Positions 1 through 61,890 of a stretch of DNA of 61,890 nt are shown one piece after another. Under the pieces are notes generated by a model that did not search any database, was not told the DNA's origin, and saw only the letters and a list, made by a program, of their open reading frames with translations. How positions within the stretch are numbered: the first letter of the stretch is position 1; each line of letters starts with the position of its first letter. The translations under genes were made by a program, and so were the position numbers. The stretch is from Nitrosotalea sp. (lineage in GTDB: Archaea > Thermoproteota > Nitrososphaeria > Nitrososphaerales > Nitrosopumilaceae): positions 1-61,890 of the forward strand of contig JAHEYZ010000001.1 of NCBI GenBank assembly GCA_023251295.1, read 5' to 3'.

Positions 1-150
1 CTGTCTGAGTCATCACTGTCTGAGTCATCACTGTCTGAGTCATCACTGTCTGACTCTGAATCCTTAGAGTCATCACTGTCTGAGTCATCACTGTCTGAGT
101 CATCACTGTCTGACTCTGAATCCTTAGAGTCATCACTGTCTGAGTCTTTA
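1..150 (-). repeat. In-frame 15-nt tandem repeat (CTGTCTGAGTCATCA, with a 30-nt variant unit) encoding an acidic Ser/Asp tail
   Basis: Direct reading: unit repeated 3x, then a variant, 2x, then a variant. The minus-strand translation gives ...DSKDSESDSDDSDSDDS... The repeat runs into the left window edge. Confidence 0.85.
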
Positions 151-983
151 GAATCTTTATTCTCTGATTGTTTGTTTTCTTTTTTGTCTGTGCTTTTATT
201 TTCGCTCTGTGCTTTCTCTTCGTTTAGCTCTTCGCTTTTACTTGATACAAAAATATTATCTATGTTAGGGATCGTTTTTGGATCTGATTTTAAATTCTTA
301 AGGAATGGTAAGATCTCTTTATTATAAAATTTATATGTTAACCATAACGCACCTTTAGAATCTAACCCCTCGGATCTTTTAATGTACTCAATTACTTTTT
401 TAAATTCTGTCTGGTTAACTATATTATTTCTGTTAAACCTAGAAGCTAAAAGCGCGCTGACTGGATCTTTAATTGTATTGCTAACTGAATAATTCTTTAA
501 ACCAAAATATGATCTTAGTTTTATGAATCTATTCTTTGATCCTTCTTGAAGCTTACCCGTTAATGATTCGATTCTTTGATCCTCGATTATATTGTATGCG
601 CTCTTTAACATTTTTAAAGCTGTGGATCTTTTCTTTGGATCTAACTTTGCTTTATTAATTGAAGCTGTGATCCATTCCTGAGAATACTTTGAGAAAGTTT
701 GCATTAATGTATTAAAAATAATATGGGATAGCTCATGTTCTAAAGCTGTTTTGCGATCGATCTCTTCGTGGTTTTCATCGGTTGTAATTACATATTGTTT
801 AGCGTACTTATCAAAGTAAACATAATGAGCTTTTGATTTAGAATTAAAAACTAACTTAATTGTTTTACCTGTAATCTTTTCGAAGATCTCTTTTATTTCT
901 ATTAAGACTTTTCGATCCTCTTCGTTAGCTTCGCTATATTCAAAATAAGGTTTTAATTCTAATGGCTGTTTTATGTCTGTCAT
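1..983 (-). CDS. HExxH-motif protein (putative Zn-metallopeptidase-like partner of the upstream AAA+ ATPase); 3' end cut by the window edge; acidic SD-repeat tail
   Basis: ATG at 983-981 and no stop down to position 1 in my hand translation; it is absent from the ORF track because no stop lies in the window. Contains ...KTALEHELSHIIFNT... (HELSH at codons 83-87). Lies directly downstream of an AAA_5-type ATPase, as in MoxR/CobS partner pairs. Confidence 0.7.
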   Translation of the reverse strand, partial: MTDIKQPLELKPYFEYSEANEEDRKVLIEIKEIFEKITGKTIKLVFNSKSKAHYVYFDKYAKQYVITTDENHEEIDRKTALEHELSHIIFNTLMQTFSKYSQEWITASINKAKLDPKKRSTALKMLKSAYNIIEDQRIESLTGKLQEGSKNRFIKLRSYFGLKNYSVSNTIKDPVSALLASRFNRNNIVNQTEFKKVIEYIKRSEGLDSKGALWLTYKFYNKEILPFLKNLKSDPKTIPNIDNIFVSSKSEELNEEKAQSENKSTDKKENKQSENKDSKDSDSDDSKDSESDSDDSDSDDSDSDDSKDSESDSDDSDSDDSDSDDSD

Positions 984-1004
984 TTATTAATCACTTCTTT
1001 AATC

Positions 1005-1100
1005 GTGTGTACGTATATTAATATCTGTGTGTTCACAATTACAAACACACCTAACTTATTTATATATAAACTGTGTACGTATATTAATAATAATATCTGA
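1005..1100 (-). promoter_or_regulatory. Two tandem copies of the class-B motif (minus strand TATTAATATACGTACACA)
   Basis: GTGTGTACGTATATTAATATCTG at 1005-1027 and CTGTGTACGTATATTAATAATAATATCTGA at 1071-1100. They lie in the 150-nt gap between the AAA+ stop (1134) and the ATG at 983. Confidence 0.5.
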
Positions 1101-1133
1101 CTGTATGATATAAAATAAAAAGGGGTTATAGGG

Positions 1134-2315
1134 TTAATCATCTTTTAGATTAACGCCTAAATCTGACTCGATTAATTCAGTGATTAATCTAATCTGATCC
1201 TCGTCATCTGTGATCGCGTACTTGCCAAAAAGATCCTCTTTACATGCTGTCTTTAAAGCCTCTTCGTTTGTTGCTTTCTCGTTTGTCTTCATGTCTTCAA
1301 AAGTTTCACAGAATCTTAAGATCTCCCTAGGATCTAAACCCTCGTTAAGCTTGCCTTCTTTCTCTGCGCTTTTGATCTTCGCTCTTAGTTGTAAGATGTT
1401 TTCGATCGTTGTGTCTGCGATTGTTTTGTATTGATCGTTTATGATTTGCTTTAGTTGGCTGTCTGTAAAATCTGGCCACTGGAAGATCTTAAATCTGCTT
1501 TTTAGTTCGCGGTTTAATTCGAACGTACCCGCATAACTTGAAGGGTTAGCGGTTGCATAAACTAAGATCTCACAGTCAGAATCTAATTTAAATTTCATTC
1601 CTAAAGTTTCATTATAAACCCCTTCATGAAAGTTTAGTTTTTCGTTTAGATTCTTTTGTGCTTCTGGTGTTAACGTATTCAATTCATCGAGAATTAAAAA
1701 CGCTCTTTTTGTAGGTGACTGTTTAGATATTTCGATCGCTTGAAATATTGCGCCTAAGATATACACACTAGAATTATTTTCTAACTGCATAGATCCGCAC
1801 AGCTCGTCTTTATCTATTGTCGAATGGCAACTAAAAAAGATACAAGGATCTTTATGTAGTGTCGCGTAATATTTAGCGAAGGCTGTTTTTCCAATACCCG
1901 ATCCGCCCTCAACTAAAACAGCTTTGGATCTTGTTTGTCTGATCCATCTTTTAATTAATTTATCCTCTCCAAATCTTATATTATATTTCTCATTCGATGC
2001 GTTTAAAAATTCTCTATAGTCTGGCATTCGAATCTTTAAACCACTTATAGAAATATTTAATTCGTTTGGCTGTTGGATCTGTGGCTGTGTTGGCTGTGTT
2101 ATATCTGGCTGTGTGACATGATCGATCGTTAGCTCTGGCTGTGTTGGCTGTGACTGTGATGTTATAGCGCTCTGTGTGTTTTGATTAACAGCAATCTTTA
2201 AAGCTTCTAACTCTGCTTTTTTAGCTTCGCGTTTAGCTTTGCGCTTTGCGTTGATGTCTGACTTATTCTTTAAGTAGTGTTCGCGGTTGATTTGTTTTTT
2301 TGATTTCATTAACAT
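1134..2315 (-). CDS. AAA+ ATPase, AAA_5 / MoxR / CobS-like, with Lys-rich and TQP-repeat N-terminal region
   Basis: Walker A is VLVEGGSGIGKTAF and Walker B is FLILDELN. The downstream segment ILVYATANPSSYAGTFELNRELKSRF is typical of the MoxR/CobS/GvpN clade. The ORF-track start at 2363 is a TTG. ATGs at 2315 and 2309 lie 21-27 nt below a TTTATATA box (2331-2338), so I prefer them. Confidence 0.85.
   Translation of the reverse strand: MLMKSKKQINREHYLKNKSDINAKRKAKREAKKAELEALKIAVNQNTQSAITSQSQPTQPELTIDHVTQPDITQPTQPQIQQPNELNISISGLKIRMPDYREFLNASNEKYNIRFGEDKLIKRWIRQTRSKAVLVEGGSGIGKTAFAKYYATLHKDPCIFFSCHSTIDKDELCGSMQLENNSSVYILGAIFQAIEISKQSPTKRAFLILDELNTLTPEAQKNLNEKLNFHEGVYNETLGMKFKLDSDCEILVYATANPSSYAGTFELNRELKSRFKIFQWPDFTDSQLKQIINDQYKTIADTTIENILQLRAKIKSAEKEGKLNEGLDPREILRFCETFEDMKTNEKATNEEALKTACKEDLFGKYAITDDEDQIRLITELIESDLGVNLKDD
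2066..2155 (-). repeat. Degenerate TGGCTGTGT repeats inside the AAA+ gene, encoding (T/S)QP repeats
   Basis: GGCTGTGTTGGCTGTG recurs at about 2082, 2106 and 2136. The protein reads SQSQPTQPELT...VTQPDITQPTQPQIQQP. Confidence 0.6.
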
Positions 2316-2533
2316 TATAAATATCGTGGTCGTATATAAAGATGTGTTTATAATATCTGACAAACATGTTAATCAGATTTTAATAAAGTCTGACCCTGTA
2401 AGAATCTAAATAAATAAAAAGAGAATAAGAATCTTATTGAAAATATCTAAGATTCTTTAGGATAAAATCTAAGGTTAAACTTTGCTCTGATTTGGCATGG
2501 CTTATCTTATCGGTTTTATTCATGCCTTTTATT

Positions 2534-2614
2534 CTGTGTACGTATATTAATAATCGTTGTTTGTTTTTTTGAACACACATGAATCTATTAAGTAAGCGTG
2601 TACTTATATTAATA
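2534..2614 (-). promoter_or_regulatory. Two more tandem class-B motif copies
   Basis: CTGTGTACGTATATTAATAATCG at 2534-2556 and GCGTGTACTTATATTAATA at 2596-2614. Minus-strand ATGs at 2580 and 2523 lie 21-27 nt downstream but open only 48-aa and 29-aa ORFs. Confidence 0.4.
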
Positions 2615-2739
2615 TGAAGCAATCACAAAGCTATAATACAGCATACGAAGAGATCGCGCCTATAGATGATCCCACGTTAAACCGAAGAGCTTTAAGACGT
2701 TATAAGCTCGGATCGTTTGGGAGTACTAAAAGCCATGAC
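2614..2739 (+). CDS. Hypothetical 41-aa protein (plus strand)
   Basis: Hand translation MKQSQSYNTAYEEIAPIDDPTLNRRALRRYKLGSFGSTKSHD. Its stop overlaps the next plus-strand ATG (ATGACTAA). Below the ORF-track size cutoff. Confidence 0.3.
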
Positions 2740-2896
2740 TAAAAGATTAATCCTTAAAGTTAATCCTGAGGCATACAAGATCGGATCTTTTGAAGGCTGT
2801 AAACTTTGCCAGCTCATAAGGCAGACTAACCCAGCAATGGTTTTTTATTCGTGTCGCTGTGGTTATAATCAATCCTATAGTAAGATCCGTAAATAG
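2735..2896 (+). CDS. Hypothetical 53-aa Cys-containing protein (plus strand)
   Basis: MTKRLILKVNPEAYKIGSFEGCKLCQLIRQTNPAMVFYSCRCGYNQSYSKIRK, with a CxxC...CxC pattern. Followed by a T8 run (2903-2911) that could act as an archaeal oligo-T terminator. Confidence 0.35.
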   Translation: MTKRLILKVNPEAYKIGSFEGCKLCQLIRQTNPAMVFYSCRCGYNQSYSKIRK

Positions 2897-2906
2897 GATC
2901 TTATTT

Positions 2907-3052
2907 TTTTTATCTTACTGTTAGATTAGTTTGTCTGATTGTTTTATCTTACTGTTAGATTAGTTTGTCTGATTGTTTTATCTTACTGTTAGATTAGTTT
3001 GTCTGATTGTTTTATCTTACTGTTAGATTAGTTTGTCTGATTGTTTTATCTT
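2907..3052. repeat. Perfect 34-bp tandem repeat x4.3 (GTTTTATCTTACTGTTAGATTAGTTTGTCTGATT), non-coding; iteron-like
   Basis: Units at 2907-2940, 2941-2974, 2975-3008 and 3009-3042, plus a 10-nt partial unit. There are no intervening spacers and no ORF. Confidence 0.9.
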
Positions 3053-3263
3053 TAAAGTATCATTGGATTATTTTTAATCTAGTGTTGTTTTTTCTTTAGG
3101 CATTTTATAAAAGGCTGTGCGCACATGTGAACACATAGCGCTTTATATAACGCTCATGTCTGCGCGTAGATTAAAAGGTAAACTAGGTAAACCTTTTTAA
3201 TAATATTTTATACAGCTCAGGAAGCTATATGATCCTGTCCTCTATAAAGGACAGAAAGCCTAG

Positions 3264-3554
3264 TCAACTTGTACAAGTTGCCAGTGCTGGTATATTGTTT
3301 TTTTCTCTTTGTTGATTCAGAAATCTTTCATTCAAGTAAACATCAAATGATTTATGTTCATGTCTTATTTCGTTGAATGAACTGATGACATTGATCTTGT
3401 TATTACATTTCAAACATGTAAATGATTCAGATGCATACTTGCCATAGTTGTACGTCTTAGATTCTCTGTCCATCTCATAACTACATTTTGGACAATGCCT
3501 ATGTGCTTTGTTCTTTGAACATATAGAACATCCAAAGAAGATCAATTCGTTCAT
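3264..3554 (-). CDS. Zinc-finger protein (multiple CxxC pairs)
   Basis: ORF track. Contains CSICSKNKAHRHCPKC and CLKCNNK. A TATA-like TTTATATAA box lies about 25 nt upstream, and a class-B motif sits at 3588-3610. Confidence 0.7.
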   Translation of the reverse strand: MNELIFFGCSICSKNKAHRHCPKCSYEMDRESKTYNYGKYASESFTCLKCNNKINVISSFNEIRHEHKSFDVYLNERFLNQQREKNNIPALATCTS

Positions 3555-3607
3555 GCTATCTATTACACCATTACATTATATAAAGGTTGTGTACTAATAT
3601 CAATATA

Positions 3608-4975
3608 CTATACCTGTTCCTTCGTGTAATCCTGTACACCTGATTGATCATTCTCTTCATATCCGTATGGCATATCAATAGGGTTTTCTACCTCTTGATA
3701 TGTTGCACCCTCTAATGATTCCTCTGTATTGTCTTCTATCTCTTGGTCAACATTAGATTCCTTTTTGATTCGTTCCTCTGCTTGTAGATCTGCAAACTGC
3801 TCTTCCATTTCTTGCTTGAATAGTTTTTCTTCCCTTGTTAATTCCTCGTCTGATTTTTCTGGTTCAGTTCCTAATTCTCCAAGCGCTACACTCTGAGATT
3901 GTACAGAACCTTTTTTCATATATGTACGTCTTCTCTTTCTTGTTAGATCTTTATCGAGTATCTGATTGACTGTCTTCCAATTGATTTGATTCTGTCTATC
4001 CATCTCACCTAAACTATTCCATATTGAAAGCCTCTTAGTATCAATTACTTTTAGTCCATGCCTTGCAAAGCTATACAATCTAATCATAGACCTTGCTCTG
4101 TCCTTACCATAGGCATCAACGAAATGTTGTACAAGTTCATCACTATTCATGATCCTCTTTGCATTATAATCCTCATCACATATCATACATGAATCTCTTA
4201 GATACACAAAGAAGTGAACTATATTTCCTTCGAGCGCTAGACCCAATCTGAATGGTCGATCAGTATGGTACTTCATCTTCTTTCCTGTCCATCGATCTAC
4301 TTCAAATCTAAATTCATTATTGAACATCATCTGTTGATAGTACCATGCGAAGTCTTTGAACTTCCATCTTGCATGTGGGAAGACATCACTGAATGTATGA
4401 ACCTCTTCCATAGTTATACTGGTCAAGAAAACAAATGGTACATTACGGAAAAATCTTGATAGAGCTTTTGAGTAATGGATGTTCATCATTACTACTACTT
4501 GACCCTTAACATCATGCCTAATGTATGTAAGAGCTTGTGCAATTCTATTAATATCATCCTTGGGCAACTTATCGAGTGCGAACGAAGCATCATCCATAAT
4601 AAGTATGTGCGAAATTCCCTTGGTCAGATTATGTATGATGCGATCAAGCTTCTGAATATCATCCCTGTAAAACCAATGCACTTGGAAGTTTCTCCTTTGA
4701 TGCAACATGTGAACCAGCATTCTTGACCATGTGGATTTTCCTGAACCTGACATTCCAATATTTAATATGCCAAGAAATCCAGTCTTATCAAGATAGTTTA
4801 GCATTCGATCTATCGTTGGTGTTGGACTCATCGATACTGGAATGGGCCATTTCTGCATTGTATTTGGGTCAGTGAAGAGTGTAGTCTTTAATCCCTGATA
4901 CTTTTTAATCAGTAATTGATTCGAAGGTTGTAGTGCAAGATTGCCTTCTACCTTTGGGAACTCTTCGATTGCCAT
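3608..4975 (-). CDS. P-loop NTPase (Walker A/B ATPase) with acidic C-terminal tail; replication or packaging role not resolvable
   Basis: Walker A is NIGMSGSGKSTWS and Walker B is HILIMDDASF. The C-terminus is E/D-rich. Starts 6 nt after the stop of 4981..5298, so it is probably co-transcribed. Confidence 0.8.
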   Translation of the reverse strand: MAIEEFPKVEGNLALQPSNQLLIKKYQGLKTTLFTDPNTMQKWPIPVSMSPTPTIDRMLNYLDKTGFLGILNIGMSGSGKSTWSRMLVHMLHQRRNFQVHWFYRDDIQKLDRIIHNLTKGISHILIMDDASFALDKLPKDDINRIAQALTYIRHDVKGQVVVMMNIHYSKALSRFFRNVPFVFLTSITMEEVHTFSDVFPHARWKFKDFAWYYQQMMFNNEFRFEVDRWTGKKMKYHTDRPFRLGLALEGNIVHFFVYLRDSCMICDEDYNAKRIMNSDELVQHFVDAYGKDRARSMIRLYSFARHGLKVIDTKRLSIWNSLGEMDRQNQINWKTVNQILDKDLTRKRRRTYMKKGSVQSQSVALGELGTEPEKSDEELTREEKLFKQEMEEQFADLQAEERIKKESNVDQEIEDNTEESLEGATYQEVENPIDMPYGYEENDQSGVQDYTKEQV

Positions 4976-4980
4976 AGAGA

Positions 4981-5298
4981 TCAGAACTGCCTTCTGGTTT
5001 GTACATTGGCTACATATTTGGCAACGCTTTCTTCTACCCTAAAAGAAAGCTTACGAAAATAGATCCATGTCTTTTCCAGATTACTAGATTCCTCTGGGTC
5101 ATCCATCCAACTAACTTTATCTTTACTGCCATCATCTAGATCTGATATGTCTGGTCTGGATTCTTCTGGCAACATCGCTAACATATTGTAGATACATGTG
5201 CAAGCGTTATACGGATCGTTCTTGTTAATCATACAAGAGATGTAGGCATTGCGAAGTTGTGACAATGCTGTAGCCACAAGTGCAGATGAACCTGACAT
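4981..5298 (-). CDS. Hypothetical protein
   Basis: ORF track. A TTTATAA box at 5322-5328 and GTACACA at 5307-5313 lie immediately upstream of the ATG at 5298. Confidence 0.65.
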   Translation of the reverse strand: MSGSSALVATALSQLRNAYISCMINKNDPYNACTCIYNMLAMLPEESRPDISDLDDGSKDKVSWMDDPEESSNLEKTWIYFRKLSFRVEESVAKYVANVQTRRQF

Positions 5299-5328
5299 TA
5301 CCTTTTGTGTACTAATACTTTCTTATAA

Positions 5329-5420
5329 ACTCATTTAATTAAAATTTTAAATTTTTTTAAAAAAAATATTTTTTAAATTTTTGAATTTTTCAAATTTTTG
5401 AATTTTTATTTCCAAAATCG
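5329..5420. other. Almost pure A/T tract with a 2x tandem AAATTTTTGAATTTTTC unit; candidate DNA-unwinding element
   Basis: Direct reading shows very few G/C in about 90 nt. The tandem units are at 5375-5391 and 5392-5407. Confidence 0.6.
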
Positions 5421-6008
5421 CTTGCGTTATAAAGAATAAAAATAAAAACATCTCTAGAAGTCTAGTTTTGTGGTTGCAATGGTCTTCGATTCTGGATTCT
5501 ATCATGACTATCTATTATAATATGGAGAAAGTAGAGTAAATTAAGCGAAATTTCGCAAGAAAACAAAGCTTCAAGGCAAAATTAAACAAAGTCCACGTCA
5601 GGCACGATCCTAGAGCTATTTCATGTTGATCAAGATGATTCTATTGTTGTTATTGATATTAGACCTCACTAGCTGGGGGTATAGTACCCTCAGTCATGGA
5701 AAAATGGCATATTTGATAGAAAGTAGTTTATTCACTGCCTAGAATCGTTCTAACCTAGAGTAGCAACTCTTTTCCAGCACTCAGATTAAGTAACCCTTTT
5801 TCCCTACAAAGAAAAAAAGGGGTTTAAGGACACGTCTGACTGGAATAGTCGATTGTCAGATGATTATCTCCTACTTTGTTTTGTATCTAATTAGATACGG
5901 TTCTGTAGTAATCAATTGTTTCGTCTGATAATCATCTTACACTCTGACACACCGTAACATGGTATGAGCTTAAGCTTTTAGCTTATTATGAACTACTTTG
6001 TATCTACT

Positions 6009-6076
6009 GAGCTTGTGTACTAATATCAATTAAGTTTAATCATCATATATTGAGCTTGTGTACTAATATTAATTAA
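6009..6076 (-). repeat. 25-nt direct repeat x2 (GAGCTTGTGTACTAATAT[C/T]AATTAA), each containing the class-B motif; no ORF downstream
   Basis: Copies at 6009-6033 and 6052-6076. The minus-strand region below them (5440-6008) has no ORF longer than about 15 aa. Confidence 0.75.
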
Positions 6077-6106
6077 ATTTACTTTTAATAAGCTTAGCTT
6101 AAATGC

Positions 6107-6307
6107 CTAGCTGAACTGTAACATGTGCTTGATCACCTGAGTGACCTTTAGATAGTCATGTGGATGTATCTGCTTTGTCTGTTCATCCCTCATGAATTTA
6201 AGCTCTTTGTGGAAGCTTGGATCTATCTTTCTGATATTATTCATATAGAAAACTAGCCTTTGAGCTTTCCTTACTGGTTTGATCTCGTTTTGGGTATGGT
6301 CATCCAT
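6107..6307 (-). CDS. Hypothetical protein
   Basis: ORF track; on the same strand as its neighbours. Confidence 0.5.
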   Translation of the reverse strand: MDDHTQNEIKPVRKAQRLVFYMNNIRKIDPSFHKELKFMRDEQTKQIHPHDYLKVTQVIKHMLQFS

Positions 6308-6391
6308 GAGTTTTACTAAGTGGGTTTAGAGCTATCTTGAATTTAAGATGAACTGTCTGCATGGAAAATTTGATTAAAAATTGCTAATTTA

Positions 6392-6676
6392 CTATGAACA
6401 ATGTGGACAGAAGATGTTACCCTTTGGTTCTTTACATGTTGGGCATAGCATTTTTGCACTTGCTCTTGATGTAATTCTGTATGGTTCTTCTGGTCTTTGT
6501 GCAATATGCCTAATATAGTCAGATGATGTTACTGGTGCAAAGTGACCTTTGTAATCTGGATACCGTGCCTTACTTTCTCTTCTTTGTCTTTCTATTGAAG
6601 ACTCGCCTCTGTTTGTACCTAGCTCTTCTGATCTTCTTCTACCAAATGGCGGGGGTGTGGGTTTTGGGAAAGCCAT
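6392..6676 (-). CDS. Basic protein with C-terminal zinc ribbon (paralog of 27783..28070)
   Basis: The Pro-rich N-terminus (MAFPKPTPPPFGRRR) and C-terminal CPTCKEPKGNIFCPHCS match MPPILPKLPPRPK...CPNCGQKGRNVFCPTCS of 27783..28070. Confidence 0.7.
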   Translation of the reverse strand: MAFPKPTPPPFGRRRSEELGTNRGESSIERQRRESKARYPDYKGHFAPVTSSDYIRHIAQRPEEPYRITSRASAKMLCPTCKEPKGNIFCPHCS

Positions 6677-6859
6677 GATAATCTTAGATTCTCATGTTTG
6701 GATCTAGTACGTTATAGTTTCTTGATTTTTTTCCTTTGGATTTTTTACTTCCATATCCACCGTACATGTCATTACACATGCCTGATTATTATCACAGACA
6801 TATTTAAAAGAACACTAAAATTACTTTTTGTCTATTTCTTACAGGAATTAGGTGGGGGT

Positions 6860-7024
6860 TTAGGGTGAAGTTGGCTTTACATTCATGTGTATTCCCACAT
6901 GCTTTCCTAAACAATTTGGACAAAATTTGTCTTCACAGATTGGACATCTTAATTTTTTATCATGTTGACAGCCACTTTGTTTTGTATCAGAAACAGGTTT
7001 TTGGATTGTTGTTGTTTCTGACAT
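6860..7024 (-). CDS. 54-aa zinc-finger protein (below the ORF-track cutoff)
   Basis: Hand translation MSETTTIQKPVSDTKQSGCQHDKKLRCPICEDKFCPNCLGKHVGIHMNVKPTSP. Stop at 6860-6862. Confidence 0.55.
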   Translation of the reverse strand: MSETTTIQKPVSDTKQSGCQHDKKLRCPICEDKFCPNCLGKHVGIHMNVKPTSP

Positions 7025-7153
7025 AAACATCACTTTAATTTCTCAGCAACCTTTTCTGAGATTGTTCTTTGATACAGACATAACAGTCTGTTGTTCGTTC
7101 ATCAAATAAAACATTATGAATCGGACAGTTCAATGCATTGAGTAAAAACTACT

Positions 7154-7169
7154 CTCTTATAAAAGAAAA
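7154..7169 (-). promoter_or_regulatory. Class-A promoter motif (plus strand CTCTTATAAAAGAAAA = minus strand TTTTCTTTTATAAGAG)
   Basis: Exact copy of the motif. The first downstream ATG (7114) opens only a 22-aa ORF, and the next gene is 6860..7024. Confidence 0.6.
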
Positions 7170-7240
7170 CTTTTTTCTCAATTTTTTAAAATAAATTTTT
7201 TGGTTGGCTTCAATGAATAAGATTATAATACTATCTTTGT

Positions 7241-7297
7241 GAGGATTTCATCATCAAGGAATCCCTTGCCCTCAATCTAGCCAACCATTTAGAATTA
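7241..7297. other. Conserved intergenic element, copy 1 (a second copy lies at 23209-23300)
   Basis: GAGGATTTCATC...GGAATCCCTTGCCCTCAATCTAGCCAACCATTTAGAATT compared with GTGGATTTCATC(+38 nt)AGAATCCCTTAACCACAATCTAGCCAACTATCAATGTAGAATT. Confidence 0.6.
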
Positions 7298-7533
7298 TGG
7301 CTGATGGTATTTAATCTTGGTGATCGACTCTTACAATCTGATAATGCTGTCAGACATTATTTTTTTCTGGCTTTTTCAGCTCTAAAAGCTTTTTTTAGAA
7401 TAGGAACGAACTATGCCATTTATGGCGTAATAGGATTTTGAATCACGAATGAAGTTGCCACCAACTGTTGTGGCCATTACATCCTCGTATAATTTAATCA
7501 AAAAATCAATCAAAATCTGATAAATATTACAAA

Positions 7534-7884
7534 TCAGACTGTCAGATTTGAGATCGAATTATCTTCCTTTAGCATGTACTCTTTTAACTTTAATCTATTT
7601 GAGATGTGTTTATTTCTTGGAATTAGATACCAGCGCTTTCCATAGCCACCACCATCTACAAAAACTATATCGAGATTTCTCCGATTTGCTCTAAGTACCA
7701 TTCCTGAATCCTTTGTAATTACTATGTATCCATTATCTTTTGCTAGATTTAATAGATCTACATCTTCAATTCCATATTGTCTTAAACCTTTCTGGTAGTA
7801 TAACTCTCTAACATTGATCACATTTTCAGGGAGAAATTCATCGAGAACAGTAATGTTTTCATCTAAAAGGAACTTAAAATTCAA
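7534..7884 (-). CDS. PIN-like nuclease domain protein (DUF5615 / Mut7-C-like); TTG start
   Basis: (M)NFKFLLDENI...EDVDLLNLAKDNGYIVITKDSG matches the FLxDEN...D..L...A...G..lvTkD signature of DUF5615. A TTTATAA box lies 30 nt upstream of the TTG. No DUF433-like partner ORF was seen. Confidence 0.6.
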   Translation of the reverse strand: MNFKFLLDENITVLDEFLPENVINVRELYYQKGLRQYGIEDVDLLNLAKDNGYIVITKDSGMVLRANRRNLDIVFVDGGGYGKRWYLIPRNKHISNRLKLKEYMLKEDNSISNLTV

Positions 7885-8322
7885 TTATCATGACATGTAA
7901 AATGCAATTTATAAAGATTAATTAGATCGCGCCAAGTCATTGTTCACCTACCAATACAGTCACCGTATATCTGTATGGACAATTCATAACGTGTCGAACT
8001 ATGAACTGGAACTCATTGACGTTGTATTTGAATATTAATTTTAATTAAAAAGTGTTGTGGTTTGTAGTTCCACAACCATTCCTAGACTCCCCGATGTTCA
8101 GTGGTCTAGGTTCAGTTTCAATCCGACTACACTCGGAAATACGTGCCACATGTCACCCTCTCATGACTCATGTACATGCTTGTTTGTTATGTGTAGTTCT
8201 CATATAAAAAAATTCTGTTGCATGTATGGCAAGATCAGCTTGTATAATTTTTTATTGAAAAGCTAGATCTTTTGTCGTGCTTTGTGTATTTTACTCCAAG
8301 TCCGTTTGATATTTTTTTGGGT

Positions 8323-8514
8323 TTAGACAGAAGTTAACCCATTTTCAGCTCTTTCCACTCTTAAGACTTTGCGTACAATCTGATAAGTTGTCACTCCTTC
8401 TTTGTTTGCTGTTTTATCTATCCATCTTAATGCATTGGAAAATTCTGGATCTTTTTCTTTTGGCATCATGCAAAGTTCATCAAATGCAATTTCTAGGAAA
8501 GTCCTTAGAGGCAT
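8323..8514 (-). CDS. Hypothetical protein
   Basis: ORF track; overlaps the upstream gene by 10 nt. Confidence 0.5.
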   Translation of the reverse strand: MPLRTFLEIAFDELCMMPKEKDPEFSNALRWIDKTANKEGVTTYQIVRKVLRVERAENGLTSV

Positions 8515-8771
8515 TTGCTACCCTCTGGTAAGTTATCATAGCCAGTAAATAATCCCATTAGATGACATCCGATCAGATCGAACCAATCTTCAATGCCACC
8601 AATTGAATCTAAAATTCCTCTAAGACCTGTTGATACTCCACCAAATGCGCCATTGACACCATTCACAGCTTCTTGACCATACGCTTGATTATCGCTAAAC
8701 CAACCCGTAACTACATAAAATGTAACAACAAATACAATCAGCAGTAATGCAAGACTATCTTCCCAATCCAT
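8505..8771 (-). CDS. Membrane-anchored Gly-rich protein
   Basis: N-terminal hydrophobic helix LALLLIVFVVTFYVVTGWF. Confidence 0.55.
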   Translation of the reverse strand: MDWEDSLALLLIVFVVTFYVVTGWFSDNQAYGQEAVNGVNGAFGGVSTGLRGILDSIGGIEDWFDLIGCHLMGLFTGYDNLPEGSKCL

Positions 8772-8912
8772 AATTATGTTTATTCTACTTGTTTTAAAAT
8801 CTTGTTTTTGATCTCTTGATCGTTGGCTTTGCTTCCTTCCTATCTTGTAACGTACACAGCAACATCTCCATTTCTGTATGTGAAAACATACATGTATTTA
8901 GAATTTCATCCT

Positions 8913-9188
8913 CTAGCGAAGAGATGCCCATTTCTTTTCATTTCTTTTTGCAAGTAAATTCAATGTAAAATAGAATACAATCAGTGCTGGTACAACTAAA
9001 AATATCATTTGAACTGGACTCTGATCTATTGTAAATGTACAATCTGGTGTAATACAATCTTCTGCAACTTGATCAAGTTGATCCTGAATTAATGGTAGGA
9101 TTAAAAATGACCAAATAGCTACAGTTATGATAAAAACCATCAGTGATAAAAGCATTGAAATTATAAAATATTGGATCTTTTGATTCAT
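8913..9188 (-). CDS. Two-TM membrane protein
   Basis: Hydrophobic segments FIISMLLSLMVFIITVAIWSFLILPLI and MIFLVVPALIVFYFTLNLL. Confidence 0.6.
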   Translation of the reverse strand: MNQKIQYFIISMLLSLMVFIITVAIWSFLILPLIQDQLDQVAEDCITPDCTFTIDQSPVQMIFLVVPALIVFYFTLNLLAKRNEKKWASLR

Positions 9189-9256
9189 TTCATGTTCTTC
9201 CCTTCGGCATTTGGCTTGGTTTTTCTACTATTTTAGTTAACGGTTCTAAAATTTTT

Positions 9257-9544
9257 TTATTCATTATAATCATTTTTCTGATCCAAACATGTTCCAATAC
9301 ATTTTTTCACTGAAATTATTCCTTCATCGATCATGTATTCCATTGCATAGCTATATTCTTTGTCACTGATATGATTCTGTGACCACCAATATGCATTGTT
9401 TTTTACCCACTCTGGGATCACATACGTCTGTCTTTCTGGATTTAGAATCTTGTTATTGTCAAAATCTGAGTTGATAATAATTACTGCAACAGATCCAGCA
9501 AATAAAAATGATAAAATAAAAGTGGAAAGTTTGTATCCATTCAC
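9257..9544 (-). CDS. Secreted or membrane-anchored protein (GTG start)
   Basis: N-terminal signal-anchor LSTFILSFLFAGSVAVIII. The start codon on the track is GTG. Confidence 0.5.
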   Translation of the reverse strand: MNGYKLSTFILSFLFAGSVAVIIINSDFDNNKILNPERQTYVIPEWVKNNAYWWSQNHISDKEYSYAMEYMIDEGIISVKKCIGTCLDQKNDYNE

Positions 9545-9777
9545 TTATGGATTCACATCATACTAGATTAAAAAAGTGTTTATCAACCAAATGCTGATGG
9601 ATTGATCTCGCCATCTAGTCGTTTAACAACTTTTTTCTTCTCTTCAACTACTACTTTCTTTTTACCCATTTCTAATTTCCACCTGCCTGTAATCCAGTCT
9701 TCACTCGCTTGTAAACCTTTACCCTCTTGAACGGAGTTGGCATATTTTACAATAAATATAGTATTTTAAAAAACTTT

Positions 9778-10254
9778 CTAATTGTTCAATGCCCTATTGT
9801 ACCAGACTCTAACGATCTCTAAGATTCTATTTGGCTGTTTTCCTCTGACTTTATAATAATGCAATACAGCGATCTTTTCAGATATTTCTTTCCAGTTAAG
9901 TTTGTGTGAATCGTTCAGATGTGGGATCATTGCAATCAGTCTTCTTTTTTCTATACACATTGGGCATTTGTAAATCTGGTTTTTTTCATCATCTGACATG
10001 TTCAATGACGATTCAATTGTATGTCTGACTCTCTCAGGTGAAATTAATATGCTGAAATTTGATAAGCCTAGGTTTTTTGCTATTCCACCAAGCGCACAAT
10101 AGCTATGATTTTTTGTGATAAACCCAAATGGGTTGATATAGCAATATGTGGTTTGCTTATAATTGAGCTTTCTCAGTTGTTCTGCCAGATTTATTTGAGA
10201 TTGGCTTGGTTCTGTTAAGATCTCTTGCATGTGATCTATGATTGGTATAGACAT
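9778..10254 (-). CDS. Hypothetical protein
   Basis: ORF track, 158 aa; contains CPMC. Confidence 0.6.
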   Translation of the reverse strand: MSIPIIDHMQEILTEPSQSQINLAEQLRKLNYKQTTYCYINPFGFITKNHSYCALGGIAKNLGLSNFSILISPERVRHTIESSLNMSDDEKNQIYKCPMCIEKRRLIAMIPHLNDSHKLNWKEISEKIAVLHYYKVRGKQPNRILEIVRVWYNRALNN

Positions 10255-10266
10255 ATTTAAAATAAA

Positions 10267-10500
10267 TTATTTGCGTTCCCATTTCTGTTTCAAGTCATTT
10301 AATGTTGGATTGTCTGTTTTTTTCATGTTTTCACTTGATTGTTTGTACTTTCTATGATAGCAATCCATGCATATTATCTGACCTTTATCTTTGATCAGTT
10401 CCACATCTGATGTAAGACACGCGTGACATAACCCCTTCAATTTACTCAAATCCAGCCAGATATTTTTCTCGTTGTTCTTTGATCTTACAGTCAACCTCAC
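10267..10500 (-). CDS. Zinc-ribbon protein (start uncertain: GTG at 10500, or TTG at 10447 overlapping the upstream stop)
   Basis: Contains CHAC...CMDC. The sequence TTGAGTAA overlaps the stop of 10442..11602. Confidence 0.55.
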   Translation of the reverse strand: MRLTVRSKNNEKNIWLDLSKLKGLCHACLTSDVELIKDKGQIICMDCYHRKYKQSSENMKKTDNPTLNDLKQKWERK

Positions 10501-11602
10501 TTATTTCTGGCTTTCCTGTGTTTATATCACGTCTTTTTAAATTTTCACATTTTTGTATATCTTCCAATTCTTTGAGATGTTCCTTTCTCACCTTCTCTTT
10601 TTGTTCCAATGTTGTGATCTTTTCTTCTACTGTTTGTTTTTTATCATCACAGTAAATTCCATAACATATTGTTTTTTCTGGTTCTTTTTCAGAGATCCTG
10701 TTTTCCCTATAATATGCAAATGCTTCTGCTTTCAACTCATCTTTGAAATGTTGTTTCCAGTACAAGCAATCTCTATCACATCCTTCAAATACTTTTGAAC
10801 CCAGATTGATTTCAATTGTAGGATCATACTTGACTGGTTCTGCACAGTTTGAGTAAAAATGATTTAGTACATCTAATAAAATGGCAGAACCATTGTTTTC
10901 CCAACCAATTGTTGCCTTTGCACAGTTTACCATTGATAGTCCTTCATATTCAAATCTAATCCTGTTTACATTATCAATACCATCTGTTCTTTTGATATAT
11001 CTCAATGATGGTTCAATTACAATCTGTTTTGATCTATCCCATGTATAATCATCTGGATTTACCCATAGTGTCCAAGGCATGTTATCAATGAATTTGTAAA
11101 GTTCAAATGCATTTGGTATTATTGGTGAATATCTTTTCCATGCATTTGTTTTGTTATCAAAATAAAAGTTACCTGACAGATATTTGTTTGAATTGTCATA
11201 CATATCTGCAAGCTTCTTTTCATTAGGACATTGTGTTTCATCCAACTTTTTACATGAAGTTGATACCCTTAATGAGATGAAGTTTTTGCCATTCAGATGT
11301 TTTATTATTTCCTGTCGGCTTGCAGATTTTTGAGCTGGATTTCCTTGTGTTGTATCTGTAGCTGTTGATTTTGCTGGGTCTTTACAATAGAGTCCATAGC
11401 AAGGTTCTGGTTTTACATTGGCTGGATCATTTGCTTTTAGCTGTGCCTGACATGATTTTCCACAAAAATAAGCACCAGTCGCATCTGCCCAATGCTCTGA
11501 ATAATCTATGAATGCCCAGACTGTTAGTACTCCAACTAATACTGTCACTATAATTATTGAATAGTGATCATCTAAGAATTTCTTGAGTTCCAACACCATC
11601 AA
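10442..11602 (-). CDS. Cys-rich secreted or membrane-anchored protein, 386 aa
   Basis: N-terminal TM segment SIIIVTVLVGVLTVWAFI followed by more than 14 Cys in the ectodomain. Confidence 0.75.
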   Translation of the reverse strand: MMVLELKKFLDDHYSIIIVTVLVGVLTVWAFIDYSEHWADATGAYFCGKSCQAQLKANDPANVKPEPCYGLYCKDPAKSTATDTTQGNPAQKSASRQEIIKHLNGKNFISLRVSTSCKKLDETQCPNEKKLADMYDNSNKYLSGNFYFDNKTNAWKRYSPIIPNAFELYKFIDNMPWTLWVNPDDYTWDRSKQIVIEPSLRYIKRTDGIDNVNRIRFEYEGLSMVNCAKATIGWENNGSAILLDVLNHFYSNCAEPVKYDPTIEINLGSKVFEGCDRDCLYWKQHFKDELKAEAFAYYRENRISEKEPEKTICYGIYCDDKKQTVEEKITTLEQKEKVRKEHLKELEDIQKCENLKRRDINTGKPEISEVDCKIKEQREKYLAGFE

Positions 11603-11801
11603 ATATTGAAACTATGTAATTATTTCCTTCGGTTGATTTATCTGCAAAGACTTCTTCTAATACTGTACAGAAAAACGAGTAGGAACAGTCAGTGTTAATA
11701 TATGCATATAATCCAACTGAAACATAAATTATAATTATTGAAACCCCAAATATTTCTAAATATCTGGAAAATTTCTTGATCTGATCAGATTTAAGTTTCA
11801 A
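11568..11801 (-). CDS. Small membrane protein (TTG start)
   Basis: Contains the TM segment IFGVSIIIIYVSVGLYAYI. Confidence 0.5.
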   Translation of the reverse strand: MKLKSDQIKKFSRYLEIFGVSIIIIYVSVGLYAYINTDCSYSFFCTVLEEVFADKSTEGNNYIVSIFDGVGTQEILR

Positions 11802-12023
11802 GCTTTGTGCCTTTCTTAGATTTCATGTTATGTATAAACGTCATGGTAATTACTCCACATATTGCACCACTAATAAACGAAATAATTGCTGTGATAGTTA
11901 CTTCGGCAACCAATGCAGGCTGTAAAATCATACACTAATTAAGTTTTCAGATTAGTGCAGAAATGAAATTGATCGCATCAATTCCACTCTGAAAAAATCA
12001 CTGATCTTTTAATCTATATGGTG

Positions 12024-12056
12024 TTATTTTTTCTTTTTACCGCCTTTCTTTCTCAT
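12024..12056 (-). CDS. 10-aa micro-ORF MRKKGGKKKK preceded by a strong SD-like GAGGCGGTGAG
   Basis: Hand translation. The GGTGA core lies 5 nt upstream of the ATG. This is the only SD-led start in the otherwise ORF-free transcript region below the promoter at 12190. Confidence 0.25.
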   Translation of the reverse strand: MRKKGGKKKK

Positions 12057-12189
12057 TTATCTCACCGCCTCAAAAAGTAAAAAATGAAGGTACAGATTCA
12101 TTAGGTTATGCATCAGCACTCTACTATACTCCCCAAGAGTAGAATTTCTCCAATGTATCTGTTACCACGTCTTGCTGTAATATTTTACT

Positions 12190-12205
12190 CTCTTATAAAA
12201 GAAAA
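12190..12205 (-). promoter_or_regulatory. Class-A promoter motif with no conventional ORF downstream
   Basis: Exact CTCTTATAAAAGAAAA. The minus-strand region 11932-12189 has no ORF longer than 14 aa apart from the micro-ORF. Confidence 0.55.
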
Positions 12206-12313
12206 TTATCTGGTTATTTTTTGAAAACAAATCCACATTTTGTACAAAAATACTTTGTTTTACTGGCTGGGAATAATTTTATCTTATTGGATTTGCAATG
12301 AGGGCAGTTCATT

Positions 12314-12523
12314 TTATTCAAAAGCTCCTGTATAATCGATCATGAAACACTGATGCATGCATTTTGAACACTTGATATGGAAAAAATGTCTTCCATGTGG
12401 ATGCTGGTATTTTAATAGTTCCAACTCCTGAACTGTAGGATTTGTTGCAATTACTGTTTCTCCACATCCCTCTGGGCAAATCCTTGGAATAATATCCTCT
12501 TGTTCCAATTTTAATAACTCCAA
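12314..12523 (-). CDS. Zinc-finger protein (TTG start)
   Basis: Contains CPEGCGE...CSKCMHQC. Confidence 0.55.
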   Translation of the reverse strand: MELLKLEQEDIIPRICPEGCGETVIATNPTVQELELLKYQHPHGRHFFHIKCSKCMHQCFMIDYTGAFE

Positions 12524-12656
12524 TATGCCCTCACAAAACCTGAAAAATTAAAAAATTCCAATAGGCAGAAACACACACCACAGATTCTTTCCTCTTTCCA
12601 ACACTTATTCTTTGTTGTTGTTCTTGATGGGAACACAGTATCACAAATCCTGCATC

Positions 12657-12806
12657 TCATGTATCCCTCATCAATTTATTCAGTTTAATAGACTTCCTTA
12701 TGCATTTATCAGAACAAAAAAAAGCACCGTTAGATAGTGGTTTTCCACATTCATTGCAATGATCACAGTCTAATAATCTGACTTGCATTCTATTTGGGTC
12801 TGGCAT
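12657..12806 (-). CDS. 49-aa zinc-ribbon protein (below the ORF-track cutoff)
   Basis: Hand translation MPDPNRMQVRLLDCDHCNECGKPLSNGAFFCSDKCIRKSIKLNKLMRDT. Confidence 0.45.
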   Translation of the reverse strand: MPDPNRMQVRLLDCDHCNECGKPLSNGAFFCSDKCIRKSIKLNKLMRDT

Positions 12807-12817
12807 TACTGGTAGTT

Positions 12818-13564
12818 CTATTCCATTTTCCATATAATTTCCTCAGATTGATATGAAACTTCACCTCTGGCCATATCGATTAGATACCAGATTCCATTTT
12901 TTGCCTTTGCAAAATCTACAGACCAATATTCTTTGAATACCTTGCACACCTCTTTTAGCTGTTCTCTAATCTCTTCCAAGTCATTCTTAGAGTATTTTTT
13001 TAATTTTTCAAGCTTTATTTTCCAATACTTATCTTTTGGATCTCCTTCTTCAACAGCTTTTTTAACCCAATAGTTTCTTATTGATTCAACTTTTCCATTT
13101 TTAATAAAACATCTGACTTCCTTGTTAACTGGAAAATCTCCATAGAAACAATTGAATCCAGTTTCTAAATCTAACAATTCTCTGAATATTACTGCTTCAT
13201 ATCCAAGTTCTCCTGCCATGTTTTGCATTTCATGTTCCTCTATCAGTGTTGCAAGATTTTTTTGTAATGCATTTTTTGATTCAATATAACAAGTTCTCTT
13301 CCAGTTATGCTTGCCACTTGCCTGATCTGTTCTCATAAACATTGGATATTTACCAATTTTTTCCATTGCCTTGTACAGTTTGTTTTTTACTTCATCTGAT
13401 AATGGTGTGTTACTTCTTACCAAATTATAAAGTGGTTTAAATCCTGTGTCAGCAATTTCAGTTTTAATTTGAGGTATAGGTAATTTTTTAATTTTTGGAT
13501 ACCAAATCAATAGTGAGCTATCCTTACCAAGTTGTACTCTTTCTTCAAATTTCATGTGCAACAT
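12818..13564 (-). CDS. ATP-grasp-like enzyme (tentative)
   Basis: The C-terminal EYWSVDFAKAKNGIWYLIDMARGE resembles the terminal strand and Mg-binding region of ATP-grasp folds. An earlier segment reads KYPMFMRTDQASGKHNWK. Motif-level resemblance only. Confidence 0.6.
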   Translation of the reverse strand: MLHMKFEERVQLGKDSSLLIWYPKIKKLPIPQIKTEIADTGFKPLYNLVRSNTPLSDEVKNKLYKAMEKIGKYPMFMRTDQASGKHNWKRTCYIESKNALQKNLATLIEEHEMQNMAGELGYEAVIFRELLDLETGFNCFYGDFPVNKEVRCFIKNGKVESIRNYWVKKAVEEGDPKDKYWKIKLEKLKKYSKNDLEEIREQLKEVCKVFKEYWSVDFAKAKNGIWYLIDMARGEVSYQSEEIIWKME

Positions 13565-13911
13565 TTATTCCTTAACATAGGACATAACCTTTGCAGATCT
13601 CCCATTGAATAGTAAAATATCTGTATTCCTAGTCTAAGTGCATGATCGAGTTCGCTTCTTGTAGATTCACCGATATATCCATCCTTATCTATTATGAAAA
13701 CTGCTCTTGATATGTCAATTTTTTCTTTATGTAATCTATCAAGTTGATCTTTATGCTTAATTATCTCTTCTTTTATTTCTGGATCACTGTCGGAGTGAAG
13801 GAATGATCCAACTGACAAGACAATATAGTCTGATAATGTCAGATAATAATTACATTCATTAAATTCTTTTTTGAATTTTGTCGAACCACATAGGGTAATT
13901 ATGCCTTCCAT
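13552..13911 (-). CDS. Hypothetical protein (possible Rossmann or nucleoside-deoxyribosyltransferase-like fold), overlaps the ATP-grasp-like gene by 13 nt
   Basis: N-terminal GIITLCGSTKFKKEF and C-terminal IIDKDGYIGESTRSELDHA. The family assignment is uncertain. Confidence 0.55.
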   Translation of the reverse strand: MEGIITLCGSTKFKKEFNECNYYLTLSDYIVLSVGSFLHSDSDPEIKEEIIKHKDQLDRLHKEKIDISRAVFIIDKDGYIGESTRSELDHALRLGIQIFYYSMGDLQRLCPMLRNKCCT

Positions 13912-13912
13912 T

Positions 13913-14170
13913 TCAGTTGTATCCTTTCTTCAAATTTACAGCATTTTTTATTTTTTGGCTATTATCATATTCCCTGATTCCTAAATCAACCAGCCAAGCA
14001 ATAGCTTTTGTTATTGCTAATGCCTTTTCATCATTAATGCTTAATTCATGTTTTAGAACATTTGCTAGATTATTGCCTTCATCTGCAATTGTAGGATCAA
14101 TTGGGTTGTTCACGTCATTCCACTTTCTTCCATTTAATTCAACTCCTGTTTTGGTTCTTCTTTGATACAT
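13913..14170 (-). CDS. Hypothetical protein
   Basis: ORF track. Confidence 0.5.
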   Translation of the reverse strand: MYQRRTKTGVELNGRKWNDVNNPIDPTIADEGNNLANVLKHELSINDEKALAITKAIAWLVDLGIREYDNSQKIKNAVNLKKGYN

Positions 14171-14343
14171 CTATTATACAAAATAGTGTATATCCCACCT
14201 ATCATAATTGTAAAAATTGGCATCCAAAAAATATCTGGTATTCCACCTGAAAATGTTTCTCCAATACTAAGATATTTCATGATCATGATTGTCAATGTAA
14301 AAAATCCACCAATTATAAATGCATTACCAATATGTTCTTTCAT
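14134..14343 (-). CDS. Two-TM membrane protein
   Basis: Contains AFIIGGFFTLTIMIM and IFWMPIFTIMIGGIYTILY. Confidence 0.55.
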   Translation of the reverse strand: MKEHIGNAFIIGGFFTLTIMIMKYLSIGETFSGGIPDIFWMPIFTIMIGGIYTILYNRCIKEEPKQELN

Positions 14344-14344
14344 T

Positions 14345-14569
14345 TTAATCAGCCTGATCTTCCTTTCTTAAAATCTTAATCATGTTTTTTTGCTGTTCGT
14401 CATTCAATCCACTGAACAATGCTTCCATTGTATTTTTTACATCAAATGCATCCATCACTATTTCTTGGCATGGCACAAAAATTCGTGCAATGAATTTTTC
14501 ATCCTTGTAAGTTGTAATGCTAAATTTGTCATTCCTAGATGTCTTCATATAGGAATTTTGTATCAGCAT
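14345..14569 (-). CDS. Hypothetical protein
   Basis: ORF track; abuts its neighbours with 1-nt gaps. Confidence 0.55.
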   Translation of the reverse strand: MLIQNSYMKTSRNDKFSITTYKDEKFIARIFVPCQEIVMDAFDVKNTMEALFSGLNDEQQKNMIKILRKEDQAD

Positions 14570-15094
14570 CTATGCATACCTCTTGTTATTTTTTCTGAAT
14601 GCACCAATGGTTTCTTCTAATGTTGGATGTCTTTGCCAGAATCTTCCATCTCGCTGTCTTTGATGGAATAATAATCTGATATACGGTCTTTGGTTTTCTA
14701 TAAAATCTTCCATTGTCAGATTATAATCATTGTCGGAATTTAGATCAGATAGTTGTTTTTCTAATAATTTTCTATCATGTTCATCATCTGGATCTAATCT
14801 AGCTGGTTGAATTTCAAATCTAACTGCCATGTCATGTGCAATTATTACTAATAATGTTAATACCATACCATCAAAAGTTGCCATGCTTCCTTCAAACAAA
14901 TAATCATTATAGATTGTGGATTGATAATCAAATATCTCTAACTGATCTGAATCAATATGATGCAATCCACCAAAAACTTCCGAGAGAATTATCAGTGATT
15001 TTCTAGCATTCTCTGAAAGAGGTTTATCTCCATTATGTTGTTTTATTATTGCAAGATCATTCTCAGCCAAACAATATCTATGTTCTTGTATCAT
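14570..15094 (-). CDS. Hypothetical protein, 174 aa
   Basis: ORF track. Confidence 0.65.
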   Translation of the reverse strand: MIQEHRYCLAENDLAIIKQHNGDKPLSENARKSLIILSEVFGGLHHIDSDQLEIFDYQSTIYNDYLFEGSMATFDGMVLTLLVIIAHDMAVRFEIQPARLDPDDEHDRKLLEKQLSDLNSDNDYNLTMEDFIENQRPYIRLLFHQRQRDGRFWQRHPTLEETIGAFRKNNKRYA

Positions 15095-15336
15095 TGTTTT
15101 ACAATCCCCAATATCCTTGTCTTACCATTACTCATATCAAATCTCTTAATCTTTATAATGTTTTTTTTCAATAAATCCATCAAAATTTTATGCATTGTAC
15201 TATCAGCAATACCGCTTTCTTTTTCCAGTTCTTTCTTTGTCATTTCCTTTTCTGTTAATATATCAATTACTTTTTTGTAATTCAAATAAATATTATAACC
15301 AGTATATGCACTCATCTTGTAAAAATCCTCTTGCAA
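15091..15336 (-). CDS. Winged-helix DNA-binding protein (track start is TTG; an ATG at 15314 is also possible)
   Basis: KKVIDILTEKEMTKKELEKESGIADSTMHKILMDLLKKNIIKIKR has a wHTH pattern (MarR/ArsR-like). Confidence 0.65.
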   Translation of the reverse strand: MQEDFYKMSAYTGYNIYLNYKKVIDILTEKEMTKKELEKESGIADSTMHKILMDLLKKNIIKIKRFDMSNGKTRILGIVKQ

Positions 15337-15432
15337 ACTTTACATTGACCAGTATTGATCGGCATTGGCATCAGCTCTATATTCTTGTTTTTCATGCAAC
15401 AATCTGAGAATATTCCATACCATTTTATTTTT

Positions 15433-15825
15433 TTAACCAATTTTTATCACTTTTCCATCTGTTAAAATACTGCAAGATCTGATCATTACTCCTTTTACTG
15501 TCCTGCAATCAGTCGTACATTCATTCAAATCAAATTTGTTTATTGGAAAGCCATTTCCTTTTTTCATTGAAAGCATATACTTGATTAACTTAATCAGTCC
15601 TTTACGACCACCGAAAGCGAAATTCTTAGTAACAAACCATGACATCTCTAATCCTTCATAACCTTGTGGAAAAATTTGACTCTTGAAGTCCTTTCCTTCT
15701 TGTGTATAATGTCCTAACATTGTAATCTTTCCAGATATTATCTGATTTACATATTTTGCATAGGTTGTACATGAACTGCAAAGGTTATCGTAAATTAATA
15801 CTGGATACTGCAATTTTTTAAACAC
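15433..15825 (-). CDS. DCC-family (DUF393) thiol-disulfide oxidoreductase-like protein
   Basis: N-terminal VLIYDNLCSSCTTYAKYV matches the YDGxCxxC signature of the DCC family. Confidence 0.6.
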   Translation of the reverse strand: MFKKLQYPVLIYDNLCSSCTTYAKYVNQIISGKITMLGHYTQEGKDFKSQIFPQGYEGLEMSWFVTKNFAFGGRKGLIKLIKYMLSMKKGNGFPINKFDLNECTTDCRTVKGVMIRSCSILTDGKVIKIG

Positions 15826-15983
15826 CTCTTTGCTTTATCTAACAAAAATTTAAATTCGTTTTTTTCATTATCATACAAAGCACCGCCACCGCCAACTAAA
15901 AGAGTCTTGATTACCCTGTCTTTAATCTCTATAATTCTATTCAGATCTTCAAATGTAAAATCAGATCTTATTTGATTATACAT
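15795..15983 (-). CDS. Hypothetical protein
   Basis: ORF track. Confidence 0.45.
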   Translation of the reverse strand: MYNQIRSDFTFEDLNRIIEIKDRVIKTLLVGGGGALYDNEKNEFKFLLDKAKRCLKNCSIQY

Positions 15984-16215
15984 CTCTCTTCGCCCTTTTT
16001 TTAAAATCTTCTTCTATTTTTTCATAATTATCATCCTCGTAAAATTCATCACTCCAATATTTTTTATCATTAACGTTTTCCAAGATCTCCCTTGCAAAAT
16101 AAATCAATTCAACAGAATGTTCACTTCTATGTTTTGTTTCTACTGCCTTTCTTGTCGCTATCCATTTTAATAAATTTAATACATTAACAGCTTTAACTTT
16201 GCCTTTCTTCCACAT
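15976..16215 (-). CDS. Hypothetical protein
   Basis: ORF track. Confidence 0.5.
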   Translation of the reverse strand: MWKKGKVKAVNVLNLLKWIATRKAVETKHRSEHSVELIYFAREILENVNDKKYWSDEFYEDDNYEKIEEDFKKRAKRDV

Positions 16216-16221
16216 AATATT

Positions 16222-16473
16222 TCACTGTCCTTGATGATCTGCTGTGTGCCAGCATGATCCGCATTCACATTTATAACAACATTCCTCATCGCCATCATTG
16301 TTCACATACTTGTATTTTGCTTCATTTTTCTTTCCACAGTCTTCACAATATTCTATAAAGATACATCTTGCAAGTATTGTCTTAAGTTTCAGTTTTAGAC
16401 TCATTTCCACTCCAACATGATTTAACTTCAAATCTGAACCACTTGAAATGTACATTCCAACAGAAAAATGCAA
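16222..16473 (-). CDS. Zinc-finger protein (the likely true start is the internal ATG at 16404)
   Basis: Contains CEDCGKKNE...CCYKCECGSCWH. The track start would overlap the upstream gene by 92 nt. Confidence 0.55.
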   Translation of the reverse strand: MHFSVGMYISSGSDLKLNHVGVEMSLKLKLKTILARCIFIEYCEDCGKKNEAKYKYVNNDGDEECCYKCECGSCWHTADHQGQ

Positions 16474-16780
16474 CTATTTGTATCATAATTTCTATGATAA
16501 CAAGTGCATATATCATACCTGTTATTCCTTCTGGCGATGTCATTGTATCCCATTCATCGCCACATGTTGAGCATAACAAATTTCCCATGTCATCTTTTTT
16601 TATTGGTTGATCTGGACAAATTATTTGATTGGAATCTGACAGTGAAATTCTGCATCCTTTTTCATCTACAGAGTTTAATACTGTCTGGTAATAATTTATA
16701 GGAAAAATTGGTAGTATTGAAACTACTATCCATATTGCTATCAGAATATGGCAACTGCGTACTGTAATTGTCTTAGTCAT
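16382..16780 (-). CDS. Membrane protein with Cys-containing loop
   Basis: TM segments ILIAIWIVVSILPIFPI and GMIYALVIIEIMIQIVAFF. Confidence 0.55.
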   Translation of the reverse strand: MTKTITVRSCHILIAIWIVVSILPIFPINYYQTVLNSVDEKGCRISLSDSNQIICPDQPIKKDDMGNLLCSTCGDEWDTMTSPEGITGMIYALVIIEIMIQIVAFFCWNVHFKWFRFEVKSCWSGNESKTET

Positions 16781-16781
16781 A

Positions 16782-17021
16782 TCACTCTAATTTCTCAGTT
16801 TTGTTATTCCTTGGTACTCTTCTATGGAAGAACTTTCCATCCTTATCGTATAATGTAAAATTATTCTGCTGAAATCCATACTGCATTGACAGAAATTCGA
16901 CAAACGTTTCAAAGTCTTTTTCTTTTTTCTTATCATGTATATAAGCTTGCCATAACCCTTCAAACATTTCTTTTTCTTCATCTAGTATTCTGATCTGTTT
17001 TTGATAGAAAAAATCTGACAA
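16782..17021 (-). CDS. Hypothetical protein
   Basis: ORF track. I treat the alternative-frame ORF 16787..16981 as spurious. Confidence 0.5.
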   Translation of the reverse strand: MSDFFYQKQIRILDEEKEMFEGLWQAYIHDKKKEKDFETFVEFLSMQYGFQQNNFTLYDKDGKFFHRRVPRNNKTEKLE

Positions 17022-17420
17022 TCAGATTACTCCACAATTATCAAAATAATAGTTTTCTGTTAACACCTGCAAATTTTCACTCATGTATCTTGGTTGGTCT
17101 GCTCTTACTGTTTTTATAAAATTAAGTAAATCATTACAGTCTAATGACTTGACATGTTCCATTACTTTGTCTTCCACGTTCTTCCAATTTGGCATATCAC
17201 CAATCATAATACCTAACATAATTACCATCCATCCAAAAAACAACCCAGCTACTACAGCCATTATTTTTCTACGCTGTTTATAATACTTGTTTTTCTCTGG
17301 AATCATTGCAGGAAATATTACTGAAATTGCAAAGGCAAAAAATGGAATCATCATCCATTGTTTGCTTTCGTATATCATTTGATATAATTGGTATGCTGTA
17401 TCAATTGACTCTATACTCAT
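17022..17420 (-). CDS. Membrane protein (2-3 TM)
   Basis: Contains MMIPFFAFAISVIFPAMI and MAVVAGLFFGWMVIMLGIMI. Confidence 0.6.
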   Translation of the reverse strand: MSIESIDTAYQLYQMIYESKQWMMIPFFAFAISVIFPAMIPEKNKYYKQRRKIMAVVAGLFFGWMVIMLGIMIGDMPNWKNVEDKVMEHVKSLDCNDLLNFIKTVRADQPRYMSENLQVLTENYYFDNCGVI

Positions 17421-17827
17421 ATCTTACCACTTTTCATTAATCCACCTTCAAATTTTTTTGCATAATCAACAAATTTTTTTCCATATATGATTAACATCAG
17501 TCCAGTTTTTCTTGGTCTTACAAAAATTGTTCTTTCAATTAATGATAGATTTGTAGCAAGTGTATCAAGCTGATCTTTTACATCGTGCTTCATCTCTATC
17601 AATTCATCATGTCTTTCATAATGATTTTTTGTTATTGAAAGACTTGCTTTATCCAATTTCCTATCTAACTTGTTATATTTGTCATCGATTTTGTCTTTTA
17701 CATCATAGATTTTTTTTATTGAATTTAAAAATTCATAAAATTCAATCAACAATTGATCATTTTTTGTGTTTTTAATCATTATTGTTATTCTGTCTAATTG
17801 CTTAAGAAAAGAGTCATCATCAGTCAT
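17417..17827 (-). CDS. Coiled-coil protein
   Basis: K/D/L-rich heptad-like sequence. Overlaps its neighbours by ATGA. Confidence 0.6.
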   Translation of the reverse strand: MTDDDSFLKQLDRITIMIKNTKNDQLLIEFYEFLNSIKKIYDVKDKIDDKYNKLDRKLDKASLSITKNHYERHDELIEMKHDVKDQLDTLATNLSLIERTIFVRPRKTGLMLIIYGKKFVDYAKKFEGGLMKSGKI

Positions 17828-17967
17828 TTTTTCTTACCAAATAATTTTTTTGCCAGTTTATGCGGATGTTCCTTTTCAACATGTTTGAATACGTCATCAG
17901 CCTTTTCAGAAATATATTTACCACAGAATGGACATGGTTCTCCATTTCCTATTGCTAACATTCCCAT
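17824..17967 (-). CDS. 47-aa C2H2-type zinc-finger protein (below the ORF-track cutoff)
   Basis: Hand translation MGMLAIGNGEPCPFCGKYISEKADDVFKHVEKEHPHKLAKKLFGKKK. Its stop overlaps the ATG of 17417..17827 (ATGA). Confidence 0.5.
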   Translation of the reverse strand: MGMLAIGNGEPCPFCGKYISEKADDVFKHVEKEHPHKLAKKLFGKKK

Positions 17968-18143
17968 TTCATTTCAGACTCCTTGAATAATTTCATAGAT
18001 TCCTTCAATAATTCTGTCATTTTTAAATTCAAATGATATGCTACAATAATTGGATGTTTGTCTATCAGATGTTGTTTCATATTCAAAATCAATTCTTTAC
18101 ATGCTGGACATCTGACTGACTTTGCCAGTGGTACTAGACTCAT
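17955..18143 (-). CDS. C2H2-type zinc-finger protein
   Basis: Contains VRCPACKELILNMKQHLIDKH. Confidence 0.55.
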   Translation of the reverse strand: MSLVPLAKSVRCPACKELILNMKQHLIDKHPIIVAYHLNLKMTELLKESMKLFKESEMKWEC

Positions 18144-18364
18144 TCCTGTGTATCACTCGTCATTTTTTTTGGTACTTTCCCATCCCTAATATCAGTAAGA
18201 TATGATAAGGTAATGTTTGTAAATGCCGAATAATTTCTTTTTTGCAAGTATTCCAAAGCCTTTATCACTCTGATCAAGTTTTTTTCTAATTTGATCAGTC
18301 TTTTCAACTCAGACTTTTTACTCTTGATTTTATCTATATTCTGATTTTGTTTCATCGTCATCAT
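18140..18364 (-). CDS. Hypothetical basic protein
   Basis: ORF track. Confidence 0.5.
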   Translation of the reverse strand: MMTMKQNQNIDKIKSKKSELKRLIKLEKNLIRVIKALEYLQKRNYSAFTNITLSYLTDIRDGKVPKKMTSDTQE

Positions 18365-18454
18365 CGTCTTCCTCTATTACATAAATTGTTCCATCTGGAT
18401 CTTTTTCCAATTCTATAGTTTGATAGCAATGAGGGCAATAGATGCTTCCTACCT

Positions 18455-18721
18455 TTATTTTTTTATCTGATCCCATTTAACAAAACTACCTTCATCAATT
18501 TCTTCCTGACTGTAAATACTGCAACAGTCTTCATCATGTTGTAGTCCATTGAGTACGTGACAAAAATACATGTCACAGCAATTGCATTTACCCCACAAAA
18601 CCCCATGCTTGCAGTCAGGGTTCTTGTATGGATGATCCTCGTTCAGAACACAATGATGTGGTTTAGCAATATCTTTTTCTTTTGTTAGTTCTGCATCAAC
18701 GCTCATTGTAAACTCTTCCAT
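18455..18721 (-). CDS. Cys/His-rich metal-binding protein
   Basis: Contains HHCVLNEDHPYKNPDCKHGVLWGKCNCCDMYFCH. Confidence 0.55.
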   Translation of the reverse strand: MEEFTMSVDAELTKEKDIAKPHHCVLNEDHPYKNPDCKHGVLWGKCNCCDMYFCHVLNGLQHDEDCCSIYSQEEIDEGSFVKWDQIKK

Positions 18722-18978
18722 TTTTGTAATTCTTCATTCCATTTAATATCAAGGCAATTATTTTGAAGTAATGAACAAAAATATGTTAAACTATAAAAAT
18801 AATTCAATCCAAAAGTAGATTCATTTAAAGTTGAAGATCTATTTTGTTTTTCATCACAATCATGAATTACTGTTACTGTTAAACTAAGCAGTTTTTTTTG
18901 TGTATCTACCATCAAATTATTTATTTCATTGATCCATTCTGGGGGAACACCTTCTAATGTCATTGCTTGTTCTTCCAC
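18703..18978 (-). CDS. Hypothetical protein
   Basis: ORF track. Confidence 0.5.
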   Translation of the reverse strand: MEEQAMTLEGVPPEWINEINNLMVDTQKKLLSLTVTVIHDCDEKQNRSSTLNESTFGLNYFYSLTYFCSLLQNNCLDIKWNEELQKWKSLQ

Positions 18979-19151
18979 TTTGCTATAGTAACCCTTTCAA
19001 AAACCTTCACATGTGGGCAATAAAATATTCCATGATTTGGAATCATCTTGAACATTAATTTCTGCCCGTCTTTTTTATTATCATACCATGCATCAAGGAT
19101 CTTTGCTGGTGTTGTTTCACTGCATTTTTTACAGCAAATTATGTATGTCAT
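18960..19151 (-). CDS. Zinc-finger protein
   Basis: Contains CCKKCSE...YCPH. Confidence 0.5.
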   Translation of the reverse strand: MTYIICCKKCSETTPAKILDAWYDNKKDGQKLMFKMIPNHGIFYCPHVKVFERVTIAKWKNKQ

Positions 19152-19333
19152 CTAGCTTGTACCTTTCTTTTGTAGATTTGCCAAGTATCGTAGTTTAACT
19201 CTCCTATCTGTTCATATACATTACAATTGCATTTCTCGCAATTTGTTCTATTATTATTCATTCCAGTCATACGCATTTCATGTTCATGTTCTCCATGACC
19301 ACAAATGCAGATTTTAAACGTGTAATTGTCCAA
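19148..19333 (-). CDS. Cys/His-rich zinc-binding protein
   Basis: Contains CICGHGEHEHEM...CEKCNC. Confidence 0.5.
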   Translation of the reverse strand: MDNYTFKICICGHGEHEHEMRMTGMNNNRTNCEKCNCNVYEQIGELNYDTWQIYKRKVQAR

Positions 19334-19365
19334 ACCAACTGATGAGAAAAAAGGTGAGATGAGGA

Positions 19366-19800
19366 TTAATCCTCAACTCTTTTGATTTGTTCTTCGAAAG
19401 GAGATAGCTCTTCCTCTCGAATTACCATGTAGTCGCCAACCTTTAGGTTCTTTGGTAGGTGGTCTGCTTGTTTGCCTTGCTTGTTTTCATGAACAAGCTC
19501 GGCTGGATTTGTCATTGTGCTTTCCACTACTCTCACAAACATGTCAGTTTGCACTTGTTTCATATCAAGTGTTCGCATTGGTTTTTTATCCAGTGTTTGG
19601 AATACCAATGTCTGACCTCTGAGTTTGTGTTTGTGTCCACTCTTTTCCCCGTATGCAAGTACAGGATTGTCCACCTGAAATGCATCGGCTGGGATCTGTT
19701 CGATTGGGTACAGGAGTACATCTCCCTGTCTTACCATTCGATCTAGTATGTCGAATTTATTCGTCATATCATCACCTGTTTCAAAATCTAGTTTGTCCAT
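19366..19800 (-). CDS. Hypothetical protein with GEKSGHKH motif
   Basis: GDVLLYPIEQIP...VLAYGEKSGHKHKL resembles a small beta-barrel protein family common in viruses. From memory only. Confidence 0.6.
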   Translation of the reverse strand: MDKLDFETGDDMTNKFDILDRMVRQGDVLLYPIEQIPADAFQVDNPVLAYGEKSGHKHKLRGQTLVFQTLDKKPMRTLDMKQVQTDMFVRVVESTMTNPAELVHENKQGKQADHLPKNLKVGDYMVIREEELSPFEEQIKRVED

Positions 19801-19805
19801 ATCAG

Positions 19806-20360
19806 TTAAGATTCATTCTCCTTTTTGAGCATTGCGTATTCTGGTTCTGACAAGGAAAATTTTGATGCCATTGCTTCATCAGCCCATATATGACGGTCTT
19901 CTACAAAAGAAATGTATTTCCTATCTGTAGAAACATCTGGATAAACTAGAAATTTAAGTTTCCTTCCTTGTATTATCTGATCTGTTTCATACAGCTTGTT
20001 GCCTCTTTCAGATGTATCAACCAACACCGCCTTGGTCTGTTTTACAAATTCATCCTCACCCATTTTTTTTAGTTTCTCCATTCTTTTCTCAATGTTTGCT
20101 GTCCTGATTATACGAAATGCATTTGATCTTAATGCACTAAAAAGCAATACGATACCAGTCATTACTATTGGTATTGTTCCAGATATTGCTCTAACTTGAT
20201 CATACTGTGCCTTTAATTCTGGTGGCATTGCACTTACATCCAAATCTGTAATCGAAGAAAATACTGCACCACTTATGATAAAAACAATTGGTGCGCTTAT
20301 AACACACATTATTAGATATGGCATACTATCTTTGATTATTTCTTTGGGAACGTTAATCAT
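19806..20360 (-). CDS. Membrane protein, tandem paralog 1
   Basis: Shares ...ANIEKRMEKLKKMGEDEFVKQTKAVL...KFLVYPDVSTDRKYISFVE...DEAMASKFSLSEPEYAMLKKENES with 20357..20887. Confidence 0.75.
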   Translation of the reverse strand: MINVPKEIIKDSMPYLIMCVISAPIVFIISGAVFSSITDLDVSAMPPELKAQYDQVRAISGTIPIVMTGIVLLFSALRSNAFRIIRTANIEKRMEKLKKMGEDEFVKQTKAVLVDTSERGNKLYETDQIIQGRKLKFLVYPDVSTDRKYISFVEDRHIWADEAMASKFSLSEPEYAMLKKENES

Positions 20361-20887
20361 GATTCATTCTCTCGTTTCAACATTGAATATTCACTTGATG
20401 ATAATGAAAATTTTGATGCCATTGCTTCATCTGCATCAGTAAAATTCTCTCTTACAAATGAGATGTATTTTCTATCTGTTGAAATATCTCCATACACCAA
20501 AAACTTCATTGTTCTTCCCTTTACGACATTTTCTGTACTATACAATTGATTCCCCCTTTCAGATTGATCTAATAATATAGCCTTGGTCTGTTTAACAAAC
20601 TCATCTGCGCCTAGTTTTTTTAACCTCTCCATCCTTTTTTCTATGTTTGCTGTCTTGATTATTTGTAATGCATTGCCTCTGAAAAACATTGGAACTACTG
20701 GTAGAAATATTATAAATGGCAATGCAAGAAATAACATAAATGTCGTATTATCCATCAATTCAGGATTCTCTTCTTCAACCTGCACTGGTATCATTGCAAT
20801 TAAAATCAGGAATGGTATTCCAACTATCATTGGAACAATCGAACCACCTGAATCCTTTATGATCGTTCTAAAAATTTTGATTGCCAT
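20357..20887 (-). CDS. Membrane protein, tandem paralog 2
   Basis: The C-terminal domain is nearly colinear with that of 19806..20360, while the N-terminal TM region differs. Confidence 0.75.
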   Translation of the reverse strand: MAIKIFRTIIKDSGGSIVPMIVGIPFLILIAMIPVQVEEENPELMDNTTFMLFLALPFIIFLPVVPMFFRGNALQIIKTANIEKRMERLKKLGADEFVKQTKAILLDQSERGNQLYSTENVVKGRTMKFLVYGDISTDRKYISFVRENFTDADEAMASKFSLSSSEYSMLKRENES

Positions 20888-21143
20888 CTCCGAAAAATCA
20901 TTATATCAAGTGCTTTATTAGTTTTTTCAAAAGATAAAGAAGGGTGGTTTGATCCACACACTCCTTTGAGTAACCCTTGTTTTTTCAGGGAGATGGTCTG
21001 ACAATCAGAAACATGGTTACGAAACTAAAGGTCTGACCACATTAGAATAAGATTATATCATTAATAAACAATTTGTTTGTCTGGTGTTAAGCTTTACTCA
21101 GTGTTGATTTTTAGATCGGATCATTTTAATGATCTATGCCTGA

Positions 21144-21728
21144 CTATCGGAAGTAGTTGTTTTTAATCTTATACATTATGTTTTCAGCTATATTATTATC
21201 AGGTTTTACATCCATTGTATTCTTGTCTAAAATGAAATCTGCTCTAAATTCTCCTAAACTATCTACACCATAATCTTTGATCTTGTCAGATGGTATGAAT
21301 AAATATCTTACTTTATAGATATTGTCAGATTGTTTGGATACATACCAGTCAGATTTTGTGTCTGGTTCTGTAATAAAGTAATTTAATGAAAATCCATAAT
21401 ATACAAGCATACTGAATTTTATTTCATCTATTACGGTAAAATCATTCTCCGTTTCATATTTGAAGTTTTCAACCAGCATTACCTCTTCATTTGTATTGTT
21501 TTCTACTATGTTGAACCTAGCTAGTTTTAGGTATGATTTGTATTGTTGTCTATCAGCCTCAAATTTTTCAGATGCATATTTCTCTACTTCTAATTTTTCT
21601 TGTAGTATTTTTTCTTCTTTTTGTTTTTTGATTTGATCTACATCTGATATTTTTTCAAATACAATTACTGATGAAAAAATAATTAAACCAACTCCTATTA
21701 TAGCCAATATCAGTGGTTTTTTCTTCAA
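21144..21728 (-). CDS. Membrane-anchored or secreted protein
   Basis: N-terminal KKKPLILAIIGVGLIIFSSVIVF signal-anchor. Confidence 0.7.
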   Translation of the reverse strand: MKKKPLILAIIGVGLIIFSSVIVFEKISDVDQIKKQKEEKILQEKLEVEKYASEKFEADRQQYKSYLKLARFNIVENNTNEEVMLVENFKYETENDFTVIDEIKFSMLVYYGFSLNYFITEPDTKSDWYVSKQSDNIYKVRYLFIPSDKIKDYGVDSLGEFRADFILDKNTMDVKPDNNIAENIMYKIKNNYFR

Positions 21729-21894
21729 ATCAGATGTGATTTTTGATAGCCAAATATAAAGAAACTGCCTTTAATTGAATCTAAATAAAAGAAAAAAGGT
21801 TTTGATTGGAGTTCCTTCAACTCCACTTTTCCTTTCTGGGTAGTCTTTTCCGATGTTGTGTTTGGTGCTGGTGGACACAAGCAAAAACTTTTGC

Positions 21895-22125
21895 CTATTG
21901 TCTTCCACCGAGGGCCCCAAATATTGCAAATAGTGCAAAGAACAATGCAACAGGAAGTATTCCTATAACAGTCCATGCTGTATCTTTTGCGTTCTGACAT
22001 TCAGTTGCGCCTTGGCCAGTTGGACAATGTATCGAATCGCTAACTTCTGCGAAGATAAGTATGCCAATAAGCAACGCAACGGCCGCGCCAATGAAGGCCA
22101 GAATAAAACCTAAACTTAATACTAT
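21895..22125 (-). CDS. 76-aa two-TM Cys-stapled hairpin protein (minimal family member); no canonical start, ATA aligned to the paralog ATG
   Basis: Hand translation (I)VLSLGFILAFIGAAVALLIGILIFAEVSDSIHCPTGQGATECQNAKDTAWTVIGILPVALFFALFAIFGALGGRQ. An in-frame TGA lies 2 codons upstream. An SD-like GGGGGTGA lies 6 nt upstream of the ATA. Not in the ORF track. Confidence 0.6.
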   Translation of the reverse strand: MVLSLGFILAFIGAAVALLIGILIFAEVSDSIHCPTGQGATECQNAKDTAWTVIGILPVALFFALFAIFGALGGRQ

Positions 22126-22177
22126 TTCAGTTCACCCCCTTTAGTTTCATAACCATTGCATTGCTTTGTAACGTACA

Positions 22178-22255
22178 CTCTTATAAAAGAAAACTTTAGG
22201 TCATATTCAGTCATAGAATGTGTTTTCGTCTGACAAAAAAGTTCTTTTATAAGAG
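22178..22255. promoter_or_regulatory. Back-to-back (divergent) class-A promoters
   Basis: The minus-oriented copy is CTCTTATAAAAGAAAA at 22178-22193. The plus-oriented copy is TTCTTTTATAAGAG at 22242-22255, followed by TCTAGA as in the copies at 29661-29670 and 30845-30852. Confidence 0.6.
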
Positions 22256-22323
22256 TCTAGATCTTCTGAAATATCCTCATTTTCAGTAAAAAAAGTTATT
22301 TGTAACTAGGTTTACTATGATTA

Positions 22324-22527
22324 TTGCTCAAACCATTCAGTGTCAAGTTTACCAATGACAGACTGAACCAACCTGTTACCGCAGAACTGTTCAAAAATGT
22401 AGGCAGGTTCAATCCTGAGAGATGCCCTGAACATGTAAAAATTGAAGATCTTATGATAATTAATGATGAGATCTTCTGTAAAGTGTGCCATCTAAAACTG
22501 AGGATTGTTCCTTCATGGTTATGGTAA
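22324..22527 (+). CDS. Small Cys/His protein, first gene of the only plus-strand operon (TTG start)
   Basis: Contains CPEH...CKVCH. Lies downstream of the plus-oriented class-A promoter. Confidence 0.45.
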   Translation: MLKPFSVKFTNDRLNQPVTAELFKNVGRFNPERCPEHVKIEDLMIINDEIFCKVCHLKLRIVPSWLW

Positions 22528-22563
22528 CAAAACAGCTTTATAGTGTAGATACCAAAAATTACT

Positions 22564-23160
22564 GTGCAACCGCTCAATGCCAAACTGAAAAACTATCTGT
22601 ACCAGTGTAACAGGTTCAAAATCATTGCAGACATGTGGTATTGTGGGCCTTCTGAAAAGGACTATAATAACATGAAATTTGATGGTGCATATCCATCTGG
22701 ATTTTTAAAGAACTGGAAGATCGCCTTTGCTGACTATATTCCATCTGACCCCAAGAAAATCATACATGTCTGTGCTGGCAGAGTTCCAAAATCGGAAGGT
22801 GTTACCCTTGATATTGACATAAAGTACGACCCAGATTATCTCTGCAATGCAGAAACTATGAGATACGGTTCACTGCTTGAAGGAGAGAGGCAAGTTCCAA
22901 GTGATGAGTTTGATTGGGCAATTGCTGATCCACCATACAATGATGAGGCATCAGAAAAATATTACAACAAAAAACTTTTGAACAAATCAATGATGATAAA
23001 ACAAATGGCTAGGATTGTTAGGACTGGTGGGTTTGTTGCAATTCTTGATCAGACAATGCCACAAGGCAAACCAAGTAATTTGGAATGTGTAGCTAGGATT
23101 GGTGTTACCAGTGTTCCAAATTTGGATGTTCGAGTTCTGACAATATTTCAAAAGATTTAA
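22564..23160 (+). CDS. DNA methyltransferase (N6-adenine or N4-cytosine), DPPY motif
   Basis: Motif I-like IIHVCAGRV precedes motif IV WAIADPPYN. The tail reads VRTGGFVAILD. The track start is GTG; the first in-frame ATG is near 22633. Confidence 0.8.
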   Translation: MQPLNAKLKNYLYQCNRFKIIADMWYCGPSEKDYNNMKFDGAYPSGFLKNWKIAFADYIPSDPKKIIHVCAGRVPKSEGVTLDIDIKYDPDYLCNAETMRYGSLLEGERQVPSDEFDWAIADPPYNDEASEKYYNKKLLNKSMMIKQMARIVRTGGFVAILDQTMPQGKPSNLECVARIGVTSVPNLDVRVLTIFQKI

Positions 23161-23208
23161 TTTAATTATGTTGGCATCAAATGACAAAATCGTTTAGGAT
23201 TTATCCGT

Positions 23209-23300
23209 GTGGATTTCATCTGTTTTTCAAATTATTTTGGGCATAAAATGAGAATGCAGAATCCCTTAACCACAATCTAGCCAACTATCAATGTAGAATT
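23209..23300. other. Conserved intergenic element, copy 2 (with a 38-nt insertion relative to copy 1)
   Basis: See 7241-7297. This copy lies between the convergent 3' ends of the plus-strand methyltransferase (23160) and minus-strand ORF 23314..23472. Confidence 0.6.
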
Positions 23301-23313
23301 TTATTGTTTTATA

Positions 23314-23472
23314 TTAGTATTGTTTTGATGAAAGTTTTACTCCCATGCACTTATCACATATTGCTTCCATCCATTCATGTGAATCATTCCAGACAAGTAT
23401 GCATGGTTTTTTCTCTTCTGGTATTGGCTTGCCACATACAAAGCAGTGCGGGTTTTCTTCGTTGTAAACCAT
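23314..23472 (-). CDS. 52-aa zinc-ribbon protein (below the ORF-track cutoff)
   Basis: Hand translation MVYNEENPHCFVCGKPIPEEKKPCILVWNDSHEWMEAICDKCMGVKLSSKQY. Confidence 0.5.
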   Translation of the reverse strand: MVYNEENPHCFVCGKPIPEEKKPCILVWNDSHEWMEAICDKCMGVKLSSKQY

Positions 23473-23486
23473 TTTAAATCTGATTG

Positions 23487-23678
23487 TCAGAGTTTACGCC
23501 ATTTTATCAATTCAATGTGTTCTTTGTTAAGCTGTTCCCAATTCGGCACTTCGTCTTTTTTATATCCACACCACCAAGGACAACTGCACTCAATCTGATC
23601 ATATCTTGCACCATTATGGCATTCGCAGTTATCACTACACATTACACAATCTTCATGATTTTTCTCAGTTGTGTTCAA
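23487..23678 (-). CDS. Cys-rich metal-binding protein
   Basis: Contains CVMCSDNCECHNGARYDQIECSCPWWCGY. Confidence 0.55.
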   Translation of the reverse strand: MNTTEKNHEDCVMCSDNCECHNGARYDQIECSCPWWCGYKKDEVPNWEQLNKEHIELIKWRKL

Positions 23679-23693
23679 ATCAATTCACTTCTA

Positions 23694-24077
23694 TTAGAAA
23701 AGTAATTCCACTTCTTCTATTGATTTTACAAAATGCATTATTGAGTCCTTGAACATATTACCTCTATGAGTTGTTCTATAGATTATTATCTTTCCTGCAT
23801 GTACTTTTTTTCCTGTATCCTCTTCATTTAGATAACCTATCTTCAATAACCTTACAATCAAAGGTCTGGTTTTAATCCAATCTGTTTTAACAACCTGTAT
23901 GATTTTTGATATTTTTGCACCGCCATTACAAACATTTAGAATTTCATATACTATCTCAAACTGATCTCTTCTAGATTTTTTCTTCTCTTCCTTTTTCATA
24001 GCCTTCCTAAATTTGTTGATAATTTTATTATCTATCTTTTCTGATTTTGTTTTCATTACTTTGGTTTCCACCACCAT
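23694..24077 (-). CDS. Winged-helix DNA-binding protein with Lys-rich N-terminus
   Basis: Contains FEIVYEILNVCNGGAKISKIIQVVKTDWIKTRPLIVRLLKIGYLNEED. Confidence 0.65.
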   Translation of the reverse strand: MVVETKVMKTKSEKIDNKIINKFRKAMKKEEKKKSRRDQFEIVYEILNVCNGGAKISKIIQVVKTDWIKTRPLIVRLLKIGYLNEEDTGKKVHAGKIIIYRTTHRGNMFKDSIMHFVKSIEEVELLF

Positions 24078-24211
24078 GTTGTTTCAAATTCTGATCCACA
24101 GTCTTTACATTGAAATTTTGCGATAGTTTCCTTTGTATCGCCTGAATCCCACCATGTATCACAAAATACCATGATCAGTTTTCCAAATGGATGTGGGCAT
24201 TCTTGTGACAT
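24056..24211 (-). CDS. 51-aa zinc-ribbon protein (below cutoff)
   Basis: Hand translation MSQECPHPFGKLIMVFCDTWWDSGDTKETIAKFQCKDCGSEFETTWWWKPK. Confidence 0.4.
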   Translation of the reverse strand: MSQECPHPFGKLIMVFCDTWWDSGDTKETIAKFQCKDCGSEFETTWWWKPK

Positions 24212-24345
24212 GTTTTTCCAGTTCTAAACTCCTTTGTAAATAACTTATCGACCCTTTTTACTTTTGGGTGGAACACCTTGTAGTGAGTCCTCATCCACTT
24301 CCAAACATCTGTTCTATACTTGTCGCATTCAGTACAGATTGCCAT
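24172..24345 (-). CDS. 57-aa C/H zinc-finger protein (below cutoff)
   Basis: Hand translation MAICTECDKYRTDVWKWMRTHYKVFHPKVKR... Confidence 0.4.
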
Positions 24346-24503
24346 TAATCACTACCTTCCTGTATGTGATCGGGAATTGGGAATTGTGCATGGTTCATAA
24401 TATCTGCTTGTCTTTGTGCGCACTCTTTGCACTTTATAATATGTTTTGATAATCCTAACAAAGTCATCATAGTATCCATTTCTTGTTTAGTTAGTTCAGC
24501 CAT
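24345..24503 (-). CDS. 52-aa protein with CxxC (below cutoff)
   Basis: Hand translation MAELTKQEMDTMMTLLGLSKHIIKCKECAQRQADIMNHAQFPIPDHIQEGSD. TAATG overlap with the next ORF. Confidence 0.4.
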   Translation of the reverse strand: MAELTKQEMDTMMTLLGLSKHIIKCKECAQRQADIMNHAQFPIPDHIQEGSD

Positions 24504-24650
24504 ATCTTAGAAATTCCTCTCTCCATATTCCATCATCATCCCATAAATCTAAATTATCTTTTGTCAAGGGTTATTCCTCACGTTTTTGCAATGATCACAA
24601 TTACAATATGGTGAATAATATTTGTTTTTTGGATATTTACATCCCATCTT

Positions 24651-24956
24651 TCATACCTTCGAACTTCCATCCTTTTTTGTAATATGAGATTCTAATGAAA
24701 GTCTAGCAATTTCTGAAACATAGTATTCTATCTCAATCTCTAAAAGCGGATCTAATTTTGGGAATTGTTTTTGAATTACTCGTTCTGTCGCATTGAATAA
24801 TCCTATGTTATCTTTTCTCCCTTCTTTATGCCATATTTTTAAATCCTTTTTAAATTCATTCCAAATTAATTTCTGATATTTTGGTGTTAATGCCACACCT
24901 TGTTTAACATTATCAAGTATTCCTAATTCAACACATTTTTGAAAATTGTCAGACAT
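24651..24956 (-). CDS. Hypothetical protein
   Basis: ORF track, 101 aa. Confidence 0.6.
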   Translation of the reverse strand: MSDNFQKCVELGILDNVKQGVALTPKYQKLIWNEFKKDLKIWHKEGRKDNIGLFNATERVIQKQFPKLDPLLEIEIEYYVSEIARLSLESHITKKDGSSKV

Positions 24957-25078
24957 TAATTAACCAAACCATCCACATCCGCATTTTGTACACGCTATAT
25001 TGTAATCATTATGATCTTTTCTGTCATGTTCACATTGGTTACATTTTCCACCTTTTTGTTTCCATTCAAACCAACCTA

Positions 25079-25321
25079 TCATTTGATTGGATTCCTTTCC
25101 AAGTTTTGTGGATTAATATTTGGTGTTTGTTTTTTAATTAGCCAAACTATAACTGGAATTAAAATTACAACTACTGCTATTAGCAATACATCCAATATTT
25201 GATAGGCGTTTATTGTTTGGATTGGATCTGCTATAGTAAGGTACATGATAGATGCAATAAAACCCATAATCCCTAACGCAACTACAACACCGCCTATCTG
25301 CATTCCAGTTTCTTGTTTCAT
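25079..25321 (-). CDS. Two-TM membrane protein
   Basis: Contains IGGVVVALGIMGFIASIMYL and VLLIAVVVILIPVIVWLI. Confidence 0.6.
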   Translation of the reverse strand: MKQETGMQIGGVVVALGIMGFIASIMYLTIADPIQTINAYQILDVLLIAVVVILIPVIVWLIKKQTPNINPQNLERNPIK

Positions 25322-25550
25322 TTAATTTACCTCTTCGAATCCATTGTAATTTCTAGGATCAGGAACATGTTCGCATGGAACGGTTTTTCTACATTTTATA
25401 CAATACATCATGTGCTACCTTTTACTTTAGATTCAAGCTGTTTGATTAATTTATCTTGGAGTTCTAATGCAGTTTGTAAATTATCTAGTCTTTCATTTAC
25501 TTCTTTCATCCATTTTATTAATCCTTCTGGAAAGACCATTATGTGTTACC

Positions 25551-25796
25551 TTATGCCTTACTCCAAGTATCCAACTTGCTTGCTTCTTCTTCTCTACTCA
25601 TGAAAAAATATCTTGCGGAAAACAATGAAAAGACTAATAATAAAACAGGTAAGTAACCGAATCCCTCTCCATTCATAAACAAAACATAACATATACTTAG
25701 AAAATTAACACCTGCAAAAACTAATAATGTATTAGCGATCATGTTTGATATTTTTATTTCCTTTTCTACTATTTTGGGTAAAATGTAATGCTTCAT
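25551..25796 (-). CDS. Two-TM membrane protein
   Basis: Contains IANTLLVFAGVNFLSICYVLF and YLPVLLLVFSLFSARYFF. Confidence 0.6.
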   Translation of the reverse strand: MKHYILPKIVEKEIKISNMIANTLLVFAGVNFLSICYVLFMNGEGFGYLPVLLLVFSLFSARYFFMSREEEASKLDTWSKA

Positions 25797-25984
25797 TTTT
25801 TATCATCTTTTTTTAATTGAAGTGTTTTATTATAATATCCTGCAAGAAAAAGAGGCATGCATGTATCACAGTAATAGAATGGTTCTTTTCTTGTACGTGA
25901 ATAAAATGTGTTTACAACATGACATTTACATTTTTCACAAACAGTTTGTCCACAATTTGAACAATCCCCTAAGTTACTACTCAT
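25793..25984 (-). CDS. Zinc-finger protein
   Basis: Contains CSNCGQTVCEKCKCH...YCDTC. Confidence 0.55.
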   Translation of the reverse strand: MSSNLGDCSNCGQTVCEKCKCHVVNTFYSRTRKEPFYYCDTCMPLFLAGYYNKTLQLKKDDKK

Positions 25985-26196
25985 ATTTTAGCCTCTGGTT
26001 CTGATTTACTCCAATCAGTCATTTTGATTGTACCTATCAATGCACAAGTCACACCAATCAAAATAAATCCTGTCGAAAGATAATTGGTCACTTCAATTCC
26101 ACTTTCAAATAGTTTTGAACTTATAGTCATAGCAAAACCCATAAACAAAACTACTATGCCGAATAACATTAGTGGTAAGTAAAAGTAGCTATTCAT
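25981..26196 (-). CDS. Two-TM membrane protein
   Basis: Contains LPLMLFGIVVLFMGFAMTI and GFILIGVTCALIGTI. Confidence 0.6.
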   Translation of the reverse strand: MNSYFYLPLMLFGIVVLFMGFAMTISSKLFESGIEVTNYLSTGFILIGVTCALIGTIKMTDWSKSEPEAKI

Positions 26197-26324
26197 ATTT
26201 TTAAATCCAAACTGTAACTATCATCTGAACCACAAACAATATGTTTTGTTTTATGATAATGTATGACCATGTTTTCAAAGGTAAAAAACTCCATCTTACA
26301 ATCAAGACATAAATAACTACTCAT
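26193..26324 (-). CDS. 43-aa classical C2H2 zinc-finger protein (below cutoff)
   Basis: Hand translation MSSYLCLDCKMEFFTFENMVIHYHKTKHIVCGSDDSYSLDLKI. ATGA overlap with 25981..26196. Confidence 0.45.
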   Translation of the reverse strand: MSSYLCLDCKMEFFTFENMVIHYHKTKHIVCGSDDSYSLDLKI

Positions 26325-26474
26325 GGGTTATTCCATTCCTGAGTCATTGTATTAACTCCAAGCATTTGTAATAAATAAATGCAATGTCTTTACATTTCTT
26401 TTGTTTATGATTTTTGAATTTAACTTTGCAGAATGGACATCGATCATCCATTATTGTTAATCTCTTATCACCGA

Positions 26475-26690
26475 TCATTTATTTTCCCTCTCTTTGTTCC
26501 ATTCTTCTGCTTTTTTTCTAACATCTGATCTCCTTACTATCTCCTGAACTTTTTCGTAGAAATTCAGATCTGCACCATAAACTTTTGTTTTGTCAAGCCA
26601 TCCTATGCTGGTTTTTAATTCTTGATCATGATCAGCAAAATCAACCAGTACATCTACCATTTCCATAAAATCTTTTGATGGTTCTGTCAT
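26475..26690 (-). CDS. Hypothetical protein
   Basis: ORF track. Confidence 0.55.
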   Translation of the reverse strand: MTEPSKDFMEMVDVLVDFADHDQELKTSIGWLDKTKVYGADLNFYEKVQEIVRRSDVRKKAEEWNKERENK

Positions 26691-26920
26691 ACATTTCTCC
26701 GCATCTTGCGATTAATTCCCATCCCAAGAACAGACATTGCAATCTCATCTACAAGTTCTTGTAATAACTCTTCATCGTTTTTTTCTGTACCAAGTGGTGT
26801 TAATCTGCACTCAATTAGATGATTATCTATTTTTATTCTCAAATCTTCTGGCGTTATGCTTGGTTGTATTGTTGCATACTTGCCAACCAGACAGCAAATC
26901 AATCTATCCCGTTCCATCAC
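26687..26920 (-). CDS. Hypothetical protein
   Basis: ORF track; 4-nt overlap with the downstream gene. Confidence 0.55.
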   Translation of the reverse strand: MMERDRLICCLVGKYATIQPSITPEDLRIKIDNHLIECRLTPLGTEKNDEELLQELVDEIAMSVLGMGINRKMRRNV

Positions 26921-27086
26921 TTCCCTCTTTATTTATTTCATTGTCTATTGCACTTTCAAACATTGTCCTATACACTCCATAAACATTGTTTTTGTCACAG
27001 ATCTTGTTCCATTCTTCGGGATGATTTTTTCTTGCACATTTCAGATAATCTAATATCATACACAATAGTAAAGTAAATGAAATCAC
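26904..27086 (-). CDS. Hypothetical protein
   Basis: ORF track. Confidence 0.45.
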   Translation of the reverse strand: MISFTLLLCMILDYLKCARKNHPEEWNKICDKNNVYGVYRTMFESAIDNEINKEGSDGTG

Positions 27087-27113
27087 TATTAATAAAGATT
27101 ATAGCATATTGTT

Positions 27114-27713
27114 CTATAACAAACTACTAGGTTCTTTTTCTGGTTTTGTATAATCATCCAAGCTCTGAATTTTTATTTTCTTTTGTTCTATATCAGGCTG
27201 TTCGATTCCGATCCTATACTTTATTTTAGTCCAGTGTTCCTTTGAACAAAAGTAATAATTTGCCCATTCCCTTCCTGACTGGCTGTAAACTCTGACAACA
27301 AAAACCCTTCTGATTGTAGTTAGATCAATGTCACAGCTTTCATACCTGCAAATTTTTTTTCGTATTTTCTGGTACTTGTCGTATGCTTTTTCCACCTTTG
27401 GATAGTTCTGTTCCCGAAAATTCTGGCTGTCAAAATATTCACCATGTTTTCTTGCCAGCCCAAAGTCCTTGTTATAGTTTGATTTTGCATTTAGATAATC
27501 CCTGTTTGCTTTCTTTTCTAATTCATCTATCTCACCAAATACATCTTGAAAGTGTCCATCACAAATGAAACATGTTTTGTTCTGTTCCATATATTCTGCA
27601 TGTTTGAACTCTATCTCCCTGAGATTGAAACTACTGGAACATCTATCTCTTGACTCTGTAGAATTTCCTTTCTCATCAACACCCCTGTAAATTCTAACAT
27701 AATCACATTTCAT
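27114..27713 (-). CDS. Hypothetical Cys-containing protein, 199 aa
   Basis: ORF track; contains CFICDGH. Confidence 0.65.
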   Translation of the reverse strand: MKCDYVRIYRGVDEKGNSTESRDRCSSSFNLREIEFKHAEYMEQNKTCFICDGHFQDVFGEIDELEKKANRDYLNAKSNYNKDFGLARKHGEYFDSQNFREQNYPKVEKAYDKYQKIRKKICRYESCDIDLTTIRRVFVVRVYSQSGREWANYYFCSKEHWTKIKYRIGIEQPDIEQKKIKIQSLDDYTKPEKEPSSLL

Positions 27714-27782
27714 TTTTTGCTATCATACTGCCAGCTATAGATCAACTATGCTGATTGAATTGCAAAATCTATAAACCTTATG

Positions 27783-28070
27783 TTAGATCGAACATGTTGG
27801 GCAAAATACATTTCTACCCTTCTGTCCACAGTTAGGACATGATCCTGAACTTTTCGGTGAACCATAAACTGGTCTGATTGATGATGCCCGTTGGATTGCA
27901 CCAGATGGTGATTTTTTATATGTCTGTGTTGAAATGTATGACTGACCACCACTTGTTATTTTTTTAACTATCTCTGAATCATTTGCAAACCTTCTTCCTA
28001 CATTGCTACGTATTGTTACTCTTTTTACTATTTTTGGTCTTGGTGGCAATTTTGGTAGGATTGGTGGCAT
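27783..28070 (-). CDS. Basic protein with C-terminal zinc ribbon (paralog of 6392..6676)
   Basis: Reads MPPILPKLPPRPK...CPNCGQKGRNVFCPTCSI. A class-A promoter is centred 30 nt upstream of the ATG. Confidence 0.75.
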   Translation of the reverse strand: MPPILPKLPPRPKIVKRVTIRSNVGRRFANDSEIVKKITSGGQSYISTQTYKKSPSGAIQRASSIRPVYGSPKSSGSCPNCGQKGRNVFCPTCSI

Positions 28071-28091
28071 TCTATTATCTATGATTTTGGA

Positions 28092-28107
28092 CTCTTATAA
28101 AAGAAAA
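28092..28107 (-). promoter_or_regulatory. Class-A promoter motif
   Basis: Exact CTCTTATAAAAGAAAA. The ATG at 28070 lies about 30 nt from the TATA centre, implying a leaderless or near-leaderless mRNA. Confidence 0.7.
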
Positions 28108-28122
28108 TTATTATTACATCTA

Positions 28123-28824
28123 TTACTGATTAATTTTTGATTTGCGGATCTGAAAAAATGAATTAATTACAAAAAGTATTAATCCTAATCCTAGGATTAA
28201 TTCAAAAAATTCAGAATCATAATTTATAAAAAAACCAAATGTTACCCTACCATTAATAAATTCAACAGGAACATACTTCATTGTCAATACTGTAATTAAT
28301 ACAGAACTAAAATAACTAAATAGAAATTTAGGTGGTAACGCATATTTGATAAATAGTTCGTTTTTGGCAAAAAATTTAATTTTTGGAAATATTAACCAAG
28401 CAAATGAACCCAAGAATGAAGTTATTATATAATAAAAATGTCTATATGGTTGCATTGAATCTAAATTATGTATGCTTATTTCTCTTTGTGTATTAGCAGA
28501 GAACATTAGATTATCAAATCCTAGAATACGTTGACCATAGCTAATTTCTTCTAATCCTGTAATCAAAAAAGTTATTGATAAAATTATAAATATTGAGAAT
28601 GCACCTTTGTTTTTTTTCATATATTTTAACATGAATATTGAAAAACCGAATGCCATAAAATAAAATAATGCAGTAAGATTTTCAATCAGATTATCTTCAT
28701 TAGTTAAAGATCTATAAAATGGATCATCAATACCATTTAATATTTTGTTTAAAAAAACAATCCCGATTAATACGATTGGAATTATAAAGATAATCCAGTG
28801 ATTTAGTTTCATCTTATTTTTCAA
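28123..28824 (-). CDS. Polytopic membrane protein (about 6-7 TM), unusually AT-rich; track start is TTG, and an ATG at 28812 is likely
   Basis: Multiple hydrophobic segments. Sampled lines are about 25% GC, versus about 35% in the neighbours. Confidence 0.7.
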   Translation of the reverse strand: MKNKMKLNHWIIFIIPIVLIGIVFLNKILNGIDDPFYRSLTNEDNLIENLTALFYFMAFGFSIFMLKYMKKNKGAFSIFIILSITFLITGLEEISYGQRILGFDNLMFSANTQREISIHNLDSMQPYRHFYYIITSFLGSFAWLIFPKIKFFAKNELFIKYALPPKFLFSYFSSVLITVLTMKYVPVEFINGRVTFGFFINYDSEFFELILGLGLILFVINSFFQIRKSKINQ

Positions 28825-28890
28825 TAGTTTTTATTTATTTTTAATTATTTAATCATGCTGGTTTTTGTTAAAAATTAACTATGTTTTTAT

Positions 28891-29646
28891 CTATGATTTT
28901 GGAATCACAAAATTAAACAACGTGAACAAACCGAAGAAAAGGGCAACTGGCATTATTCCTATCACCGACCATGCAATATCTTTGGCCGACTGGCACTGTT
29001 CAGAACCAGTTTCTCCTTCACCAACACTACCGCCTGTAGCAGTTACTTTCAATAACATATCTTCTATGCCAAACTGTTGAAAGAAACCAGATAGGGGATC
29101 TTCTTGATGCATCCATAAATGACCTGAACTAATATCTGAGGTTGAACTTAGAAATTCAGCTTCACTATCCCAATTTTCCATGTGTAATGCTACAAATGTA
29201 TTTGGATCATTTACTGTTACAGGTGGAGTGAAAAGAAATGTAAAGTTAACATTACTACCACCAGCTAATTGTTCCGTATTATCTGATTCTGCAACTAATG
29301 TTGATGTATCTATATCTGTTACAGCTCCTATCCAAATTTGTGATTCGATTGTTCCAGTAGTTTCACCAAATGTATTAATTCCATTTACTGTAACTGACGT
29401 TATTTGTTGTCCTGTAGTTGAAACTAACTGACCAATCCATGTATTTGTAGCTCCACCATTTATTGTACTATCTGATGATTCTGCTAGTGTATCAAATGGT
29501 ATATCTGAACTGCCACCGCCACCGCCACCGCCACTTGAAGCAGGACATTCCAATGAATCTGCTACTTCACCAAAAGCAAAAATACCTACTAGCAACCCTG
29601 CACCAGATCCAACTAATGCCAATACTAGCGCCAGTGATACTACCAT
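28891..29646 (-). CDS. Two-TM Cys-stapled hairpin-family protein carrying a roughly 170-aa Gly/Thr/Ser-rich ectodomain cassette
   Basis: N-terminus MVVSLALVLALVGSGAGLLVGIFAFGEVADSLECPASSGGGGGG. C-terminus GSEQCQSAKDIAWSVIGIMPVALFFGLFTLFNFVIPKS. Both ends are shared with 29689..30828. Confidence 0.85.
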   Translation of the reverse strand: MVVSLALVLALVGSGAGLLVGIFAFGEVADSLECPASSGGGGGGGSSDIPFDTLAESSDSTINGGATNTWIGQLVSTTGQQITSVTVNGINTFGETTGTIESQIWIGAVTDIDTSTLVAESDNTEQLAGGSNVNFTFLFTPPVTVNDPNTFVALHMENWDSEAEFLSSTSDISSGHLWMHQEDPLSGFFQQFGIEDMLLKVTATGGSVGEGETGSEQCQSAKDIAWSVIGIMPVALFFGLFTLFNFVIPKS

Positions 29647-29670
29647 TACTGGTTTTTTATCATGTCTAGA

Positions 29671-29686
29671 CTCTTATAAAAGAAAA
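29671..29686 (-). promoter_or_regulatory. Class-A promoter motif
   Basis: Exact motif, preceded on the plus strand by TCTAGA. The ATG at 29646 is 32 nt from the TATA centre. Confidence 0.7.
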
Positions 29687-29688
29687 TT

Positions 29689-30828
29689 TTATGATTTTGG
29701 AATCACAAAATTAAACAACGTGAACAAACCGAAGAAAAGGGCAACTGGCATTATTCCTATCACCGACCATGCAATATCTTTGGCCGACTGGCACTGTTCA
29801 GAACCAGTTCCATCACTTCCACCGCTACCTGTGGTTGTTACAACTCCATTTGCAGTTGTATCATCAAAACTATAATATGCAACTCTTGTTGATGGTGATA
29901 TTCCGAGTGAAGATACACTTGCACCAGAACCACTATTCCACATATTATCAATGTCAGTATCACTTAAGATATAGCCATTCCAAATTGCAAGGTCATCAAC
30001 CATGAAAGTATCTTCAATGTTTGAACCACCACTGTTATGATCTCCATCACTGCCAATTGTTAAAAAGTCAATCGGTGGGTTATTATTACCAGTCCAATCA
30101 TTTTTTGTGCCACCATTGTTGGCTGTTGCATCCCCACGACATCCTTCAACTACTCCACCATTACCTAAGTCACTTGTTCCATCAAGGCAATACCTAAAGT
30201 TTGCATTTCCCGTTGTAATTGATTTGTCGTATGTAAATGTCAATAAGTGCCATTGACCATCATCTGGTGGTTCGCTTGGAGTTGGTGACATAAAAGCTGA
30301 GATTTTTTGACTGTTATCATCCTCAATTATTGGGCGAAGTCTTCCTGATTCTGTTTCAATAAATAATCCATCTGTCTGACCGACTGGTGCAAAGTTTGAA
30401 AGTAAATGATATTCATTACTACCAACCACATCGCCCTTCAACCAAAACGAAATACTAATTTCATCAGATCCAGTTGCTTGACCTGACAAAAACCACCAAT
30501 CAGAAGGTGTAGATCCAAGATAAATTTCACCGTTAAGTGCGCCACCGCCACTTGCAACTCCTTCCTGTACTACAGCCTCATTAATTTTTCCTGTCACTGA
30601 TGGCAAGAAATCAACAATGACTTCCGACTCTGCATAAACCGCATCCTCAGCAGAACCCAAAGTTCCCAAATTATCATAACTTGTAACATTTGTAACAGAA
30701 ATCAATGTACTTCCACTTGAAGCTGGACATTCCAATGTATCAGAAACTTCACTAAAAGCAAAAATGCCGATTAGTAACCCTGCACCAGATCCAATTAATG
30801 CCAATACTAGCGCCAGTGATACTACCAT
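29689..30828 (-). CDS. Two-TM Cys-stapled hairpin-family protein carrying a LamG / concanavalin-like lectin ectodomain cassette
   Basis: Same N- and C-terminal blocks as 28891..29646. The central region SISFWLKGDVVGSNEYHLLSN...GQWHLLTFTYD...VDDLAIWNGYILSDTDIDNMWNSG matches the Laminin_G_3 pattern. Confidence 0.85.
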   Translation of the reverse strand: MVVSLALVLALIGSGAGLLIGIFAFSEVSDTLECPASSGSTLISVTNVTSYDNLGTLGSAEDAVYAESEVIVDFLPSVTGKINEAVVQEGVASGGGALNGEIYLGSTPSDWWFLSGQATGSDEISISFWLKGDVVGSNEYHLLSNFAPVGQTDGLFIETESGRLRPIIEDDNSQKISAFMSPTPSEPPDDGQWHLLTFTYDKSITTGNANFRYCLDGTSDLGNGGVVEGCRGDATANNGGTKNDWTGNNNPPIDFLTIGSDGDHNSGGSNIEDTFMVDDLAIWNGYILSDTDIDNMWNSGSGASVSSLGISPSTRVAYYSFDDTTANGVVTTTGSGGSDGTGSEQCQSAKDIAWSVIGIMPVALFFGLFTLFNFVIPKS

Positions 30829-30852
30829 TACTGGTTTTTTATCACATCTAGA

Positions 30853-30868
30853 CTCTTATAAAAGAAAA
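30853..30868 (-). promoter_or_regulatory. Class-A promoter motif
   Basis: Exact motif. The ATG at 30828 is 32 nt from the TATA centre. The motif overlaps the last codons of ORF 30869..31021. Confidence 0.7.
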
Positions 30869-31021
30869 TTAAATTCTTGGAAAGTCCTGTTTGAATCTCT
30901 TTTTCTTCTGACCTCTTCGTAAAAGCCTCTTACAGACTTTGCATTTGATCTCTGTCTTTGGGTAAACTAATTCACATAATCGACAATAATTATTGACTGC
31001 ATAATCTGGTTTTTTTGCCAT
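30869..31021 (-). CDS. 50-aa basic zinc-ribbon protein (below cutoff)
   Basis: Hand translation MAKKPDYAVNNYCRLCELVYPKTEIKCKVCKRLLRRGQKKKRFKQDFPRI. TAATG overlap with 31021..31242. Confidence 0.5.
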   Translation of the reverse strand: MAKKPDYAVNNYCRLCELVYPKTEIKCKVCKRLLRRGQKKKRFKQDFPRI

Positions 31022-31242
31022 TATGTTTCCTCTTCATCCCCATCACTTGCATAGATTCTCTCATCCATCTCATGATACATTATCTTTGACCAGTTTGCTA
31101 TCACACGTATTGGTATCCTCTGTACCCCCATTGTTTCAAGGTTGCCATTCTTTTTTTCCTTGAACTCAAAAACAATTTCGCCAGTCATTGGATCACTGAC
31201 AATATCGATAACCCTATCATTATCCATTTTTAACTCAACCAT
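31021..31242 (-). CDS. Hypothetical protein
   Basis: ORF track. Confidence 0.55.
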   Translation of the reverse strand: MVELKMDNDRVIDIVSDPMTGEIVFEFKEKKNGNLETMGVQRIPIRVIANWSKIMYHEMDERIYASDGDEEET

Positions 31243-31360
31243 TTTTTAGACCATCCCACTCAACAAATCTAGCAGATAGCCTATGCCCAATCCCATTGGT
31301 ATTGTACTGAATATTGCAATGTTCCATATTATCAAATATTTTTTACTAAATTTTCTGTTG

Positions 31361-32761
31361 TTATTCAAAGACATCAGATCCATCAAGCCTCAACTGTTTT
31401 GTCCTGTCATCATTAAATTGTCTTTCCCAATCAGCCTTGTCATTATAATGATATGTGGATTTTACTTTCTGTGTATCATCTATAAACCCATCTGCAAGAA
31501 GCATCCATCTGATTATTTGGAAGTTAGAGTTTGCATGGAATGACCAGAACTCATTAACAAATTCAGATTTTTCCGCAACTATTTTCTGCTTAATATATTT
31601 TACAACGTCATCATATTTTGTTATGTTTCTGTCCTTGATTCTGTCTGAGATTTCATCATAAATGAATTTGACAATATCAATCTCGTTTTCAGCCATCCTG
31701 ATTTTTTTCAGTTCGTTCCTGTTGTCTTGAACTGACATATCCAGATGTTTTCTAATACATAACTTTAGATCCTTTGGATTGAAGTAAACTCCTGTATCAC
31801 TCAACATGTATCTGTATAGCTTGTTGTCTGGTACAATTGGTAGGCATCCGTTCAATATAGAATCCAAGATTGACATGTTCCATGTTGCATATCCCTTTGT
31901 ATTGCATACAGAGAAGTGGCTTTTCATTATCAAATATCCATACTGATTGAATACAAGCCTCTTGTTGATGATGAATTTTTTCTCTTCCAACATAGGTTTG
32001 TTCTTCAAGCTTTGATCATCAGTAAGCCACAGAACAAAGTCATCCCTTTCCTTTGCAAGTTCTGTACATGCATCAACAACTTCCTGCCATCCAGTAGTAT
32101 TGTTCAGCCTGTGATTGAATAGAATTATTTTCTTGTCTGGCAGTGTAATTGGATCTTCACCAAATTTTGTTGCCTTTGGATGAAAGAATCCATACTTGTA
32201 TGATGATTCCTTTCCAGTTATTTCATTCACAGAGTTGTCGTACAGACTTTTTGCATACTCATTATGGAAGCATGACAGATTAGAACTTAGCACCCCATCG
32301 ATCTCCCTGTAGATGTAACCAGTCAGACCATGTGCAAAGTCAGATGATTCCTTGCAGTCAATCCAGTGAAAATAATTAATTATGATTGGATTTTCCCTTC
32401 TCTGGTTCTGGAAAAATACTTTCAGATTTGCAGAAATTTCTGGCTGGTTAGATATTATTACATCAACATCTGTGCTGTATGGTAGTGCTTTTGATATGAT
32501 GTTTCGATTAAAGTGGTATCTGTTCTGGTGTATTGATGTGCAATAATCATACTCTATACACTGCACAATATGGTTTGTTGGAAAGAATGAGCTGTTGAAT
32601 TTCTTTGGTACTAGGACAAGAAATCTCCAATCATTAGGAAGGCTGTTTATCAGACTTTTTGTGAATAGAAATCCAGAGTCCTTCTGGTAGAGAAATCTTT
32701 TTGAGATTTTATCTACTACAACTGGATTCATATAAACAAGTACTCTTAATCTCATCTTCAT
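31361..32761 (-). CDS. GT-B-fold glycosyltransferase-like protein (tentative) with C-terminal extension
   Basis: KKIILFNHRLNNTTGWQEVVDA... and KGYATWNMSILDSILNGCLPIVPD resemble the GT1/GT4 C-terminal nucleotide-sugar-binding region. Confidence 0.7.
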   Translation of the reverse strand: MKMRLRVLVYMNPVVVDKISKRFLYQKDSGFLFTKSLINSLPNDWRFLVLVPKKFNSSFFPTNHIVQCIEYDYCTSIHQNRYHFNRNIISKALPYSTDVDVIISNQPEISANLKVFFQNQRRENPIIINYFHWIDCKESSDFAHGLTGYIYREIDGVLSSNLSCFHNEYAKSLYDNSVNEITGKESSYKYGFFHPKATKFGEDPITLPDKKIILFNHRLNNTTGWQEVVDACTELAKERDDFVLWLTDDQSLKNKPMLEEKKFIINKRLVFNQYGYLIMKSHFSVCNTKGYATWNMSILDSILNGCLPIVPDNKLYRYMLSDTGVYFNPKDLKLCIRKHLDMSVQDNRNELKKIRMAENEIDIVKFIYDEISDRIKDRNITKYDDVVKYIKQKIVAEKSEFVNEFWSFHANSNFQIIRWMLLADGFIDDTQKVKSTYHYNDKADWERQFNDDRTKQLRLDGSDVFE

Positions 32762-33465
32762 CCCGTACCATTGATTACCCCATGCCAGTCAAAGAGTTCT
32801 GGATAATAATTTGCAATAAAGCTGTTTGGATCTGTGAATTTAACATCTGTCATTGAATCTATAAAGAACCAATCATGAGGAAATGTTATTGTCTTTGTTT
32901 TTTCATCCCTTGCGAACTGGTATGTATTGCATCCTACAAATGCACCTAAAGTTGCACATCGATTAATGTCTTTTAACAGATAACCTGTTTCATGGAAACA
33001 TTGATTGACTGGTCTTGGAGATGGATACACTTTCTGACTTGACATGTATTCCCAAAATGAAAACTGCCATGCAACACTTGGTAGATTACTTGGGTCTTCC
33101 TCTATTATTTTTTTCAGGTTCATACAGCTCATCGCATGGGTTTTTTCCTGCCACTCTGCACGGAGTTTCTTCTCTGGTGTTTCACCAGACCATACAAATA
33201 CAGAAGAAGCCCAGACCAGCAACCCCATCACTACCACTCCAATAATGACTATTGGCAAAAGCTGTCTTAACGAAATAATATTATCATCATCTTCAATGAA
33301 TCTCCTTGGAGCTTGTATCGGGTCACGCGTATAGTCTGCATTCTCAAAGACTTCTTTTTTTGTTAATTTCTTTTTAGCTGTTGGTCTAGATTTTATTTTG
33401 GGGTCTTCTCTTTCAGCTCTGCGTAAAATACCCAAATCTAACAACAGTCTGACAATCAGATTCAT
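32758..33465 (-). CDS. Single-pass membrane protein
   Basis: TM segment LLPIVIIGVVVMGLLVWASSVFVW. 4-nt overlaps with the genes on both sides. Confidence 0.7.
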   Translation of the reverse strand: MNLIVRLLLDLGILRRAEREDPKIKSRPTAKKKLTKKEVFENADYTRDPIQAPRRFIEDDDNIISLRQLLPIVIIGVVVMGLLVWASSVFVWSGETPEKKLRAEWQEKTHAMSCMNLKKIIEEDPSNLPSVAWQFSFWEYMSSQKVYPSPRPVNQCFHETGYLLKDINRCATLGAFVGCNTYQFARDEKTKTITFPHDWFFIDSMTDVKFTDPNSFIANYYPELFDWHGVINGTG

Positions 33466-33935
33466 CTATTTTCTCCATTTTTTCTGGTTTTTGTTCGGTT
33501 CGCTTTGTATCCTTCGCGCTCTGTCAAATTATTTCTTTTTAGTAACTTTAGTTTATTCTCCAAATACCATCTTTTGTTGTATTCACTGATCTCATCACGC
33601 CTGTTTCTTTTGTCGAAATAACTGTAATCCTTAAGAAATTTCTTGTAGCTCTTGTCATTATGGTATCTTCTATTCACGCTTTTTCTTACTGCTTCGTTTA
33701 TTTTGGCAACATAATCTGGATCTTTTCTGTAAATTCTGTTTAATTTTTTTGATGATGCTAGCGAGATCAATCTTGATTTTTCATGCAGTCTTTTTGTAAT
33801 TGTAGGTGGTGATAAGTTAAAGTATCTTGCAATCTCGATTTGTTTCATTCCATTTTTGTATAATAAATGAATCTTTTCATTTATTTCTGGTGTTACCTTC
33901 CTGTATTTTTTTGGGTATTTTGGTTTCTCTACCAT
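33462..33935 (-). CDS. Basic HTH DNA-binding protein
   Basis: NGMKQIEIARYFNLSPPTITKRL is a helix-turn-helix pattern. The remainder of the protein is K/R-rich. Confidence 0.7.
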   Translation of the reverse strand: MVEKPKYPKKYRKVTPEINEKIHLLYKNGMKQIEIARYFNLSPPTITKRLHEKSRLISLASSKKLNRIYRKDPDYVAKINEAVRKSVNRRYHNDKSYKKFLKDYSYFDKRNRRDEISEYNKRWYLENKLKLLKRNNLTEREGYKANRTKTRKNGENR

Positions 33936-34099
33936 CCAGATTCAACCGTGTTCCCTAGCATCTTTATGACTTTCACGTTTATCCATGAAAGAAATATTAC
34001 TGAAAGCAGTACTGCAAATATAACTGGCATTCCTGTAGCATTCTCTAATAAAGTTACAAAAGCCATTAGTGGATTAAAGATGAAGAACCAAAGAATCAT
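33929..34099 (-). CDS. 56-aa two-TM membrane protein (below cutoff)
   Basis: Hand translation MILWFFIFNPLMAFVTLLENATGMPVIFAVLLSVIFLSWINVKVIKMLGNTVESGW. Overlaps on both sides (ATGA upstream, ATGGTAG downstream). Confidence 0.5.
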   Translation of the reverse strand: MILWFFIFNPLMAFVTLLENATGMPVIFAVLLSVIFLSWINVKVIKMLGNTVESGW

Positions 34100-34326
34100 T
34101 TTGTAGCCTCTAATAATTTTTCATTTAGTAATTCTTGCTCTGCAAGCTGTTTTATCAAATCATTCCGTGATATTGTCAGCAATTCAAAACTGATTTCCAT
34201 CATTTTTAATTTTGATTTCAACTTATTGATTGTCGTAATGTTTGGACAGTCTAGTCCAGATCTACATGTCTGATTCATCTTTACTCCTTGGTTTTTCCCA
34301 ACATGGAATGCAAATATCTTTTTCAT
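34096..34326 (-). CDS. Hypothetical coiled-coil protein (start may be the internal ATG at 34278)
   Basis: ORF track. Confidence 0.45.
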   Translation of the reverse strand: MKKIFAFHVGKNQGVKMNQTCRSGLDCPNITTINKLKSKLKMMEISFELLTISRNDLIKQLAEQELLNEKLLEATK

Positions 34327-34630
34327 TATCCCACAGTCTTATACCACATTCCTTACAGTATCGATTAGTTCCTTCCACTTTGTCGTGGCAAGTTCTACAA
34401 AGAATTTGTACCCTACCTGTTTTCTTTCCGTCTTTTTTTACATGATGTCTTGTTAACTGTTCTGTAGTTCTGCATTTTCTACATCGCTGACCATTAAATA
34501 ATTTATGTATCCTACTCATTGTTTTCTTATCTCCCTCGCTATGAAATTCAATTCCCTCATGATTTTGTTGTCGTCTTTTAATTCCAAACAGCAATCCCAC
34601 CATTCCACTACACAAGCCTCTCCTTAACAC
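34262..34630 (-). CDS. HNH-type nuclease-like protein plus zinc ribbon (the likely start is the ATG at 34519)
   Basis: CRKCRTTEQLTRHHVKKDGKKTGRVQILCRTCHDKVEG is followed by CKECGIRLWDNEKDICIPC. Confidence 0.6.
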   Translation of the reverse strand: MLRRGLCSGMVGLLFGIKRRQQNHEGIEFHSEGDKKTMSRIHKLFNGQRCRKCRTTEQLTRHHVKKDGKKTGRVQILCRTCHDKVEGTNRYCKECGIRLWDNEKDICIPCWEKPRSKDESDM

Positions 34631-35120
34631 TTGGTTGAATTGTTTTTTCTTGGTCAGTTATAGCATCAAACATATTACAAAATCTTGGTATGATTCCCAT
34701 TGGGTATGCATCTGGGTTCATTATTATATTTGAAAGTCTTTCAATTGTTTCCTTATGCCCTTTGATTGCCTCTTCCCTTGTCTTATATCGCATCTGAAAA
34801 TCCAATGACTTGCCCAATATTCTATTGTCTGGTTTTTTATCTTGATCAAAAATCATTGTTTCATAATAATGATCAGAGAAATCAAACATATCTACAGTTG
34901 AACAAGCTCCAATCTGCAAATGAATTGTTGATATTACATAATTCTCTTTCTTGGTTTGTATTGCCCATACATCCTTGTGGAATACTGCACCACATTTACA
35001 AATTGTATCCTTCCCATATTTCTCCTTGTTTTTTTCATCAACCCACTTTGTTTTTAGTTTTATGTATTCATCAAATGTATATACTTCTGGACACATTGAA
35101 CATTGAAAATATCTTACCAT
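34608..35120 (-). CDS. Hypothetical protein with N-terminal zinc-binding motif
   Basis: Contains CSMCPE...CKCG; 170 aa. Confidence 0.65.
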   Translation of the reverse strand: MVRYFQCSMCPEVYTFDEYIKLKTKWVDEKNKEKYGKDTICKCGAVFHKDVWAIQTKKENYVISTIHLQIGACSTVDMFDFSDHYYETMIFDQDKKPDNRILGKSLDFQMRYKTREEAIKGHKETIERLSNIIMNPDAYPMGIIPRFCNMFDAITDQEKTIQPSVKERLV

Positions 35121-35124
35121 TATA

Positions 35125-35370
35125 TCACACTCTGATTTGTTTATCCAATAATTCTATCATCTTCATTCCTTTTTCTGTTATTTTTAATATCCTATCTTCA
35201 ATTATAACGAATCCATTTTTCTCTAACCAACTAAGGTGATTTCTAAATTGAAGTGTTGACATGTTTGCTTTGTACCATAAATGAGTTAGCTGTATAGGTT
35301 TTTCTTTTGCTATGCTCAGGATGTCTGAGATAATTGTAATTTGATCCCTTTGTTTTATTCTCTGATCCAT
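35125..35370 (-). CDS. Winged-helix DNA-binding protein
   Basis: Contains ITIISDILSIAKEKPIQLTHLWYKANMSTLQFRNHLSWLEKNGFVIIED. Confidence 0.65.
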   Translation of the reverse strand: MDQRIKQRDQITIISDILSIAKEKPIQLTHLWYKANMSTLQFRNHLSWLEKNGFVIIEDRILKITEKGMKMIELLDKQIRV

Positions 35371-35546
35371 CCCAATACCTCAGCTTTCTTTTTCAAATCA
35401 TATTTTACTTCCTTACTGCACTGCTTCACAACTATCATTGTGATTCTAAACTTGTCTGAAACTCTTGTAAGAATCTCTTGTCTGTTTGTCATTCCTTCAT
35501 CCAGACATTTTAAAATTTCATATTTGATCTCTTTTTTTCCTATCAA
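35355..35546 (-). CDS. Small winged-helix-like protein
   Basis: Contains KYEILKCLDEGMTNRQEILTRVSDKF. Confidence 0.5.
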   Translation of the reverse strand: MIGKKEIKYEILKCLDEGMTNRQEILTRVSDKFRITMIVVKQCSKEVKYDLKKKAEVLGWIRE

Positions 35547-35736
35547 ACCACACTACATCAAATTATTGGTTTACGCGATATAAGGATTTTCTTTTAAAAA
35601 ACTAGACTGTTGTTTTTGTTTGTTGTAAAATTTCTTCCCCCGCTACAGATGGAGTGTGGCAATCCATAGCGAAGGAAGGTTGACCTACAGTATCTATTAT
35701 CCACAGGGATTTAAAAAAGCATGTTTTTGTCAGACT

Positions 35737-35835
35737 TTATACATTACTTGAACATCTAGGACAGAGTACGTTTGATTTGATTGGTTCTCCACAATCTGGG
35801 CATACTTTGGATCTGCTAAGTAGATTCTCAGGCAT
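35737..35835 (-). CDS. 32-aa zinc-ribbon peptide with its own class-A promoter
   Basis: Hand translation MPENLLSRSKVCPDCGEPIKSNVLCPRCSSNV. The ATG is 27 nt from the TATA centre at about 35862. Confidence 0.5.
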   Translation of the reverse strand: MPENLLSRSKVCPDCGEPIKSNVLCPRCSSNV

Positions 35836-35854
35836 GATTCGTATTAGAATCAGA

Positions 35855-35870
35855 CTCTAATAAAAGAAAA
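35855..35870 (-). promoter_or_regulatory. Class-A promoter motif (1 mismatch: CTCTAATAAAAGAAAA)
   Basis: Read directly from the sequence. Confidence 0.6.
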
Positions 35871-36206
35871 GATGGATCGTGTCATTCCAAGTTACAGTCG
35901 CTATACCTCATAGGTTCTGCGCCAGTCTTGGGAACACGATCAATAATTGGCTGTATTTATTCTATTTAACTTTTTTAATAGACACGCCTATGTTTCCAGT
36001 CTGGCTATATAAAAACAGATTTTGAGAAATTCTTATTTTGGTTCTTTAAATAATGATTATGTTTGGGTTCAAACCAGCACTGAGAGTTTTGGGCGTACTG
36101 GTGTAGCTCAAACCCAAACAATTAGTATTAATAATTTGACTTAAAAAAGATTATGTAATATTCAGTATAGATGAATACGTCTAGATCTTATTACATATTG
36201 ATCGGT

Positions 36207-36698
36207 TTACCTTGCTGTTTGGTTTACTTCACTTAATGCTATTTTACAATCTTTACATACCCAACCTTCGAATCTACCTTTTATTCCACATCTAGTACAA
36301 ATTTTATTTGCGAATATTATTCCTGCATCCTTTAATTTTCTATATTCAAGCATTAGTTTTTGGAAGATTTTATCGTGTTTTGGATTTATGTTTAGTTCTG
36401 ATCTGTCATCTTCAATTACTGAGGTATCTGGTTTTCCCCATTCTATCAATGTTTTTTTATTTTTTCCTAAATAATATTGTTGGCAATGACATTTACAACC
36501 ATGTTTTTTGCATACTAAATCATCTTCATATTGGTTATGTTCTCCTTTTTTGCAGTTTGTACATAGATGTCTTTTACCATTTTTAAACATCTGTTCATTT
36601 TCATCTATTGGTTTTGTCGCTATAACATGTGCTACTACTTCTTCATCTCCTTGTAATGGATTTTCACTTGTTATGAAGTCTGTATCTTTCATAATCAT
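36207..36698 (-). CDS. Cys-rich multi-zinc-finger protein
   Basis: Contains HLCTNCKKGEH...CKKHGCKCHC...CTRCGIKGRFEGWVCKDC. Confidence 0.7.
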   Translation of the reverse strand: MIMKDTDFITSENPLQGDEEVVAHVIATKPIDENEQMFKNGKRHLCTNCKKGEHNQYEDDLVCKKHGCKCHCQQYYLGKNKKTLIEWGKPDTSVIEDDRSELNINPKHDKIFQKLMLEYRKLKDAGIIFANKICTRCGIKGRFEGWVCKDCKIALSEVNQTAR

Positions 36699-36972
36699 TA
36701 ATTACATTGAATCTTATTTTAGATTTATGTTGATTTTCTTTTACGTTATTGTCAAATCAAATTTTATTGTTTAGATCGCAAATTTGTTTTTAATTTGAAA
36801 ATTATGGTTTACCTTTTGGTTTACCTTTTTCTTCTCGCTTGTTTTTGTTATTCATACACACACTCACACACACATTATGGACAACTATCTTTTTATAATA
36901 CCTAAAAATTTTGTTTGTGTGTAGGGGTGTAACGTAATGATTTTTGAAAAAAAGTTGAGTGGAAATGCTGGT

Positions 36973-37539
36973 CTATTTTTGATCGCTGAATCGATTCATA
37001 TAACTACTTGTATGATCTGTAAATACAATTTTATTATTATAATTTTGGTCTTTTATTATTTTGAATAATGCTTTAGGATGTTCAGAATCCACTACATGTT
37101 TCATTAAATATCGTAATGTTGTAACTGGACTACAATCGGCTTCTAATGCACCAGTAAATCTTGCTGAATCCCATGTAATTCCTGTTGGTGTAATTGTTAT
37201 TTCGTCTATCATCCATCTCATCCATGATAACTCCATTCTAGTTCCAATTTGATATTGAATATGTGATTCATTAGAACCATCTATTGCTTCCATTCTTTTC
37301 CTTACATAATATTCTAAAACATTACATGCATGATGAACTAATGCCCAATTTGATCCATCTCTTGGATTATTAAATGTGTCACCATCAATATGATGTATGT
37401 CTGCATTTGTTTTTGAATCAGCCAATGGTCTGTGACAAATTGGACAGTTTAACCCATCCTTTCCGATACAGATACATCTTGCATAATCATAATCTGACTG
37501 ATTAAATTTTTTTCTTCTTCTGTCTTCTGAATAGAACAT
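36973..37539 (-). CDS. HNH endonuclease
   Basis: CPICHRPLADSKTNADIHHIDGDTFNNPRDGSNWALVHHACN is a canonical HNH pattern (CxxC, HH..G..N, N, HxxCN). Confidence 0.85.
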   Translation of the reverse strand: MFYSEDRRRKKFNQSDYDYARCICIGKDGLNCPICHRPLADSKTNADIHHIDGDTFNNPRDGSNWALVHHACNVLEYYVRKRMEAIDGSNESHIQYQIGTRMELSWMRWMIDEITITPTGITWDSARFTGALEADCSPVTTLRYLMKHVVDSEHPKALFKIIKDQNYNNKIVFTDHTSSYMNRFSDQK

Positions 37540-37643
37540 TTGTATCCTTGATAGGTTATTGTTAAATTATTATTAGTTTAAAAAAGCTTGGTTTGATGTC
37601 AATTTTTGATCGCTGTTAGCGATCTATTTCATAACTATTTCTT

Positions 37644-37805
37644 TTAGATATTCTCAAATGCCCTGTTGAGCATATCGCGTAATGTATTTGCCTGAATCCT
37701 TGATCTCTTGTTACGACCTTTCACATAGCCAATTCTCTTATTTTTATAATTTCTAATTACGATTCCTTTGTCAGTTTCATCTAGCTTGTATGGTTTCTTT
37801 GGCAT
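37644..37805 (-). CDS. 53-aa basic protein (below cutoff)
   Basis: Hand translation MPKKPYKLDETDKGIVIRNYKNKRIGYVKGRNKRSRIQANTLRDMLNRAFENI. Confidence 0.45.
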   Translation of the reverse strand: MPKKPYKLDETDKGIVIRNYKNKRIGYVKGRNKRSRIQANTLRDMLNRAFENI

Positions 37806-37820
37806 CTGATTATCAGACTC

Positions 37821-38012
37821 CTATACTTTGAACATGTCGTCAGTGGAAAGTCCTTTTCTTCTCTTACCCTTATTGTGTTCTGGGTAGATTCTTTTTCCAC
37901 CAATGGAAACAATGGTGTTTCCTTTCACTTTTTCAAAGTCGCCATGTATGTGTCCATACGCCAGCCATTTCTGGTAGCCTGCCCGTGTTTTGAAATTCAA
38001 TTTATGTGGCAT
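37821..38012 (-). CDS. Small basic protein ending in ...STDDMFKV
   Basis: ORF track. The C-terminal motif is shared with neighbouring genes. Confidence 0.6.
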   Translation of the reverse strand: MPHKLNFKTRAGYQKWLAYGHIHGDFEKVKGNTIVSIGGKRIYPEHNKGKRRKGLSTDDMFKV

Positions 38013-38014
38013 AA

Positions 38015-39097
38015 TTAAAACCTGAAAATATCCTCTGGTGAAAAACCTCTTGACCTTTTTCTTGGTGACTTGCCTGATATAGAAGTTATTTCTTTGAATG
38101 AAAATGGATTCTCTTCCACCTTTATTTTCTTGCTCTGAGGCTGGCTGAATCCATAAAATGCAAACGGATCTGCTACCTTTGCCTCTTGTCTTTTTTGTTT
38201 TCTTTCTTCAAATCCAGTCAATGATTCAAATGTAAATAATCCTTCCAGCCTGCTTGGTTTTTTCTTTGTTGACTTCTTTCCCAATCCTACAAAGCCACCG
38301 AAAATATCCTGTTGTGTTCTTTGTTTTGGTGTAGAGAAATAATCAATCGGTTCTTGTGGTGCTTCAATTGGTGGGAAATACTCTTCTGGTGGTGCGTTGT
38401 ATGGTTCTGGTTCTGTCGGAAATAGATTTGATGGTATTGGTTCTTCTCTTACAGATGGCATTTCTTCTAATGGTGCAGGTAATGGTTCTAAAACATTTTC
38501 ATCACCTGAAAATATACTTTCACATATTCCATTAACCAAGTGTTCGTTTACACCACATGTCATTGGATTTAGGACTTCCTCATTTCCAAATCCAATTGGT
38601 TCTGGTGCTTGAAATAAATCTCCTGCTTCCAATGGTGGCGGTTGGAATGGGTCAACGTTTGGTGCTGGTTCAATTGGAGAAAAGATTGACTCTTCTTCTT
38701 GTTTTTGTCTTTCAATTTCTGCCAGTCTGTCAAGTTCAGCCTGTCTTTCCAATTCAGCTTCTAATTCAATTTGTGCTTGTCTTGCAAGTTCTGCCTTTCT
38801 TGCTTCGTCTGCTAGTCTTGCTTCTTCTTTAAGTCTGGCTTCTTCTGCCAGTCTTGCTTTTTCTTGTTCCTTGGCAATATCAAAATAAGAATATCCATTA
38901 TCGTTATAGAAATTTTGTAACTCTTGTTGTAGTTTTTGTTGGTAAACTGTTACGTTAAATGTTCTTGCTTCAACTAATCTTTGGTAGTTTAGATTGGTTG
39001 GACTTGATTTTAATAATGTTTTTGCTTCTGCTAGTGATGCTTGCTCAGTTGATAGTAACTGTTGCGCCCTCTGTACATCACTTGCGCTAGTACTCAA
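38015..39097 (-). CDS. Coiled-coil, Pro-rich protein ending in ...SPEDIFRF (TTG start)
   Basis: ARLAEEARLKEEARLADEARKAELARQAQIELEAELERQAELDRLAEIERQ is followed by a P/E-rich region and an IFGGF motif. Confidence 0.75.
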   Translation of the reverse strand: MSTSASDVQRAQQLLSTEQASLAEAKTLLKSSPTNLNYQRLVEARTFNVTVYQQKLQQELQNFYNDNGYSYFDIAKEQEKARLAEEARLKEEARLADEARKAELARQAQIELEAELERQAELDRLAEIERQKQEEESIFSPIEPAPNVDPFQPPPLEAGDLFQAPEPIGFGNEEVLNPMTCGVNEHLVNGICESIFSGDENVLEPLPAPLEEMPSVREEPIPSNLFPTEPEPYNAPPEEYFPPIEAPQEPIDYFSTPKQRTQQDIFGGFVGLGKKSTKKKPSRLEGLFTFESLTGFEERKQKRQEAKVADPFAFYGFSQPQSKKIKVEENPFSFKEITSISGKSPRKRSRGFSPEDIFRF

Positions 39098-39222
39098 ATT
39101 GCAACCTCTCCGCTTCCTTCTTTGTCAATTTTATTCTGAAATTTCTTTTACGTTTTCCTTTCGGTGATAGCTGATAATTTATTTCATCAATGAGGATCAA
39201 GCCTAGGAATAAACTCATTTTA

Positions 39223-39414
39223 CTAATTTCCCCCTCTGATTATTTTCTTAAAACCTTTTGTAAAATCATAATTTGACAATGAATCATCGTCATCATCATA
39301 TTTTTTTCTTATAATTTTATGTGCTTTTTCTGCGGGTATTCCTTTTCTCTCTAATCTATGCTCTTCGTTTATTACTTCGTCTGCTGTAACATCATCGTCA
39401 TCGTAATTATTCAT
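39223..39414 (-). CDS. Small acidic protein (poly-Asp runs)
   Basis: Contains NNYDDDDV and KYDDDDDS. Confidence 0.5.
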   Translation of the reverse strand: MNNYDDDDVTADEVINEEHRLERKGIPAEKAHKIIRKKYDDDDDSLSNYDFTKGFKKIIRGGN

Positions 39415-39644
39415 ATCATCTTTCCTGTAATCTTTTCAAAGTCATCATTGTTCTTTGCCTTTTTCTTTGCTTTTTTTATCTCGTCAATCCCCAAGTCACA
39501 TGCGCAATATCCTAACTTATGCATTATGTTACATCTCCATAGTATGGATTGCCTTTCTTCGGTGAGAAACTCTTGTTTCTAACCTTTGTAATATCAGTTG
39601 GAACTTTTACTGATATGTTTTCCTTGTATGTGTATTTGTTTTTC

Positions 39645-40220
39645 TTATGTGTTATCAAATACATCCTTCCCCCTGAATGATCTTCCCCTTGAATAATTCA
39701 ATGCCTCTTCTCCTGTTAGTGGCTGTCCACCAGCATCAAGAACTTGGTATCTTATATCTTCATAATAATTACTGAATCTTTTTGGTATTCTTTTCTTTTG
39801 TACAACTACAATTTCTTCCCGATCACCTGAATACTCATCCATTTTATCTGCTTCCTCATCTGTCAATGGAACTTTTTTTATTGTTACTTTTACGTTTGAG
39901 TCCTTCCTTTTTTCCTCTATGTTATTCATTGCTTTGGTTAGTTTTGGAATCTTTGGAATATTAAACTTGAATGGTGATACTGCATTATCTTCAAGCATGA
40001 ATAATTCGTTCGGTTCATCATAGTTTTGGTTAATTATCATTGGTGATGATGGTCTGTTATGCAATGCATCATCATTCTGGAAATATTCATCTGTGAATCC
40101 AACCCCTGAGTTTCCTAAATCCCCAAAGTCCATGCCAGAAAATTTCATGTCACTATCATTAACTTCAAATCCATCCATCACGCCTTTGGATCTTTTTTTA
40201 TATTTTCCCATATTAGTCAC
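39645..40220 (-). CDS. Hypothetical protein ending in ...RGKDVFDNT
   Basis: ORF track, 191 aa. Confidence 0.7.
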   Translation of the reverse strand: MTNMGKYKKRSKGVMDGFEVNDSDMKFSGMDFGDLGNSGVGFTDEYFQNDDALHNRPSSPMIINQNYDEPNELFMLEDNAVSPFKFNIPKIPKLTKAMNNIEEKRKDSNVKVTIKKVPLTDEEADKMDEYSGDREEIVVVQKKRIPKRFSNYYEDIRYQVLDAGGQPLTGEEALNYSRGRSFRGKDVFDNT

Positions 40221-40457
40221 CTAGAAATTGAATGAGAACATGTCGTCAGTATCATAAGCATCTCTACTTTTTTGTCTTCTTTGTCTTGGCTGATTTTCAT
40301 TGTAAATATTATAATTATTGGTCTTTCTTCTTGATCTTCGTCTTTGTCCTTGATCCAGATTTCTTTGTGCTTGGTTTGCAAATCCTGTGAACAGTGAAAG
40401 TCCTACACCAAGTATTGCTAAATCCACTGCTGTTCCCAATAATCCTGATGAACTCAT
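40221..40457 (-). CDS. Membrane-anchored basic protein ending in ...DTDDMFSFNF
   Basis: N-terminal TM segment LLGTAVDLAILGVGLSLFTGF, followed by an R/Q-rich region. Confidence 0.65.
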   Translation of the reverse strand: MSSSGLLGTAVDLAILGVGLSLFTGFANQAQRNLDQGQRRRSRRKTNNYNIYNENQPRQRRQKSRDAYDTDDMFSFNF

Positions 40458-40789
40458 AGGAATCTGAATCCCCCTTCTCCAAACATTTCTTCGATGTCAT
40501 TGAATGCTTTCTTTCCTTTTTCTTTTGTATATCCACTCGGTTCTTTTCTAACCACTGTGTCAATTCCTGCCAAGTCATGTCGTGTTGGATCATTATAGAA
40601 TTTTGAGAAACTATCTGTAACTCCTTTTGTACTTGCATTATCAACATCTCTTGCCTTCTTTGATCTTAATTCATTATGACCGTACCATCCTGCGTACATC
40701 TTTTCCTTTTCAGTTACACCGCTTCTTCTTCCCATCTTACTGACCTTCCTCTGGTGATGAAGTTTCAAATTCTCCACTACCTGCACCAT
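40454..40789 (-). CDS. Basic protein ending in ...DIEEMFGEGGFRFL (the likelier start is the ATG at 40735, 1 nt after the upstream stop)
   Basis: ORF track. I treat the alternative-frame ORF 40315..40647 as spurious. Confidence 0.6.
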   Translation of the reverse strand: MVQVVENLKLHHQRKVSKMGRRSGVTEKEKMYAGWYGHNELRSKKARDVDNASTKGVTDSFSKFYNDPTRHDLAGIDTVVRKEPSGYTKEKGKKAFNDIEEMFGEGGFRFL

Positions 40790-41510
40790 GACCTAGAGCT
40801 ACCTTTGTACTTGTGAATTTTGTTTTTTGAACTGCATTTCGTTTTGCTCTTTTCTCTTCATATCTGCGTTTCAAATTTTCAAATCTTGTTTCTCTTCTCT
40901 CTTCTCTTCCTTCTTTCTTTGCTTTCTTTGATTCTCGTTTCTCTTCTTTTTCACGTTTCAATCTGTCACGTCTTATTCCTCTTGCTTCTCTCTCTGCACT
41001 TTTTTCTAGCTTACCTCTGCTAACACCGAAACTTTCACCACTTCTAAACACTGCTGGCACTGCTTCTTCCTTTACTTTGAACACTGGTGATACTGCTTCT
41101 CCCCTTCTTGCACCTTTATCATAATCAATTGATCCTGTTCCAGAACCTACGCTTTCAATAAATCCACTGCCAATATTTTTGAATCTGCCATTGAATGCAC
41201 CGCCAAGATCATGTGTTTCAAATCCACGCCTGTGTTGTTTTTTCTCAATGTCATTATTACAGTCAACACATGTTTCGCCAAATTCTGATAGTGGATTTGT
41301 TTCGAACCCGCCAAGATAAATATTATCATCCATATAGTTTGATTTATTTCCACCATAAGATTTTCCCTCATGTTTCAATCCACCAAAAATATTTCCCAAA
41401 GCATTCTGATCTACTGGTAGCATTCCAACATCATTCATTCTTCCTCTTTTTTTATTTCGTCTTGATCCGTTTGCTTCCCTTTGCATTGAACCAATCAAGT
41501 CAAAACTCAT
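40737..41510 (-). CDS. Gly-rich, strongly basic protein (K/R/E-rich C-terminal half)
   Basis: Contains NIFGGLKH, DLGGAFNG and REKEEKRESKKAKKEGREERRETRFENLKRRYEEKRAKR. Confidence 0.75.
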   Translation of the reverse strand: MSFDLIGSMQREANGSRRNKKRGRMNDVGMLPVDQNALGNIFGGLKHEGKSYGGNKSNYMDDNIYLGGFETNPLSEFGETCVDCNNDIEKKQHRRGFETHDLGGAFNGRFKNIGSGFIESVGSGTGSIDYDKGARRGEAVSPVFKVKEEAVPAVFRSGESFGVSRGKLEKSAEREARGIRRDRLKREKEEKRESKKAKKEGREERRETRFENLKRRYEEKRAKRNAVQKTKFTSTKVALGHGAGSGEFETSSPEEGQ

Positions 41511-41634
41511 TTTTTACAACCTCATCTTTCTTTCTATTTTTTACCCTAATCGCTTGGAAGCTCAAAACTGAAACTGCCATCACGCCTGTAGTAATTAGAG
41601 AAAATCCTAATGTATCGATCCCACTCATACACAT
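41500..41634 (-). CDS. 44-aa single-TM peptide, first gene behind the class-A promoter (below cutoff)
   Basis: Hand translation MCMSGIDTLGFSLITTGVMAVSVLSFQAIRVKNRKKDEVVKNEF. The ATG is 27 nt from the TATA centre. The 3' end overlaps the start of 40737..41510. Confidence 0.45.
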   Translation of the reverse strand: MCMSGIDTLGFSLITTGVMAVSVLSFQAIRVKNRKKDEVVKNEF

Positions 41635-41654
41635 GGTTTTCTTGATGTTCCAGA

Positions 41655-41670
41655 GTCTTATAAAAGAAAA
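41655..41670 (-). promoter_or_regulatory. Class-A promoter motif (GTCTTATAAAAGAAAA)
   Basis: Read directly from the sequence. Confidence 0.65.
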
Positions 41671-41676
41671 CTACTG

Positions 41677-42012
41677 CTATTCTTTCAATTTTGCCAATCC
41701 TAGATATAATAGAATTTTGGCAAATAATGAGAGGTTTTTCATATTTTTTGTTCTAGATTTTACCTTTCTGTCAAATAATTTTGATATTGGGTTCTCCATT
41801 CCAAGCACCATCGGGATTATTAATAGTATAATTGCAACTGGCATAATTGCAATTATACTCCACATGTTATCTTTTACACTTTGACATTCCTTGCTTCCCT
41901 GTCCTGTTGGACATTCCAGTGTATCAGAAACTTCACTCATAATTGGAATTGCTATTAACATCAGTACCATGACAGCTACAAAAGCCATTATCAAGCCCAT
42001 TGGAATTGGCAT
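41677..42012 (-). CDS. Two-TM Cys-stapled hairpin-family protein (minimal loop) with amphipathic basic C-terminal extension
   Basis: Reads MPIPMGLIMAFVAVMVLMLIAIPIMSEVSDTLECPTGQGSKECQSVKDNMWSIIAIMPVAIILLI... The ATG at 42012 overlaps the methyltransferase stop (TAATG). The track start at 42033 is GTG. Confidence 0.75.
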   Translation of the reverse strand: MPIPMGLIMAFVAVMVLMLIAIPIMSEVSDTLECPTGQGSKECQSVKDNMWSIIAIMPVAIILLIIPMVLGMENPISKLFDRKVKSRTKNMKNLSLFAKILLYLGLAKLKE

Positions 42013-42566
42013 TACTTTGATTCGTTCCCCCACACATCAAATTTACAACATGACTTTCTTGCAAACAGTTCGACTCTTGATAGATCTCCGCAGAGTTCAA
42101 TTATTTTTTCCCTGAATAAATTTGGCTTTTGTGAGTGGTGTTGTACTGTTGCATATTGCACTTGTCTTATTGATCTGTTAGCTATCTTCGGTTTTCCTTT
42201 GATTCCAAGATAAAGATCTTCGCATCCGTTTCTAGTTGTTCTTCCCATGCCAAAAAAATCCTTTCCGTTCTTTGTTTTTTTAATCCAAGTAAAAGCTTTC
42301 TTTTTGTATTTGAATCCCCATGCATCAAAAATCAATAACCCCTCTTTTAGCAAGCTGTCTGGTATCCATAAAAATAAAAATGCATCTGGCTTTGATATTT
42401 GATCAACTGGGAGTTTTTTAATATCATCCATTGTCATCAGCAAGTATTTGTTTGCTGAACCACTTTTCAAACTCCCACCAGTATTCCTGTCATTAAATGA
42501 ATATGCTGGATCAGCATAAACTATGCTGTATCTTTTTCTTGTTGAATAAATATTTACATTAGTCAT
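42012..42566 (-). CDS. MT-A70-family DNA N6-adenine methyltransferase
   Basis: Contains IVYADPAYSF (a DPPW-type motif IV variant), FLFLWIP, GFKYKKKAFTWIK and HHSQKPNLFREKIIEL (the HSxKP motif). Confidence 0.8.
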   Translation of the reverse strand: MTNVNIYSTRKRYSIVYADPAYSFNDRNTGGSLKSGSANKYLLMTMDDIKKLPVDQISKPDAFLFLWIPDSLLKEGLLIFDAWGFKYKKKAFTWIKKTKNGKDFFGMGRTTRNGCEDLYLGIKGKPKIANRSIRQVQYATVQHHSQKPNLFREKIIELCGDLSRVELFARKSCCKFDVWGNESK

Positions 42567-42768
42567 AGGTCAATTCCCATTCCATCTTCTTCTCCATAAT
42601 TTTTTCATTGGTAACGCCATAACATTTTGGACACAGCCACATGATTTCATTTCCATTATCAATTCTTTTTTCTTCTCGTAATTCAAATAGATAGCTACAT
42701 TCTCCGCAAATTCCATATTCCATCTCATTCAAATTGGTATGTTCTTCTTCCTTCCTTCTGCAACACAA
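42559..42768 (-). CDS. Zinc-ribbon protein
   Basis: Contains CGECSYLF...WLCPKCYG. Confidence 0.55.
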   Translation of the reverse strand: MCCRRKEEEHTNLNEMEYGICGECSYLFELREEKRIDNGNEIMWLCPKCYGVTNEKIMEKKMEWELTYD

Positions 42769-42866
42769 TGTTGTTGCTCATGAAAAGAATGATCTGCCAG
42801 TGGTTTTTTCTTGCATACTGGACAAAGAGGGCCCTTCACTGAACCTACTGGCGGTGCTGTCATCAT
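42729..42866 (-). CDS. Small zinc-finger protein (start moved to the ATG-ATG at 42866, which overlaps the upstream stop)
   Basis: Reads MMTAPPVGSVKGPLCPVCKKKPLADHSFHEQQH... The track ORF extends to 42911. Confidence 0.45.
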   Translation of the reverse strand: MMTAPPVGSVKGPLCPVCKKKPLADHSFHEQQHCVAEGRKKNIPI

Positions 42867-43039
42867 GACTTTGCACCAATAAACCCAAGCCTGAATGCGC
42901 ATGGTGAACAATAATACCGTGTACCTCTTTTTGAGAAAATTAACTGACCATCATTTACTTCATTTTTACATTGTGAGCATATTGTTTGACCATTCATTGG
43001 TTTTTTAATGAATAAGTAACATCTTGATTTACACTCCAT
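42863..43039 (-). CDS. 58-aa zinc-ribbon protein (below cutoff)
   Basis: Hand translation MECKSRCYLFIKKPMNGQTICSQCKNEVNDGQLIFSKRGTRYYCSPCAFRLGFIGAKS. Confidence 0.45.
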   Translation of the reverse strand: MECKSRCYLFIKKPMNGQTICSQCKNEVNDGQLIFSKRGTRYYCSPCAFRLGFIGAKS

Positions 43040-43045
43040 ATTTTA

Positions 43046-43480
43046 TTATCCTTTTATTTTTTTAAATTCCTTTCTTTCTTTCTGAAATGATTTTGCCATC
43101 TCCAATACATTTGTTAAATCAGGCATATTGATTTTTGATTCCTTCAATCTTTTTTCAATTTCATTTACATCCAAGTTTGCTACCGTATCTCTGAATCCGC
43201 TATCCAGATTTCTTAAATCTTCAAATGCCTTACTTGACATTTTTCCACCCATCGCCTGTGTAATGCCAGTTGCAATGCTACCTATTACATTATATTTTGA
43301 ATCAATAATTGATTTTTCAATATCAAGCCATTCTTCATACGATAAACTTGGACAGTTTTGTGATCTAATATATTCTGCCAATGCTGTAATTTGTTTTGGT
43401 TCAAGACTTTTTGCTGTCTGTGATGTATGTAGTACAGTTTCAACAAAGATCCAAAATTCCCGATCCGTTTTAAATGGCAT
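43046..43480 (-). CDS. Hypothetical protein
   Basis: ORF track, 144 aa. Its start overlaps the integrase stop by 1 nt. Confidence 0.65.
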   Translation of the reverse strand: MPFKTDREFWIFVETVLHTSQTAKSLEPKQITALAEYIRSQNCPSLSYEEWLDIEKSIIDSKYNVIGSIATGITQAMGGKMSSKAFEDLRNLDSGFRDTVANLDVNEIEKRLKESKINMPDLTNVLEMAKSFQKERKEFKKIKG

Positions 43481-44871
43481 TAAATTATTTCAATTTGTTC
43501 TTGTTTATTAGTATTGACTTTGAATCTTTCATCTTGTAATTTTTCGCGATCATCTTTTGAAAGATTATAATACAAAACTGCGTGTCTAATTGTACAGAAT
43601 CTTCTGTAATTTGGATCTTTTTCATCTGGTGGATTACACAGATCACATATTCCCTGCATTAAGATTGAGTCAAGTGATTGTTTTGCATAAACTTTCAATG
43701 TGTCTGGTTTTTCCCAAAATAAGTTAGAAACTGTTTCAGCTCTTTCACCTGTGATTCTCATAAGCCAGTGGACACATGAATGTCTGATCGAATGGGATGG
43801 ATTTGTTACTAGATAGTATTGTTCCGAGTTTTGTTCGTATTGTTCTTGCTGTATTGGATTGGCTGATATTCTTCCAATATATGCAAATAATTCTCTTAGT
43901 TTTTGATTGTATTCCTCTTTTCCTTTTCTGATATTTGTATATGAATGAATTTTCTGTCCACTTTTTAGATTTTTTACAATCTCTTTAGCCTGTGGTGAGA
44001 TGATTAATTTTTCATACTGCATGTTTTGTTTCTTTTCCATCACGTATGCCTTGTAATATTCACATGTTCTTCCTTCTATCTTTGTAATTTTTCTTTCGAA
44101 CATCGGTTTAAACTTGAATAGTGTATCCATTCTTAGTCCTAACTCATGCTGGATTACAAATAGATTCAATAATGATTGTGATATTCTCTGGAAAAACTTT
44201 ATTCCAATAATTCTTTCTCTGTCTGAAAGTCTGATATTTGCATATACGTTTGATTTGTTAGATTCTACAAGTAAGCTCCCATCTGGTATCTGCTTTCCAT
44301 TTCTTTTTATGAATGATCTTATCGCTTCAATATAATGTGCTGGATTTGATTGTGATAGTTTTGCTGGATCTCTTGCTTTTTTTACATCCTTTATGTAGAA
44401 TGTTTTACCCTCTCTGAACAATTTTACAAATTCATCAACTAATGGTTCAACCTCATAAATGTCTTGAAGGAATGCATTTGGATTGACATCCAGTGTCTTA
44501 CAAATTTTCCAGAAATTAACTACATAAAAACTGAGGTATTGGATGTTTGATCTTTTCATAGATTCTACCCATCTCTTTACACTTGGTATCTGGGCAAATT
44601 CTGTTTTGGAAATATCCTCATAGGTTTTTACCATGCGTTCATTCTGCGATTTTACTATGTGTCCAGTGTCAGATTTTTCTAACTTGCCATCAATTACCAG
44701 TTCCTTTTGAACACTGTAAACTTTAGATATTGATCTGTTTGTCAGGTCTGCGATTTCCTTCTTGGTCTTTCTATTTGGTGGAAGAGTTAGCTCCAAGACC
44801 TTCTCTTTCAGTAACTTGTGAGCTTCCTCACCATCGATTTTTCTATTATCCCAAGGCAATAATGTTGACAT
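43480..44871 (-). CDS. Tyrosine recombinase / integrase (intact)
   Basis: Box I is HELGLRMDTLFKFK and box II is HSIRHSCVHWLMRITGERAETVSNLFWEKPDTLKVYA (R...HxxR...W...Y). Confidence 0.8.
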   Translation of the reverse strand: MSTLLPWDNRKIDGEEAHKLLKEKVLELTLPPNRKTKKEIADLTNRSISKVYSVQKELVIDGKLEKSDTGHIVKSQNERMVKTYEDISKTEFAQIPSVKRWVESMKRSNIQYLSFYVVNFWKICKTLDVNPNAFLQDIYEVEPLVDEFVKLFREGKTFYIKDVKKARDPAKLSQSNPAHYIEAIRSFIKRNGKQIPDGSLLVESNKSNVYANIRLSDRERIIGIKFFQRISQSLLNLFVIQHELGLRMDTLFKFKPMFERKITKIEGRTCEYYKAYVMEKKQNMQYEKLIISPQAKEIVKNLKSGQKIHSYTNIRKGKEEYNQKLRELFAYIGRISANPIQQEQYEQNSEQYYLVTNPSHSIRHSCVHWLMRITGERAETVSNLFWEKPDTLKVYAKQSLDSILMQGICDLCNPPDEKDPNYRRFCTIRHAVLYYNLSKDDREKLQDERFKVNTNKQEQIEII

Positions 44872-44872
44872 T

Positions 44873-45139
44873 CTACATTTCCTCTTCTATTTCCTCGTCA
44901 TTAATATCTGGTGGTTGTGGTTGTACTTCATCTGGATCAATTATTTTTGATGTCTTTGCTCTTTGCTGTTGTGGTTGTTGTACTTGTTGTGGTTGTGGTT
45001 GTTCTTCAACCTCATCATCTTCTTCTTGTTGTTCATAAGTCTGCATAGGCTGTGGCTGTGGGTTTATATCAGTTCTGACATTAAAATGAATCACGCCAAA
45101 TCCTACAAACCTTTTCATTATTTCCTGTCCTCTTGTCAT
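44873..45139 (-). CDS. Acidic Q/P/E-rich low-complexity protein
   Basis: Contains PQPQPMQTYEQQEEDDEVEEQPQPQQVQQPQQQ. Confidence 0.5.
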   Translation of the reverse strand: MTRGQEIMKRFVGFGVIHFNVRTDINPQPQPMQTYEQQEEDDEVEEQPQPQQVQQPQQQRAKTSKIIDPDEVQPQPPDINDEEIEEEM

Positions 45140-45204
45140 CAGTTTTTCTTGTAGTTCTTCTGGGTCAATACTTTCCCATAATATTATGTCATAATATACT
45201 CTAG

Positions 45205-45393
45205 TTATACACTTTCACCCCCTCTAGTTTTTTTCAATTCTTGAACACCTTTCAAGCATTCTTTTTCTGGTCTGATAGTCAGACAGTTTTCACAATACTG
45301 TACATTTGGTTTTGGTTTTAACCAGTCATGCTCTTTCATATATCGAAGTGAAAATGTCAATCCCAAGCATTTTTTGCAATAGAATTTTGACAT
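45205..45393 (-). CDS. Zinc-ribbon protein
   Basis: Contains CKKC...CENC. A class-B motif lies immediately upstream. Confidence 0.6.
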   Translation of the reverse strand: MSKFYCKKCLGLTFSLRYMKEHDWLKPKPNVQYCENCLTIRPEKECLKGVQELKKTRGGESV

Positions 45394-45404
45394 TATTACT
45401 CATT

Positions 45405-45432
45405 CTGTGTACGTTATAATAATATTAAAACG
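45405..45432 (-). promoter_or_regulatory. Class-B promoter motif (minus strand TTATTATAACGTACACAG)
   Basis: GTACACAG ends 14 nt upstream of the ATG at 45393. Confidence 0.55.
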
Positions 45433-45448
45433 TGTTTATATGATATAA

Positions 45449-48400
45449 CTATCCGAAAAGGCTTTCATCAAACAAAGGATTTTCGCCCTTCTTTAATTTT
45501 GATCTTGTTTTGGCTACTTGACCACCGCCACCGAAATAACTTTCAGAAATATTTCGCCTTGGTGATTTTCCCAACACATCTGACACTTCGAATATTTCAC
45601 GTTCACTCTGTACCTGAACTCCTAGTCCTCTCTCTACCCTTCCAAATGGTGTCTTAGCAACATCATATACAGTGAAATATTTTCTTGATCGTTGTGATAA
45701 TCCTTCACCTTCATTTCCACCACCACCAAATATGAATCCCCCACCTCTTGGTGGTTTACCTCTTGCTGGTGTTTCTTCTGGAAATCCAAAAATTTGTTCC
45801 TCTCTTAATCTTTGTCGCTGTACTGGTGTTTGAACTGTCCTTCCTCTGGTTACTGTAGGTGTTTCTGTTTTAAATAATTCATCATATCTATACTGTTCCC
45901 TTGCTTTTACACTTGGAATTTGTTTTTGTCCAGTCTGACCTTTTTGTCTTGGTAATTGTGATGATACTTGTGCATTTTCAAAAAACAAGTCTTCTTGTTG
46001 TCCAGTGAATCCTTTTTGTCCTGTATCTGCTGTTACCTGTGGTATCAATCCTGCACTAATTCCTGCCGAAGTTCCAAATCCTGCAAGTGGTAATAACCCA
46101 CCACGAATCTTTCCTTTTGGTTTTGGAAATTTTTCTTTTCCAAATCCTCTAAGTTCTTCTGGTAATCCTTCTTCCCCTGCTTTTGCTTTTCCTTTGAACT
46201 TTGGTGGTCTTTCTTCTGCCTTACCAATTGATTTTAATCCCTTACCTCTAGGTGGTTGTAATTCTTCCAATACCTGTGCTGATCTTGTTCCCTTTGTTGT
46301 TTTGCTTCCTTCACCAAATTCACCAAACTCACTTGCACTTCTCTCTGCTTTTGTCGCTTTTGTTGCTTTACCAACCTCTCCTGACTCTTCACCAAATATT
46401 CTTGTGACTCTTGATAAATCATCTGATGGTGCTGTTGGGTTTATTCTTGCTCTTCCACCTTTTGTTTTTTCTACAAATCCACCAATACCTTCACCGAGTC
46501 TTACTGTTGTCGCTCTTCCACCCCTCGCAATTATTCCTTCAACTGATGTTTTTCCTAAACCAACAAATGGAAAACCAATATCAGCCTGTCCTACTGGCAA
46601 GTCTTGAATTGGTGTTCTTGATAATCCCAATCTTTGCAATTCTGGATTATTTATTTCTTTGATAGCTTTTTGTTCTCTAAATAATCTTGTATTGTCTGTA
46701 CCTGCTTCTTGTATTCTTTCTAATGGATCAATTCTACTTGTAGGTGATTTTATTCTTGATGGTGCTTTTGCACCTCTTGGTAGTTCTTGCGCAAATGCTC
46801 TTTCATTTGCAAATGCTTGTGCATAATCTGTTTCTTGTGGTTTTGCTGGTCTTATTTTTCCTCTTGGTTTTGAAATAGTATATGGTTCTTCTGATGTGAA
46901 TGCCCGTTCTCTAGCAAATGATCTTTCATAATCTTCCTCTGTTGGTTTTGGTGGTCTGCTCTTTAATTTTTCAGTTTTAGTTGCACTAGGTAATTTTGAT
47001 TCATAGAAACTTGCTGGGTTAATATCTTCACGAAATGTTTGACCTAATCTTATTTCTGCTTGTGTTGCTCTTGTTTGCAATGAACCAACTTTTCCTGCAA
47101 CTGTCTTTGGTACAGCTTTAACAGCAGTCTTTACACCTGTTAACGCTTTTCCTAAACCACCGATTGTCTTTACACCTAATGAACCAGCTTTGTAAATTCC
47201 TGCTGGTAAGAATAAAATTGCCTGTGCTGTTATATCTCCTGCTGAGTATGCTGGTCGTTCCTTGATAGTTTTTCCTGCACCTTCAAAGCCTTTTCTTGCC
47301 TCTTCTGTAAATGAACCCTGTCCAGTAGCTTGTTTGATAGCTCCACCAATTGTTCCTGCAAATACTTGTTCAGATGGAGTTTGGAATGTTGGTCTTTCTT
47401 CTATCTGTCCTTGTGAAACAAATGAACCAAAGTTTTGTATATTAATTAATTCATTCTGTAATGATTCACCAAACCCTGTTCCATATTCTGATACTTGTTT
47501 GACTGCGCCTTTAACTCCTGTTTTCTCTCCTAATGTATTAATAAATTCGCCTGTTCTTGAAGTGTCTTTGTAACTTCCACTTGGGCTAAATGGATTGTAG
47601 TTTTTCTTTGGTTCTGGTGGTGGCGGTGGAATTGTTTTTCCTTTTGCTGTTTTTTGAACTGACTGGTATTCTTCTGCATAGGCTTCTGGTATTATTGATC
47701 CGCCAAAAATTGATGCTTGGTTAATTTTTCCCGCAGGTGCGTTTCCTGCGTATGGATTTGTACCTGAATACAATCCTTTTGTAGTTTTTCTTTCTGGTGG
47801 TGGTGGCGGTGGTAACTGTTCTTGTTCTCCACTAATCAATGATGCTGGTGTAAGGAATGGAATACCGCCAATTGATTGAGGTGCTTCTGTCTTTTTTGGT
47901 TTTTGAGGGCCTTGAATCGGTTTTTGTGATACCTGACCTAACGGTTTGTTTGCAGTTACAATTATCTGTCCTGTTGGTTTTGATGGTGGCTGGTATCCAA
48001 ATGATTCGTAAATTGAAAAGTCTGGTTCATTCAGTCTTTTTTGAACTTCTGCTCTTCCTTCTGTTGTTTTTAATGCACCTCTTGTAGATTCTCTTTCTAA
48101 TCCAAAGCTTTCAAATCCTGCTGAACCTATACCACCAACTGTTCCACTTACTCTTCCTAATTCATCCTTATACTCAAATGGTAGAACGCCTTTTGTTTTT
48201 CCAAAATTTGTGATTATTGTTGGTTCTTTTATTTGTCCAGCTTGTTTTGCTTCTAAAAATTTAATTCCTAATTCTGGACTTCCTTTATTATCTGCTGGTC
48301 TTACATTCAATGGTTTTACTATATCTGCTTGTACTACATTTAATGCTCTGAATGTGTCTTGTTCTCTTCTTGTTTCAAGGTTTAGTCCTTTTTCCAGACC

Positions 48401-49633
48401 TGTTGCTGGTGTTACTTGTCGTGTTGTAACTTTTCCAGTTAATGGGTCAACTACCTTTTGAGTTTTTCCAATCTGTTCGTTTCTTCCAAGGATTTGATCT
48501 TCTTGTAGTCTTTCAATTGCCAATGATCCTACTGTCTGTTGTTGTGGGCTTCCACCTCTCTGTTCAAGCAATATTTGTTTTCTTGATTCCTTGTTTGGTT
48601 CTGGTAAAATTCCTTGTAGTGGTAATTCTTTTCGTGAATATGTGCTTGTTTTTTCTGCGGTTGAAATTCCACCGATGAATGATGGGCCACCAACTTCAAC
48701 ATTTTTTGTAATCTGTTGTCTTTGTGCTGGTGGATTTGTTATTGGATTGGATACAATTCCTTCTGCACTTGTCGCTCTTGCAAGTACATCTGGATATTTT
48801 TCTTTAGCTTTTTGCTGTGCTTTTGTTGTCGCTTCCTTTTGTGCAAACTCTGACCCAAATCCACCGAATGGTAAACTTTTTGCAATTTGTACTTGTTCTT
48901 TTAATGCTTGTTGTTGGGATTCTTTTGATTGAAATCCACCAAACTCTGTAGTGATTCCTTTTCCTGATTTTGGTGCTGGTTGTGCGTATGCTTGTTGTGG
49001 TTTTGCAATATTTGTAATAGCTTTTACTTGTTCCTCAATTGAACTGAATCCACCAAATAGTCCTTGCTGTTGTAATTTTTGCTGGTTCTTTTGTGTTTCT
49101 TGAATTACTGCTTGTCTTGCTGGTTCACTTGCTTGTATTGATTGCTGTCTTGTCAGTTGTGCGGAATCAACATATCTTGTTGGTACTGCAATTGATGAGA
49201 TCTTTGGTGCTGGTGCTGAAACTCTTATTGGTGGTGGTGGAGTATATGCCCTTCCTGTTACTATCGGTGATGGTTTTGATACTGAGGAAATTAGTGGTGC
49301 TGGTGCTGAAACTCTCACTGGTGTTGGAGTTGTTACTTTTGGTGGTGTTGTTGCCTTTCCACCACTAGGGCCAGTTTTTATTGCTTGCGCTCTTGTCTGA
49401 CTTGCTGTTCTTTGTGGTGTAAAACTTGTTGGTTGTACTACTGGATTTCTTGCAGAACTAGGGCCACTAATTATTGCTTGCGCTCTCTGTGAACCTGTTG
49501 GAGTTGAAGGTTTTGGTGGTGGTGCTGAAACTTTGACTGGTGCTGGCGCTGAAACTCTTACTGGCGTGACTGATGCGCTTGGTGATGCGCCAGATTTTCT
49601 GCCTGTTGGTGTTAAAGATTTACCCTGTGCCAT
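45449..49633 (-). CDS. 1394-aa low-complexity (P/G/Q/K/T/S-rich) protein with internal repeats; probable structural or matrix-type protein
   Basis: Has PVRVSAPAP-type repeats (x4 in the first 160 aa), RAQAI(I/K)xGPS x2, FGG(F) motifs x5, PPPPP runs, and duplicated ...P(K/Q)(P/E)T(E/D)(ED)Y..(S/A)FA.ERAF... Ends in ...NPLFDESLFG. Confidence 0.85.
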   Translation of the reverse strand: MAQGKSLTPTGRKSGASPSASVTPVRVSAPAPVKVSAPPPKPSTPTGSQRAQAIISGPSSARNPVVQPTSFTPQRTASQTRAQAIKTGPSGGKATTPPKVTTPTPVRVSAPAPLISSVSKPSPIVTGRAYTPPPPIRVSAPAPKISSIAVPTRYVDSAQLTRQQSIQASEPARQAVIQETQKNQQKLQQQGLFGGFSSIEEQVKAITNIAKPQQAYAQPAPKSGKGITTEFGGFQSKESQQQALKEQVQIAKSLPFGGFGSEFAQKEATTKAQQKAKEKYPDVLARATSAEGIVSNPITNPPAQRQQITKNVEVGGPSFIGGISTAEKTSTYSRKELPLQGILPEPNKESRKQILLEQRGGSPQQQTVGSLAIERLQEDQILGRNEQIGKTQKVVDPLTGKVTTRQVTPATGLEKGLNLETRREQDTFRALNVVQADIVKPLNVRPADNKGSPELGIKFLEAKQAGQIKEPTIITNFGKTKGVLPFEYKDELGRVSGTVGGIGSAGFESFGLERESTRGALKTTEGRAEVQKRLNEPDFSIYESFGYQPPSKPTGQIIVTANKPLGQVSQKPIQGPQKPKKTEAPQSIGGIPFLTPASLISGEQEQLPPPPPPERKTTKGLYSGTNPYAGNAPAGKINQASIFGGSIIPEAYAEEYQSVQKTAKGKTIPPPPPEPKKNYNPFSPSGSYKDTSRTGEFINTLGEKTGVKGAVKQVSEYGTGFGESLQNELINIQNFGSFVSQGQIEERPTFQTPSEQVFAGTIGGAIKQATGQGSFTEEARKGFEGAGKTIKERPAYSAGDITAQAILFLPAGIYKAGSLGVKTIGGLGKALTGVKTAVKAVPKTVAGKVGSLQTRATQAEIRLGQTFREDINPASFYESKLPSATKTEKLKSRPPKPTEEDYERSFARERAFTSEEPYTISKPRGKIRPAKPQETDYAQAFANERAFAQELPRGAKAPSRIKSPTSRIDPLERIQEAGTDNTRLFREQKAIKEINNPELQRLGLSRTPIQDLPVGQADIGFPFVGLGKTSVEGIIARGGRATTVRLGEGIGGFVEKTKGGRARINPTAPSDDLSRVTRIFGEESGEVGKATKATKAERSASEFGEFGEGSKTTKGTRSAQVLEELQPPRGKGLKSIGKAEERPPKFKGKAKAGEEGLPEELRGFGKEKFPKPKGKIRGGLLPLAGFGTSAGISAGLIPQVTADTGQKGFTGQQEDLFFENAQVSSQLPRQKGQTGQKQIPSVKAREQYRYDELFKTETPTVTRGRTVQTPVQRQRLREEQIFGFPEETPARGKPPRGGGFIFGGGGNEGEGLSQRSRKYFTVYDVAKTPFGRVERGLGVQVQSEREIFEVSDVLGKSPRRNISESYFGGGGQVAKTRSKLKKGENPLFDESLFG

Positions 49634-49721
49634 TAAATCAACTCATCCGAAAAGTCTTCTGGATTTGATTTTACAATGAATGTTTTGCCTTTACCTAACT
49701 TAATTTTAGTTGATGTAAATG

Positions 49722-49970
49722 TCATCCGAATATCTTCCTCTTGATATTACGACCTAAAATTCCTGCATCATAAGCAAATTCATCTGCTGAAAAAACTTCT
49801 AATGCACCTGTTGGTGTTTCTGGTACATCTTCAATTCCTACTGGTTCTGTTTCAATTCGTCTTACAATTTTTACAACTCTTCTTGTTTCTGGCACACCCT
49901 TGTCAAGCAGTCTTCTATCTATTGCGTTTCCCCTTGGATCTAAAACATTTGGTTTTTTTCTATAACTCAT
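49722..49970 (-). CDS. Hypothetical protein
   Basis: ORF track, 82 aa. Confidence 0.6.
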   Translation of the reverse strand: MSYRKKPNVLDPRGNAIDRRLLDKGVPETRRVVKIVRRIETEPVGIEDVPETPTGALEVFSADEFAYDAGILGRNIKRKIFG

Positions 49971-50168
49971 TTTGTCTTACCCCAATGTATTTTTCTAAAG
50001 TCTGATTTGCACTGCTTGTTGCTCAGTGCAATTGCAAAAGGATTTAGTTGGTTATTTTCTGGTCTAGATTTATTAGATCTTTTGATACCAAAAATTATCT
50101 TTTCACATGATTCTGGAAATCTTTTACCCACTATTCATTACACCTTTCATTTTTATGGTACTCAGGGG

Positions 50169-50184
50169 GTTTAATAAAAGAAAA
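50169..50184 (-). promoter_or_regulatory. Class-A-like promoter motif (GTTTAATAAAAGAAAA)
   Basis: Read directly. Lies upstream of the block leading into the 1394-aa gene. Confidence 0.5.
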
Positions 50185-50200
50185 CTCATGATCTCTAGAG

Positions 50201-50791
50201 CTATACATCGCATTTTGGACACTTTATCTTTTCATCCTTTCCAAATCTCAGGAATGAATCACATCTTTTGCATTTGACATCCATCTGTTCCTCATCTGGA
50301 ATCCAAACTCTAAATCCCTTGATCTTGACATGTTTCTTTATTAAGCTCAGTTTGGCATCTTCTTCAATTGGTTCTAATGCCAATGCAAGATATTTTGCTG
50401 GAATCTCATAAACTGTTTCCCTGTATTTTATTTCAAGTATTGTTTTAATACTATCATGACCATTTACAAAAACTTCATTGATTTTCTTTCCTTCTGATCT
50501 GATCTCAACGTTTAATGCATCCATTGGAAACATGTTCCAATCTCTAAGAAAATTATGATGCTGTCTTACTCCAAATTTTAATACTCTGCTTAGCCATGTA
50601 TTTTTCAAGAGTTTTACAAGCGGTTTTTTACAGCATGAACAGATATTTCCCTGAATAGTTTGTACGTGGGCATTACATTTTTTGCAGAAATCAAGCTTTA
50701 ATGTAGGTGAATGTATTGAATGATGTATTCCTCTACACCCGTTCTGCTTCCTCATTCTCTTAATTTGTTGTACAGTCTGCTCAACAAGCAT
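50201..50791 (-). CDS. Multi-zinc-ribbon protein
   Basis: Contains CKKCNAHVQTIQGNICSCC and CKRCDSFLRFGKDEKIKCPKC. Confidence 0.7.
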   Translation of the reverse strand: MLVEQTVQQIKRMRKQNGCRGIHHSIHSPTLKLDFCKKCNAHVQTIQGNICSCCKKPLVKLLKNTWLSRVLKFGVRQHHNFLRDWNMFPMDALNVEIRSEGKKINEVFVNGHDSIKTILEIKYRETVYEIPAKYLALALEPIEEDAKLSLIKKHVKIKGFRVWIPDEEQMDVKCKRCDSFLRFGKDEKIKCPKCDV

Positions 50792-51156
50792 TAGTAGTCA
50801 CTCCCAAATCCTTCGCCACCACCGCCACCTCTATTGAGTAATCCACCAGCTATCTGTCTTCTTACTTTTGGGTCATTGACTTTGATCTCGGATTTGTGAG
50901 TTGTGAGCATTGAAAGCATTGCACCTTTAATTGATGTTGTTGAAATTAATGCCCGTTCAAGAATTTCCTTTGCTTCATCAGCTACATCTTGCATTGACTC
51001 AGGAAGTGTTTCTTTTACTGCTGTAATCATTTCAATTTTTTGAACTACCTGAGGCAAATGTTTAGGGCCGACTAATGTTCGATAAAGTAACCTGTCTTTG
51101 TCTTTACCTGATGAAGATGTGATAAGACCTAGAACCGACCTAATTTCCTCTGACAA
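50791..51156 (-). CDS. Hypothetical protein with Gly-rich C-terminus (TTG start)
   Basis: ORF track. Ends in LLNRGGGGGEGFGSDY. Confidence 0.6.
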   Translation of the reverse strand: MSEEIRSVLGLITSSSGKDKDRLLYRTLVGPKHLPQVVQKIEMITAVKETLPESMQDVADEAKEILERALISTTSIKGAMLSMLTTHKSEIKVNDPKVRRQIAGGLLNRGGGGGEGFGSDY

Positions 51157-51265
51157 TTATAGCTCTTCTCCCATTTGGTTACTCAATAGTGGTCTAATAC
51201 TAGATTATTTAAATCTGGTTGTCAGTTGTTTTTATATTAGACCAACAATTCTTGACCTTTTGCTC

Positions 51266-51700
51266 TCAATTTGTTGGGAATGACAGTCTTACTACGAATA
51301 ACTGGTATAATGCTACGCCAATTGCTACAGCAAGCATACCATATCCAATTATTTGTGCTTCTTCTGAAAATCCCTGTGTAAACATCGCGGCCAATGCCAC
51401 GCCTACCATTGCAACAAGCATTGTATTTGAAACTCTCAGCCATAGTATTCCAATGATTATTGCCCAGATTGCTACCAAAGTAAAATCACCTAATGTTGCT
51501 TGATATGGTACAATCATTGTATCAAATGGTCTTTCAAAGAAATCACAAGTTCCTAATTCAAAACATTCTGGGTCGCTAGGGCCGAATGCTGATGCTGATA
51601 AAACATATCCTGTAATTCCAAAAATCAGATAAAATGATACAGAACTTAATAATCCAATTCTAAGACACTGATCCAATTTTATTTTTGTCCTGTTTTTCAA
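51266..51700 (-). CDS. Four-TM membrane protein (TTG start 29 nt below the TATA centre)
   Basis: Contains LLSSVSFYLIFGITGYVLSA, FTLVAIWAIIIGILWL, MLVAMVGVALAAMF and IIGYGMLAVAIGVALYQLFVV. Confidence 0.7.
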   Translation of the reverse strand: MKNRTKIKLDQCLRIGLLSSVSFYLIFGITGYVLSASAFGPSDPECFELGTCDFFERPFDTMIVPYQATLGDFTLVAIWAIIIGILWLRVSNTMLVAMVGVALAAMFTQGFSEEAQIIGYGMLAVAIGVALYQLFVVRLSFPTN

Positions 51701-51721
51701 TGTTTTCTCTTACTTGATGGA

Positions 51722-51737
51722 CTTTAATAAAAGAAAA
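51722..51737 (-). promoter_or_regulatory. Class-A-like promoter motif (CTTTAATAAAAGAAAA)
   Basis: Read directly from the sequence. Confidence 0.55.
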
Positions 51738-52409
51738 CTATCCACCGAATAGTTTACTTAAAAAGAATATCATTCCTGCTGGTTCTGGATGGGTTAGTTG
51801 CCCAAAGTAATTACCTGCTTCTCTGATCCATTTTGGTGCATTTTGCATAAATGCCAGAGCTACAATTGCTATTACAACCATAATCATAACTGGTATCCCA
51901 GCTTTCAATGATGGATGTAAGGAGTCTATCGCCTTTTTCCCTTCCTGACATACTTCATTTAATCTCTTTATTGAAACTGGATTGTATGCCCGATAATATG
52001 GCAGGAATTTTTCTGTATCAATATCTATAGCCTTATGTTTTGTCATTATTGAGATGAATCTGAACATCTCCCAAATATCCTTAAAATCAATATCCTCAAT
52101 TTCTGGATAAATTGCTTGGAGTTCCTTCTTGATTTGCATATAGTTTCCCTTCCTATAGCATTTTTTTACGTTTTTAACCACGTTTTTTGGAATTATTGAT
52201 CCATGAGAATTATAAATTGAAAGTGGCTGTTTGTTGTATCTATATTCACTCTCAGAATCATATTCAAATATGCCAAATTCATTTATAAAAAATTCCCTCA
52301 TTCTTTCAATCCTTCTGAATTTTAAATAATTCTTTCTTGTAATTATTATTGCAAGTGGGCCACCATACCATAGAAGACCCAATTCATGGAAATCAACTTT
52401 GCTTGCCAT
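51738..52409 (-). CDS. Protein with soluble N-domain and C-terminal TM anchor(s)
   Basis: Contains GIPVMIMVVIAIVALAFM and AGMIFFLSKLFGG. Confidence 0.7.
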   Translation of the reverse strand: MASKVDFHELGLLWYGGPLAIIITRKNYLKFRRIERMREFFINEFGIFEYDSESEYRYNKQPLSIYNSHGSIIPKNVVKNVKKCYRKGNYMQIKKELQAIYPEIEDIDFKDIWEMFRFISIMTKHKAIDIDTEKFLPYYRAYNPVSIKRLNEVCQEGKKAIDSLHPSLKAGIPVMIMVVIAIVALAFMQNAPKWIREAGNYFGQLTHPEPAGMIFFLSKLFGG

Positions 52410-52410
52410 T

Positions 52411-53031
52411 TTATGATCCTATAAATTTTAATGGGTTAAATTTTGTCATGAAAACTATTGCACCGATTGCAATTCCCATCAATATCATCATTGGAAGTAT
52501 TGTTGGAACTTTGTTTGACATTCCTGTATTGACTTTCTTTGCATTCATCTTTGCTGTGTTCTGTAATTTTAAATCATTCTTGTCAAATGTTCTATAATCA
52601 ATCAGGAATTTTTGATCATGCTGTGAAATATCTTCTGGTTTTTTTGCATATAATTCTTTCATTGCATTGATTGGATCTGTGTAATGTTTTTCAGCAGATG
52701 CTTCAATTGCTGTATCAATCCTTGAAAGTTCTTTTACTATAAGATGTGCTTTCTTTTCTCTATACAATGTCTGAATTTTTTCAATACCTGTCAATGAAAT
52801 TGGTTTTGAATTAAATAAATTATAAAATAATATTGATTGCCCGCCAGCATTGTATGAATATTCTCCATCCAGTTCAAACACACCATCTTTCGTCTGGAAG
52901 AATTTTCCTTGATGTCTAACTGCCTTTCTGATTTCAATTTGTCTATCGCCTGATTTCAGAAAAATTATCGGCCCTTTCATCAACTTTAATTCTAATATTG
53001 GTATATGACCTGTCAGACTGAAATTAGGCAT
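52411..53031 (-). CDS. Protein with soluble N-domain and C-terminal TM anchor
   Basis: Contains VPTILPMMILMGIAIGAIVFM. Same architecture as 51738..52409. Confidence 0.7.
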   Translation of the reverse strand: MPNFSLTGHIPILELKLMKGPIIFLKSGDRQIEIRKAVRHQGKFFQTKDGVFELDGEYSYNAGGQSILFYNLFNSKPISLTGIEKIQTLYREKKAHLIVKELSRIDTAIEASAEKHYTDPINAMKELYAKKPEDISQHDQKFLIDYRTFDKNDLKLQNTAKMNAKKVNTGMSNKVPTILPMMILMGIAIGAIVFMTKFNPLKFIGS

Positions 53032-53044
53032 TGCTTCTGATTAT

Positions 53045-53065
53045 TCTGTGTACTAATTAAGTATT
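53045..53065 (-). promoter_or_regulatory. Class-B promoter motif (minus strand TAATACTTAATTAGTACACAG)
   Basis: GTACACAG ends 13 nt upstream of the ATG at 53031. The TTAATTA centre is about 26 nt from that ATG. Confidence 0.55.
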
Positions 53066-53810
53066 ACCTGATCATCAAGAATGGCATATCTGTTTTGATC
53101 GAGCTTCCACCATCCTGAATATGTCTGACCATCAATCTTTTGTTTCTTGTTTTTGACTTGTTCTTGAAATCTTTATATTGTTCTGTCAATGGCATTGCAT
53201 AAACTATCCATGTTTTTCCTGCATCAGATGATCTAGCTGTTTCAATTGATGTCCTTCTGTTTATCACGTCTTTTTCTTTTGGGGAAAGTATCTGTTCGAA
53301 ATATTCATCATATACAAACACACCTTCGATTCGGTTTGAATGAGTATCTACTAAATCAAATGTATATGCTGAAAACAAGTCGTTTGATATATGCTTGAAG
53401 TTTTCAAGTTTAATATCAGTCAATACTATGAATGCTGGGAATATCAAATGTCTTGTAAGAATATCTGTCACTTTTCTGTCATTTGAGTAAAGCTCCCTTT
53501 GTAAATATCCAAATCTCATATCAAACTCCATAAATTCCTTCATGAGTTTCATCTTTTTTGAGATCTTTCCAAATAATGAAATAATCCACATCGTTGTTCT
53601 GAACGGTACTCTTTGTCTGATTATCAGATTTGAGTAGTTATCTGTTACTTCCTTAATGCTTTCCATTTCAAAATACTTGTTTAGTTTTATCATTGATTCA
53701 AACACATGTTCTGGAACAACTTGTTTTTCACCCATCAGAATATAGCTACGCCCGCTATCCAAACTTTCTGATCTTACAGATTCGCACCAGTCTTGTGTCA
53801 GGTCTTTCAA
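53064..53810 (-). CDS. Hypothetical protein, 248 aa (TTG start)
   Basis: ORF track. Lies 40 nt downstream of the giant gene. Confidence 0.7.
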   Translation of the reverse strand: MKDLTQDWCESVRSESLDSGRSYILMGEKQVVPEHVFESMIKLNKYFEMESIKEVTDNYSNLIIRQRVPFRTTMWIISLFGKISKKMKLMKEFMEFDMRFGYLQRELYSNDRKVTDILTRHLIFPAFIVLTDIKLENFKHISNDLFSAYTFDLVDTHSNRIEGVFVYDEYFEQILSPKEKDVINRRTSIETARSSDAGKTWIVYAMPLTEQYKDFKNKSKTRNKRLMVRHIQDGGSSIKTDMPFLMIR

Positions 53811-53850
53811 TGGTTTCCTGTTTATACTTGTGGTTTAAAAATCTGTTTAC

Positions 53851-56800
53851 TCAAAAGTATCTCTTACCAATGAATGTTCCAATCGCAGTTATCAACACAA
53901 TCAATGCCCAGAACCCGCCAGTAATCAATGGATCTCCCGTCAATGGATCTGGGAAGTAACCTAGTACACCCATTGCACCGATCGCAACTGCCATGAATAT
54001 TATTCCTGTGCTTGCGCTTCTTCCTGTCCAAATCGCGGCCAAAAATAGGATGAATATGAATGGAACTGGAACACCTAGGAAATCTCCAAGGTTGTTTGTG
54101 AATGCTACAACTGCTGTTGTTCCGTTTGTAAGACCAAATGATGTAAATGATAGAATCTGGTTGTCATTATCCAATGGATCAAAACATGTTACATAGGCAT
54201 TGTTAAATGATTTTACAGGGCCGAATACAGTAGTCCAGCTACCTACATTTGAAATATTGAATGTCTGAATTGGTGCAAACAATCCTTCTGTAAGTTCACA
54301 ATCAAGACTCCAAGGTGCAGGTTGTCTTATGAATTGTACATTAATTCCTGTATATGTTGCATTTCTCATGTGAGTAAAGAATAGGTTAGAGCTTGGATCA
54401 AACAATACAGTTGCATATATTGTTCCAACTGTTGTTGAATTTGTACCAGCACCGTTTTGGAATCTTGTTGTTCCATTGATCAATACCAATGTTCCTGCTG
54501 GTTCATCTATTGTATAGAATGTTGACCATGATTGTGTAACAGTTCTTGGTGTTGATACTATTTGTGGAATATTTTCTATGAATGTTCCATTCTGTGTTAT
54601 TCCTACTTGATATAGATTACATGTTGGGAAGCATTCATTTACAGTTCCATTAAAGTCAATTTTTAATACATTTCCTGCCACACTTGAATTTGTAATTGTG
54701 ATGTTGCCAATTTGTGGGATTAACGTAGTGCTTGTTATCTCTGGCAATGTATATTGACCGTCTTGGTCTATTGTCTGTCCTTTTACCCTGTACGTATTCG
54801 TAATTTGGTTATGTGGGCTGAAATCTGAGTAAGAAGTCGTATTACCTTGGACTGCAATTGTCATCCAAGTTACATTATCTGTGTTTAATCTCTGGATTGT
54901 ATAGAATGTGATTTCACTGTTTGGTGTTCCAACTGGATTCGACCATGTTAAATCTACATTATATGGGAATACTGGATCAAATATGCCAAACAAGTTTTCA
55001 GGTTCTTGTATTGTATCAAATGTGCTTGCTGTCAAATTGGCTGAATATGCACCTGTTCCGTAAGTGTTCTTTGATGCGATGCTATAGATGTAATATGTAT
55101 CCTGTAACAATCCTGTATATTGTTTGTTTGTTGGTGTAGCTGGATGGTTTGGTGTAACTGTAACAAATGTTCCACCGATATTTTGGGCTTGTTTTATTGA
55201 ATATCCAGTAATTGGTACTCCACCTGTATAAACTGGTGAATCCCAATCAACGTCTATCACACTTACTCCGTTTGTTGTAAATGAAAGATTGATTGGTGGA
55301 TCTGGAACTCCCTGTGTCTTGTCATTGTCTTCATTTGAGAATACTCCTGTTCCTACAAGATTTGTTGCACGAACCTTATAATTATAAATTGTATTTTGAG
55401 TCAATCCAATATCGCTGTAGCTTAGTGTAACTCCTGAAACATTTGCTACAAATACAAATCCACCACCTACTGGTGTTTCCCTGTAAATTGAATACGATGT
55501 GATTCCACCGCCAACATAAGATGGACTCAACCATGATAGATTGATTTGTACATTGTTGAATGTTACAGCATTAAGTGTTAGTGGTGCTGATGGAACTGTG
55601 TATGTTGTTGCACTTGCTATGTTTGAATATGCACTTGATCCTGCACCGTTGTCTGCTCTAACCCTGTACTCGTATGTATTTCCAGATAATAATCCTGTAT
55701 CATTATAGTAAATTGTTGGTGCTGGGATTGTTGCAATTGTAACAAATCCTGTGAATCCTACATGTTTTCTCTGCAATACAAAACTTGTTGGTGGATCTCC
55801 ACCTATACCTGCTACCCACTGTGTATTGATTGCTGAACCTGAAATGGTTGTTGCTGTTAAGCTTGTTGGTGGATTCGGTGTCATTACTGGTGTAGTTACT
55901 ATTGAAAATTCATTTGAGAATGGGCTATACCCAATTGCATTTACAGCCCTAACCTTGTATGTGTAATTTGCACCTGAAATTACTGTTTCATCCTCGTAAA
56001 TTGCTGTTGCATTTGTGGTATTTGCTAAGAATGAATATGCACCAACTCCTTGCTTCCTTTGGAATTGATAATGGGTAATATCTACACCTGTAGATGGACT
56101 GCCTGTTCCATTGTCAACTGGTACATCCCAATTCAAGAACACATGTTCCAAGTGTGGAATTATAACTCCCATTGCACCTGTTAGATTTGCTGGTGCTGTA
56201 GGAATATCATTCGTTGTCACTAGCTGGAATGCCTCAGAACTATTTCCACCACCACTTACTGCAAGTACCGAGTAATTGTATAATGTATTTACTGATGGGA
56301 AGTAATCAGTGAATTGGCTTACAATTGGATTTCCAATTTCATTTCCATCTCGTTTTACTGCATAACTTGTCGCTGATCCTACATCATCCCAATCAATTGC
56401 TACGGTTGCATTAACTGCTGTCGCTGTGAAATTTGCTGGTGTATTTAGTGCAAATGAACCATTGTCATAATATCCTGCATCCCAAAAGTCTGCAACAGAA
56501 GATTCAATATTTCCACGCAAGTTAGTTACAGTATTTCCACTGTCAAAATCCCAAATACCAATAGTTGAAATTGTAACGTTATCAATATCTAAAAATGCAC
56601 TTGAACTTCCTGCTGAATCATCTATTGTTAACATTACAGTAACAAAATCTTCTGTTGAACCTGCCCAATTAATTGACGAATTTGTCAATGTTCTAATTTC
56701 GTCAAGAATTTGGATTGTTATTGATGTTGATCCCAATACTGCACCACCCTGAGATACCAATCCAACATTCAAAGGAAAATCTGGATTATTCTCTGTATTA

Positions 56801-59800
56801 TATGCACCATCTAAAACTTGTAATGTATAACTTGCAGGTGCGCCATCACCAGTACCAGCTAGCCCACTCCATCCAACAGAAATGTCTGAACCAAATATTT
56901 CTGTTTTGTTAAATGATTTGAAAAATCTTCCTTGACCAAACGCAAAATCTGTTCCTACACTTCCACCTGAATCAGCCCTGATTTGATATGTTTTACCAAA
57001 AAATGTTGGTGTTGCACCTGTGGTTATAAAGTCATATAGTGGATCAAATGGGTTTGAACTAATCCCAGAATAATTATCAACTTCCCTGAAATACCAACGC
57101 GAAGATGTACTATTTATTATTGCACTTGAACCATCATCTTGGACTGGTTCTTTTGTAAATGCAATATTTGAACCGTTTACTGCAACACCTATGTCATTCT
57201 CACCTCTAACTCTGTAGAAGTATGTTAAACCATCCTCTAATCCTGAATCTGTAAAGTTTGTTTGTGGTGCTGTCACATTTGCTAAAAATGTAAAGTTTTC
57301 AATTCTAATATTCATTGCAAGATCTCCACCAGCAGATGAAAATGAATATGGAAACGTATCACTAAACGCTGTTTTTGCTAATCCATTAACTTCATCTGCT
57401 GTTGACTTGCGAAACTTTGTATCTGTTGTAACTGTTCCTGTCATATTTGCACCTACATGATATGTTGTTCCACCGTCTAATTTTACAGGTGGATCGAAGA
57501 AAAATGATTGCACATTAAATGATGATACAAATAATGGAGTTATTGTACAAGGACTTATTGTTGCATTTGAACTTGCAATTAAAGTTGAACCACTACTTGA
57601 CCAAATACTTCCACGAAGCAACCCAGAACCAGTACAACCAGCATCTTGCGTAATAGACATGTCTATTCTTGTTACGTTTACGTCAACAGTTGGCGTAATT
57701 TCCTGTGCTACTGCAAATTGTGTACCGCTCGTTCCAGTTAAAGTTGTTGGAGAACGATCCTGATGATAAATAAGGAAATCATCTGAACTTAGTCTAGCAA
57801 GATCTCCACTGGTTCTTTCTATAAGATAAAATGTTGGCGAACCCATTGGTTCAGTCCAATTCATATAAATTGAATTTGTTATTGGAAATACCTGCAAGTC
57901 GTCAATTGTATCTGGTGGACTGATATTTTCTGCACTTGCAGTTGAGTTATCTCCACAATCAATTGCATTACATCCAGCAACTTTGTACGTATAACTTCCT
58001 GATGTTACGCTTGTATCATTATAGTAATTGATTGCTGGATTATTTGTTGCTAATAATGTATATCCTGAACCAGCATCCCTGTAAATATTATAACTTGTTA
58101 GATTTAATCCTGTACTTGGATTGCCTTCTCCATTATTATATGCCAGTGCATTCCATTGTAAATTAACTTTCAATGGGCTTTGTACTATCACAGTTTGTAA
58201 GTTTTGGACTTGATCTGGAACATCATTTGTCAATACATTATTTGAATATCCAGCAGTTCCATTTTCAACTCCATTATCACCATAAACTCTATACTGATAA
58301 TCAGTTCCACGTTCCTGAGTTGTATCTATAAATAATGTAATTGGTTCTGCACCATCAAGATATAATTTGAAATTATCAATTGAATAGTCAAAATCATCAC
58401 TATCTGATCCAGAACCAAGATTGCTTACAACCAGATATTTCAAATTATTGTATCTTTCTGCACCGCCATTAAATGAAAGGCTTAATGGTAACTGGCATCC
58501 AGCAGTTCTTTGTTCACATGTAAATTCAGTAACACTTACTGTAGTTCCAGATTTTGTCATGTTAAAGTATCGTTTTACATTATTATCTGATACTGCCGAT
58601 TCAATTGTTGTATCAATTGCATCAAATGTAGAACAATTTGTTCCATCTGCCAGTGCTAATGTTCCTTGAATTGCTATTGTTTGACCACCAACATATCTAA
58701 AACAAACATGATCTGCTGTTTCACTTGGATGCTTTATTGCACTAACTAATGAGATCAGTTCATTCTGTCCATTAAATACAGAGTTTAGTGATGTTTGATC
58801 CCAGAGTAATGAAAAGTCACCATCTCCATTAACATCTGTTGCCTGTACTCCTAATGCAGACAAATCAAAGCTAAGGTAATTAGTTCCAGAATTACTCCAT
58901 TTGGTATAAAGGTCATCAGATGTTGAGTTTACTCCACAAATGTTATCAGCTCCACCTGTTCCACCTGTACAATTTGTTGTATTTGGAATCCAACTTATGT
59001 TTGCAGTTGCATTATCAGGATACTCTGAAAATCCTTCTGTGAATGCCAATCCAAAGTCTGTATCTCCTACTACTGTGAAATTTGCATTTAGTGTGGCTGA
59101 TGGTACTGTGAAATATCCATAATCATAATCACCCCCAAAAGTAGGGCCTACCTCGTTTGTAAGAGATGCACCTGCCATACTTTGGTAAATATATGGTTCT
59201 CCGTTGTTTGTGAAGTTAACTGATAGAAGGTTAAGTACTGGAAAGCTTGTTAGGATTGACAAGTCATGCAATTGCATTACTATTCTAACATAACTACTAT
59301 AACTTCCAACTGAGAATGTTTTTGTTTGTGTTCCACTATTAGCTACAAAACCCATTGTTGCCGAAATTGGAGAACATCCGCTAAGTGGAGCTGTTGAAAA
59401 TGCTGGTCTTGTACCTAGACCACAATTGTATAATGTTACAGTACCAGAAATTCCTGTTGCAAGCGGGCCATCAAATGTTGCTTTTACTTCCAAGTCTGTG
59501 TTTGCTACATCTGTTGCGTTGAAATCTTTCCAGATATAACAGTCAGCCCATTGGATGCCTACAGGATGACTAACACCGATACCGCCAGAAATTGATGGTG
59601 TACATAGTGTTCCAGCACCGCCACCTACTCCTGAATCAAGTGGGAACTCATTCCAACTCCATGTTTCATTTACAGATGCAAAATTGCCTCTTTCAATCCA
59701 ATACTTGTCAACTGCTGGTTCTGATACAACTGAATCCCAATCAACTATTACCGTATCAATATCTGCTGTTGCTTCTACATTATCTGGTGCTGGGATTGTA

Positions 59801-61890
59801 GTTACAGATGTGAAAGGGCCAGTTGGATTTGTTTTACCCGCAATTCTATATACATAATTGGTACTTTCTGGTGCTGATGTGTCTGTATATGATGTTGCTG
59901 ATGGTGATAATGTTGCAATTGTACTCCATGATACAACTGGCACATCTCCTGATCCATCATGATATTCAAATATTATATCATCAATTATTTGGTCTGTTCC
60001 ATGAATACTATTTGTAATTGGAAAAACAAATCCATCTGAAATTGTTGCACTTGTACCACCTATGTATAATCCCCATGTTGTTACTTTTGCCAGTTCAGTT
60101 GGATTAGAACTGATATATGTCTGGAACAATGATGTTGCATTTGCTGTAATTGTGAATGGTGTATTTTTTGCATTGCTTGTTATAACAAATGAACCTGCAT
60201 TAAGGAATGGATCATCTACTTTTCGTATTATTGTGTAACCTACTGTTGCAGTTGGGTTACTATTACAAAGCTGTTTGCCTCTTGTATAATAATTTGTTAT
60301 TAGTGGTGGTGTACAGTCTGCATCATCTCTTGTTTCTACCTGTACTCCTGTTTTTGTGCCATTTTCAAACGTATAACTAACACCATAGCCTGTTGAACCA
60401 CCATAAGAATCACCACCAGCATCAAGTATCTTGCTTTGGAATGTTACTTTGTCAATTTCAGATATTGGTATTTCTTCTTTTGCTATGTTTGAATCAAGTT
60501 TGAATCTGTCTGAACTGCCTGCTCTCCATGTTAATGCCTTATAATGAAACGATGAACCATTTATTGCATTATCATCAGTAATTTTTCCTATGATACAGTT
60601 CTGTGCTTGTGTTACTTGACCAGTTCGCAACCCAAAGTTTGGACAGTTAAGCGTTCCCTGACCTACTGCTGTTTCATGATCATAAATAACCTTAAAGTTA
60701 TCACCAAATGTTTCAATTGAACCTTGATAATCAGCAGATAGATCTTCGTCTGCAAATCTGCTTGTGCTTTCAAAATTCTCGCTGATATAATCTGCATTTC
60801 TTCTTTGTACAATTACCGAGGTTAATGGATCTGGGTCATGTGTTACTGCTGTATCCCATGATAGCTGGACTGATGTAGTGTTTAATCTTACAGCTTCAAG
60901 GTTTTGTATCTTTTCAATTAGTCCAAAGTAATTTGCTGTTGAGTTGTCTGTGTATATCGCTGTTCCTGTAAAGTATCCCCTTACCTTATACTGGTAAACA
61001 CTTGTCAATCCTGTATTTACGAGATTACTATCTACGTATGTTGATCCGTCATCCCAATTATTTACAATCATTGTTCCGTTTCTAAATATCTGATAATAAT
61101 CCGCACCTACATCAGTCCAAGTTAACGTAGCTTTTGCATCATATTGTTGGTCAACTACTAAGTTTAGGTCTGGTTCTGTGAAGTTTGCCATAGCTCCTGT
61201 TGCTTCTTCAACATCTCCGTTTAGTGCAACTACCCTGTAAAAGTAAGTATTACCTGATGTGGTGTTTTCATCAATGAAAAATGTTGTAAGATTTCCAGTA
61301 TTTGCAATATATGGATTATAATATAATTTAGTTTGATTTATTACATTGATGATTATCTGTGTATCTCTTCCACCCGAAGCATCCCAATTTGGACTATTCC
61401 ATCTATAATTTTGACAGCATGTAGGTGTTCCTGAATCTCTTTCTGCTACCTCAATAGTTCCGCTAGTTCTATCTTGCCATAACACACCATAACCAATTGT
61501 TGATTTTTGAGATGCTGATACATTGATTAATCCTGTATCTCTGAAAGTAAATGTAAATCCGCTTGGATTTTGAAATCCATTATATACTTCTGGTGTAGCT
61601 GTATTTGTTGCATTGGCTAATGTAGTTAAGCTACCACCAGCATGTACTACATTTGAAAATATTGAACCGTAAAGTTGCCCACCTGTTGGATTTGTAGTAC
61701 CAGTATCTAAAAATCCTACTGTGAAATCACTTACAATCTGTCCTGTTATATCTGGTGTTCCACTATTTTGTGAAAATCCTTCTTCTGCTACTGCATCTGG
61801 TGATGCATTTAGTGCTTCTCTTGTATTTGCACCTGTGTATGTGTTCATAAATTCATAGGTATCTGCTGATTCAGTAGATGTTCTGTAAAT
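53851..61890 (-). CDS. Giant (>2665 aa) FN3-repeat surface or adhesin-like protein with C-terminal triple TM anchor; frame still open at the right window edge
   Basis: At least 11 FN3-like signatures are present, for example NYTYKVRAVNAIGYS, TYEYRVRADNGAGSS, IYNYKVRATNLVGTG, TYFYRVRGENDIG and DYQYRVYGDNGVENG. The C-terminus reads FIFILFLAAIWTG...IIFMAVAIGAMGVLGYF...FWALIVLITAIGTFIG. No in-frame stop lies between the ATG at 61848 and position 61890. Confidence 0.9.
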   Translation of the reverse strand: MYRTSTESADTYEFMNTYTGANTREALNASPDAVAEEGFSQNSGTPDITGQIVSDFTVGFLDTGTTNPTGGQLYGSIFSNVVHAGGSLTTLANATNTATPEVYNGFQNPSGFTFTFRDTGLINVSASQKSTIGYGVLWQDRTSGTIEVAERDSGTPTCCQNYRWNSPNWDASGGRDTQIIINVINQTKLYYNPYIANTGNLTTFFIDENTTSGNTYFYRVVALNGDVEEATGAMANFTEPDLNLVVDQQYDAKATLTWTDVGADYYQIFRNGTMIVNNWDDGSTYVDSNLVNTGLTSVYQYKVRGYFTGTAIYTDNSTANYFGLIEKIQNLEAVRLNTTSVQLSWDTAVTHDPDPLTSVIVQRRNADYISENFESTSRFADEDLSADYQGSIETFGDNFKVIYDHETAVGQGTLNCPNFGLRTGQVTQAQNCIIGKITDDNAINGSSFHYKALTWRAGSSDRFKLDSNIAKEEIPISEIDKVTFQSKILDAGGDSYGGSTGYGVSYTFENGTKTGVQVETRDDADCTPPLITNYYTRGKQLCNSNPTATVGYTIIRKVDDPFLNAGSFVITSNAKNTPFTITANATSLFQTYISSNPTELAKVTTWGLYIGGTSATISDGFVFPITNSIHGTDQIIDDIIFEYHDGSGDVPVVSWSTIATLSPSATSYTDTSAPESTNYVYRIAGKTNPTGPFTSVTTIPAPDNVEATADIDTVIVDWDSVVSEPAVDKYWIERGNFASVNETWSWNEFPLDSGVGGGAGTLCTPSISGGIGVSHPVGIQWADCYIWKDFNATDVANTDLEVKATFDGPLATGISGTVTLYNCGLGTRPAFSTAPLSGCSPISATMGFVANSGTQTKTFSVGSYSSYVRIVMQLHDLSILTSFPVLNLLSVNFTNNGEPYIYQSMAGASLTNEVGPTFGGDYDYGYFTVPSATLNANFTVVGDTDFGLAFTEGFSEYPDNATANISWIPNTTNCTGGTGGADNICGVNSTSDDLYTKWSNSGTNYLSFDLSALGVQATDVNGDGDFSLLWDQTSLNSVFNGQNELISLVSAIKHPSETADHVCFRYVGGQTIAIQGTLALADGTNCSTFDAIDTTIESAVSDNNVKRYFNMTKSGTTVSVTEFTCEQRTAGCQLPLSLSFNGGAERYNNLKYLVVSNLGSGSDSDDFDYSIDNFKLYLDGAEPITLFIDTTQERGTDYQYRVYGDNGVENGTAGYSNNVLTNDVPDQVQNLQTVIVQSPLKVNLQWNALAYNNGEGNPSTGLNLTSYNIYRDAGSGYTLLATNNPAINYYNDTSVTSGSYTYKVAGCNAIDCGDNSTASAENISPPDTIDDLQVFPITNSIYMNWTEPMGSPTFYLIERTSGDLARLSSDDFLIYHQDRSPTTLTGTSGTQFAVAQEITPTVDVNVTRIDMSITQDAGCTGSGLLRGSIWSSSGSTLIASSNATISPCTITPLFVSSFNVQSFFFDPPVKLDGGTTYHVGANMTGTVTTDTKFRKSTADEVNGLAKTAFSDTFPYSFSSAGGDLAMNIRIENFTFLANVTAPQTNFTDSGLEDGLTYFYRVRGENDIGVAVNGSNIAFTKEPVQDDGSSAIINSTSSRWYFREVDNYSGISSNPFDPLYDFITTGATPTFFGKTYQIRADSGGSVGTDFAFGQGRFFKSFNKTEIFGSDISVGWSGLAGTGDGAPASYTLQVLDGAYNTENNPDFPLNVGLVSQGGAVLGSTSITIQILDEIRTLTNSSINWAGSTEDFVTVMLTIDDSAGSSSAFLDIDNVTISTIGIWDFDSGNTVTNLRGNIESSVADFWDAGYYDNGSFALNTPANFTATAVNATVAIDWDDVGSATSYAVKRDGNEIGNPIVSQFTDYFPSVNTLYNYSVLAVSGGGNSSEAFQLVTTNDIPTAPANLTGAMGVIIPHLEHVFLNWDVPVDNGTGSPSTGVDITHYQFQRKQGVGAYSFLANTTNATAIYEDETVISGANYTYKVRAVNAIGYSPFSNEFSIVTTPVMTPNPPTSLTATTISGSAINTQWVAGIGGDPPTSFVLQRKHVGFTGFVTIATIPAPTIYYNDTGLLSGNTYEYRVRADNGAGSSAYSNIASATTYTVPSAPLTLNAVTFNNVQINLSWLSPSYVGGGITSYSIYRETPVGGGFVFVANVSGVTLSYSDIGLTQNTIYNYKVRATNLVGTGVFSNEDNDKTQGVPDPPINLSFTTNGVSVIDVDWDSPVYTGGVPITGYSIKQAQNIGGTFVTVTPNHPATPTNKQYTGLLQDTYYIYSIASKNTYGTGAYSANLTASTFDTIQEPENLFGIFDPVFPYNVDLTWSNPVGTPNSEITFYTIQRLNTDNVTWMTIAVQGNTTSYSDFSPHNQITNTYRVKGQTIDQDGQYTLPEITSTTLIPQIGNITITNSSVAGNVLKIDFNGTVNECFPTCNLYQVGITQNGTFIENIPQIVSTPRTVTQSWSTFYTIDEPAGTLVLINGTTRFQNGAGTNSTTVGTIYATVLFDPSSNLFFTHMRNATYTGINVQFIRQPAPWSLDCELTEGLFAPIQTFNISNVGSWTTVFGPVKSFNNAYVTCFDPLDNDNQILSFTSFGLTNGTTAVVAFTNNLGDFLGVPVPFIFILFLAAIWTGRSASTGIIFMAVAIGAMGVLGYFPDPLTGDPLITGGFWALIVLITAIGTFIGKRYF

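What the first reader, a model, noticed from the sequence alone, without database searches (positions are those of the whole stretch)
1..61890. Hallmark-poor, unidirectional archaeal virus/provirus-like genome segment
Seen in the sequence:
- About 125 tightly packed ORFs, almost all on one strand, with frequent ATGA/TAATG stop-start overlaps.
- TATA boxes 27-32 nt upstream of start codons with no Shine-Dalgarno sequence, as in archaeal leaderless mRNAs.
- Mobile-element genes: a tyrosine integrase, two DNA methyltransferases, two HNH nucleases and a PIN-like nuclease.
- Roughly 30 tiny zinc-finger ORFs.
- Giant FN3 and low-complexity proteins.
- Small two-helix hydrophobic proteins.

Not seen by eye: terminase, portal, HK97 or double-jelly-roll capsid, or a DNA polymerase.

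Inference: this is a membrane-containing (spindle-shaped or pleomorphic-type) virus, or a related integrative element, of an AT-rich archaeon. Marine Nitrososphaerota is a guess based on composition and the FN3-rich proteins, and nothing more. At more than 62 kb it would be much larger than the described spindle-shaped viruses of that group.
Basis: partly seen in the sequence, partly recalled or inferred. Interest (0 to 1): 0.75.

Follow-up and report, generated by a model that had tools for sequence, protein, structure and literature searches.

The report
Large spindle-virus-like element of marine thaumarchaea
The window is about two thirds of a roughly 95-kb, almost annotation-free mobile genome that uses archaeal-type promoters. 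Its one solid hallmark gene ties it to the spindle-shaped viruses of ammonia-oxidising archaea, so it is most likely an undescribed lineage of such viruses with a genome three times larger, one that current virus-finding pipelines miss.

Summary
There are about 119 ORFs, 106 on one strand. There are 22-31 zinc-ribbon ORFs, a giant FN3 protein and two-helix hydrophobic proteins. No terminase, portal, HK97, jelly-roll or polymerase signature was found in 77 kb examined.

New evidence:
- A 15-nt TATA promoter occurs 10 times against 0.5 expected. In 7 cases a start codon lies 26-31 nt downstream, which is the archaeal leaderless arrangement.
- AAA+ ATPase g008 has sequence homologues, among 50,697 GenBank phage records, only in the 11 'Nitrosopumilaceae spindle-shaped virus' genomes (Nipumfusiviridae). 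Its best structural match among viral proteins is a protein of the cultured Nitrosopumilus spindle-shaped virus (E 1e-12).
- g108 is a very divergent tyrosine recombinase. It defines a family of 37 metagenomic clusters on contigs up to 95 kb, none of them in IMG/VR.
- Four paralogous Cys-loop alpha-hairpin proteins exist. Two carry large inserts in the loop, one of them lectin-like.
- The window is 99.99% identical to part of a 95,107-bp contig, and both its ends are assembly breaks.

Not confirmed: the second HNH, the second methyltransferase (weak) and 'no Shine-Dalgarno' (SD-like motifs are enriched).

Verdict: an archaeal, probably Nitrosopumilaceae, virus-like element, outside Nipumfusiviridae and Thaspiviridae. 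A virion, integration and the host are still unproven.

The parts
3..983 (-). N-terminal 327 aa of a 719-aa CobT-like VWA protein with an HExxH motif. Its acidic DSDDS repeat (15-nt tandem repeat, 1-146) is where the window and other contigs break.
   Evidence: The full protein in L019 matches VWA (E 3e-7) and CobT_C (E 8e-6). The NCBI and ENA relatives' contigs start inside this gene.
1134..2315 (-). MoxR/CobS-like AAA_5 ATPase, paired with the VWA protein downstream.
   Evidence: Pfam AAA_5 E 2e-11. PHROG 249 'porphyrin biosynthesis' E 8e-17. Weak tblastn hits to cyanophage CobS.
2905..3052 (.). Intergenic array of 4.3 perfect 34-bp direct repeats (iteron-like), a candidate replication origin next to the ATPase genes. 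Copy number differs between assemblies.
   Evidence: The 95-kb ENA contig carries about two more copies. The function is inferred.
3608..4975 (-). AAA+ ATPase g008, the hallmark gene shared with Nipumfusiviridae and with Nitrosopumilus spindle-shaped virus. Walker A is GSGKST, Walker B is IMDD. There is a conserved C-terminal CxxC domain.
   Evidence: Pfam nSTAND3 E 2e-7. 253 representative clusters. tblastn hits only the 11 Nipumfusiviridae genomes. hhalign probability 100%. AF2 pLDDT 83. The top BFVD hit is an NSV protein, E 1e-12. PDB hits are AAA+ proteins: Bcs1, RFC, Orc1/Cdc6.
7534..7884 (-). PIN-like (DUF5615) protein.
   Evidence: E 8e-6.
12818..13564 (-). ATP-grasp protein (R2K clade).
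   Evidence: Pfam R2K_3 E 4e-10.
21895..22125 (-). Fourth and shortest (76 aa) Cys-loop alpha-hairpin paralogue. The codon aligned with the Met of g077 and g078 is ATA, preceded by GGGGGTGA.
22564..23160 (+). Only convincing plus-strand gene: a putative DNA methyltransferase with a DPPY motif. Weakly supported.
   Evidence: Sequence. UPF0020 E 0.027, below the cut-off. A 68%-identical homologue occurs in relative L036.
28891..29646 (-). Hairpin paralogue g077, with an insert of about 190 aa between the two hydrophobic helices. It sits behind the leaderless promoter.
29689..30828 (-). Hairpin paralogue g078, with an insert of about 320 aa that contains a concanavalin-A-like (Laminin_G_3) domain. 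It sits behind the leaderless promoter.
   Evidence: Pfam E 1.5e-7.. A homologue with the same build occurs in relative L042.
31361..32761 (-). 466-aa protein with a weak resemblance to glycosyltransferases.
   Evidence: PHROG 2170 E 9e-4. No Pfam or PDB support.
36973..37539 (-). HNH endonuclease.
   Evidence: Pfam HNH E 2e-5.
41677..42012 (-). Hairpin protein g103 (111 aa): two hydrophobic helices, a short Cys-Cys loop and a basic C-terminal tail. Candidate major capsid protein.
   Evidence: The resemblance to the published Nipumfusiviridae MCP is one of build only (hmmsearch E about 2; hhalign probability 24% over 22 columns).
42012..42566 (-). MT-A70 family DNA methyltransferase.
   Evidence: Pfam E 6e-23. 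40-41% identical to genes of two Nipumfusiviridae genomes.
43480..44871 (-). Divergent tyrosine recombinase g108 (463 aa). R247, K281, R363, W386 and Y395 are invariant in 28 homologues.
   Evidence: AF2 pLDDT 82. The top Foldseek hits are lambda integrase (probability 0.89-0.97, E about 0.1), and the SSV1 integrase catalytic domain scores TM 0.55. No Pfam or PDB sequence hit.
45449..49633 (-). 1394-aa disordered, basic protein rich in G, P, K, A and T with FGG motifs. It is conserved in 24 related loci.
50201..53031 (-). Conserved core module: g113 (double zinc ribbon), g114 (the most conserved protein, 55-96% identity), g115 (144 aa from a TTG start, signal plus three hydrophobic helices) and the tail-anchored paralogues g116 and g117.
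   Evidence: The module is syntenic in 14-17 related loci. g115 against the Nipumfusiviridae core protein N010: hhalign E 1.7e-4, probability 50%. The N010 HMM's best hit outside its own family is g115, E 0.02. A leaderless promoter precedes the TTG start.
53851..61890 (-). Giant surface protein (2679 aa in the window, N-terminus cut off) with FN3/Ig-like domains and three C-terminal hydrophobic helices. Candidate host-attachment fibre.
   Evidence: fn3 E 5e-26. Hydrophobic segments. 29-34% identity to the giant ORFs of all six Nipumfusiviridae genomes compared. The homologue in the relative is 3304 aa.
28092..28106 (-). One of ten copies of the promoter TTTCTTTTATAAGAG. The others are at 7154, 12190, 22178, 22241 (+ strand), 29671, 30853, 35855, 41655 and 51722.
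   Evidence: 10 copies against 0.49 expected, and start codons 26-31 nt after the TATA centre in 7 cases.

Best explanation
The window is 62 kb of the roughly 95-kb, probably circular, double-stranded DNA genome of an undescribed lineage of archaeal viruses. The host is most likely marine or sediment Nitrosopumilaceae. The lineage is a distant and much larger relative of the spindle-shaped thaumarchaeal viruses (Thaspiviridae, Nipumfusiviridae).

Proposed working, shown steps:
- Nearly all genes are transcribed in one direction.
- A repeated TATA promoter is placed for leaderless mRNAs.

Proposed working, inferred steps:
- The host RNA polymerase reads these archaeal TATA promoters. One strongly conserved promoter drives the small hydrophobic hairpin genes and the g115 module, which would be the abundantly made virion components.
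- The Cys-loop alpha-hairpin proteins (g103 and the 76-aa paralogue) would build a hydrophobic capsid lattice, as in spindle-shaped viruses.
- Paralogues g077 and g078 would display large inserts, one of them lectin-like, at the exposed turn of the hairpin.
- The giant membrane-anchored FN3 protein would serve in host attachment.
- The AAA+ ATPase g008, with the neighbouring 34-bp iterons, would start or support replication by the host replisome. No polymerase was found.
- The divergent tyrosine recombinase g108 would integrate the genome into the host chromosome or resolve genome dimers.
- The methyltransferases would protect the DNA from restriction.
- The many zinc-ribbon and winged-helix proteins would regulate transcription.
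For: - Archaeal expression signals. A related promoter motif stands before the homologous genes in relatives L042 and L030.
- The only robust hallmark, ATPase g008, has sequence homologues in the GenBank phage set only in the 11 Nipumfusiviridae genomes. Its closest viral structure is an NSV protein.
- Further links to Nipumfusiviridae: the FN3 part of the giant protein and MT-A70, g115 against core protein N010, and the same build of giant ORFs with C-terminal hydrophobic helices.
- Four hairpin paralogues have the two-helix build described for spindle-virus capsid proteins (PMC8491892, PMC10866085).
- No Caudoviricetes or other capsid or packaging hallmark, and no conjugation or plasmid-partition family, in 77 kb.
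- No tRNA, rRNA or other Rfam family. No host housekeeping genes in the window, in its left flank or in the flanks of 11 relatives.
- Relatives form a syntenic family on contigs of 59-95 kb.
- Two near-full-length contigs are broken at different genes, the CobT-like gene and the giant gene. This fits a circular or permuted genome.
- A relative's contig is binned in a Nitrosopumilaceae MAG.
Against: - No capsid protein is identified with statistical support. The HMM of published MCPs gives E about 2 against the window ORFs. The published MCPs are themselves only predictions.
- The family is absent from IMG/VR.
- No CRISPR spacer, att site or integrated copy was found.
- About 18 kb of the 95-kb contig could not be read and might hold other hallmarks.
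- The ATPase fold is generic AAA+. Its role, replication or packaging, is not resolved.
- The host assignment rests on one binned 4.3-kb contig, on composition and on relatedness to viruses whose own host is mostly predicted. Some relatives come from deep sediments rich in other archaea.
- Circularity is inferred, not shown.
Confidence: 0.6

Rival explanations
1. It is a non-viral mobile element of Nitrososphaerota: a large plasmid or integrative element. It shares an AAA+ replication ATPase, methyltransferases and surface adhesins with viruses but forms no virion. The hydrophobic hairpin proteins and the giant FN3 protein would then be cell-envelope proteins.
For: - No capsid or packaging gene is identified with statistical support.
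- The family is absent from IMG/VR.
- A recombinase and an iteron-like array suit a plasmid.
Against: - No conjugation, partition or plasmid Rep family was found.
- The closest relatives of the one hallmark are viruses, one of them cultured and imaged (PMC8491892).
- The gene build (giant adhesins, small hydrophobic two-helix proteins, many tiny zinc-finger ORFs) mirrors Nipumfusiviridae genomes. The founding member of that family came from a virus-fraction metagenome.
Confidence: 0.25
2. It is a virus or mobile element of a different archaeal group, for example DPANN, Bathyarchaeia or Asgard archaea of marine sediments, and not of Nitrosopumilaceae.
For: - Several relatives come from deep subsurface sediment metagenomes that also yielded Asgard viruses.
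- The host evidence is indirect.
Against: - The ATPase links are specifically to viruses of Nitrosopumilus and Nitrosopumilaceae.
- GC of 0.30-0.39. That this resembles marine Nitrosopumilaceae rests on my own knowledge and was not tested.
- The only hit in 185,579 species genomes lies in a Nitrosopumilaceae MAG.
Confidence: 0.12
3. It is a bacteriophage or another bacterial element.
For: - SD-like motifs are enriched before many genes.
- The CobS-like ATPase has weak hits to cyanophage CobS.
Against: - TATA promoters sit 26-31 nt before start codons, which implies leaderless mRNAs.
- Almost no PHROG matches: 11 of 119 small proteins, none of them structural.
- No terminase, portal or capsid gene.
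- The winged-helix families are of archaeal type.
Confidence: 0.02
4. It is ordinary chromosomal DNA, or an old inactive provirus inside an archaeal chromosome.
For: A recombinase is present, and a relative's contig is binned with a MAG.
Against: - No housekeeping gene, tRNA or rRNA in 77 kb of this element or in the flanks of 11 relatives.
- Contigs of about 93-95 kb recur and are broken at different internal repeats instead of ending in host DNA.
- ORFs are intact and tightly packed.
Confidence: 0.03

Closest known systems
Nipumfusiviridae ('Nitrosopumilaceae spindle-shaped virus' NYM1 and relatives, BK067782-BK067792; Ni et al. 2024, PMC10866085; ICTV 2025, PMC12451623)
   Same: - Homologous core AAA+ ATPase (23-32% identity; hhalign probability 100%).
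- Giant FN3-bearing ORFs ending in hydrophobic helices.
- MT-A70 in some members.
- A probable homologue of the roughly 140-aa core membrane protein (g115 against N010).
- Small Cys-loop two-helix proteins of the same build as their predicted capsid protein.
- Many tiny ORFs and no polymerase.
- Predicted Nitrosopumilaceae host.
   Different: - Genome of about 95 kb against 27-38 kb.
- Only 3-5 shared proteins.
- Capsid-protein homology is not demonstrable.
- It carries a divergent tyrosine recombinase, a CobS/CobT-like pair, hairpin paralogues with large inserts, and a 20-kb core module (g106-g117) that the six Nipumfusiviridae genomes compared lack.
- Genes run almost entirely in one direction.
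Thaspiviridae (Nitrosopumilus spindle-shaped virus 1; PMC8491892)
   Same: - The ATPase model's best structural match among viral proteins is an NSV protein (E 1e-12, TM 0.58 over the whole 306-aa target).
- A small capsid-type protein with two hydrophobic helices.
- Methyltransferase and winged-helix genes, and a glycosyltransferase-like gene.
- A marine ammonia-oxidiser as host (inferred here).
   Different: [quoted passage not shown] None of these was seen here.
- No sequence-level hit to the ATPase was available, because NSV1 is not in the searchable collection.
- The sources read here do not mention an integrase in NSV1.
Large spindle-shaped viruses of Sulfolobales (Bicaudaviridae, e.g. 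Acidianus two-tailed virus). This comparison is from my own knowledge and was not tested.
   Same: - A large genome for a spindle-type virus (ATV is about 63 kb).
- A tyrosine integrase.
- A MoxR-type AAA ATPase paired with a VWA-domain protein. In ATV this pair was implicated in tail development.
   Different: - No sequence similarity was detected.
- Hyperthermophilic hosts.
- Their capsid proteins are of a different, larger helical type.
Fuselloviridae (SSV1)
   Same: - A two-helix hydrophobic capsid-protein paradigm with paralogues (VP1/VP3), a tyrosine integrase and an AAA+ ATPase core gene.
- The SSV1 integrase catalytic domain is among the fold matches of g108 (TM 0.55).
   Different: - 15-kb genomes.
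- The SSV-type integrase gene is split on integration, whereas all 37 g108 homologues are intact and full-length.
- No sequence similarity.

Membership tests
Nipumfusiviridae (ICTV 2025 criteria, PMC12451623) | Shares the family's ATPase. | tested here: met
   tblastn E 1e-10 to 1e-19 against the family's genomes. hhalign probability 100%, E 1e-51.
Nipumfusiviridae (ICTV 2025 criteria, PMC12451623) | Shares the family's major capsid protein. | tested here: not met
   An HMM of six published MCPs against all window ORFs gives a best E of about 2. hhalign of g103 against the MCP family gives probability 24% over 22 columns. Only the build is alike. The region upstream of the giant gene, where their MCP gene lies, could not be read.
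Nipumfusiviridae (ICTV 2025 criteria, PMC12451623) | [quoted passage not shown] | tested here: inconclusive
   Only three long proteins of about 119 give tblastn hits at E below 1e-3: the ATPase at 23-32%, the FN3 segment at 28-34% and MT-A70 at 40-41%. A 49-aa zinc-ribbon ORF gives one further weak hit. No genome-wide AAI was computed, and the shared fraction is far too small for family membership.
Thaspiviridae (PMC8491892) | Linear 27-29 kb genome with terminal inverted repeats. | tested here: not met
   The same sequence lies inside a 95,107-bp contig. No long inverted repeats were found in the window. The contig ends are assembly breaks.
Thaspiviridae (PMC8491892) | [quoted passage not shown] | tested here: not met
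   No polymerase or PCNA family in the window or in 15 kb to its left. About 18 kb of the genome was not seen.
Thaspiviridae (PMC8491892) | Small capsid protein with two hydrophobic alpha-helices. | tested here: met
   g103 and the 76-aa paralogue (21895-22125) have two hydrophobic segments around a short loop. This is an analogy of build.
Tyrosine recombinase superfamily (for g108) | Catalytic residues R...K...HxxR...H/W...Y. | tested here: met
   R247, K281, R363, W386 and Y395 are invariant, and H360 is present, in the alignment of 28 homologues at 42-88% identity.
Tyrosine recombinase superfamily (for g108) | Fold of the catalytic domain. | tested here: inconclusive
   The AF2 model has pLDDT 82. 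The eight best meaningful PDB matches are lambda integrase (probability 0.72-0.97, E 0.08-0.5, TM 0.35-0.47), and the SSV1 integrase catalytic domain scores TM 0.55. No match reaches E below 0.001.
Tyrosine recombinase superfamily (for g108) | Match to the Pfam Phage_integrase profile or to solved integrases by sequence. | tested here: not met
   No Pfam, NCBIfam or PHROG integrase hit. The profile against PDB sequences gives nothing relevant.
Caudoviricetes (tailed viruses) | Terminase large subunit, portal and HK97-fold capsid protein. | tested here: not met
   No such Pfam or PHROG family in any ORF of the window or its left flank.
Conjugative or integrative plasmids | VirB4/TraG-type ATPases, a relaxase or partition genes. 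| tested here: not met
   None appears in the Pfam scans. FtsK_SpoIIIE is only a minor cross-hit of the g008 family (6 of 51 members).

The most novel reading that the evidence does not exclude
This is the first genome-level view of a globally distributed family of temperate thaumarchaeal viruses of about 60-95 kb with a spindle-type or entirely new virion. They would be the largest genomes in the spindle-virus assemblage. The capsid lattice would be built from alpha-hairpin proteins, and paralogues of these would display lectin-like domains inserted at the hairpin turn. The genomes also carry a tyrosine recombinase clade so divergent that no profile library recognises it. The family would be invisible to present virus-detection pipelines.
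Probability: 0.4. Interest if true: 0.75.

Novelty: new variant of a known kind. Interest (0 to 1): 0.62.

Why it matters
[quoted passage not shown] If this is right, there is a widespread lineage of much larger elements. It comprises 37 protein clusters at 90% identity, from seawater to deep sediment, on contigs up to 95 kb. Standard pipelines do not call it viral, so thaumarchaeal mortality and gene flow are under-counted. It would also stretch the size range of the hydrophobic-hairpin capsid design. It offers a natural case of receptor-type domains grafted into the turn of a capsid protein. It adds a very divergent branch of tyrosine recombinases, a clean and highly repeated archaeal promoter, and an iteron array, all of which can be tested directly in Nitrosopumilus cultures.

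Tried and rejected
- A single fused query of eight proteins joined by X runs in the 5.8-billion-protein search returned nothing, not even the proteins themselves. The trick does not work and cost one search.
- IMG/VR scans with g008, with g108, with the g108 alignment and with a g008 sub-alignment found no relative. The broad g008 alignment was too divergent to scan with.
- g108 has no hit in GenBank phages. The g108 profile has no relevant hit against PDB sequences.
- The HMM of published Nipumfusiviridae capsid proteins against the window ORFs is not significant.
- My visual impression that the C-terminal three-helix anchor of the giant protein is homologous to g115 was not supported by hmmsearch.
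- The JGI metagenome scan with the N-terminal 900 aa of the giant protein, meant to reach the genes upstream of it, found nothing. The exact-sequence look-up of the truncated giant protein also found nothing. The roughly 18 kb upstream of the giant gene therefore stayed unread.
- NSV1 (MK570053) is not in the searchable phage collection.
- Searches of papers for the sample and assembly accessions found nothing.
- Pfam, NCBIfam and PDB gave no support for the second HNH, and only a sub-threshold hit for the second methyltransferase. They gave nothing for g082, g107, g113 or g114.
- No tRNA genes that could mark att sites were found in the window or in 27 related loci. No Rfam family was found.
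- The exact promoter 14-mer is absent from relatives. A related variant is present in two of them.

Full report
OBSERVATION

The window is AT-rich (GC 0.30-0.39). A greedy ATG-only ORF call gives 119 ORFs of at least 35 aa. Of these, 106 lie on the minus strand, and together they cover 85% of the sequence. Of 105 minus-strand junctions, 16 are 4-nt ATGA-type overlaps and 5 are 1-nt overlaps. There are no tRNA genes and no Rfam families.

Pfam, PHROGs and NCBIfam recognise very little:
- FN3 domains in a giant protein (53851-61890).
- A P-loop ATPase of the AAA+/STAND type (g008, 3608-4975).
- A MoxR/CobS-like AAA_5 ATPase (1134-2315).
- The start of a CobT-like VWA protein (3-983).
- An ATP-grasp protein, MT-A70, one HNH and a PIN-like DUF5615.
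- A concanavalin-A-like domain.
- A few winged-helix and zinc-ribbon families of archaeal flavour (HTH_45, TrmB/TFIIE-alpha-like, DUF2116).

None of these libraries reports a terminase, portal, HK97 or jelly-roll capsid, polymerase, conjugation or partition family.

Twenty-two ORFs of at most 130 aa (31 in all) carry zinc-ribbon-like Cys/His pairs. Twenty-six proteins have hydrophobic segments.

- The second HNH (34262-34630) gives only zinc-ribbon hits.
- The second methyltransferase (22564-23160, + strand) has a DPPY motif but only a sub-threshold hit.
- 'No Shine-Dalgarno' does not hold. SD-like 4-mers precede 41 of 112 genes, against 15 +/- 3.5 at random positions.

PROMOTERS

The TATA observation is right, and it is the strongest domain-level signal.

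The 15-mer TTTCTTTTATAAGAG occurs ten times against 0.49 expected by shuffling, nine times on the coding strand. In seven cases a start codon lies 26-31 nt after the centre of the TATA element. These seven are g075, g077, g078, g102, the TTG start of g115, a 32-aa zinc-ribbon ORF and a small TTG ORF.

This spacing puts the transcription start at or just before the start codon, which is the archaeal leaderless arrangement. SD-like motifs before the other genes fit operon-internal translation.

A related motif, TTTCTTTTAAATAAG, stands before the homologous genes in two relatives. The genes behind this promoter are mostly the small hydrophobic proteins, so it probably marks the abundantly expressed set (inference).

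WHERE THE WINDOW COMES FROM

Exact-protein look-ups place the window's genes on a 95,107-bp ENA metagenome contig, with window position x corresponding to record position x + 33211. BLASTN shows 99.99% identity. The differences are two extra copies of a 34-bp repeat in the ENA contig and the acidic repeat at the left end.

The left end of the window lies in a 15-nt tandem repeat. This repeat encodes the DSDDS stretch of the 719-aa CobT-like protein. The right end lies inside the giant gene. The ENA contig ends 6 nt beyond that point and a Logan contig ends 92 nt beyond it. Both window ends are therefore assembly breaks.

A relative at 78-81% nucleotide identity is a 93,009-bp NCBI contig. It starts inside the CobT-like gene and carries the giant gene in its middle. 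Two near-full-length contigs broken at different internal genes suggest a circular or permuted genome of about 95 kb. This is an inference, because I could not read the contig ends.

The 15 kb to the left of the window holds only small ORFs without family matches. About 18 kb, upstream of the giant gene, remained unread.

THE RECOMBINASE AND ITS FAMILY

g108 (43480-44871) has no Pfam, PHROG, NCBIfam or PDB sequence match. Its 37 homologous clusters are all full-length and come only from metagenomes or MAG-type assemblies, on contigs up to 95 kb.

In an alignment of 28 members at 42-88% identity, R247, K281, R363 (within HxxR), W386 and Y395 are invariant. This is the tyrosine-recombinase catalytic set.

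An AlphaFold model (pLDDT 82) finds lambda integrase as its best PDB matches (probability 0.89-0.97). The E-values are only about 0.1. The SSV1 integrase catalytic domain scores TM 0.55. I take g108 to be a very divergent tyrosine recombinase.

Integration itself is not shown. No tRNA genes or host genes flank the gene in 34 JGI loci and several others.

Around g108 there is a conserved, syntenic core of about 20 kb:
- the giant FN3 protein;
- g117 and g116, which are tail-anchored paralogues;
- g115, a small protein with three hydrophobic helices;
- g114, at 55-96% identity;
- g113, a double zinc ribbon;
- g111, a 1394-aa disordered basic protein;
- g110, g108, g107 and g106.

LINK TO KNOWN VIRUSES

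The family is not in IMG/VR.

The ATPase g008 has 253 representative relatives. By tblastn against 50,697 GenBank phage records it hits only the 11 'Nitrosopumilaceae spindle-shaped virus' genomes, BK067782-92 (E down to 3e-15). These are the genomes of Ni et al. 2024 (PMC10866085), ratified in 2025 as the family Nipumfusiviridae (PMC12451623). Profile-profile comparison gives probability 100%, E 1e-51.

The AlphaFold model of g008 (pLDDT 83) is a generic AAA+ fold in the PDB (Bcs1, RFC, RuvB, Orc1/Cdc6). Among predicted viral structures, its best match by five orders of magnitude is a protein of Nitrosopumilus spindle-shaped virus, the cultured thaumarchaeal virus. That match has E 9.8e-13 and TM 0.58 over the whole target, against 4.9e-8 for the next hit.

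Local comparison with six Nipumfusiviridae genomes shows further links:
- Shared FN3 segments of the giant proteins (29-34% identity) and MT-A70 (40-41%).
- A probable homologue of their roughly 140-aa core membrane protein. hhalign of g115 against N010 gives E 1.7e-4, probability 50%. The N010 HMM's best hit outside its own family is g115, E 0.02.
- The same build of giant ORFs ending in hydrophobic helices.

CAPSID CANDIDATES

Four paralogues share an N-terminal hydrophobic helix ending in ...EVSD(T/S)(L/I)xCP, a second Cys followed by ...AKDxAW..., and a second hydrophobic helix.
- g103 (111 aa).
- A 76-aa ORF at 21895-22125.
- g077, with an insert of about 190 aa between the helices.
- g078, with an insert of about 320 aa that contains a Laminin_G_3 (concanavalin-A-like) domain.

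The two-helix build is the one described for the predicted capsid proteins of NSV1 (81 aa; PMC8491892) and Nipumfusiviridae (88 aa; PMC10866085); the Cys-bounded loop is also seen in the Nipumfusiviridae sequences. Homology is not statistically supported (hmmsearch E about 2; hhalign probability 24% over 22 columns). It remains an analogy. That the inserts would sit at the exposed turn of the hairpin and act in host binding is an inference.

HOST

The direct evidence is thin.
- The single hit among 185,579 species genomes is a 4.3-kb contig binned in a Nitrosopumilaceae MAG.
- The ATPase links are to viruses of Nitrosopumilus and Nitrosopumilaceae.
- Composition fits.

Some relatives come from deep Indian Ocean sediment metagenomes, so other archaeal hosts are not excluded for parts of the family.

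COMPARISON AND MEMBERSHIP

[quoted passage not shown] This element shares the ATPase. It does not demonstrably share the MCP. Only three of about 119 larger proteins are shared, and the genome is three times larger.

It also lacks the linear genome with terminal repeats, the protein-primed polymerase and the PCNA of Thaspiviridae, at least in the 77 kb seen.

It works like these viruses, as far as can be judged, but belongs to neither family.

[quoted passage not shown] Whether this lineage is among them I could not tell. I found no description of it.

VERDICT

This is an archaeal, probably thaumarchaeal, virus-like element of about 95 kb. It is related through its ATPase to the spindle-shaped thaumarchaeal viruses, and it represents an undescribed lineage.

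Still unproven are the virion, its shape, integration, circularity and the host. A non-viral plasmid-like element is the main rival (about 0.25).

Noticed in passing
window 2905-3052: A perfect 34-bp direct repeat, 4.3 copies, lies in an intergenic gap about 0.55 kb downstream of the AAA+ ATPase gene. The otherwise 99.99% identical 95-kb contig has about two more copies. The array is iteron-like and a candidate replication origin, and its copy number varies within the population.
   Followed up: partly
window 3589, 5307, 6015, 6058, 53048 (minus strand): The 9-mer TTAGTACAC occurs five times exactly. All copies are on the coding strand and in intergenic regions. Two lie inside a 43-bp tandem repeat at 6002-6100. 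With one mismatch allowed the count is not above chance, so only the exact copies stand out. It may be an operator or a promoter-proximal element.
   Followed up: partly
window 21895-22125 (minus strand): The shortest hairpin paralogue has no ATG, GTG or TTG where its paralogues have Met. The aligned codon is ATA, 6 nt after a strong GGGGGTGA. The promoter copy lies 59 nt upstream instead of about 30. It is either a rare ATA start on a leadered mRNA or a recently inactivated gene.
   Followed up: partly
window 38015-41510 and 45449-49633: Several proteins (g094, g099, g101, g111) are long, basic and apparently disordered, and they share FGG/FG-type motifs. g111 (1394 aa) is conserved in 24 related loci. 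They may be internal or DNA-condensing proteins. No family match was found.
   Followed up: no
window 19806-20887: g051 and g052 are tandem paralogues (73-80% nucleotide identity over 236 and 74 nt). Each has two N-terminal hydrophobic helices and a conserved soluble C-terminal domain of unknown function.
   Followed up: no
window 51738-53031: g116 and g117 are tail-anchored paralogues (22-27% identity in cross hits). Both are kept side by side in 14-15 related loci.
   Followed up: partly
L011 13530-18526; L046 about 6500-11800: More distant relatives carry cassettes of glycosyltransferases, UDP-GlcNAc 2-epimerase and nucleotide-sugar epimerases or dehydratases next to the recombinase module. 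Dam methyltransferases occur in six relatives and MazG in one. This suggests that the element encodes its own glycan synthesis.
   Followed up: partly
window 1-146 and 61800-61890: Independent assemblies (ENA, Logan, NCBI) all break either in the acidic tandem repeat of the CobT-like gene or within about 100 nt of the same point in the giant gene. These two repeats fragment this genome in short-read assemblies. That may help explain why the lineage has gone unnoticed.
   Followed up: yes
window 1134-2315 and 3-983 (continued in L019 11333-13492): A MoxR/CobS-like AAA_5 ATPase is followed by a 719-aa VWA protein with an HExxH motif. From memory, a MoxR-VWA pair in Acidianus two-tailed virus was implicated in tail development. 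In marine phages the same pair is annotated CobS/CobT. Which role applies here is open.
   Followed up: no
window 53851-54100 against 51266-51700: By eye, the last 80 aa of the giant protein (LGDF..., three hydrophobic helices) resemble the three-helix part of g115. hmmsearch with the g115 family profile did not detect this.
   Followed up: yes

Follow-up and report, generated by a model that had tools for sequence, protein, structure and literature searches.

The stretch analysed here (the window, 61,890 nucleotides) encodes six members of a family of two-helix hairpin proteins, and at slightly better than even confidence we regard them as the coat (capsid or envelope) proteins of an undescribed virus lineage of marine Nitrososphaerales ammonia-oxidizers, known from genes alone. 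Judging from sequence comparisons, this lineage is most likely a distant relative of the putative spindle-shaped Nipumfusiviridae with a much larger genome (at least 62 kb).

Hairpin proteins of the window and their wider family

The initial annotation described a family of four open reading frames with a common architecture. All four were recovered where it had placed them and the architecture was confirmed; the count, however, had to be raised to six, all encoded on the minus strand. The four named genes encode proteins of 76 aa (21895..22125), 251 aa (28891..29646), 379 aa (29689..30828), and 111 aa (41677..42012), which follow one plan: a first helix, an (E)V(S)D..C motif, a loop, a C..AKD..W motif, and then a second helix. 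The alignment revealed 19 invariant columns common to the four, including both cysteines, and by hydropathy each protein has two hydrophobic segments at its extreme ends. Only 8 aa separate the two cysteines in the minimal 76-aa member (loop PTGQGATE) and in the 111-aa member, which adds a basic C-terminal tail ending in LGLAKLKE and whose start codon, ATG, shares 1 nt with the stop codon of the MT-A70 gene before it. In the 251- and 379-aa members the alignment placed an insert, previously put at 170–300 aa, exactly between the two cysteines, as had been claimed; it is an all-beta domain of ~180 aa set between Gly-rich linkers in the former, and in the latter it spans ~310 aa and contains a ConA-like lectin/glucanase (Laminin_G_3) domain. 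When the family HMM was run against 119 window proteins, three of the four named members, those for which a start can be called (111, 251, and 379 aa), scored far beyond chance (E = 1e-24 to 1e-31); the 76-aa copy was missing from this set because it lacks a canonical start.

The two additional members, of 176 aa (20357..20887, minus strand) and 184 aa (19806..20360, minus strand), are divergent, and each joins a Cys-less hairpin to a C-terminal domain of ~110 aa. The 176-aa protein has two hydrophobic segments and a full-length BLASTP match to family member P0124 (E = 9e-29); the 184-aa protein matched P0124 over its whole length (E = 2e-28) and is the best sub-threshold family-HMM match in the window. 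The AlphaFold2 model of the 76-aa member is a confident helix-turn-helix hairpin (pLDDT 86.6; helix 5–31, turn 32–39, helix 40–72), which together with the hydropathy profiles bore out the proposed two-TM hairpin. In the model of the 251-aa member, helices 5–31 and 213–247 flank the all-beta insert, for which Foldseek returned weak CBM/discoidin/galactose-binding-like matches.

The frame of the 76-aa gene opens at ATA behind an SD-like GGGGGTGA. Upstream lie a consensus promoter box, TTTTCTTTTATAAG (22180-22193, minus strand), and, at the normal distance from it, a canonical ATGGTT (22151-22156, minus strand); this normal leaderless start is interrupted by an insertion of ~31 nt (22120-22150, minus strand) that carries an in-frame TGA, and the 76-aa reading frame therefore begins at ATA. 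A comparison of start regions showed that the promoter box of relatives L017 and L018 lies ~25 nt upstream of ATGGTTCTATCA, and the 76-aa protein is 95% identical to its homologue P0001. Consensus boxes also precede the ATG by 26 nt in the 251-aa gene (box at 29673..29686, minus strand; leaderless-type spacing) and in the 379-aa gene (box at 30855..30868, minus strand), each of the three genes thus having its own consensus promoter. The 251- and 379-aa genes share a 5′ arm (158 nt, 92%) and a 3′ arm (140 nt, 94%).

A word-index search for the family returned 104 homologues and an exhaustive HMM search 198 cluster representatives, all of them metagenomic or in Nitrososphaerales MAGs, the only hosts found. 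The family occurs in virus- or MGE-like contexts only, in ammonia-oxidizing archaea, and among 185,579 species genomes it was present at only 4 loci, none in a core-gene context. One copy in a Nitrososphaerales MAG lies inside a small chromosomal MTase+DUF5131 island flanked by housekeeping genes. The family was not found among 2.9 million IMG/VR contigs; this absence and the damaged start of the window's 76-aa copy were both counted against the coat-protein reading.

Four architectures were distinguished: the bare hairpin, the hairpin with a basic C-terminal tail, the hairpin with a C-terminal domain, and the hairpin with a tip insert of 70–800 aa; short members measure 64–91 aa. Tip inserts, bracketed by Gly-rich linkers, are present in about 70 of the 198 cluster representatives, and the recognizable ones are ConA-like lectin, BNR (sialidase-like), and CBM/discoidin-like domains. 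Insertion of domains at the loop recurs across the family and is a general feature of it. Relatives L007 and L011 carry tandem paralogous copies, which are also known from other spindle viruses (PMC12451623).

Across clusters the helices are nearly invariant and the loop (8–24 aa) is hypervariable. The loop is acidic (D+E 5.5 vs. K+R 1.5) and the C-terminus basic, and the charges obey the positive-inside rule. N-x-S/T sequons are about 2-fold enriched in the loops (63 observed vs. 30.8 ± 4.6 in shuffles), and an STT3/AglB gene adjoins the hairpin gene in L008/L009. Both cysteines are present in 173 members, neither in 51, and one in 3. The conserved pair of the initial annotation thus behaves as a coupled unit, kept or lost together, but not a universal one, and its loss in 22% of members means that the scaffold can do without it.

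Comparison with spindle-shaped viruses

[quoted passage not shown] The host group, Nitrosopumilaceae, is that of the window element. The Nipumfusiviridae MCP, of ~82–108 aa, is similar in size to the short window members and of the same design: a conserved first helix ending in ..V.DC, a loop of variable length with N-x-S/T sequons, C, and a conserved second helix, with exactly two cysteines. Its gene precedes a second hairpin gene and a giant ORF and itself follows, at a distance of a few kb, the shared NTPase gene; L011, L007, L020, and NMP1 all have this succession of NTPase, hairpin(s), and giant ORF. An hhalign comparison with the MCP profile gave 50% probability and E = 1.6e-4 with C1–C1 and C2–C2 aligned, scores that TM-rich sequences inflate, and the family HMM ranked three Nipumfusiviridae MCPs 1–3 of the 477 ORFs of three genomes (E = 3e-5 to 9e-3). 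The reverse search of the window with the NYMAG profile returned nothing significant, and the MCP has no BLAST-level similarity to the window hairpins. In further contrast to the window family, the best 120 of 323 MCP clusters measure 70–108 aa and none has an insert or tail; the element, at least 62 kb, also exceeds the 27–38 kb genomes cited for VP1-type spindle viruses, Nipumfusiviridae included (PMC10866085).

[quoted passage not shown] The window has a homologue of the ATPase, a STAND/AAA-type NTPase of 455 aa (3608..4975, minus strand; Pfam nSTAND3) that is a lineage hallmark common with the Nipumfusiviridae and matched NMP1 ORF50 at E = 2e-20 (25% identity over 339 aa) and NBC1 at E = 1e-19. 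By BLASTP (E < 1e-4) against NMP1, NTM1, and NBC1, 2 of the 119 window proteins matched, namely the NTPase and the giant ORF, at 24–30% identity, which places the element outside the family by average identity.

VP1-type MCPs (SSV1/SSV19 VP1, PDB 7XDI; His1 VP21) resemble the window family in being two-helix hairpins of ~70–90 aa, and VP1-type spindle viruses, like the window element, have paralogous copies within one genome. The predicted 81-aa MCP of NSV1 (Thaspiviridae), compared by description, is likewise small with two hydrophobic helices. Foldseek against 350,542 PDB chains placed 7xdi_A, a 69-residue SSV19 chain that we take to be VP1, on top for the 76-aa model (TM 0.50/0.54 over 64 columns; probability 0.23; E = 2.7, not significant); a hairpin of two helices is among the simplest of folds. 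The capsid/envelope interpretation put forward initially is supported in part, by the hairpin, the context, the Nipumfusiviridae parallels, recurrent insertion, and the coupling of the cysteines, but not in its link to the SSV1 VP1 and His1 VP21 families: SSV/His1-type capsid PHROGs gave no match to the family even at E ≤ 10, and neither did a PDB sequence search or tblastn against phage/archaeal-virus records. With regard to the Thaspiviridae, no polB domain was among the Pfam matches, scanned or precomputed, and no terminal repeats were found in the window, which is an incomplete genome. No case of a loop stapled by cysteines, of inserted domains, or of C-terminal tails is known to us for VP1-type families, literature searches included. 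In VP1-type spindle-virus MCPs the turn is exposed and in some cases glycosylated (PMC10866085), and the reference MCPs of NSV1 and the Nipumfusiviridae are predicted only (PMC8491892, PMC10866085).

The nonsignificant SSV19 match, and a genome much larger than those cited for VP1-type spindle viruses (PMC10866085), would also suit envelope or membrane proteins of a virion that is not spindle-shaped (pleomorphic, enveloped, vesicle-like), an alternative that we consider unlikely. The hairpins would then be lipid anchors in a host-derived membrane rather than a proteinaceous lattice, and the insert-bearing members would be spikes anchored by two helices, a role for which lectin-like ectodomains are fitting; the topology and the exposed, sequon-rich loop would be the same. 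However, the remote profile match, the architecture, and the synteny point specifically to the predicted Nipumfusiviridae MCPs, and the extreme conservation of the helices suggests protein-protein packing constraints, not a mere lipid anchor.

Gene content of the element

In L011, a homologue of the NTPase (E = 1.5e-59) is encoded directly upstream of two hairpin genes, and NTPase and hairpin genes co-occur on contigs of L007 and P0095. A giant FN3-rich adhesin-like protein (53851..61890, minus strand), which exceeds 2,709 aa in L019, runs past the window end; it is 58–70% identical to the L020 giant and 36% to a 1,149-aa fn3+LamG protein of L007, with weak matches to Nipumfusiviridae giants. 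In relatives, hairpin genes lie just upstream of the orthologue of this ORF. The four genes downstream of it (206, 223, 83, and 79 aa, three with TM segments; 50791..53031, minus strand) are 47–61% identical to L007 genes in the same order, and with the giant ORF they make up a putative structural module common with L007. Against the coat-protein reading, the actual lattice subunit may be one of the other small two-TM window proteins, such as that of 51266-51517, which is kept in L007, and the window has no recognizable hallmark gene of replication or packaging.

Nor was a capsid, portal, terminase, or polymerase gene recognized there, as would be expected if the hairpins were non-virion proteins of a mobile element, residing in the host cytoplasmic membrane for glycan-binding display or surface remodelling (for example in adhesion, superinfection exclusion, receptor masking, or egress). 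The absence from IMG/VR, the copy in a small chromosomal island, and the multiple dispersed copies with their own promoters are in line with this reading, yet we hold it to be quite improbable: the tandem paralogues resemble VP1/VP3-type duplication (PMC12451623), and the hairpin genes keep a conserved place beside the NTPase and the giant adhesin-like ORF, arranged as in the MCP module of the ICTV-classified Nipumfusiviridae. Moreover, bare hairpins with an 8-aa loop display nothing.

Homology to an unrelated cellular membrane-protein family, named at the outset as a finding that would tell against a coat role, did not emerge in Pfam, NCBI-sourced names, or the PDB. That the hairpins are an ordinary Nitrososphaerales membrane-protein family or a holin-like lysis protein, in the window by assembly context, is very hard to credit: class II holins are likewise small two-TM proteins of N-in/C-in topology and one source names homologues 'CDP-diglyceride synthetase', but these JGI names are inconsistent, look spurious, and have no counterpart in those three resources, the 4 loci in species genomes lie outside core-gene contexts, and six copies in one element, inserts of as much as 800 aa, and sequon-rich, hypervariable loops are unlike holins. 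Class II holins are encoded singly beside an endolysin in a lysis cassette; as no lysin domain is found in neighbouring genes either, class II holin identity was rejected.

A proposed coat with a modular surface

Returning to the coat-protein reading, we infer that the hairpins are incorporated into the virion. Each subunit would be a two-helix membrane hairpin inserted N-in/C-in, and its inter-helix loop would therefore face outward, to the cell exterior and later the virion surface. The base of the loop would be pinned in most members by the Cys–Cys pair, most likely as a disulfide, and the loop itself could vary freely and probably carries N-glycans. Bare hairpins (75–90 aa) would form the bulk lattice subunit, and because the paralogues keep the same two helices, they could co-assemble into one lattice. 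The insert-bearing members, with a glycan-binding-type beta domain at the apex on flexible Gly-rich linkers, may be surface-displayed adhesion or receptor-binding subunits, and those that end in a basic tail or a small C-terminal domain would reach inward to contact DNA or the inner face.

Decoration and insertion domains of other viral capsid proteins offer an analogy to the hairpin inserts. The family may be likened to loop-insertion display scaffolds, in which a conserved, assembly-competent core takes whole folded domains, of lectin/CBM-like folds, at one surface site; it differs in that nothing more than a two-helix membrane hairpin serves as core and a single turn, Cys-bracketed in most members, as insertion site. 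More tentatively, the two-helix capsid hairpin may be a modular display platform in a globally distributed lineage of large (60–90 kb) viruses of ammonia-oxidizers, having repeatedly accepted whole folded domains (70–800 aa; lectin, CBM, sialidase-like) at its Cys-stapled apex and tails at its inner end. If this is true, bare subunits, subunits decorated outward, and subunits tailed inward would make up the virion as a mosaic lattice, and capsids would have diversified in a way undescribed for spindle-shaped or other archaeal viruses.

Two-helix hairpin proteins of the window and their promoters

The initial annotation described a four-member family of two-transmembrane (TM) hairpin proteins at 21895-22125 (76 aa), 28891-29646 (251 aa), 29689-30828 (379 aa) and 41677-42012 (111 aa). 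The proteins are real, but they lie on the minus strand: plus-strand translations were full of stops and were ruled out, whereas minus-strand translation yielded all four described proteins. All four are related, and the count rises to six: two divergent members at 19806-20360 (-) and 20357-20887 (-) aligned over their full length, hairpin included, to the homologue P0124 (E = 2e-28 and 9e-29), which clearly belongs to the family, has both Cys and carries a C-terminal domain of ~110 aa. A MAFFT alignment of the original four contained 19 invariant columns, including E27, V28, D30, C34, P35, C43, Q44, K47, D48, W51, P58, V59 and A60, and agreed with the annotation that the inserts of the two long members (183 aa and 311 aa) fall exactly between the two Cys. 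When 119 minus-strand window proteins were searched with the family HMM, the 111-, 251- and 379-aa members scored E = 1e-24 to 1e-31, and the next-best protein E = 0.056; the 76-aa copy, 95% identical to homologue P0001, was not in this set because its start could not be called. Pfam and PHROGs searches of the four proteins identified only Laminin_G_3, in the 379-aa member's insert; a sub-threshold EI24 match was dismissed as TM noise.

Hydropathy analysis showed two hydrophobic segments per protein, one at each extreme terminus. A helical hairpin was predicted with confidence for the 76-aa member by AlphaFold2 from a 27-sequence alignment (pLDDT 86.6; helix 5-31, 8-residue turn, helix 40-72). 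The AlphaFold2 model of the 251-aa member has this pair of helices at 5-31 and 213-247, with an all-beta insert between them; pLDDT is 66 for the whole model and 71-83 within the beta core. The tandem 251- and 379-aa genes (28891-30870) share a 158-nt 5' arm (92% identical, promoter included) and a 140-nt 3' arm (94% identical), and the inserts between the arms are unrelated, which suggests duplication followed by either a cassette-like swap of inserts or gene conversion of the arms.

A 14-nt box, TTTTCTTTTATAAG, occurs in 13 copies in the window against 0.9 expected (e.g., at 7156, 12192, 22180, 28094, 29673, 30855 and 41657); seven copies are perfect, and those seven are all on the coding strand. 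Several ATGs, among them those of the 251- and 379-aa genes, lie 21-26 nt downstream of the box, a distance that corresponds to archaeal TATA/BRE-like spacing and suggests leaderless transcription units. The box also precedes family genes in the related loci L007, L010, L011, L017 and L018. Unlike the promoter-box members, the 111-aa gene overlaps the MT-A70 gene by 1 nt and is coupled to it. In close relatives of the 76-aa gene, a promoter-like box is located ~25 nt upstream of ATGGTTCTATCA (M-V-L-S). The window has the box at 22180-22193 and ATGGTT at that same distance (24 nt), followed by a ~31-nt insertion that separates ATGGTT from the gene body (window 22120-22193). The insertion contains an in-frame TGA and the SD-like GGGGGTGA, after which the gene body resumes at ATA-GTA-TTA-AGT, with no canonical start. 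This copy is either a decaying gene or pseudogene, or it is expressed by an unusual SD+ATA initiation or uORF/SD/ATA re-initiation.

Architectures, inserts and the loop across the family

The core profile, run as a word-indexed search against 5.8 billion proteins, returned 104 homologues, all unannotated or spuriously named, one of them labelled Nitrosopumilaceae archaeon; an exhaustive HMM search of 1.84 billion representatives returned 198 clusters at E <= 1e-3 and 126 at E <= 1e-10. The proteins have four architectures: bare hairpins (64-91 aa, loop 5-24 aa); tailed hairpins (about 100-180 aa) with a basic tail that averages 59 aa (K+R 12.4 vs. D+E 6.9) and terminates in a conserved motif, GLAKVKK or HSFLTNWFRKKK; hairpins with a ~110-aa C-terminal domain; and insert-bearing proteins (140-874 aa, about 70 representatives), in which TM1 is extreme N-terminal, TM2 extreme C-terminal and all remaining sequence sits at the turn. 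Few inserts were identified by Pfam (BNR_2 in three, Laminin_G_3 in three and DUF6923 in one). The insert of the 251-aa member, with Gly-rich linkers on either side, recurs in P0142, P0105, P0108, P0117 and P0133 and has a weak likeness to discoidin, galactose-binding and CBM16-22-36 beta-sandwiches and to phage baseplate domains (structural matches with E = 5e-3 to 4e-2, probability up to 0.98). The inserts that could be identified are therefore glycan-binding or glycosidase-type folds.

The helices are near-invariant among clusters, whereas the loop is hypervariable in both length and sequence. N-x-S/T sequons occur at 2.26 per 100 aa in the loop vs. 0.18 elsewhere, and the 63 observed in loops are about two-fold over composition-matched shuffles (30.8 +/- 4.6), with 0 of 2,000 shuffles at or above the observed count. 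Family charges match the positive-inside rule for an N-in/C-in, loop-out topology. The Cys pair, originally proposed as conserved, is so in most members but not in all: after hmmalign of trimmed cores, 173 members had both Cys, 51 had neither and three had one. The pair is thus kept or lost as a unit (Fisher's p 3e-47, a statistic that ignores phylogeny), which speaks for the two residues acting together, most simply as an extracytoplasmic disulfide. Joint loss has affected two clades or more, among them a large insert-bearing one (second Cys to F) and a tailed one, and hence shows that the putative staple is dispensable.

Genomic setting, host and gene order

The window has 33% GC, no tRNA and 119 ORFs (86% coding), virtually all on one strand. 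Identifiable domains are scarce: FN3 repeats in a giant ORF (53851-61890, -), a STAND NTPase (3608-4975, -), an MT-A70 adenine methyltransferase (42012-42566), an AAA_5 MoxR/CobS-like ATPase that weakly matches CobS of cyanophages, an R2K-clade ATP-grasp enzyme, HTH proteins and a faint HNH match. The AAA_5, R2K and MT-A70 accessory genes lie at 1134-2363, 12818-13564 and 42012-42566. Terminal-repeat tests found no terminal repeats in the window. The giant ORF has no upstream stop inside the window and extends past its end, so the element is larger than 62 kb; in L019, a contig that also begins inside this ORF, it exceeds 2,709 aa, and contigs with the same NTPase reach about 90 kb. A search for NTPase homologues returned none with a virus name. 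Three hydrophobic segments mark the C-terminus of the giant ORF, and fn3 and Laminin_G_3 domains are present in the L020 and L007 orthologues; a role as tail, fibre or adhesin protein is probable. At the other end, the window begins inside an ORF (1-983, -), the last ~150 nt of which (plus-strand 1-150) are tandem 15-nt repeats, CTGTCTGAGTCATCA, that on the minus strand would encode an acidic Asp/Ser repeat. A perfect consensus promoter box drives the gene of a 95-aa protein (27783-28070, -), which is very basic, Pro/Lys/Arg-rich, has a C-terminal CxxC...C zinc-ribbon-like motif and is a candidate DNA-binding structural protein; a zinc-binding protein is among the Nipumfusiviridae core genes (PMC10866085).

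Among GTDB species genomes, the family was found at four loci only, all in Nitrososphaerales/Nitrosopumilaceae MAGs. One of them (L010, 5600-10231 of the 592-kb Nitrososphaerales contig CBDAOC010000019.1) has a short hairpin gene inside a small island of an N6/N4 DNA methylase, a phage-associated DUF5131 gene, an unknown gene and the hairpin gene, in that order, which adjoins Thi4 and an aldo-keto reductase and is likely an integrated element or remnant. The same MAG has a second hairpin copy (L013) with an apparently altered N-terminus. In L008 and L009, a 635-aa STT3/AglB oligosaccharyltransferase (PF02516; L008 7712-9619) is encoded ~400 nt upstream of the hairpin gene; a virus- or MGE-encoded N-oligosaccharyltransferase beside a sequon-rich putative coat protein would be notable. 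The L008 contig is virus-like, and a plastocyanin-like copper-binding protein is also encoded immediately upstream of its hairpin gene (10001-10252). Homing-endonuclease-type genes (Vsr/NUMOD3, LAGLIDADG_2) were seen near hairpin genes at L008 11080-13431 and L021 11362-12198.

Gene order is common to the Nipumfusiviridae genome NMP1 (NTPase ... MCP, second hairpin, giant ORF) and three related loci: L011 (NTPase, hairpin, hairpin), L007 (hairpin A, hairpin B, divergent C-type hairpin, giant fn3/LamG protein, four genes) and L020 (hairpin, two C-type hairpins among five small genes, giant ORF). The four genes after the L007 giant correspond in order to window genes 50791-53031, with 47-61% identity. 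By synteny, the canonical slot for the putative coat gene of the element lies just past the window edge. The L020 hairpin is 91% identical to the window's 76-aa member and the L020 giant 58-70% identical to the window's; no neighbour gene in L020 has a match in the window, so the 76-aa gene is a relocated copy. The C-type hairpins form a second two-helix family (...VLP.FL..AIV.W..L.VTRRD.GE), encoded after the A-type hairpins and before the giant ORF, at L007 10144-10395, L020 10418-10744 and 11151-11438, and NMP1 (L014) 2726-2995; one has its own Cys pair in the loop, and no homologue was found inside the window. A conserved 313-354-aa protein with unassigned function is always transcribed divergently from the short hairpin gene (L007 8251-9312, L008 5710-6774, L020 8691-9713 and L021 8610-9551, opposite strand; 27-36% mutual identity). 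It has no counterpart in the window, where the plus-strand ORF 22564-23160 was rejected as a candidate after giving no tblastn match.

Links to Nipumfusiviridae and possible roles

Two-helix coat proteins of spindle viruses, including predicted ones of viruses of ammonia-oxidising archaea (AOA), are already known, so the kind is not new. For NYMAG-47 and ten IMG/VR genomes, Ni et al. (2024) put forward a two-helix protein of 89 aa as the MCP, based on HHpred (75%) and structural comparison with SSV19 VP1; its turn is unusually long and carries a sequon (PMC10866085). In the published genome, this MCP consists of MAENNIMGLVGAFIGIAIMLGIGVQILGNSVQDC, a 20-aa loop with NAT, CETNNTQTQNAY and TM2. 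Its family (323 clusters) has the same design as the hairpin family: among the best 120 of the 323, 118 have exactly two Cys, and the sequon loop varies in length. Direct similarity is weak, with 17-25% probability for profile against sequence and 50% (E = 1.6e-4, 59 columns) profile against profile, where the first Cys aligns on the first and the second on the second (hhalign). Among all 477 six-frame ORFs of three Nipumfusiviridae genomes, the hairpin profile ranked exactly the three MCPs at the top (E = 3e-5, 3e-3 and 9e-3). Links independent of the hairpin family come from the window NTPase, which matches NMP1 ORF50 (E = 2e-20) and NBC1 (E = 1e-19), and from the giant ORF, which matches Nipumfusiviridae giants (E = 1e-20 and 5e-9). 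Nipumfusiviridae was ratified by ICTV in 2025 with a shared MCP and ATPase as demarcation genes (PMC12451623); the element has the NTPase in common with that family, but its amino-acid identity and genome size place it outside the demarcation.

Searches of classical families returned little. PHROG capsid families gave no match even at E <= 10, and the NYMAG control failed too; a PDB sequence search returned only melibiose permease (E = 1.1, noise), and Foldseek against BFVD only insignificant small helical phage proteins. The top Foldseek match for the hairpin model was the 69-residue chain 7xdi_A (E-value 2.7), which we take to be SSV19 VP1 because PDB entry 7XDI contains VP1, VP4, C131 and B210 (PMC10866085). 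Two IMG/VR scans found no relatives (the single match, L003, was a high-GC phage and a false positive), tblastn found no match in 50,697 phage and archaeal-virus records, a set without NSV1 (MK570053) and NYMAG-47 (OR367329), and the family is not mentioned in the 2025 global AOA virome preprint.

We lean, by a modest degree, towards the hairpin proteins being coat proteins of an undescribed, large-genome relative of Nipumfusiviridae that infects AOA. The hairpin would insert N-in/C-in and thereby expose its turn, which is hypervariable, in most cases closed by the putative Cys staple and probably a carrier of N-glycans. Most of the virion lattice or envelope would be built from bare hairpins, and paralogues could co-assemble because all keep the same two helices. 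Insert-bearing paralogues would use Gly linkers to present lectin-, CBM- or sialidase-like domains on the outside, where these would serve in adhesion or receptor binding, and tailed and C-domain paralogues would point inward, to the DNA or inner face. Other small two-TM proteins of the conserved module (e.g., 51266-51517) could instead be the true lattice subunit. With the same topology and outward-facing inserts, the proteins might instead be envelope or spike proteins anchored in the membrane of an enveloped, non-spindle particle, a reading we consider unlikely; a little less probable still is that a mobile element places them in the host membrane without packaging them. That they are cellular or holin-like is very improbable.

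The hairpin family itself, which is unannotated and absent from IMG/VR, phage records and the literature searched, appears to be new. So do the repeated acceptance of entire domains at the tip of the hairpin, the variants with a tail or C-domain, the coupling of the two Cys in the putative staple and the size of the genome. If the coat-protein reading is true, current viral-detection pipelines have missed a whole unannotated lineage of large AOA viruses, since it is absent from IMG/VR and has no PHROG matches, and the family profile would be a specific marker for finding it. The Cys coupling and the sequon-rich hypervariable loop lead to testable hypotheses of disulfide stapling and, because an STT3/AglB gene neighbours a hairpin gene, of virus-directed N-glycosylation. 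The coat-protein reading would also mean that the simplest known capsid building block, a two-helix hairpin, can carry full-size folded domains at its tip, which would suggest a minimal membrane or capsid display scaffold for engineering and would bear on host recognition by spindle-type capsids.

Follow-up and report, generated by a model that had tools for sequence, protein, structure and literature searches.

Two adjacent genes with shared flanks and unrelated centres

The window, that is the whole 61.9-kb stretch of DNA that was analysed, contains two adjacent genes on the minus strand, here called gene A and gene B. Both encode two hydrophobic helices with an ectodomain between them, and both can be divided into a 5' block, a centre and a 3' block.

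Gene B, 29689-30828, minus strand: ORF of 379 aa with an N-terminal hydrophobic helix, a LamG/ConA-like ectodomain and a C-terminal hydrophobic helix.
Gene B 5' shared block, 30713-30870, minus strand: promoter-like motif (30851-30870), 22-nt leader and codons 1-39, which encode helix 1 and the ...LECPASSG stem.
Gene B centre ("cassette"), 29810-30712, minus strand: LamG-type module of 903 nt.
Gene B 3' shared block, 29690-29809, minus strand: TGSEQCQSAKDIAWSVIGIMPVALFFGLFTLFNFVIPKS, the stem Cys and helix 2.
Gene A, 28891-29646, minus strand: ORF of 251 aa, the same two hydrophobic helices enclosing a beta-rich "A-type" ectodomain.
Gene A 5' shared block, 29531-29688, minus strand: promoter-like motif (29669-29688), leader and codons 1-39.
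Gene A centre ("cassette"), 29012-29530, minus strand: predicted A-type beta-sandwich of 519 nt with Gly-rich linkers on either side.
Gene A 3' shared block, 28892-29011, minus strand: matches the 29690-29809 block of gene B at 120 of 120 nt.

A first-pass annotation of the sequence had described near-identical flanks around unrelated centres, and a repeat search of the window together with base-by-base alignment reproduced its blocks. The 5' blocks (29531-29688 and 30713-30870) are 158 nt long and 92% identical, with 13 mismatches. The 3' repeat extends over 140 nt at 94% identity (28892-29031 and 29690-29829), the first 120 nt being identical. No other dispersed repeats of the window are as long or as similar, and a chance origin of the 3' blocks is excluded because the exact repeat runs over 120 nt. 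At the protein level A and B have residues 1-39 and the last 38 residues in common; codons 1-39 show five synonymous and five non-synonymous codon differences. The 519-nt and 903-nt centres had been called unrelated, and BLASTP likewise found no similarity between them. Both proteins can be described as a two-helix hairpin whose turn has received an insertion of 195-323 residues.

A promoter had also been placed inside the 5' block. A promoter-like 20-mer, GACTCTTATAAAAGAAAATT, does lie there, but it is not specific to the pair: the window contains 10 copies of it where 0.02 are expected, and it is therefore a genome-wide promoter-like motif.

The flanks are the helices of a stand-alone hairpin protein

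A motif scan of the window revealed a third, much shorter member of the same family.

Minimal family member, 21895-22125, minus strand: two-helix hairpin of ~75 aa, putative major capsid protein (promoter-like motif at 22176-22195).

The flanks of A and B are the two hydrophobic helices of this minimal hairpin, which the window thus also encodes alone. Its helices are joined by a 10-residue Cys...Cys turn (IVLSLGF...CPTGQGATEC...PVALFFALFAIFGALGGRQ), and an AF2 model (pLDDT 83) places helices at residues 4-30 and 39-72 and the turn at 31-38, giving lengths of 27, 34 and 8 residues, respectively. Homologs of the minimal hairpin form 89 clusters, and one homolog comes from a Nitrosopumilaceae MAG. 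Among 46 diverse minimal sequences the helices are near-invariant, with 27 invariant columns; the turn varies and has many N-x-S/T sequons. One to three tandem minimal copies are found per locus, and many loci have two or three. That the window also encodes the scaffold alone, in the form of a ~75-aa protein, is a point absent from the first-pass annotation and is the key to the identity of the flanks.

The turn length divides the family in two. In 134 family ORFs of related loci it measures either 20-34 aa (87 ORFs) or 194-817 aa (47 ORFs), with none between. A scan of 1.84 billion representative proteins gave 155 clusters, defined at 50% identity, 69 of which are insertion-bearing and 67 minimal; two very long proteins from the same search, P0151 and P0152, were discarded as compositional false positives. 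Metagenomes are the only known source of the family, with more than 120 contigs that carry it. A degenerate DNA pattern for the C-terminal helix had no matches in IMG/VR, and in 185,579 reference genomes it returned 27 unrelated chance matches and no family member. The 5-kb A/B region had no DNA match among 50,697 phage records, and a tblastn search of the same records with the minimal protein gave chance matches only, NYM1 being included but too divergent or masked. Searches of PHROGs with A, B and their neighbours returned nothing useful. This is a large, previously undescribed family. Its largest array comprises six tandem family genes, and one lineage has long genes whose flanks are 95-100% identical among themselves and near-identical to the minimal protein.

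One further gene accompanies the family at every related locus.

Conserved gene, 28123-28824, minus strand: multi-pass membrane protein of 233 aa.

Its orthologs adjoin family genes on contigs L001, L003, L004, L156, L157 and L158, in varying orientation. Neither Pfam nor PHROG nor PDB gave a match to the protein, and none of its 42 homologs is informatively named. Possibly it is an accessory factor.

The ectodomains

The centre of gene B exceeds the Pfam gathering score of Laminin_G_3 (PF13385; 32.2 bits against 27.6, E 1.5e-7, residues 117-243), which bears out the LamG/concanavalin-like domain proposed from the sequence on first reading. BLASTP identified homologous centres in 26 other family members. 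Gene A has no Pfam match. Its AF2 model consists of a helix at residues 5-31, strands at 60-181 (pLDDT 70-82) and a helix at 214-247, with a mean pLDDT of only 57. Foldseek returned weak matches of this model to CBM16, CBM22 and CBM4 (E 2e-3 to 2e-2, TM ~0.4-0.5), the best being to CBM16, a carbohydrate-binding beta-sandwich (E 1.8e-3, likewise weak). Because the model is poor overall, a CBM-like fold is only a hint for the beta-sandwich predicted here.

In the 74 long members Pfam recognised Laminin_G_3 four times and BNR_2 three times (best E 1.2e-11), together with NHL, SBBP and Mala_s_1-like beta-propellers. The module orders observed are A, B, B-A, A-B and A-x-A-B. Modules of LamG, A-type, BNR and NHL/beta-propeller kind make up the centres of the family as mosaics. 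The types of domain suggest that the ectodomains may bind ligands.

Possible relation of the hairpin to capsid proteins of spindle-shaped viruses

The minimal hairpin is reminiscent of the major capsid proteins (MCPs) of SSV19, NSV1 and the Nipumfusiviridae. All are similar in size (~75-100 aa) and consist of two long hydrophobic helices on either side of a short turn that carries N-glycosylation sequons; there are one to three paralogous copies per genome, and a hint as to host lineage points to the Nitrosopumilaceae. In SSV19 VP1 (PDB 7XDI) the helices span residues 15-44 and 54-83, and the loop between them forms the outer capsid surface (PMC9351363). The predicted MCP of NSV1 (Thaspiviridae) has 81 aa and two hydrophobic helices (PMC8491892), and the putative Nipumfusiviridae MCP, of 89 aa, is itself only predicted (PMC10866085). 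An hhalign comparison of the minimal hairpin with the Nipumfusiviridae proteins reached a probability of only 55% (E 1.2e-4, 59 columns). In that alignment helix 1, both Cys and the start of helix 2 are in register, so that the Cys on each side of the Nipumfusiviridae turn are aligned with those of the family.

The minimal hairpin profile had no matches in PDB at E<=10. A Foldseek search of PDB and BFVD gave none at E<=0.001 and its weak matches included no spindle-virus MCP, with a method that discriminates simple helical hairpins poorly. PHROGs yielded nothing significant. There is no significant match in sequence or fold to any solved MCP, and the hairpin has no statistically firm or experimental link to any known capsid protein. 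Kinship with the Nipumfusiviridae through shared genes was also considered and downgraded, the genes shared with NYM1 being generic (an MT-A70 methyltransferase, an fn3 region and a P-loop NTPase). The element apparently measures about 93-95 kb and is therefore far larger than the known small spindle viruses, at 27-38 kb, a difference of about threefold. It encodes an AAA_5 ATPase at 1134-2363, ~20 kb from the minimal gene, and Pfam scans of the window found no HK97, portal, terminase or recognisable capsid gene. The element is likely viral. In the searchable papers we found no description of MCP paralogs with 200-800-aa turn insertions, and NYM1 has none.

Taken together, these observations lead us to a preferred reading, to which we give a probability of roughly 55%: A and B are capsid- or membrane-hairpin paralogs that display exchangeable lectin-like domains, in a spindle-virus-like element associated with Nitrosopumilaceae. 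They belong to a multigene family that derives from a very small alpha-helical hairpin, and they carry a folded domain on Gly-rich linkers in its turn. This hairpin, with a disulfide-stapled, outward-facing turn, would be of the kind that shells spindle-shaped archaeal viruses. The helices would enter the host membrane or pack in the capsid lattice exactly as those of the minimal protein do, and the LamG domain of B or the CBM-like beta-sandwich of A would thereby be exposed on the outer surface. There the displayed domain would most likely bind host-surface glycans and so act in adsorption or host range, and the exchange of domains would probably change the targets of the particle.

A competing reading, which we regard as rather unlikely, sees in the hairpin only a membrane anchor, and in A and B surface proteins of the host membrane that would serve, for example, in superinfection exclusion, cell-cell adhesion or surface remodelling and are not parts of a particle. 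Two hydrophobic helices with an outward, Cys-stapled, sequon-rich loop would suit any membrane hairpin, no significant similarity ties this one to solved capsid proteins, and an element in which capsid, portal and terminase genes are not recognisable could be plasmid-like. The 27 invariant columns, however, exceed what a simple anchor needs and suit tight lattice packing, the tandem minimal copies without ectodomain have no obvious function as surface proteins, and none of the reference cellular genomes contains the family. Moreover, the virion proteins of budding archaeal viruses cross the host membrane anyway, and the two readings therefore overlap. Virion and host-membrane location are not separable by sequence; we infer the former, with the hairpin as a virion shell protein and the domains on particles.

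If A and B are display paralogs of a shell protein, they invite comparison with two kinds of known system. Like the modular receptor-binding proteins of tailed phages, they combine a constant, particle-fitting part with a variable, host-facing part of lectin, CBM or propeller type, and they have mosaic histories and several paralogs per genome. Unlike those proteins, they have an anchor that is split, lying on both sides of the variable part, and that is a hydrophobic helical hairpin and not a soluble N-terminal adaptor; the carrier is apparently derived from a shell protein and not from a tail fibre. The tower loops of DJR MCPs, the Ig-like domains of HK97-fold MCPs and laboratory phage display on the coat proteins pVIII and pIII of filamentous phages resemble the present case in that a foreign domain is grafted onto the outside of a coat protein and the decorated subunits, a minority, assemble together with undecorated ones. 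They differ in fold and lineage, and the decorated forms here make up a multigene family that is natural and offers many alternative domains.

More tentatively, and as a possibility that we rate somewhat below an even chance, the window may represent an unrecognised lineage of large (~95 kb) spindle-type viruses associated with ammonia-oxidising Nitrosopumilaceae. The shell of such viruses would consist in part of MCP paralogs with lectin or beta-propeller domains in the outward turn, forming a natural "capsid display" array of up to six genes per genome or more, and the domains would be host-range determinants that pass from virus to virus as cassettes. Ammonia-oxidising archaea are key nitrifiers of the sea and of soils. 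Little is known of their viruses, or of how spindle-type archaeal viruses outside the Sulfolobales recognise their hosts. If the reading is right, A and B and their relatives are candidates for host recognition in a virus group that is widespread and uncatalogued, with more than 120 metagenome contigs and none in IMG/VR. The grafting of domains into the turn of a shell protein would then be a new route to receptor-binding proteins, and the PVALFF helix motif would offer a sequence handle for finding such elements in metagenomes.

Recombination and selection on flanks and centres

The clearest case of exchange is that between gene A of the window and gene A of contig L156. Here the centres are 92.9% identical at the nucleotide level, whereas the N flank is 65.8%, the C flank 63.2% and the adjacent gene 82.9% identical (Fisher test, p 4e-20 for centre against flanks and p 4e-7 for centre against neighbour). 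Similar discordance was seen elsewhere. The flanks of the window are nearest to those of L001 (76% and 83% aa identity), yet the L001 centre is the most distant (45%). Gene B and LG07 of L009 are 68% identical in the centre and only 55% in the flanks (aa), whereas LG07 and its genome-mate LG09 have flanks 100% and centres 49% identical. Comparison of the sequences thus indicates that flanks and centres have different histories, with recombination visible at the flank/centre junctions. Whole units have also been gained or lost between strains: L155, whose segments shared with the window are ~90% identical to it, carries an additional family member between a 50-aa gene and B. Both paralogs of L155 share sequence states from which both paralogs of the window differ.

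The first-pass annotation had inferred a constant membrane-hairpin scaffold with exchangeable ectodomains, and these comparisons support it. It had further suggested that the flanks could act as recombination handles. That idea stands as regards recombination at the junctions and gain and loss of units, but not as regards the flanks as a source of homology in the exchange with L156: at only 63-66% identity they were not usable as such, and the breakpoints lie within the Gly-rich linkers. Relatives that always carry the same two cassettes, with flanks and centres diverging at equal rates, had been named as evidence against exchange. The cassettes of relatives are found to differ and the divergence of flanks and centres to be unequal, so that this objection does not hold.

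First among the reasons for the conservation of the flanks is their role as a structural module, on which purifying selection is extreme. In the six-gene array of L052, the 31 codons of the C flank differ at 11.4 positions per pair on average, all of them synonymous, with 0 non-synonymous differences. Ongoing gene conversion as the source of flank identity everywhere was considered and rejected, the flanks of L052 and L009 differing at about one third of their codons, all synonymously; homogenisation is not the main cause of flank conservation. In the window, the 120-nt identity reflects an additional, recent conversion: the C flanks of A and B differ at 0 of 120 nt against 12 of 117 in the N flanks (p = 1.6e-4).

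Under our preferred reading, in which A and B display exchangeable domains on a hairpin, ordinary recombination would diversify the family with no dedicated machine. The events would comprise exchange of centre modules at linker/flank junctions, unequal crossing-over by which whole promoter-hairpin-domain units are gained or lost, and occasional gene conversion of flanks, and strong purifying selection would keep the helices fit to co-assemble with the cognate minimal protein. The family would also offer a clean natural case for telling apart, in quantitative terms, purifying selection on an assembly module and recombinational exchange of a displayed one.

Plain tandem duplication followed by divergence, in which selection alone keeps the flanks alike while the centres drift apart and no cassettes are exchanged, is very improbable and already runs counter to the results. 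The genes are indeed in tandem, and the many synonymous differences in the flanks attest to very strong purifying selection. The centres, however, differ in fold and family (Pfam LamG in B, a non-LamG beta-sandwich in A, BNR and NHL in other members), the modules occur in several orders, similarity rankings are discordant between centres and flanks, and the L156 comparison gives 93% for the centre, 63-66% for the flanks and 83% for the neighbour gene.

Programmed variation, by which a shufflon, antigenic-variation cassettes or a DGR would switch ectodomains within a population, is very improbable. At first glance, a variable centre between repeats does look like a cassette system, and array content does differ between strains. 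Yet every copy is a complete ORF with its own promoter-like motif and start codon, the repeats of A and B are direct and no inverted repeats were found, Pfam recognised no invertase, integrase, recombinase or reverse transcriptase among the 79 ORFs of the window, and two independent assemblies of the same strain have the same arrangement. We found no sign of a programmed cassette-switching device in the window.

It is hardly credible that the minimal hairpin is a pilin of a conjugative plasmid, of VirB2/CedA1 type, with the long forms as pilus-associated adhesins. VirB2-like pilins are also hydrophobic helical hairpins of ~70 aa, but in pili of VirB2 type the loop lines the lumen, so that an insertion of 200-800 aa could not fit, and Pfam scans of the 62-kb window found no VirB4/VirD4-type ATPase and no other conjugation genes.

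A collapsed or chimeric assembly as the source of the identical blocks, which had been raised on first reading, has a negligible probability: although L007 ends inside the C-flank repeat, a typical assembly break point, the same gene order was found in three samples and the same architecture on more than 100 unrelated contigs. The order B then A was assembled independently in two other samples, ERZ27301951, where a 9,440-bp contig spans both genes and their neighbours, and ERZ27280214 (L007), where 3,151 nt match the window at 99.75% identity across both junctions. Between L007 and the window there is a 6-nt indel, which fits two extra Gly codons in the gene-A linker of L007, and the exact gene B protein is present on three contigs.

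A gene pair with common ends and different centres

The strongest dispersed repeats within the window are the flank blocks of two adjacent genes:

28891..29646, minus strand: gene A, ORF, 251 aa
29689..30828, minus strand: gene B, ORF, 379 aa

The first-pass annotation had claimed both blocks, and a repeat search and alignment recovered them at exactly the same positions. The 5' block (29531-29688 versus 30713-30870) spans 158 nt at 92% identity, and the 3' block (28892-29011 versus 29690-29809) spans 120 nt with 0 mismatches, with weaker similarity out to 140 nt. The A and B proteins have in common residues 1-39 (MVVSLALVLAL.GSGAGLL.GIFAF.EV.D.LECPASSG) and the last 38 residues (GSEQCQSAKDIAWSVIGIMPVALFFGLFTLFNFVIPKS). 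That the centres are unrelated, one of them being of LamG type, was also borne out: no similarity was detectable by BLASTP between the A centre (519 nt) and the B centre (903 nt), and the latter matches Pfam Laminin_G_3 with a score above the gathering score.

A motif scan revealed a third gene in the window with ends of the A/B type and almost nothing between them:

21895..22125, minus strand: minimal hairpin gene, ~75 aa (IVLSLGFILAFIGAAVALLIGILIFAEVSDSIHCPTGQGATECQNAKDTAWTVIGILPVALFFALFAIFGALGGRQ)

AlphaFold predicts this protein as helices 4-30 and 39-72 with a turn of 8 residues between them (pLDDT 83), and the gene A protein as a helix (5-31), a beta-rich domain (60-181) and a second helix (214-247). 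The flanks are the two ends of the minimal hairpin; A and B are therefore the hairpin with a domain inserted in its turn, between the conserved stems '...ECP' and '...EC/QC..AK'. The start of the minimal gene (22123-22139) has ATA in place of the ATG found in almost all homologs. It is preceded by a strong Shine-Dalgarno-like run (GGGGGTGA), and its leader is ~50 nt long versus 22 nt in A and B.

A promoter had been counted as a feature of the pair's 5' block, but the 20-nt promoter-like motif (GACTCTTATAAAAGAAAATT) is genome-wide, since the window holds ten copies (0.02 expected by chance, at most 3 mismatches), one of which precedes the minimal hairpin gene:

7152, 12188, 22176, 22238 (minus strand), 28090, 29669, 30851, 35853, 41653, 51720: copies of the 20-nt motif

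Within the motif, TTTTATAA lies ~30 nt upstream of start codons, a placement that would fit archaeal TATA-type promoters. The ten copies may mark one co-regulated gene class.

Size and shape of the hairpin family

A protein search with A returned 9 proteins only. A DNA pattern, a degenerate version of the C-terminal helix, found nothing in IMG/VR and chance matches only in 185,579 reference genomes, and matched at least 120 stretches in JGI metagenomes, with 2-6 matches each on many contigs. Together with the window, these stretches hold at least 148 family ORFs. Among the ORFs listed, the turn measures 20-34 aa in 87 and 194-817 aa in 47, with none between. Domain insertion predicts such a gap and gradual divergence does not. 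When 1.84 billion representative proteins were scanned by phmmer without filters, using the window minimal protein as query (E<=1e-3), 155 clusters were obtained, 67 of them minimal and 69 interrupted by 46-804 inserted aa. The top scores belong to insertion-bearing proteins, both halves of which are 76-89% identical to the query. The long, insertion-bearing genes of one lineage (L055, L125, L116, L040 and others) have flanks with virtually the sequence of the minimal protein.

Minimal genes stand alone or in tandem sets of up to three, long genes form arrays of up to six (L052), and both kinds were found together on one short contig at L010 and L044. The 5.5-kb contig L004 carries three family members (1-273, 4619-5506), one partial and NHL/beta-propeller-like and two of LamG type. 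They are interrupted by the membrane-protein gene listed below and by unrelated minus-strand genes, so arrays are sometimes non-contiguous.

Subfamilies with an insertion and lacking the Cys pair occur among representative proteins P0142-P0241, with conserved junction motifs of their own, ...MLQTFGDP... / ...QVPxxFxxASNIAF or ...EAMALTLP... / ...QQQVDTFNNALNIG. In P0129 a basic extension of 375 aa continues the hairpin at the C-terminal end, and in P0136 the hairpin is preceded by a Cys-rich domain with CxxC motifs.

Inserted domains

BLASTP of the window centres against 40 distinct long proteins revealed the architectures A, B, B-A, A-B, A-x-A-B, x-B and B-x, and several centres akin to neither A nor B. 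In 74 long members, Pfam detected Laminin_G_3 (4), BNR_2 (3, best E 1.2e-11), NHL, SBBP, Mala_s_1-like and DUF6923. These inserts are lectin-like beta-sandwiches and beta-propellers, the customary repertoire of adhesins and receptor-binding proteins. The A centre has no Pfam match; its low-confidence model gave weak matches to CBM16, CBM22 and CBM4 (E 2e-3 to 2e-2), a hint that it might resemble a carbohydrate-binding module. Most of the insertions shown from the Cys-containing subfamily are bordered by a Gly-rich linker on one side or both.

Likeness to capsid hairpins and possible role

VP1 of SSV19 is a curved hydrophobic alpha-hairpin of 84 residues, with its termini on the shell interior and the inter-helix loop forming the outer surface (PMC9351363). 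The predicted major capsid protein (MCP) of NSV1 has 81 aa and two hydrophobic helices (PMC8491892), and for the putative Nipumfusiviridae MCP an exposed, glycosylated turn has been predicted (PMC10866085). The minimal hairpin has the architecture of this spindle-virus class. It has the same layout as the putative Nipumfusiviridae MCP (NYM1 ORF10, 89 aa), namely helix, Cys, sequon-rich turn, Cys, helix, and profile-profile comparison aligned 59 columns including both Cys (55% probability). This match is suggestive, short of proof. The three genes common to the window and NYM1 are generic, and NYM1 has no paralog with a turn insertion. In the literature searched, paralogous MCPs and longer turns are described, but MCP-type hairpins with whole inserted domains, and the present family, are not.

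We infer a virion location and ligand binding for these proteins. If its role is like that of the SSV19 and NSV1 hairpins, the minimal protein would be the shell subunit, and the turn-insertion paralogs would co-assemble with it through their helices. The inserted domain would be shown outward on a flexible Gly tether, its base stapled by the Cys pair, and several paralogs with different lectin-like domains would make the particle surface multivalent in adhesion and easy to re-equip. Tailed phages build their modular receptor-binding proteins on a comparable functional plan, in which the anchor stays constant and the distal domain is exchangeable; decoration and insertion domains of other capsid proteins follow a similar logic, and the family would be a natural counterpart of phage display. 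The finding is of interest chiefly for archaeal virology and nitrifier ecology.

In the chief competing reading, with which the sequence is compatible, the hairpin would be just a membrane anchor and the proteins would work at the host cell surface. In budding viruses this overlaps with a virion location. A pilin role for the minimal hairpin lacks the secretion genes that it calls for, none being present within the window.

Flanks and centres have separate histories

Window B and LG07, a long gene on contig L009, have 68% identity in the centre and 55% in the flanks; between LG07 and LG09, which belong to one genome, the figures are 49% for the centre and 100% for the flanks. Judged from these identities, flanks track the genome and centres track the module type. 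The clearest mosaic is that of window A and its L156 counterpart, with nucleotide identities of 92.9% in the centre, 65.8% in the N flank, 63.2% in the C flank and 82.9% in the adjacent membrane-protein gene (Fisher p = 4e-20 for centre versus flanks and 4e-7 for centre versus neighbour gene). The switch points, at ~codons 46-60 and 196-210, lie inside Gly-rich linkers. Among five relatives, the window flanks are nearest to L001 (76% and 83% aa), which has the most distant centre (45%), and the window A centre is nearest to L156 (91% aa), which has flanks of 61-66% identity. Such mosaic patterns contradict plain duplication and divergence.

Whole family units are gained and lost among relatives. 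Strain L155, ~90% identical to the window in shared segments, has an extra member with a third centre type (P0007) between a conserved 50-aa gene and B; L156 has a further member of 278 aa after the membrane-protein gene, and L001 an A-type gene alone at the corresponding site.

Small-scale concerted evolution within the family is also visible. Both L155 paralogs start with MVL (GTT CTG) versus MVV (GTA GTA) in both window paralogs. Window A and B differ at 0/120 positions in the C flank versus 12/117 in the N flank (p = 1.6e-4), indicating that the C flank was homogenised separately and recently, and L116 and L125 show a similar asymmetry. Homogenisation as the main cause of flank likeness was rejected: in the six-gene array of L052 a mean of 11.4 out of 31 C-flank codons differ per pair, all synonymously, and L009 gives the same picture. 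Within a lineage, purifying selection on the helices is near-absolute, and yet they vary from one lineage to another. Such a pattern would be expected of helices that need to match a partner particular to their lineage, for which the cognate minimal protein is the simplest candidate.

Three observations speak against a programmed switching device: the repeats are direct, every gene is complete with its own promoter-like motif, and no recombinase or reverse transcriptase was found among 79 window ORFs scanned against Pfam. Diversification could proceed by general recombination alone: tandem direct repeats (flanks and shared promoter motif) would allow unequal crossing-over and conversion, and the low-complexity (GGN)n linkers could act as module-exchange junctions. 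An assembly artefact is ruled out, since the B-A protein pair was independently assembled in two further samples with identical order and neighbours. One of the two contigs, L007, matches the window across both junctions at 99.75% identity; an indel of 6 nt sets it apart, which would fit two additional Gly codons in the gene-A linker of L007.

Genomic context

The window has 33% GC, nearly all genes on one strand and no tRNAs; source contigs reach 93-95 kb, and a close homolog of the minimal hairpin protein has an annotation that places it in a Nitrosopumilaceae MAG. Recognisable functions include an AAA_5 ATPase, an nSTAND3 NTPase, an R2K ATP-grasp protein, two HTH_45 proteins, an MT-A70 methyltransferase, an HNH nuclease and a weak glycosyltransferase match. 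Nothing in the window is similar to HK97 or DJR capsid, portal or terminase genes.

53851-61848, minus strand: giant ORF, 2,665 aa, fn3 repeats at ~residues 1900-2280
45449-49633, minus strand: giant ORF, 1,394 aa, no match at all
28123-28824, minus strand: multi-pass membrane-protein gene, 233 aa
L001 9215-9904, L003 1864-2685, L004 1516-2199, L156 839-1540, L157 2688-3386, L158 3799-4521: orthologs of the membrane-protein gene

The fn3 repeats of the 2,665-aa ORF match phage tail-fibre PHROGs, and the ORF resembles NYM1 ORF9. In all related loci the membrane-protein gene adjoins long members of the hairpin family, in varying position and orientation. Its product is highly conserved, with a mean column identity of 82% (motifs GLEEISYGQR, QPYRHFYY and NYDSEFFE), and has no match in Pfam, PHROG or PDB; none of its 42 homologs has an informative name. 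A role as accessory factor of the hairpin family is possible. The gene and the promoter after it are flanked by a 16-nt direct repeat (TTATCTATGATTTTGG, 28075-28090 and 28887-28902), a copy of the gene A 3' end, and in L001 the gene is absent from the site so bracketed. The repeat pair looks like an insertion or rearrangement footprint.

Tandem repeat arrays lie at the window start (7-156, 15-nt unit) and at 2905-3074 (four copies of a 34-nt unit). Two adjacent paralogs, 19806-20360 and 20357-20887, encode 184 and 176 aa and are ~73-80% identical in nucleotide sequence over parts.
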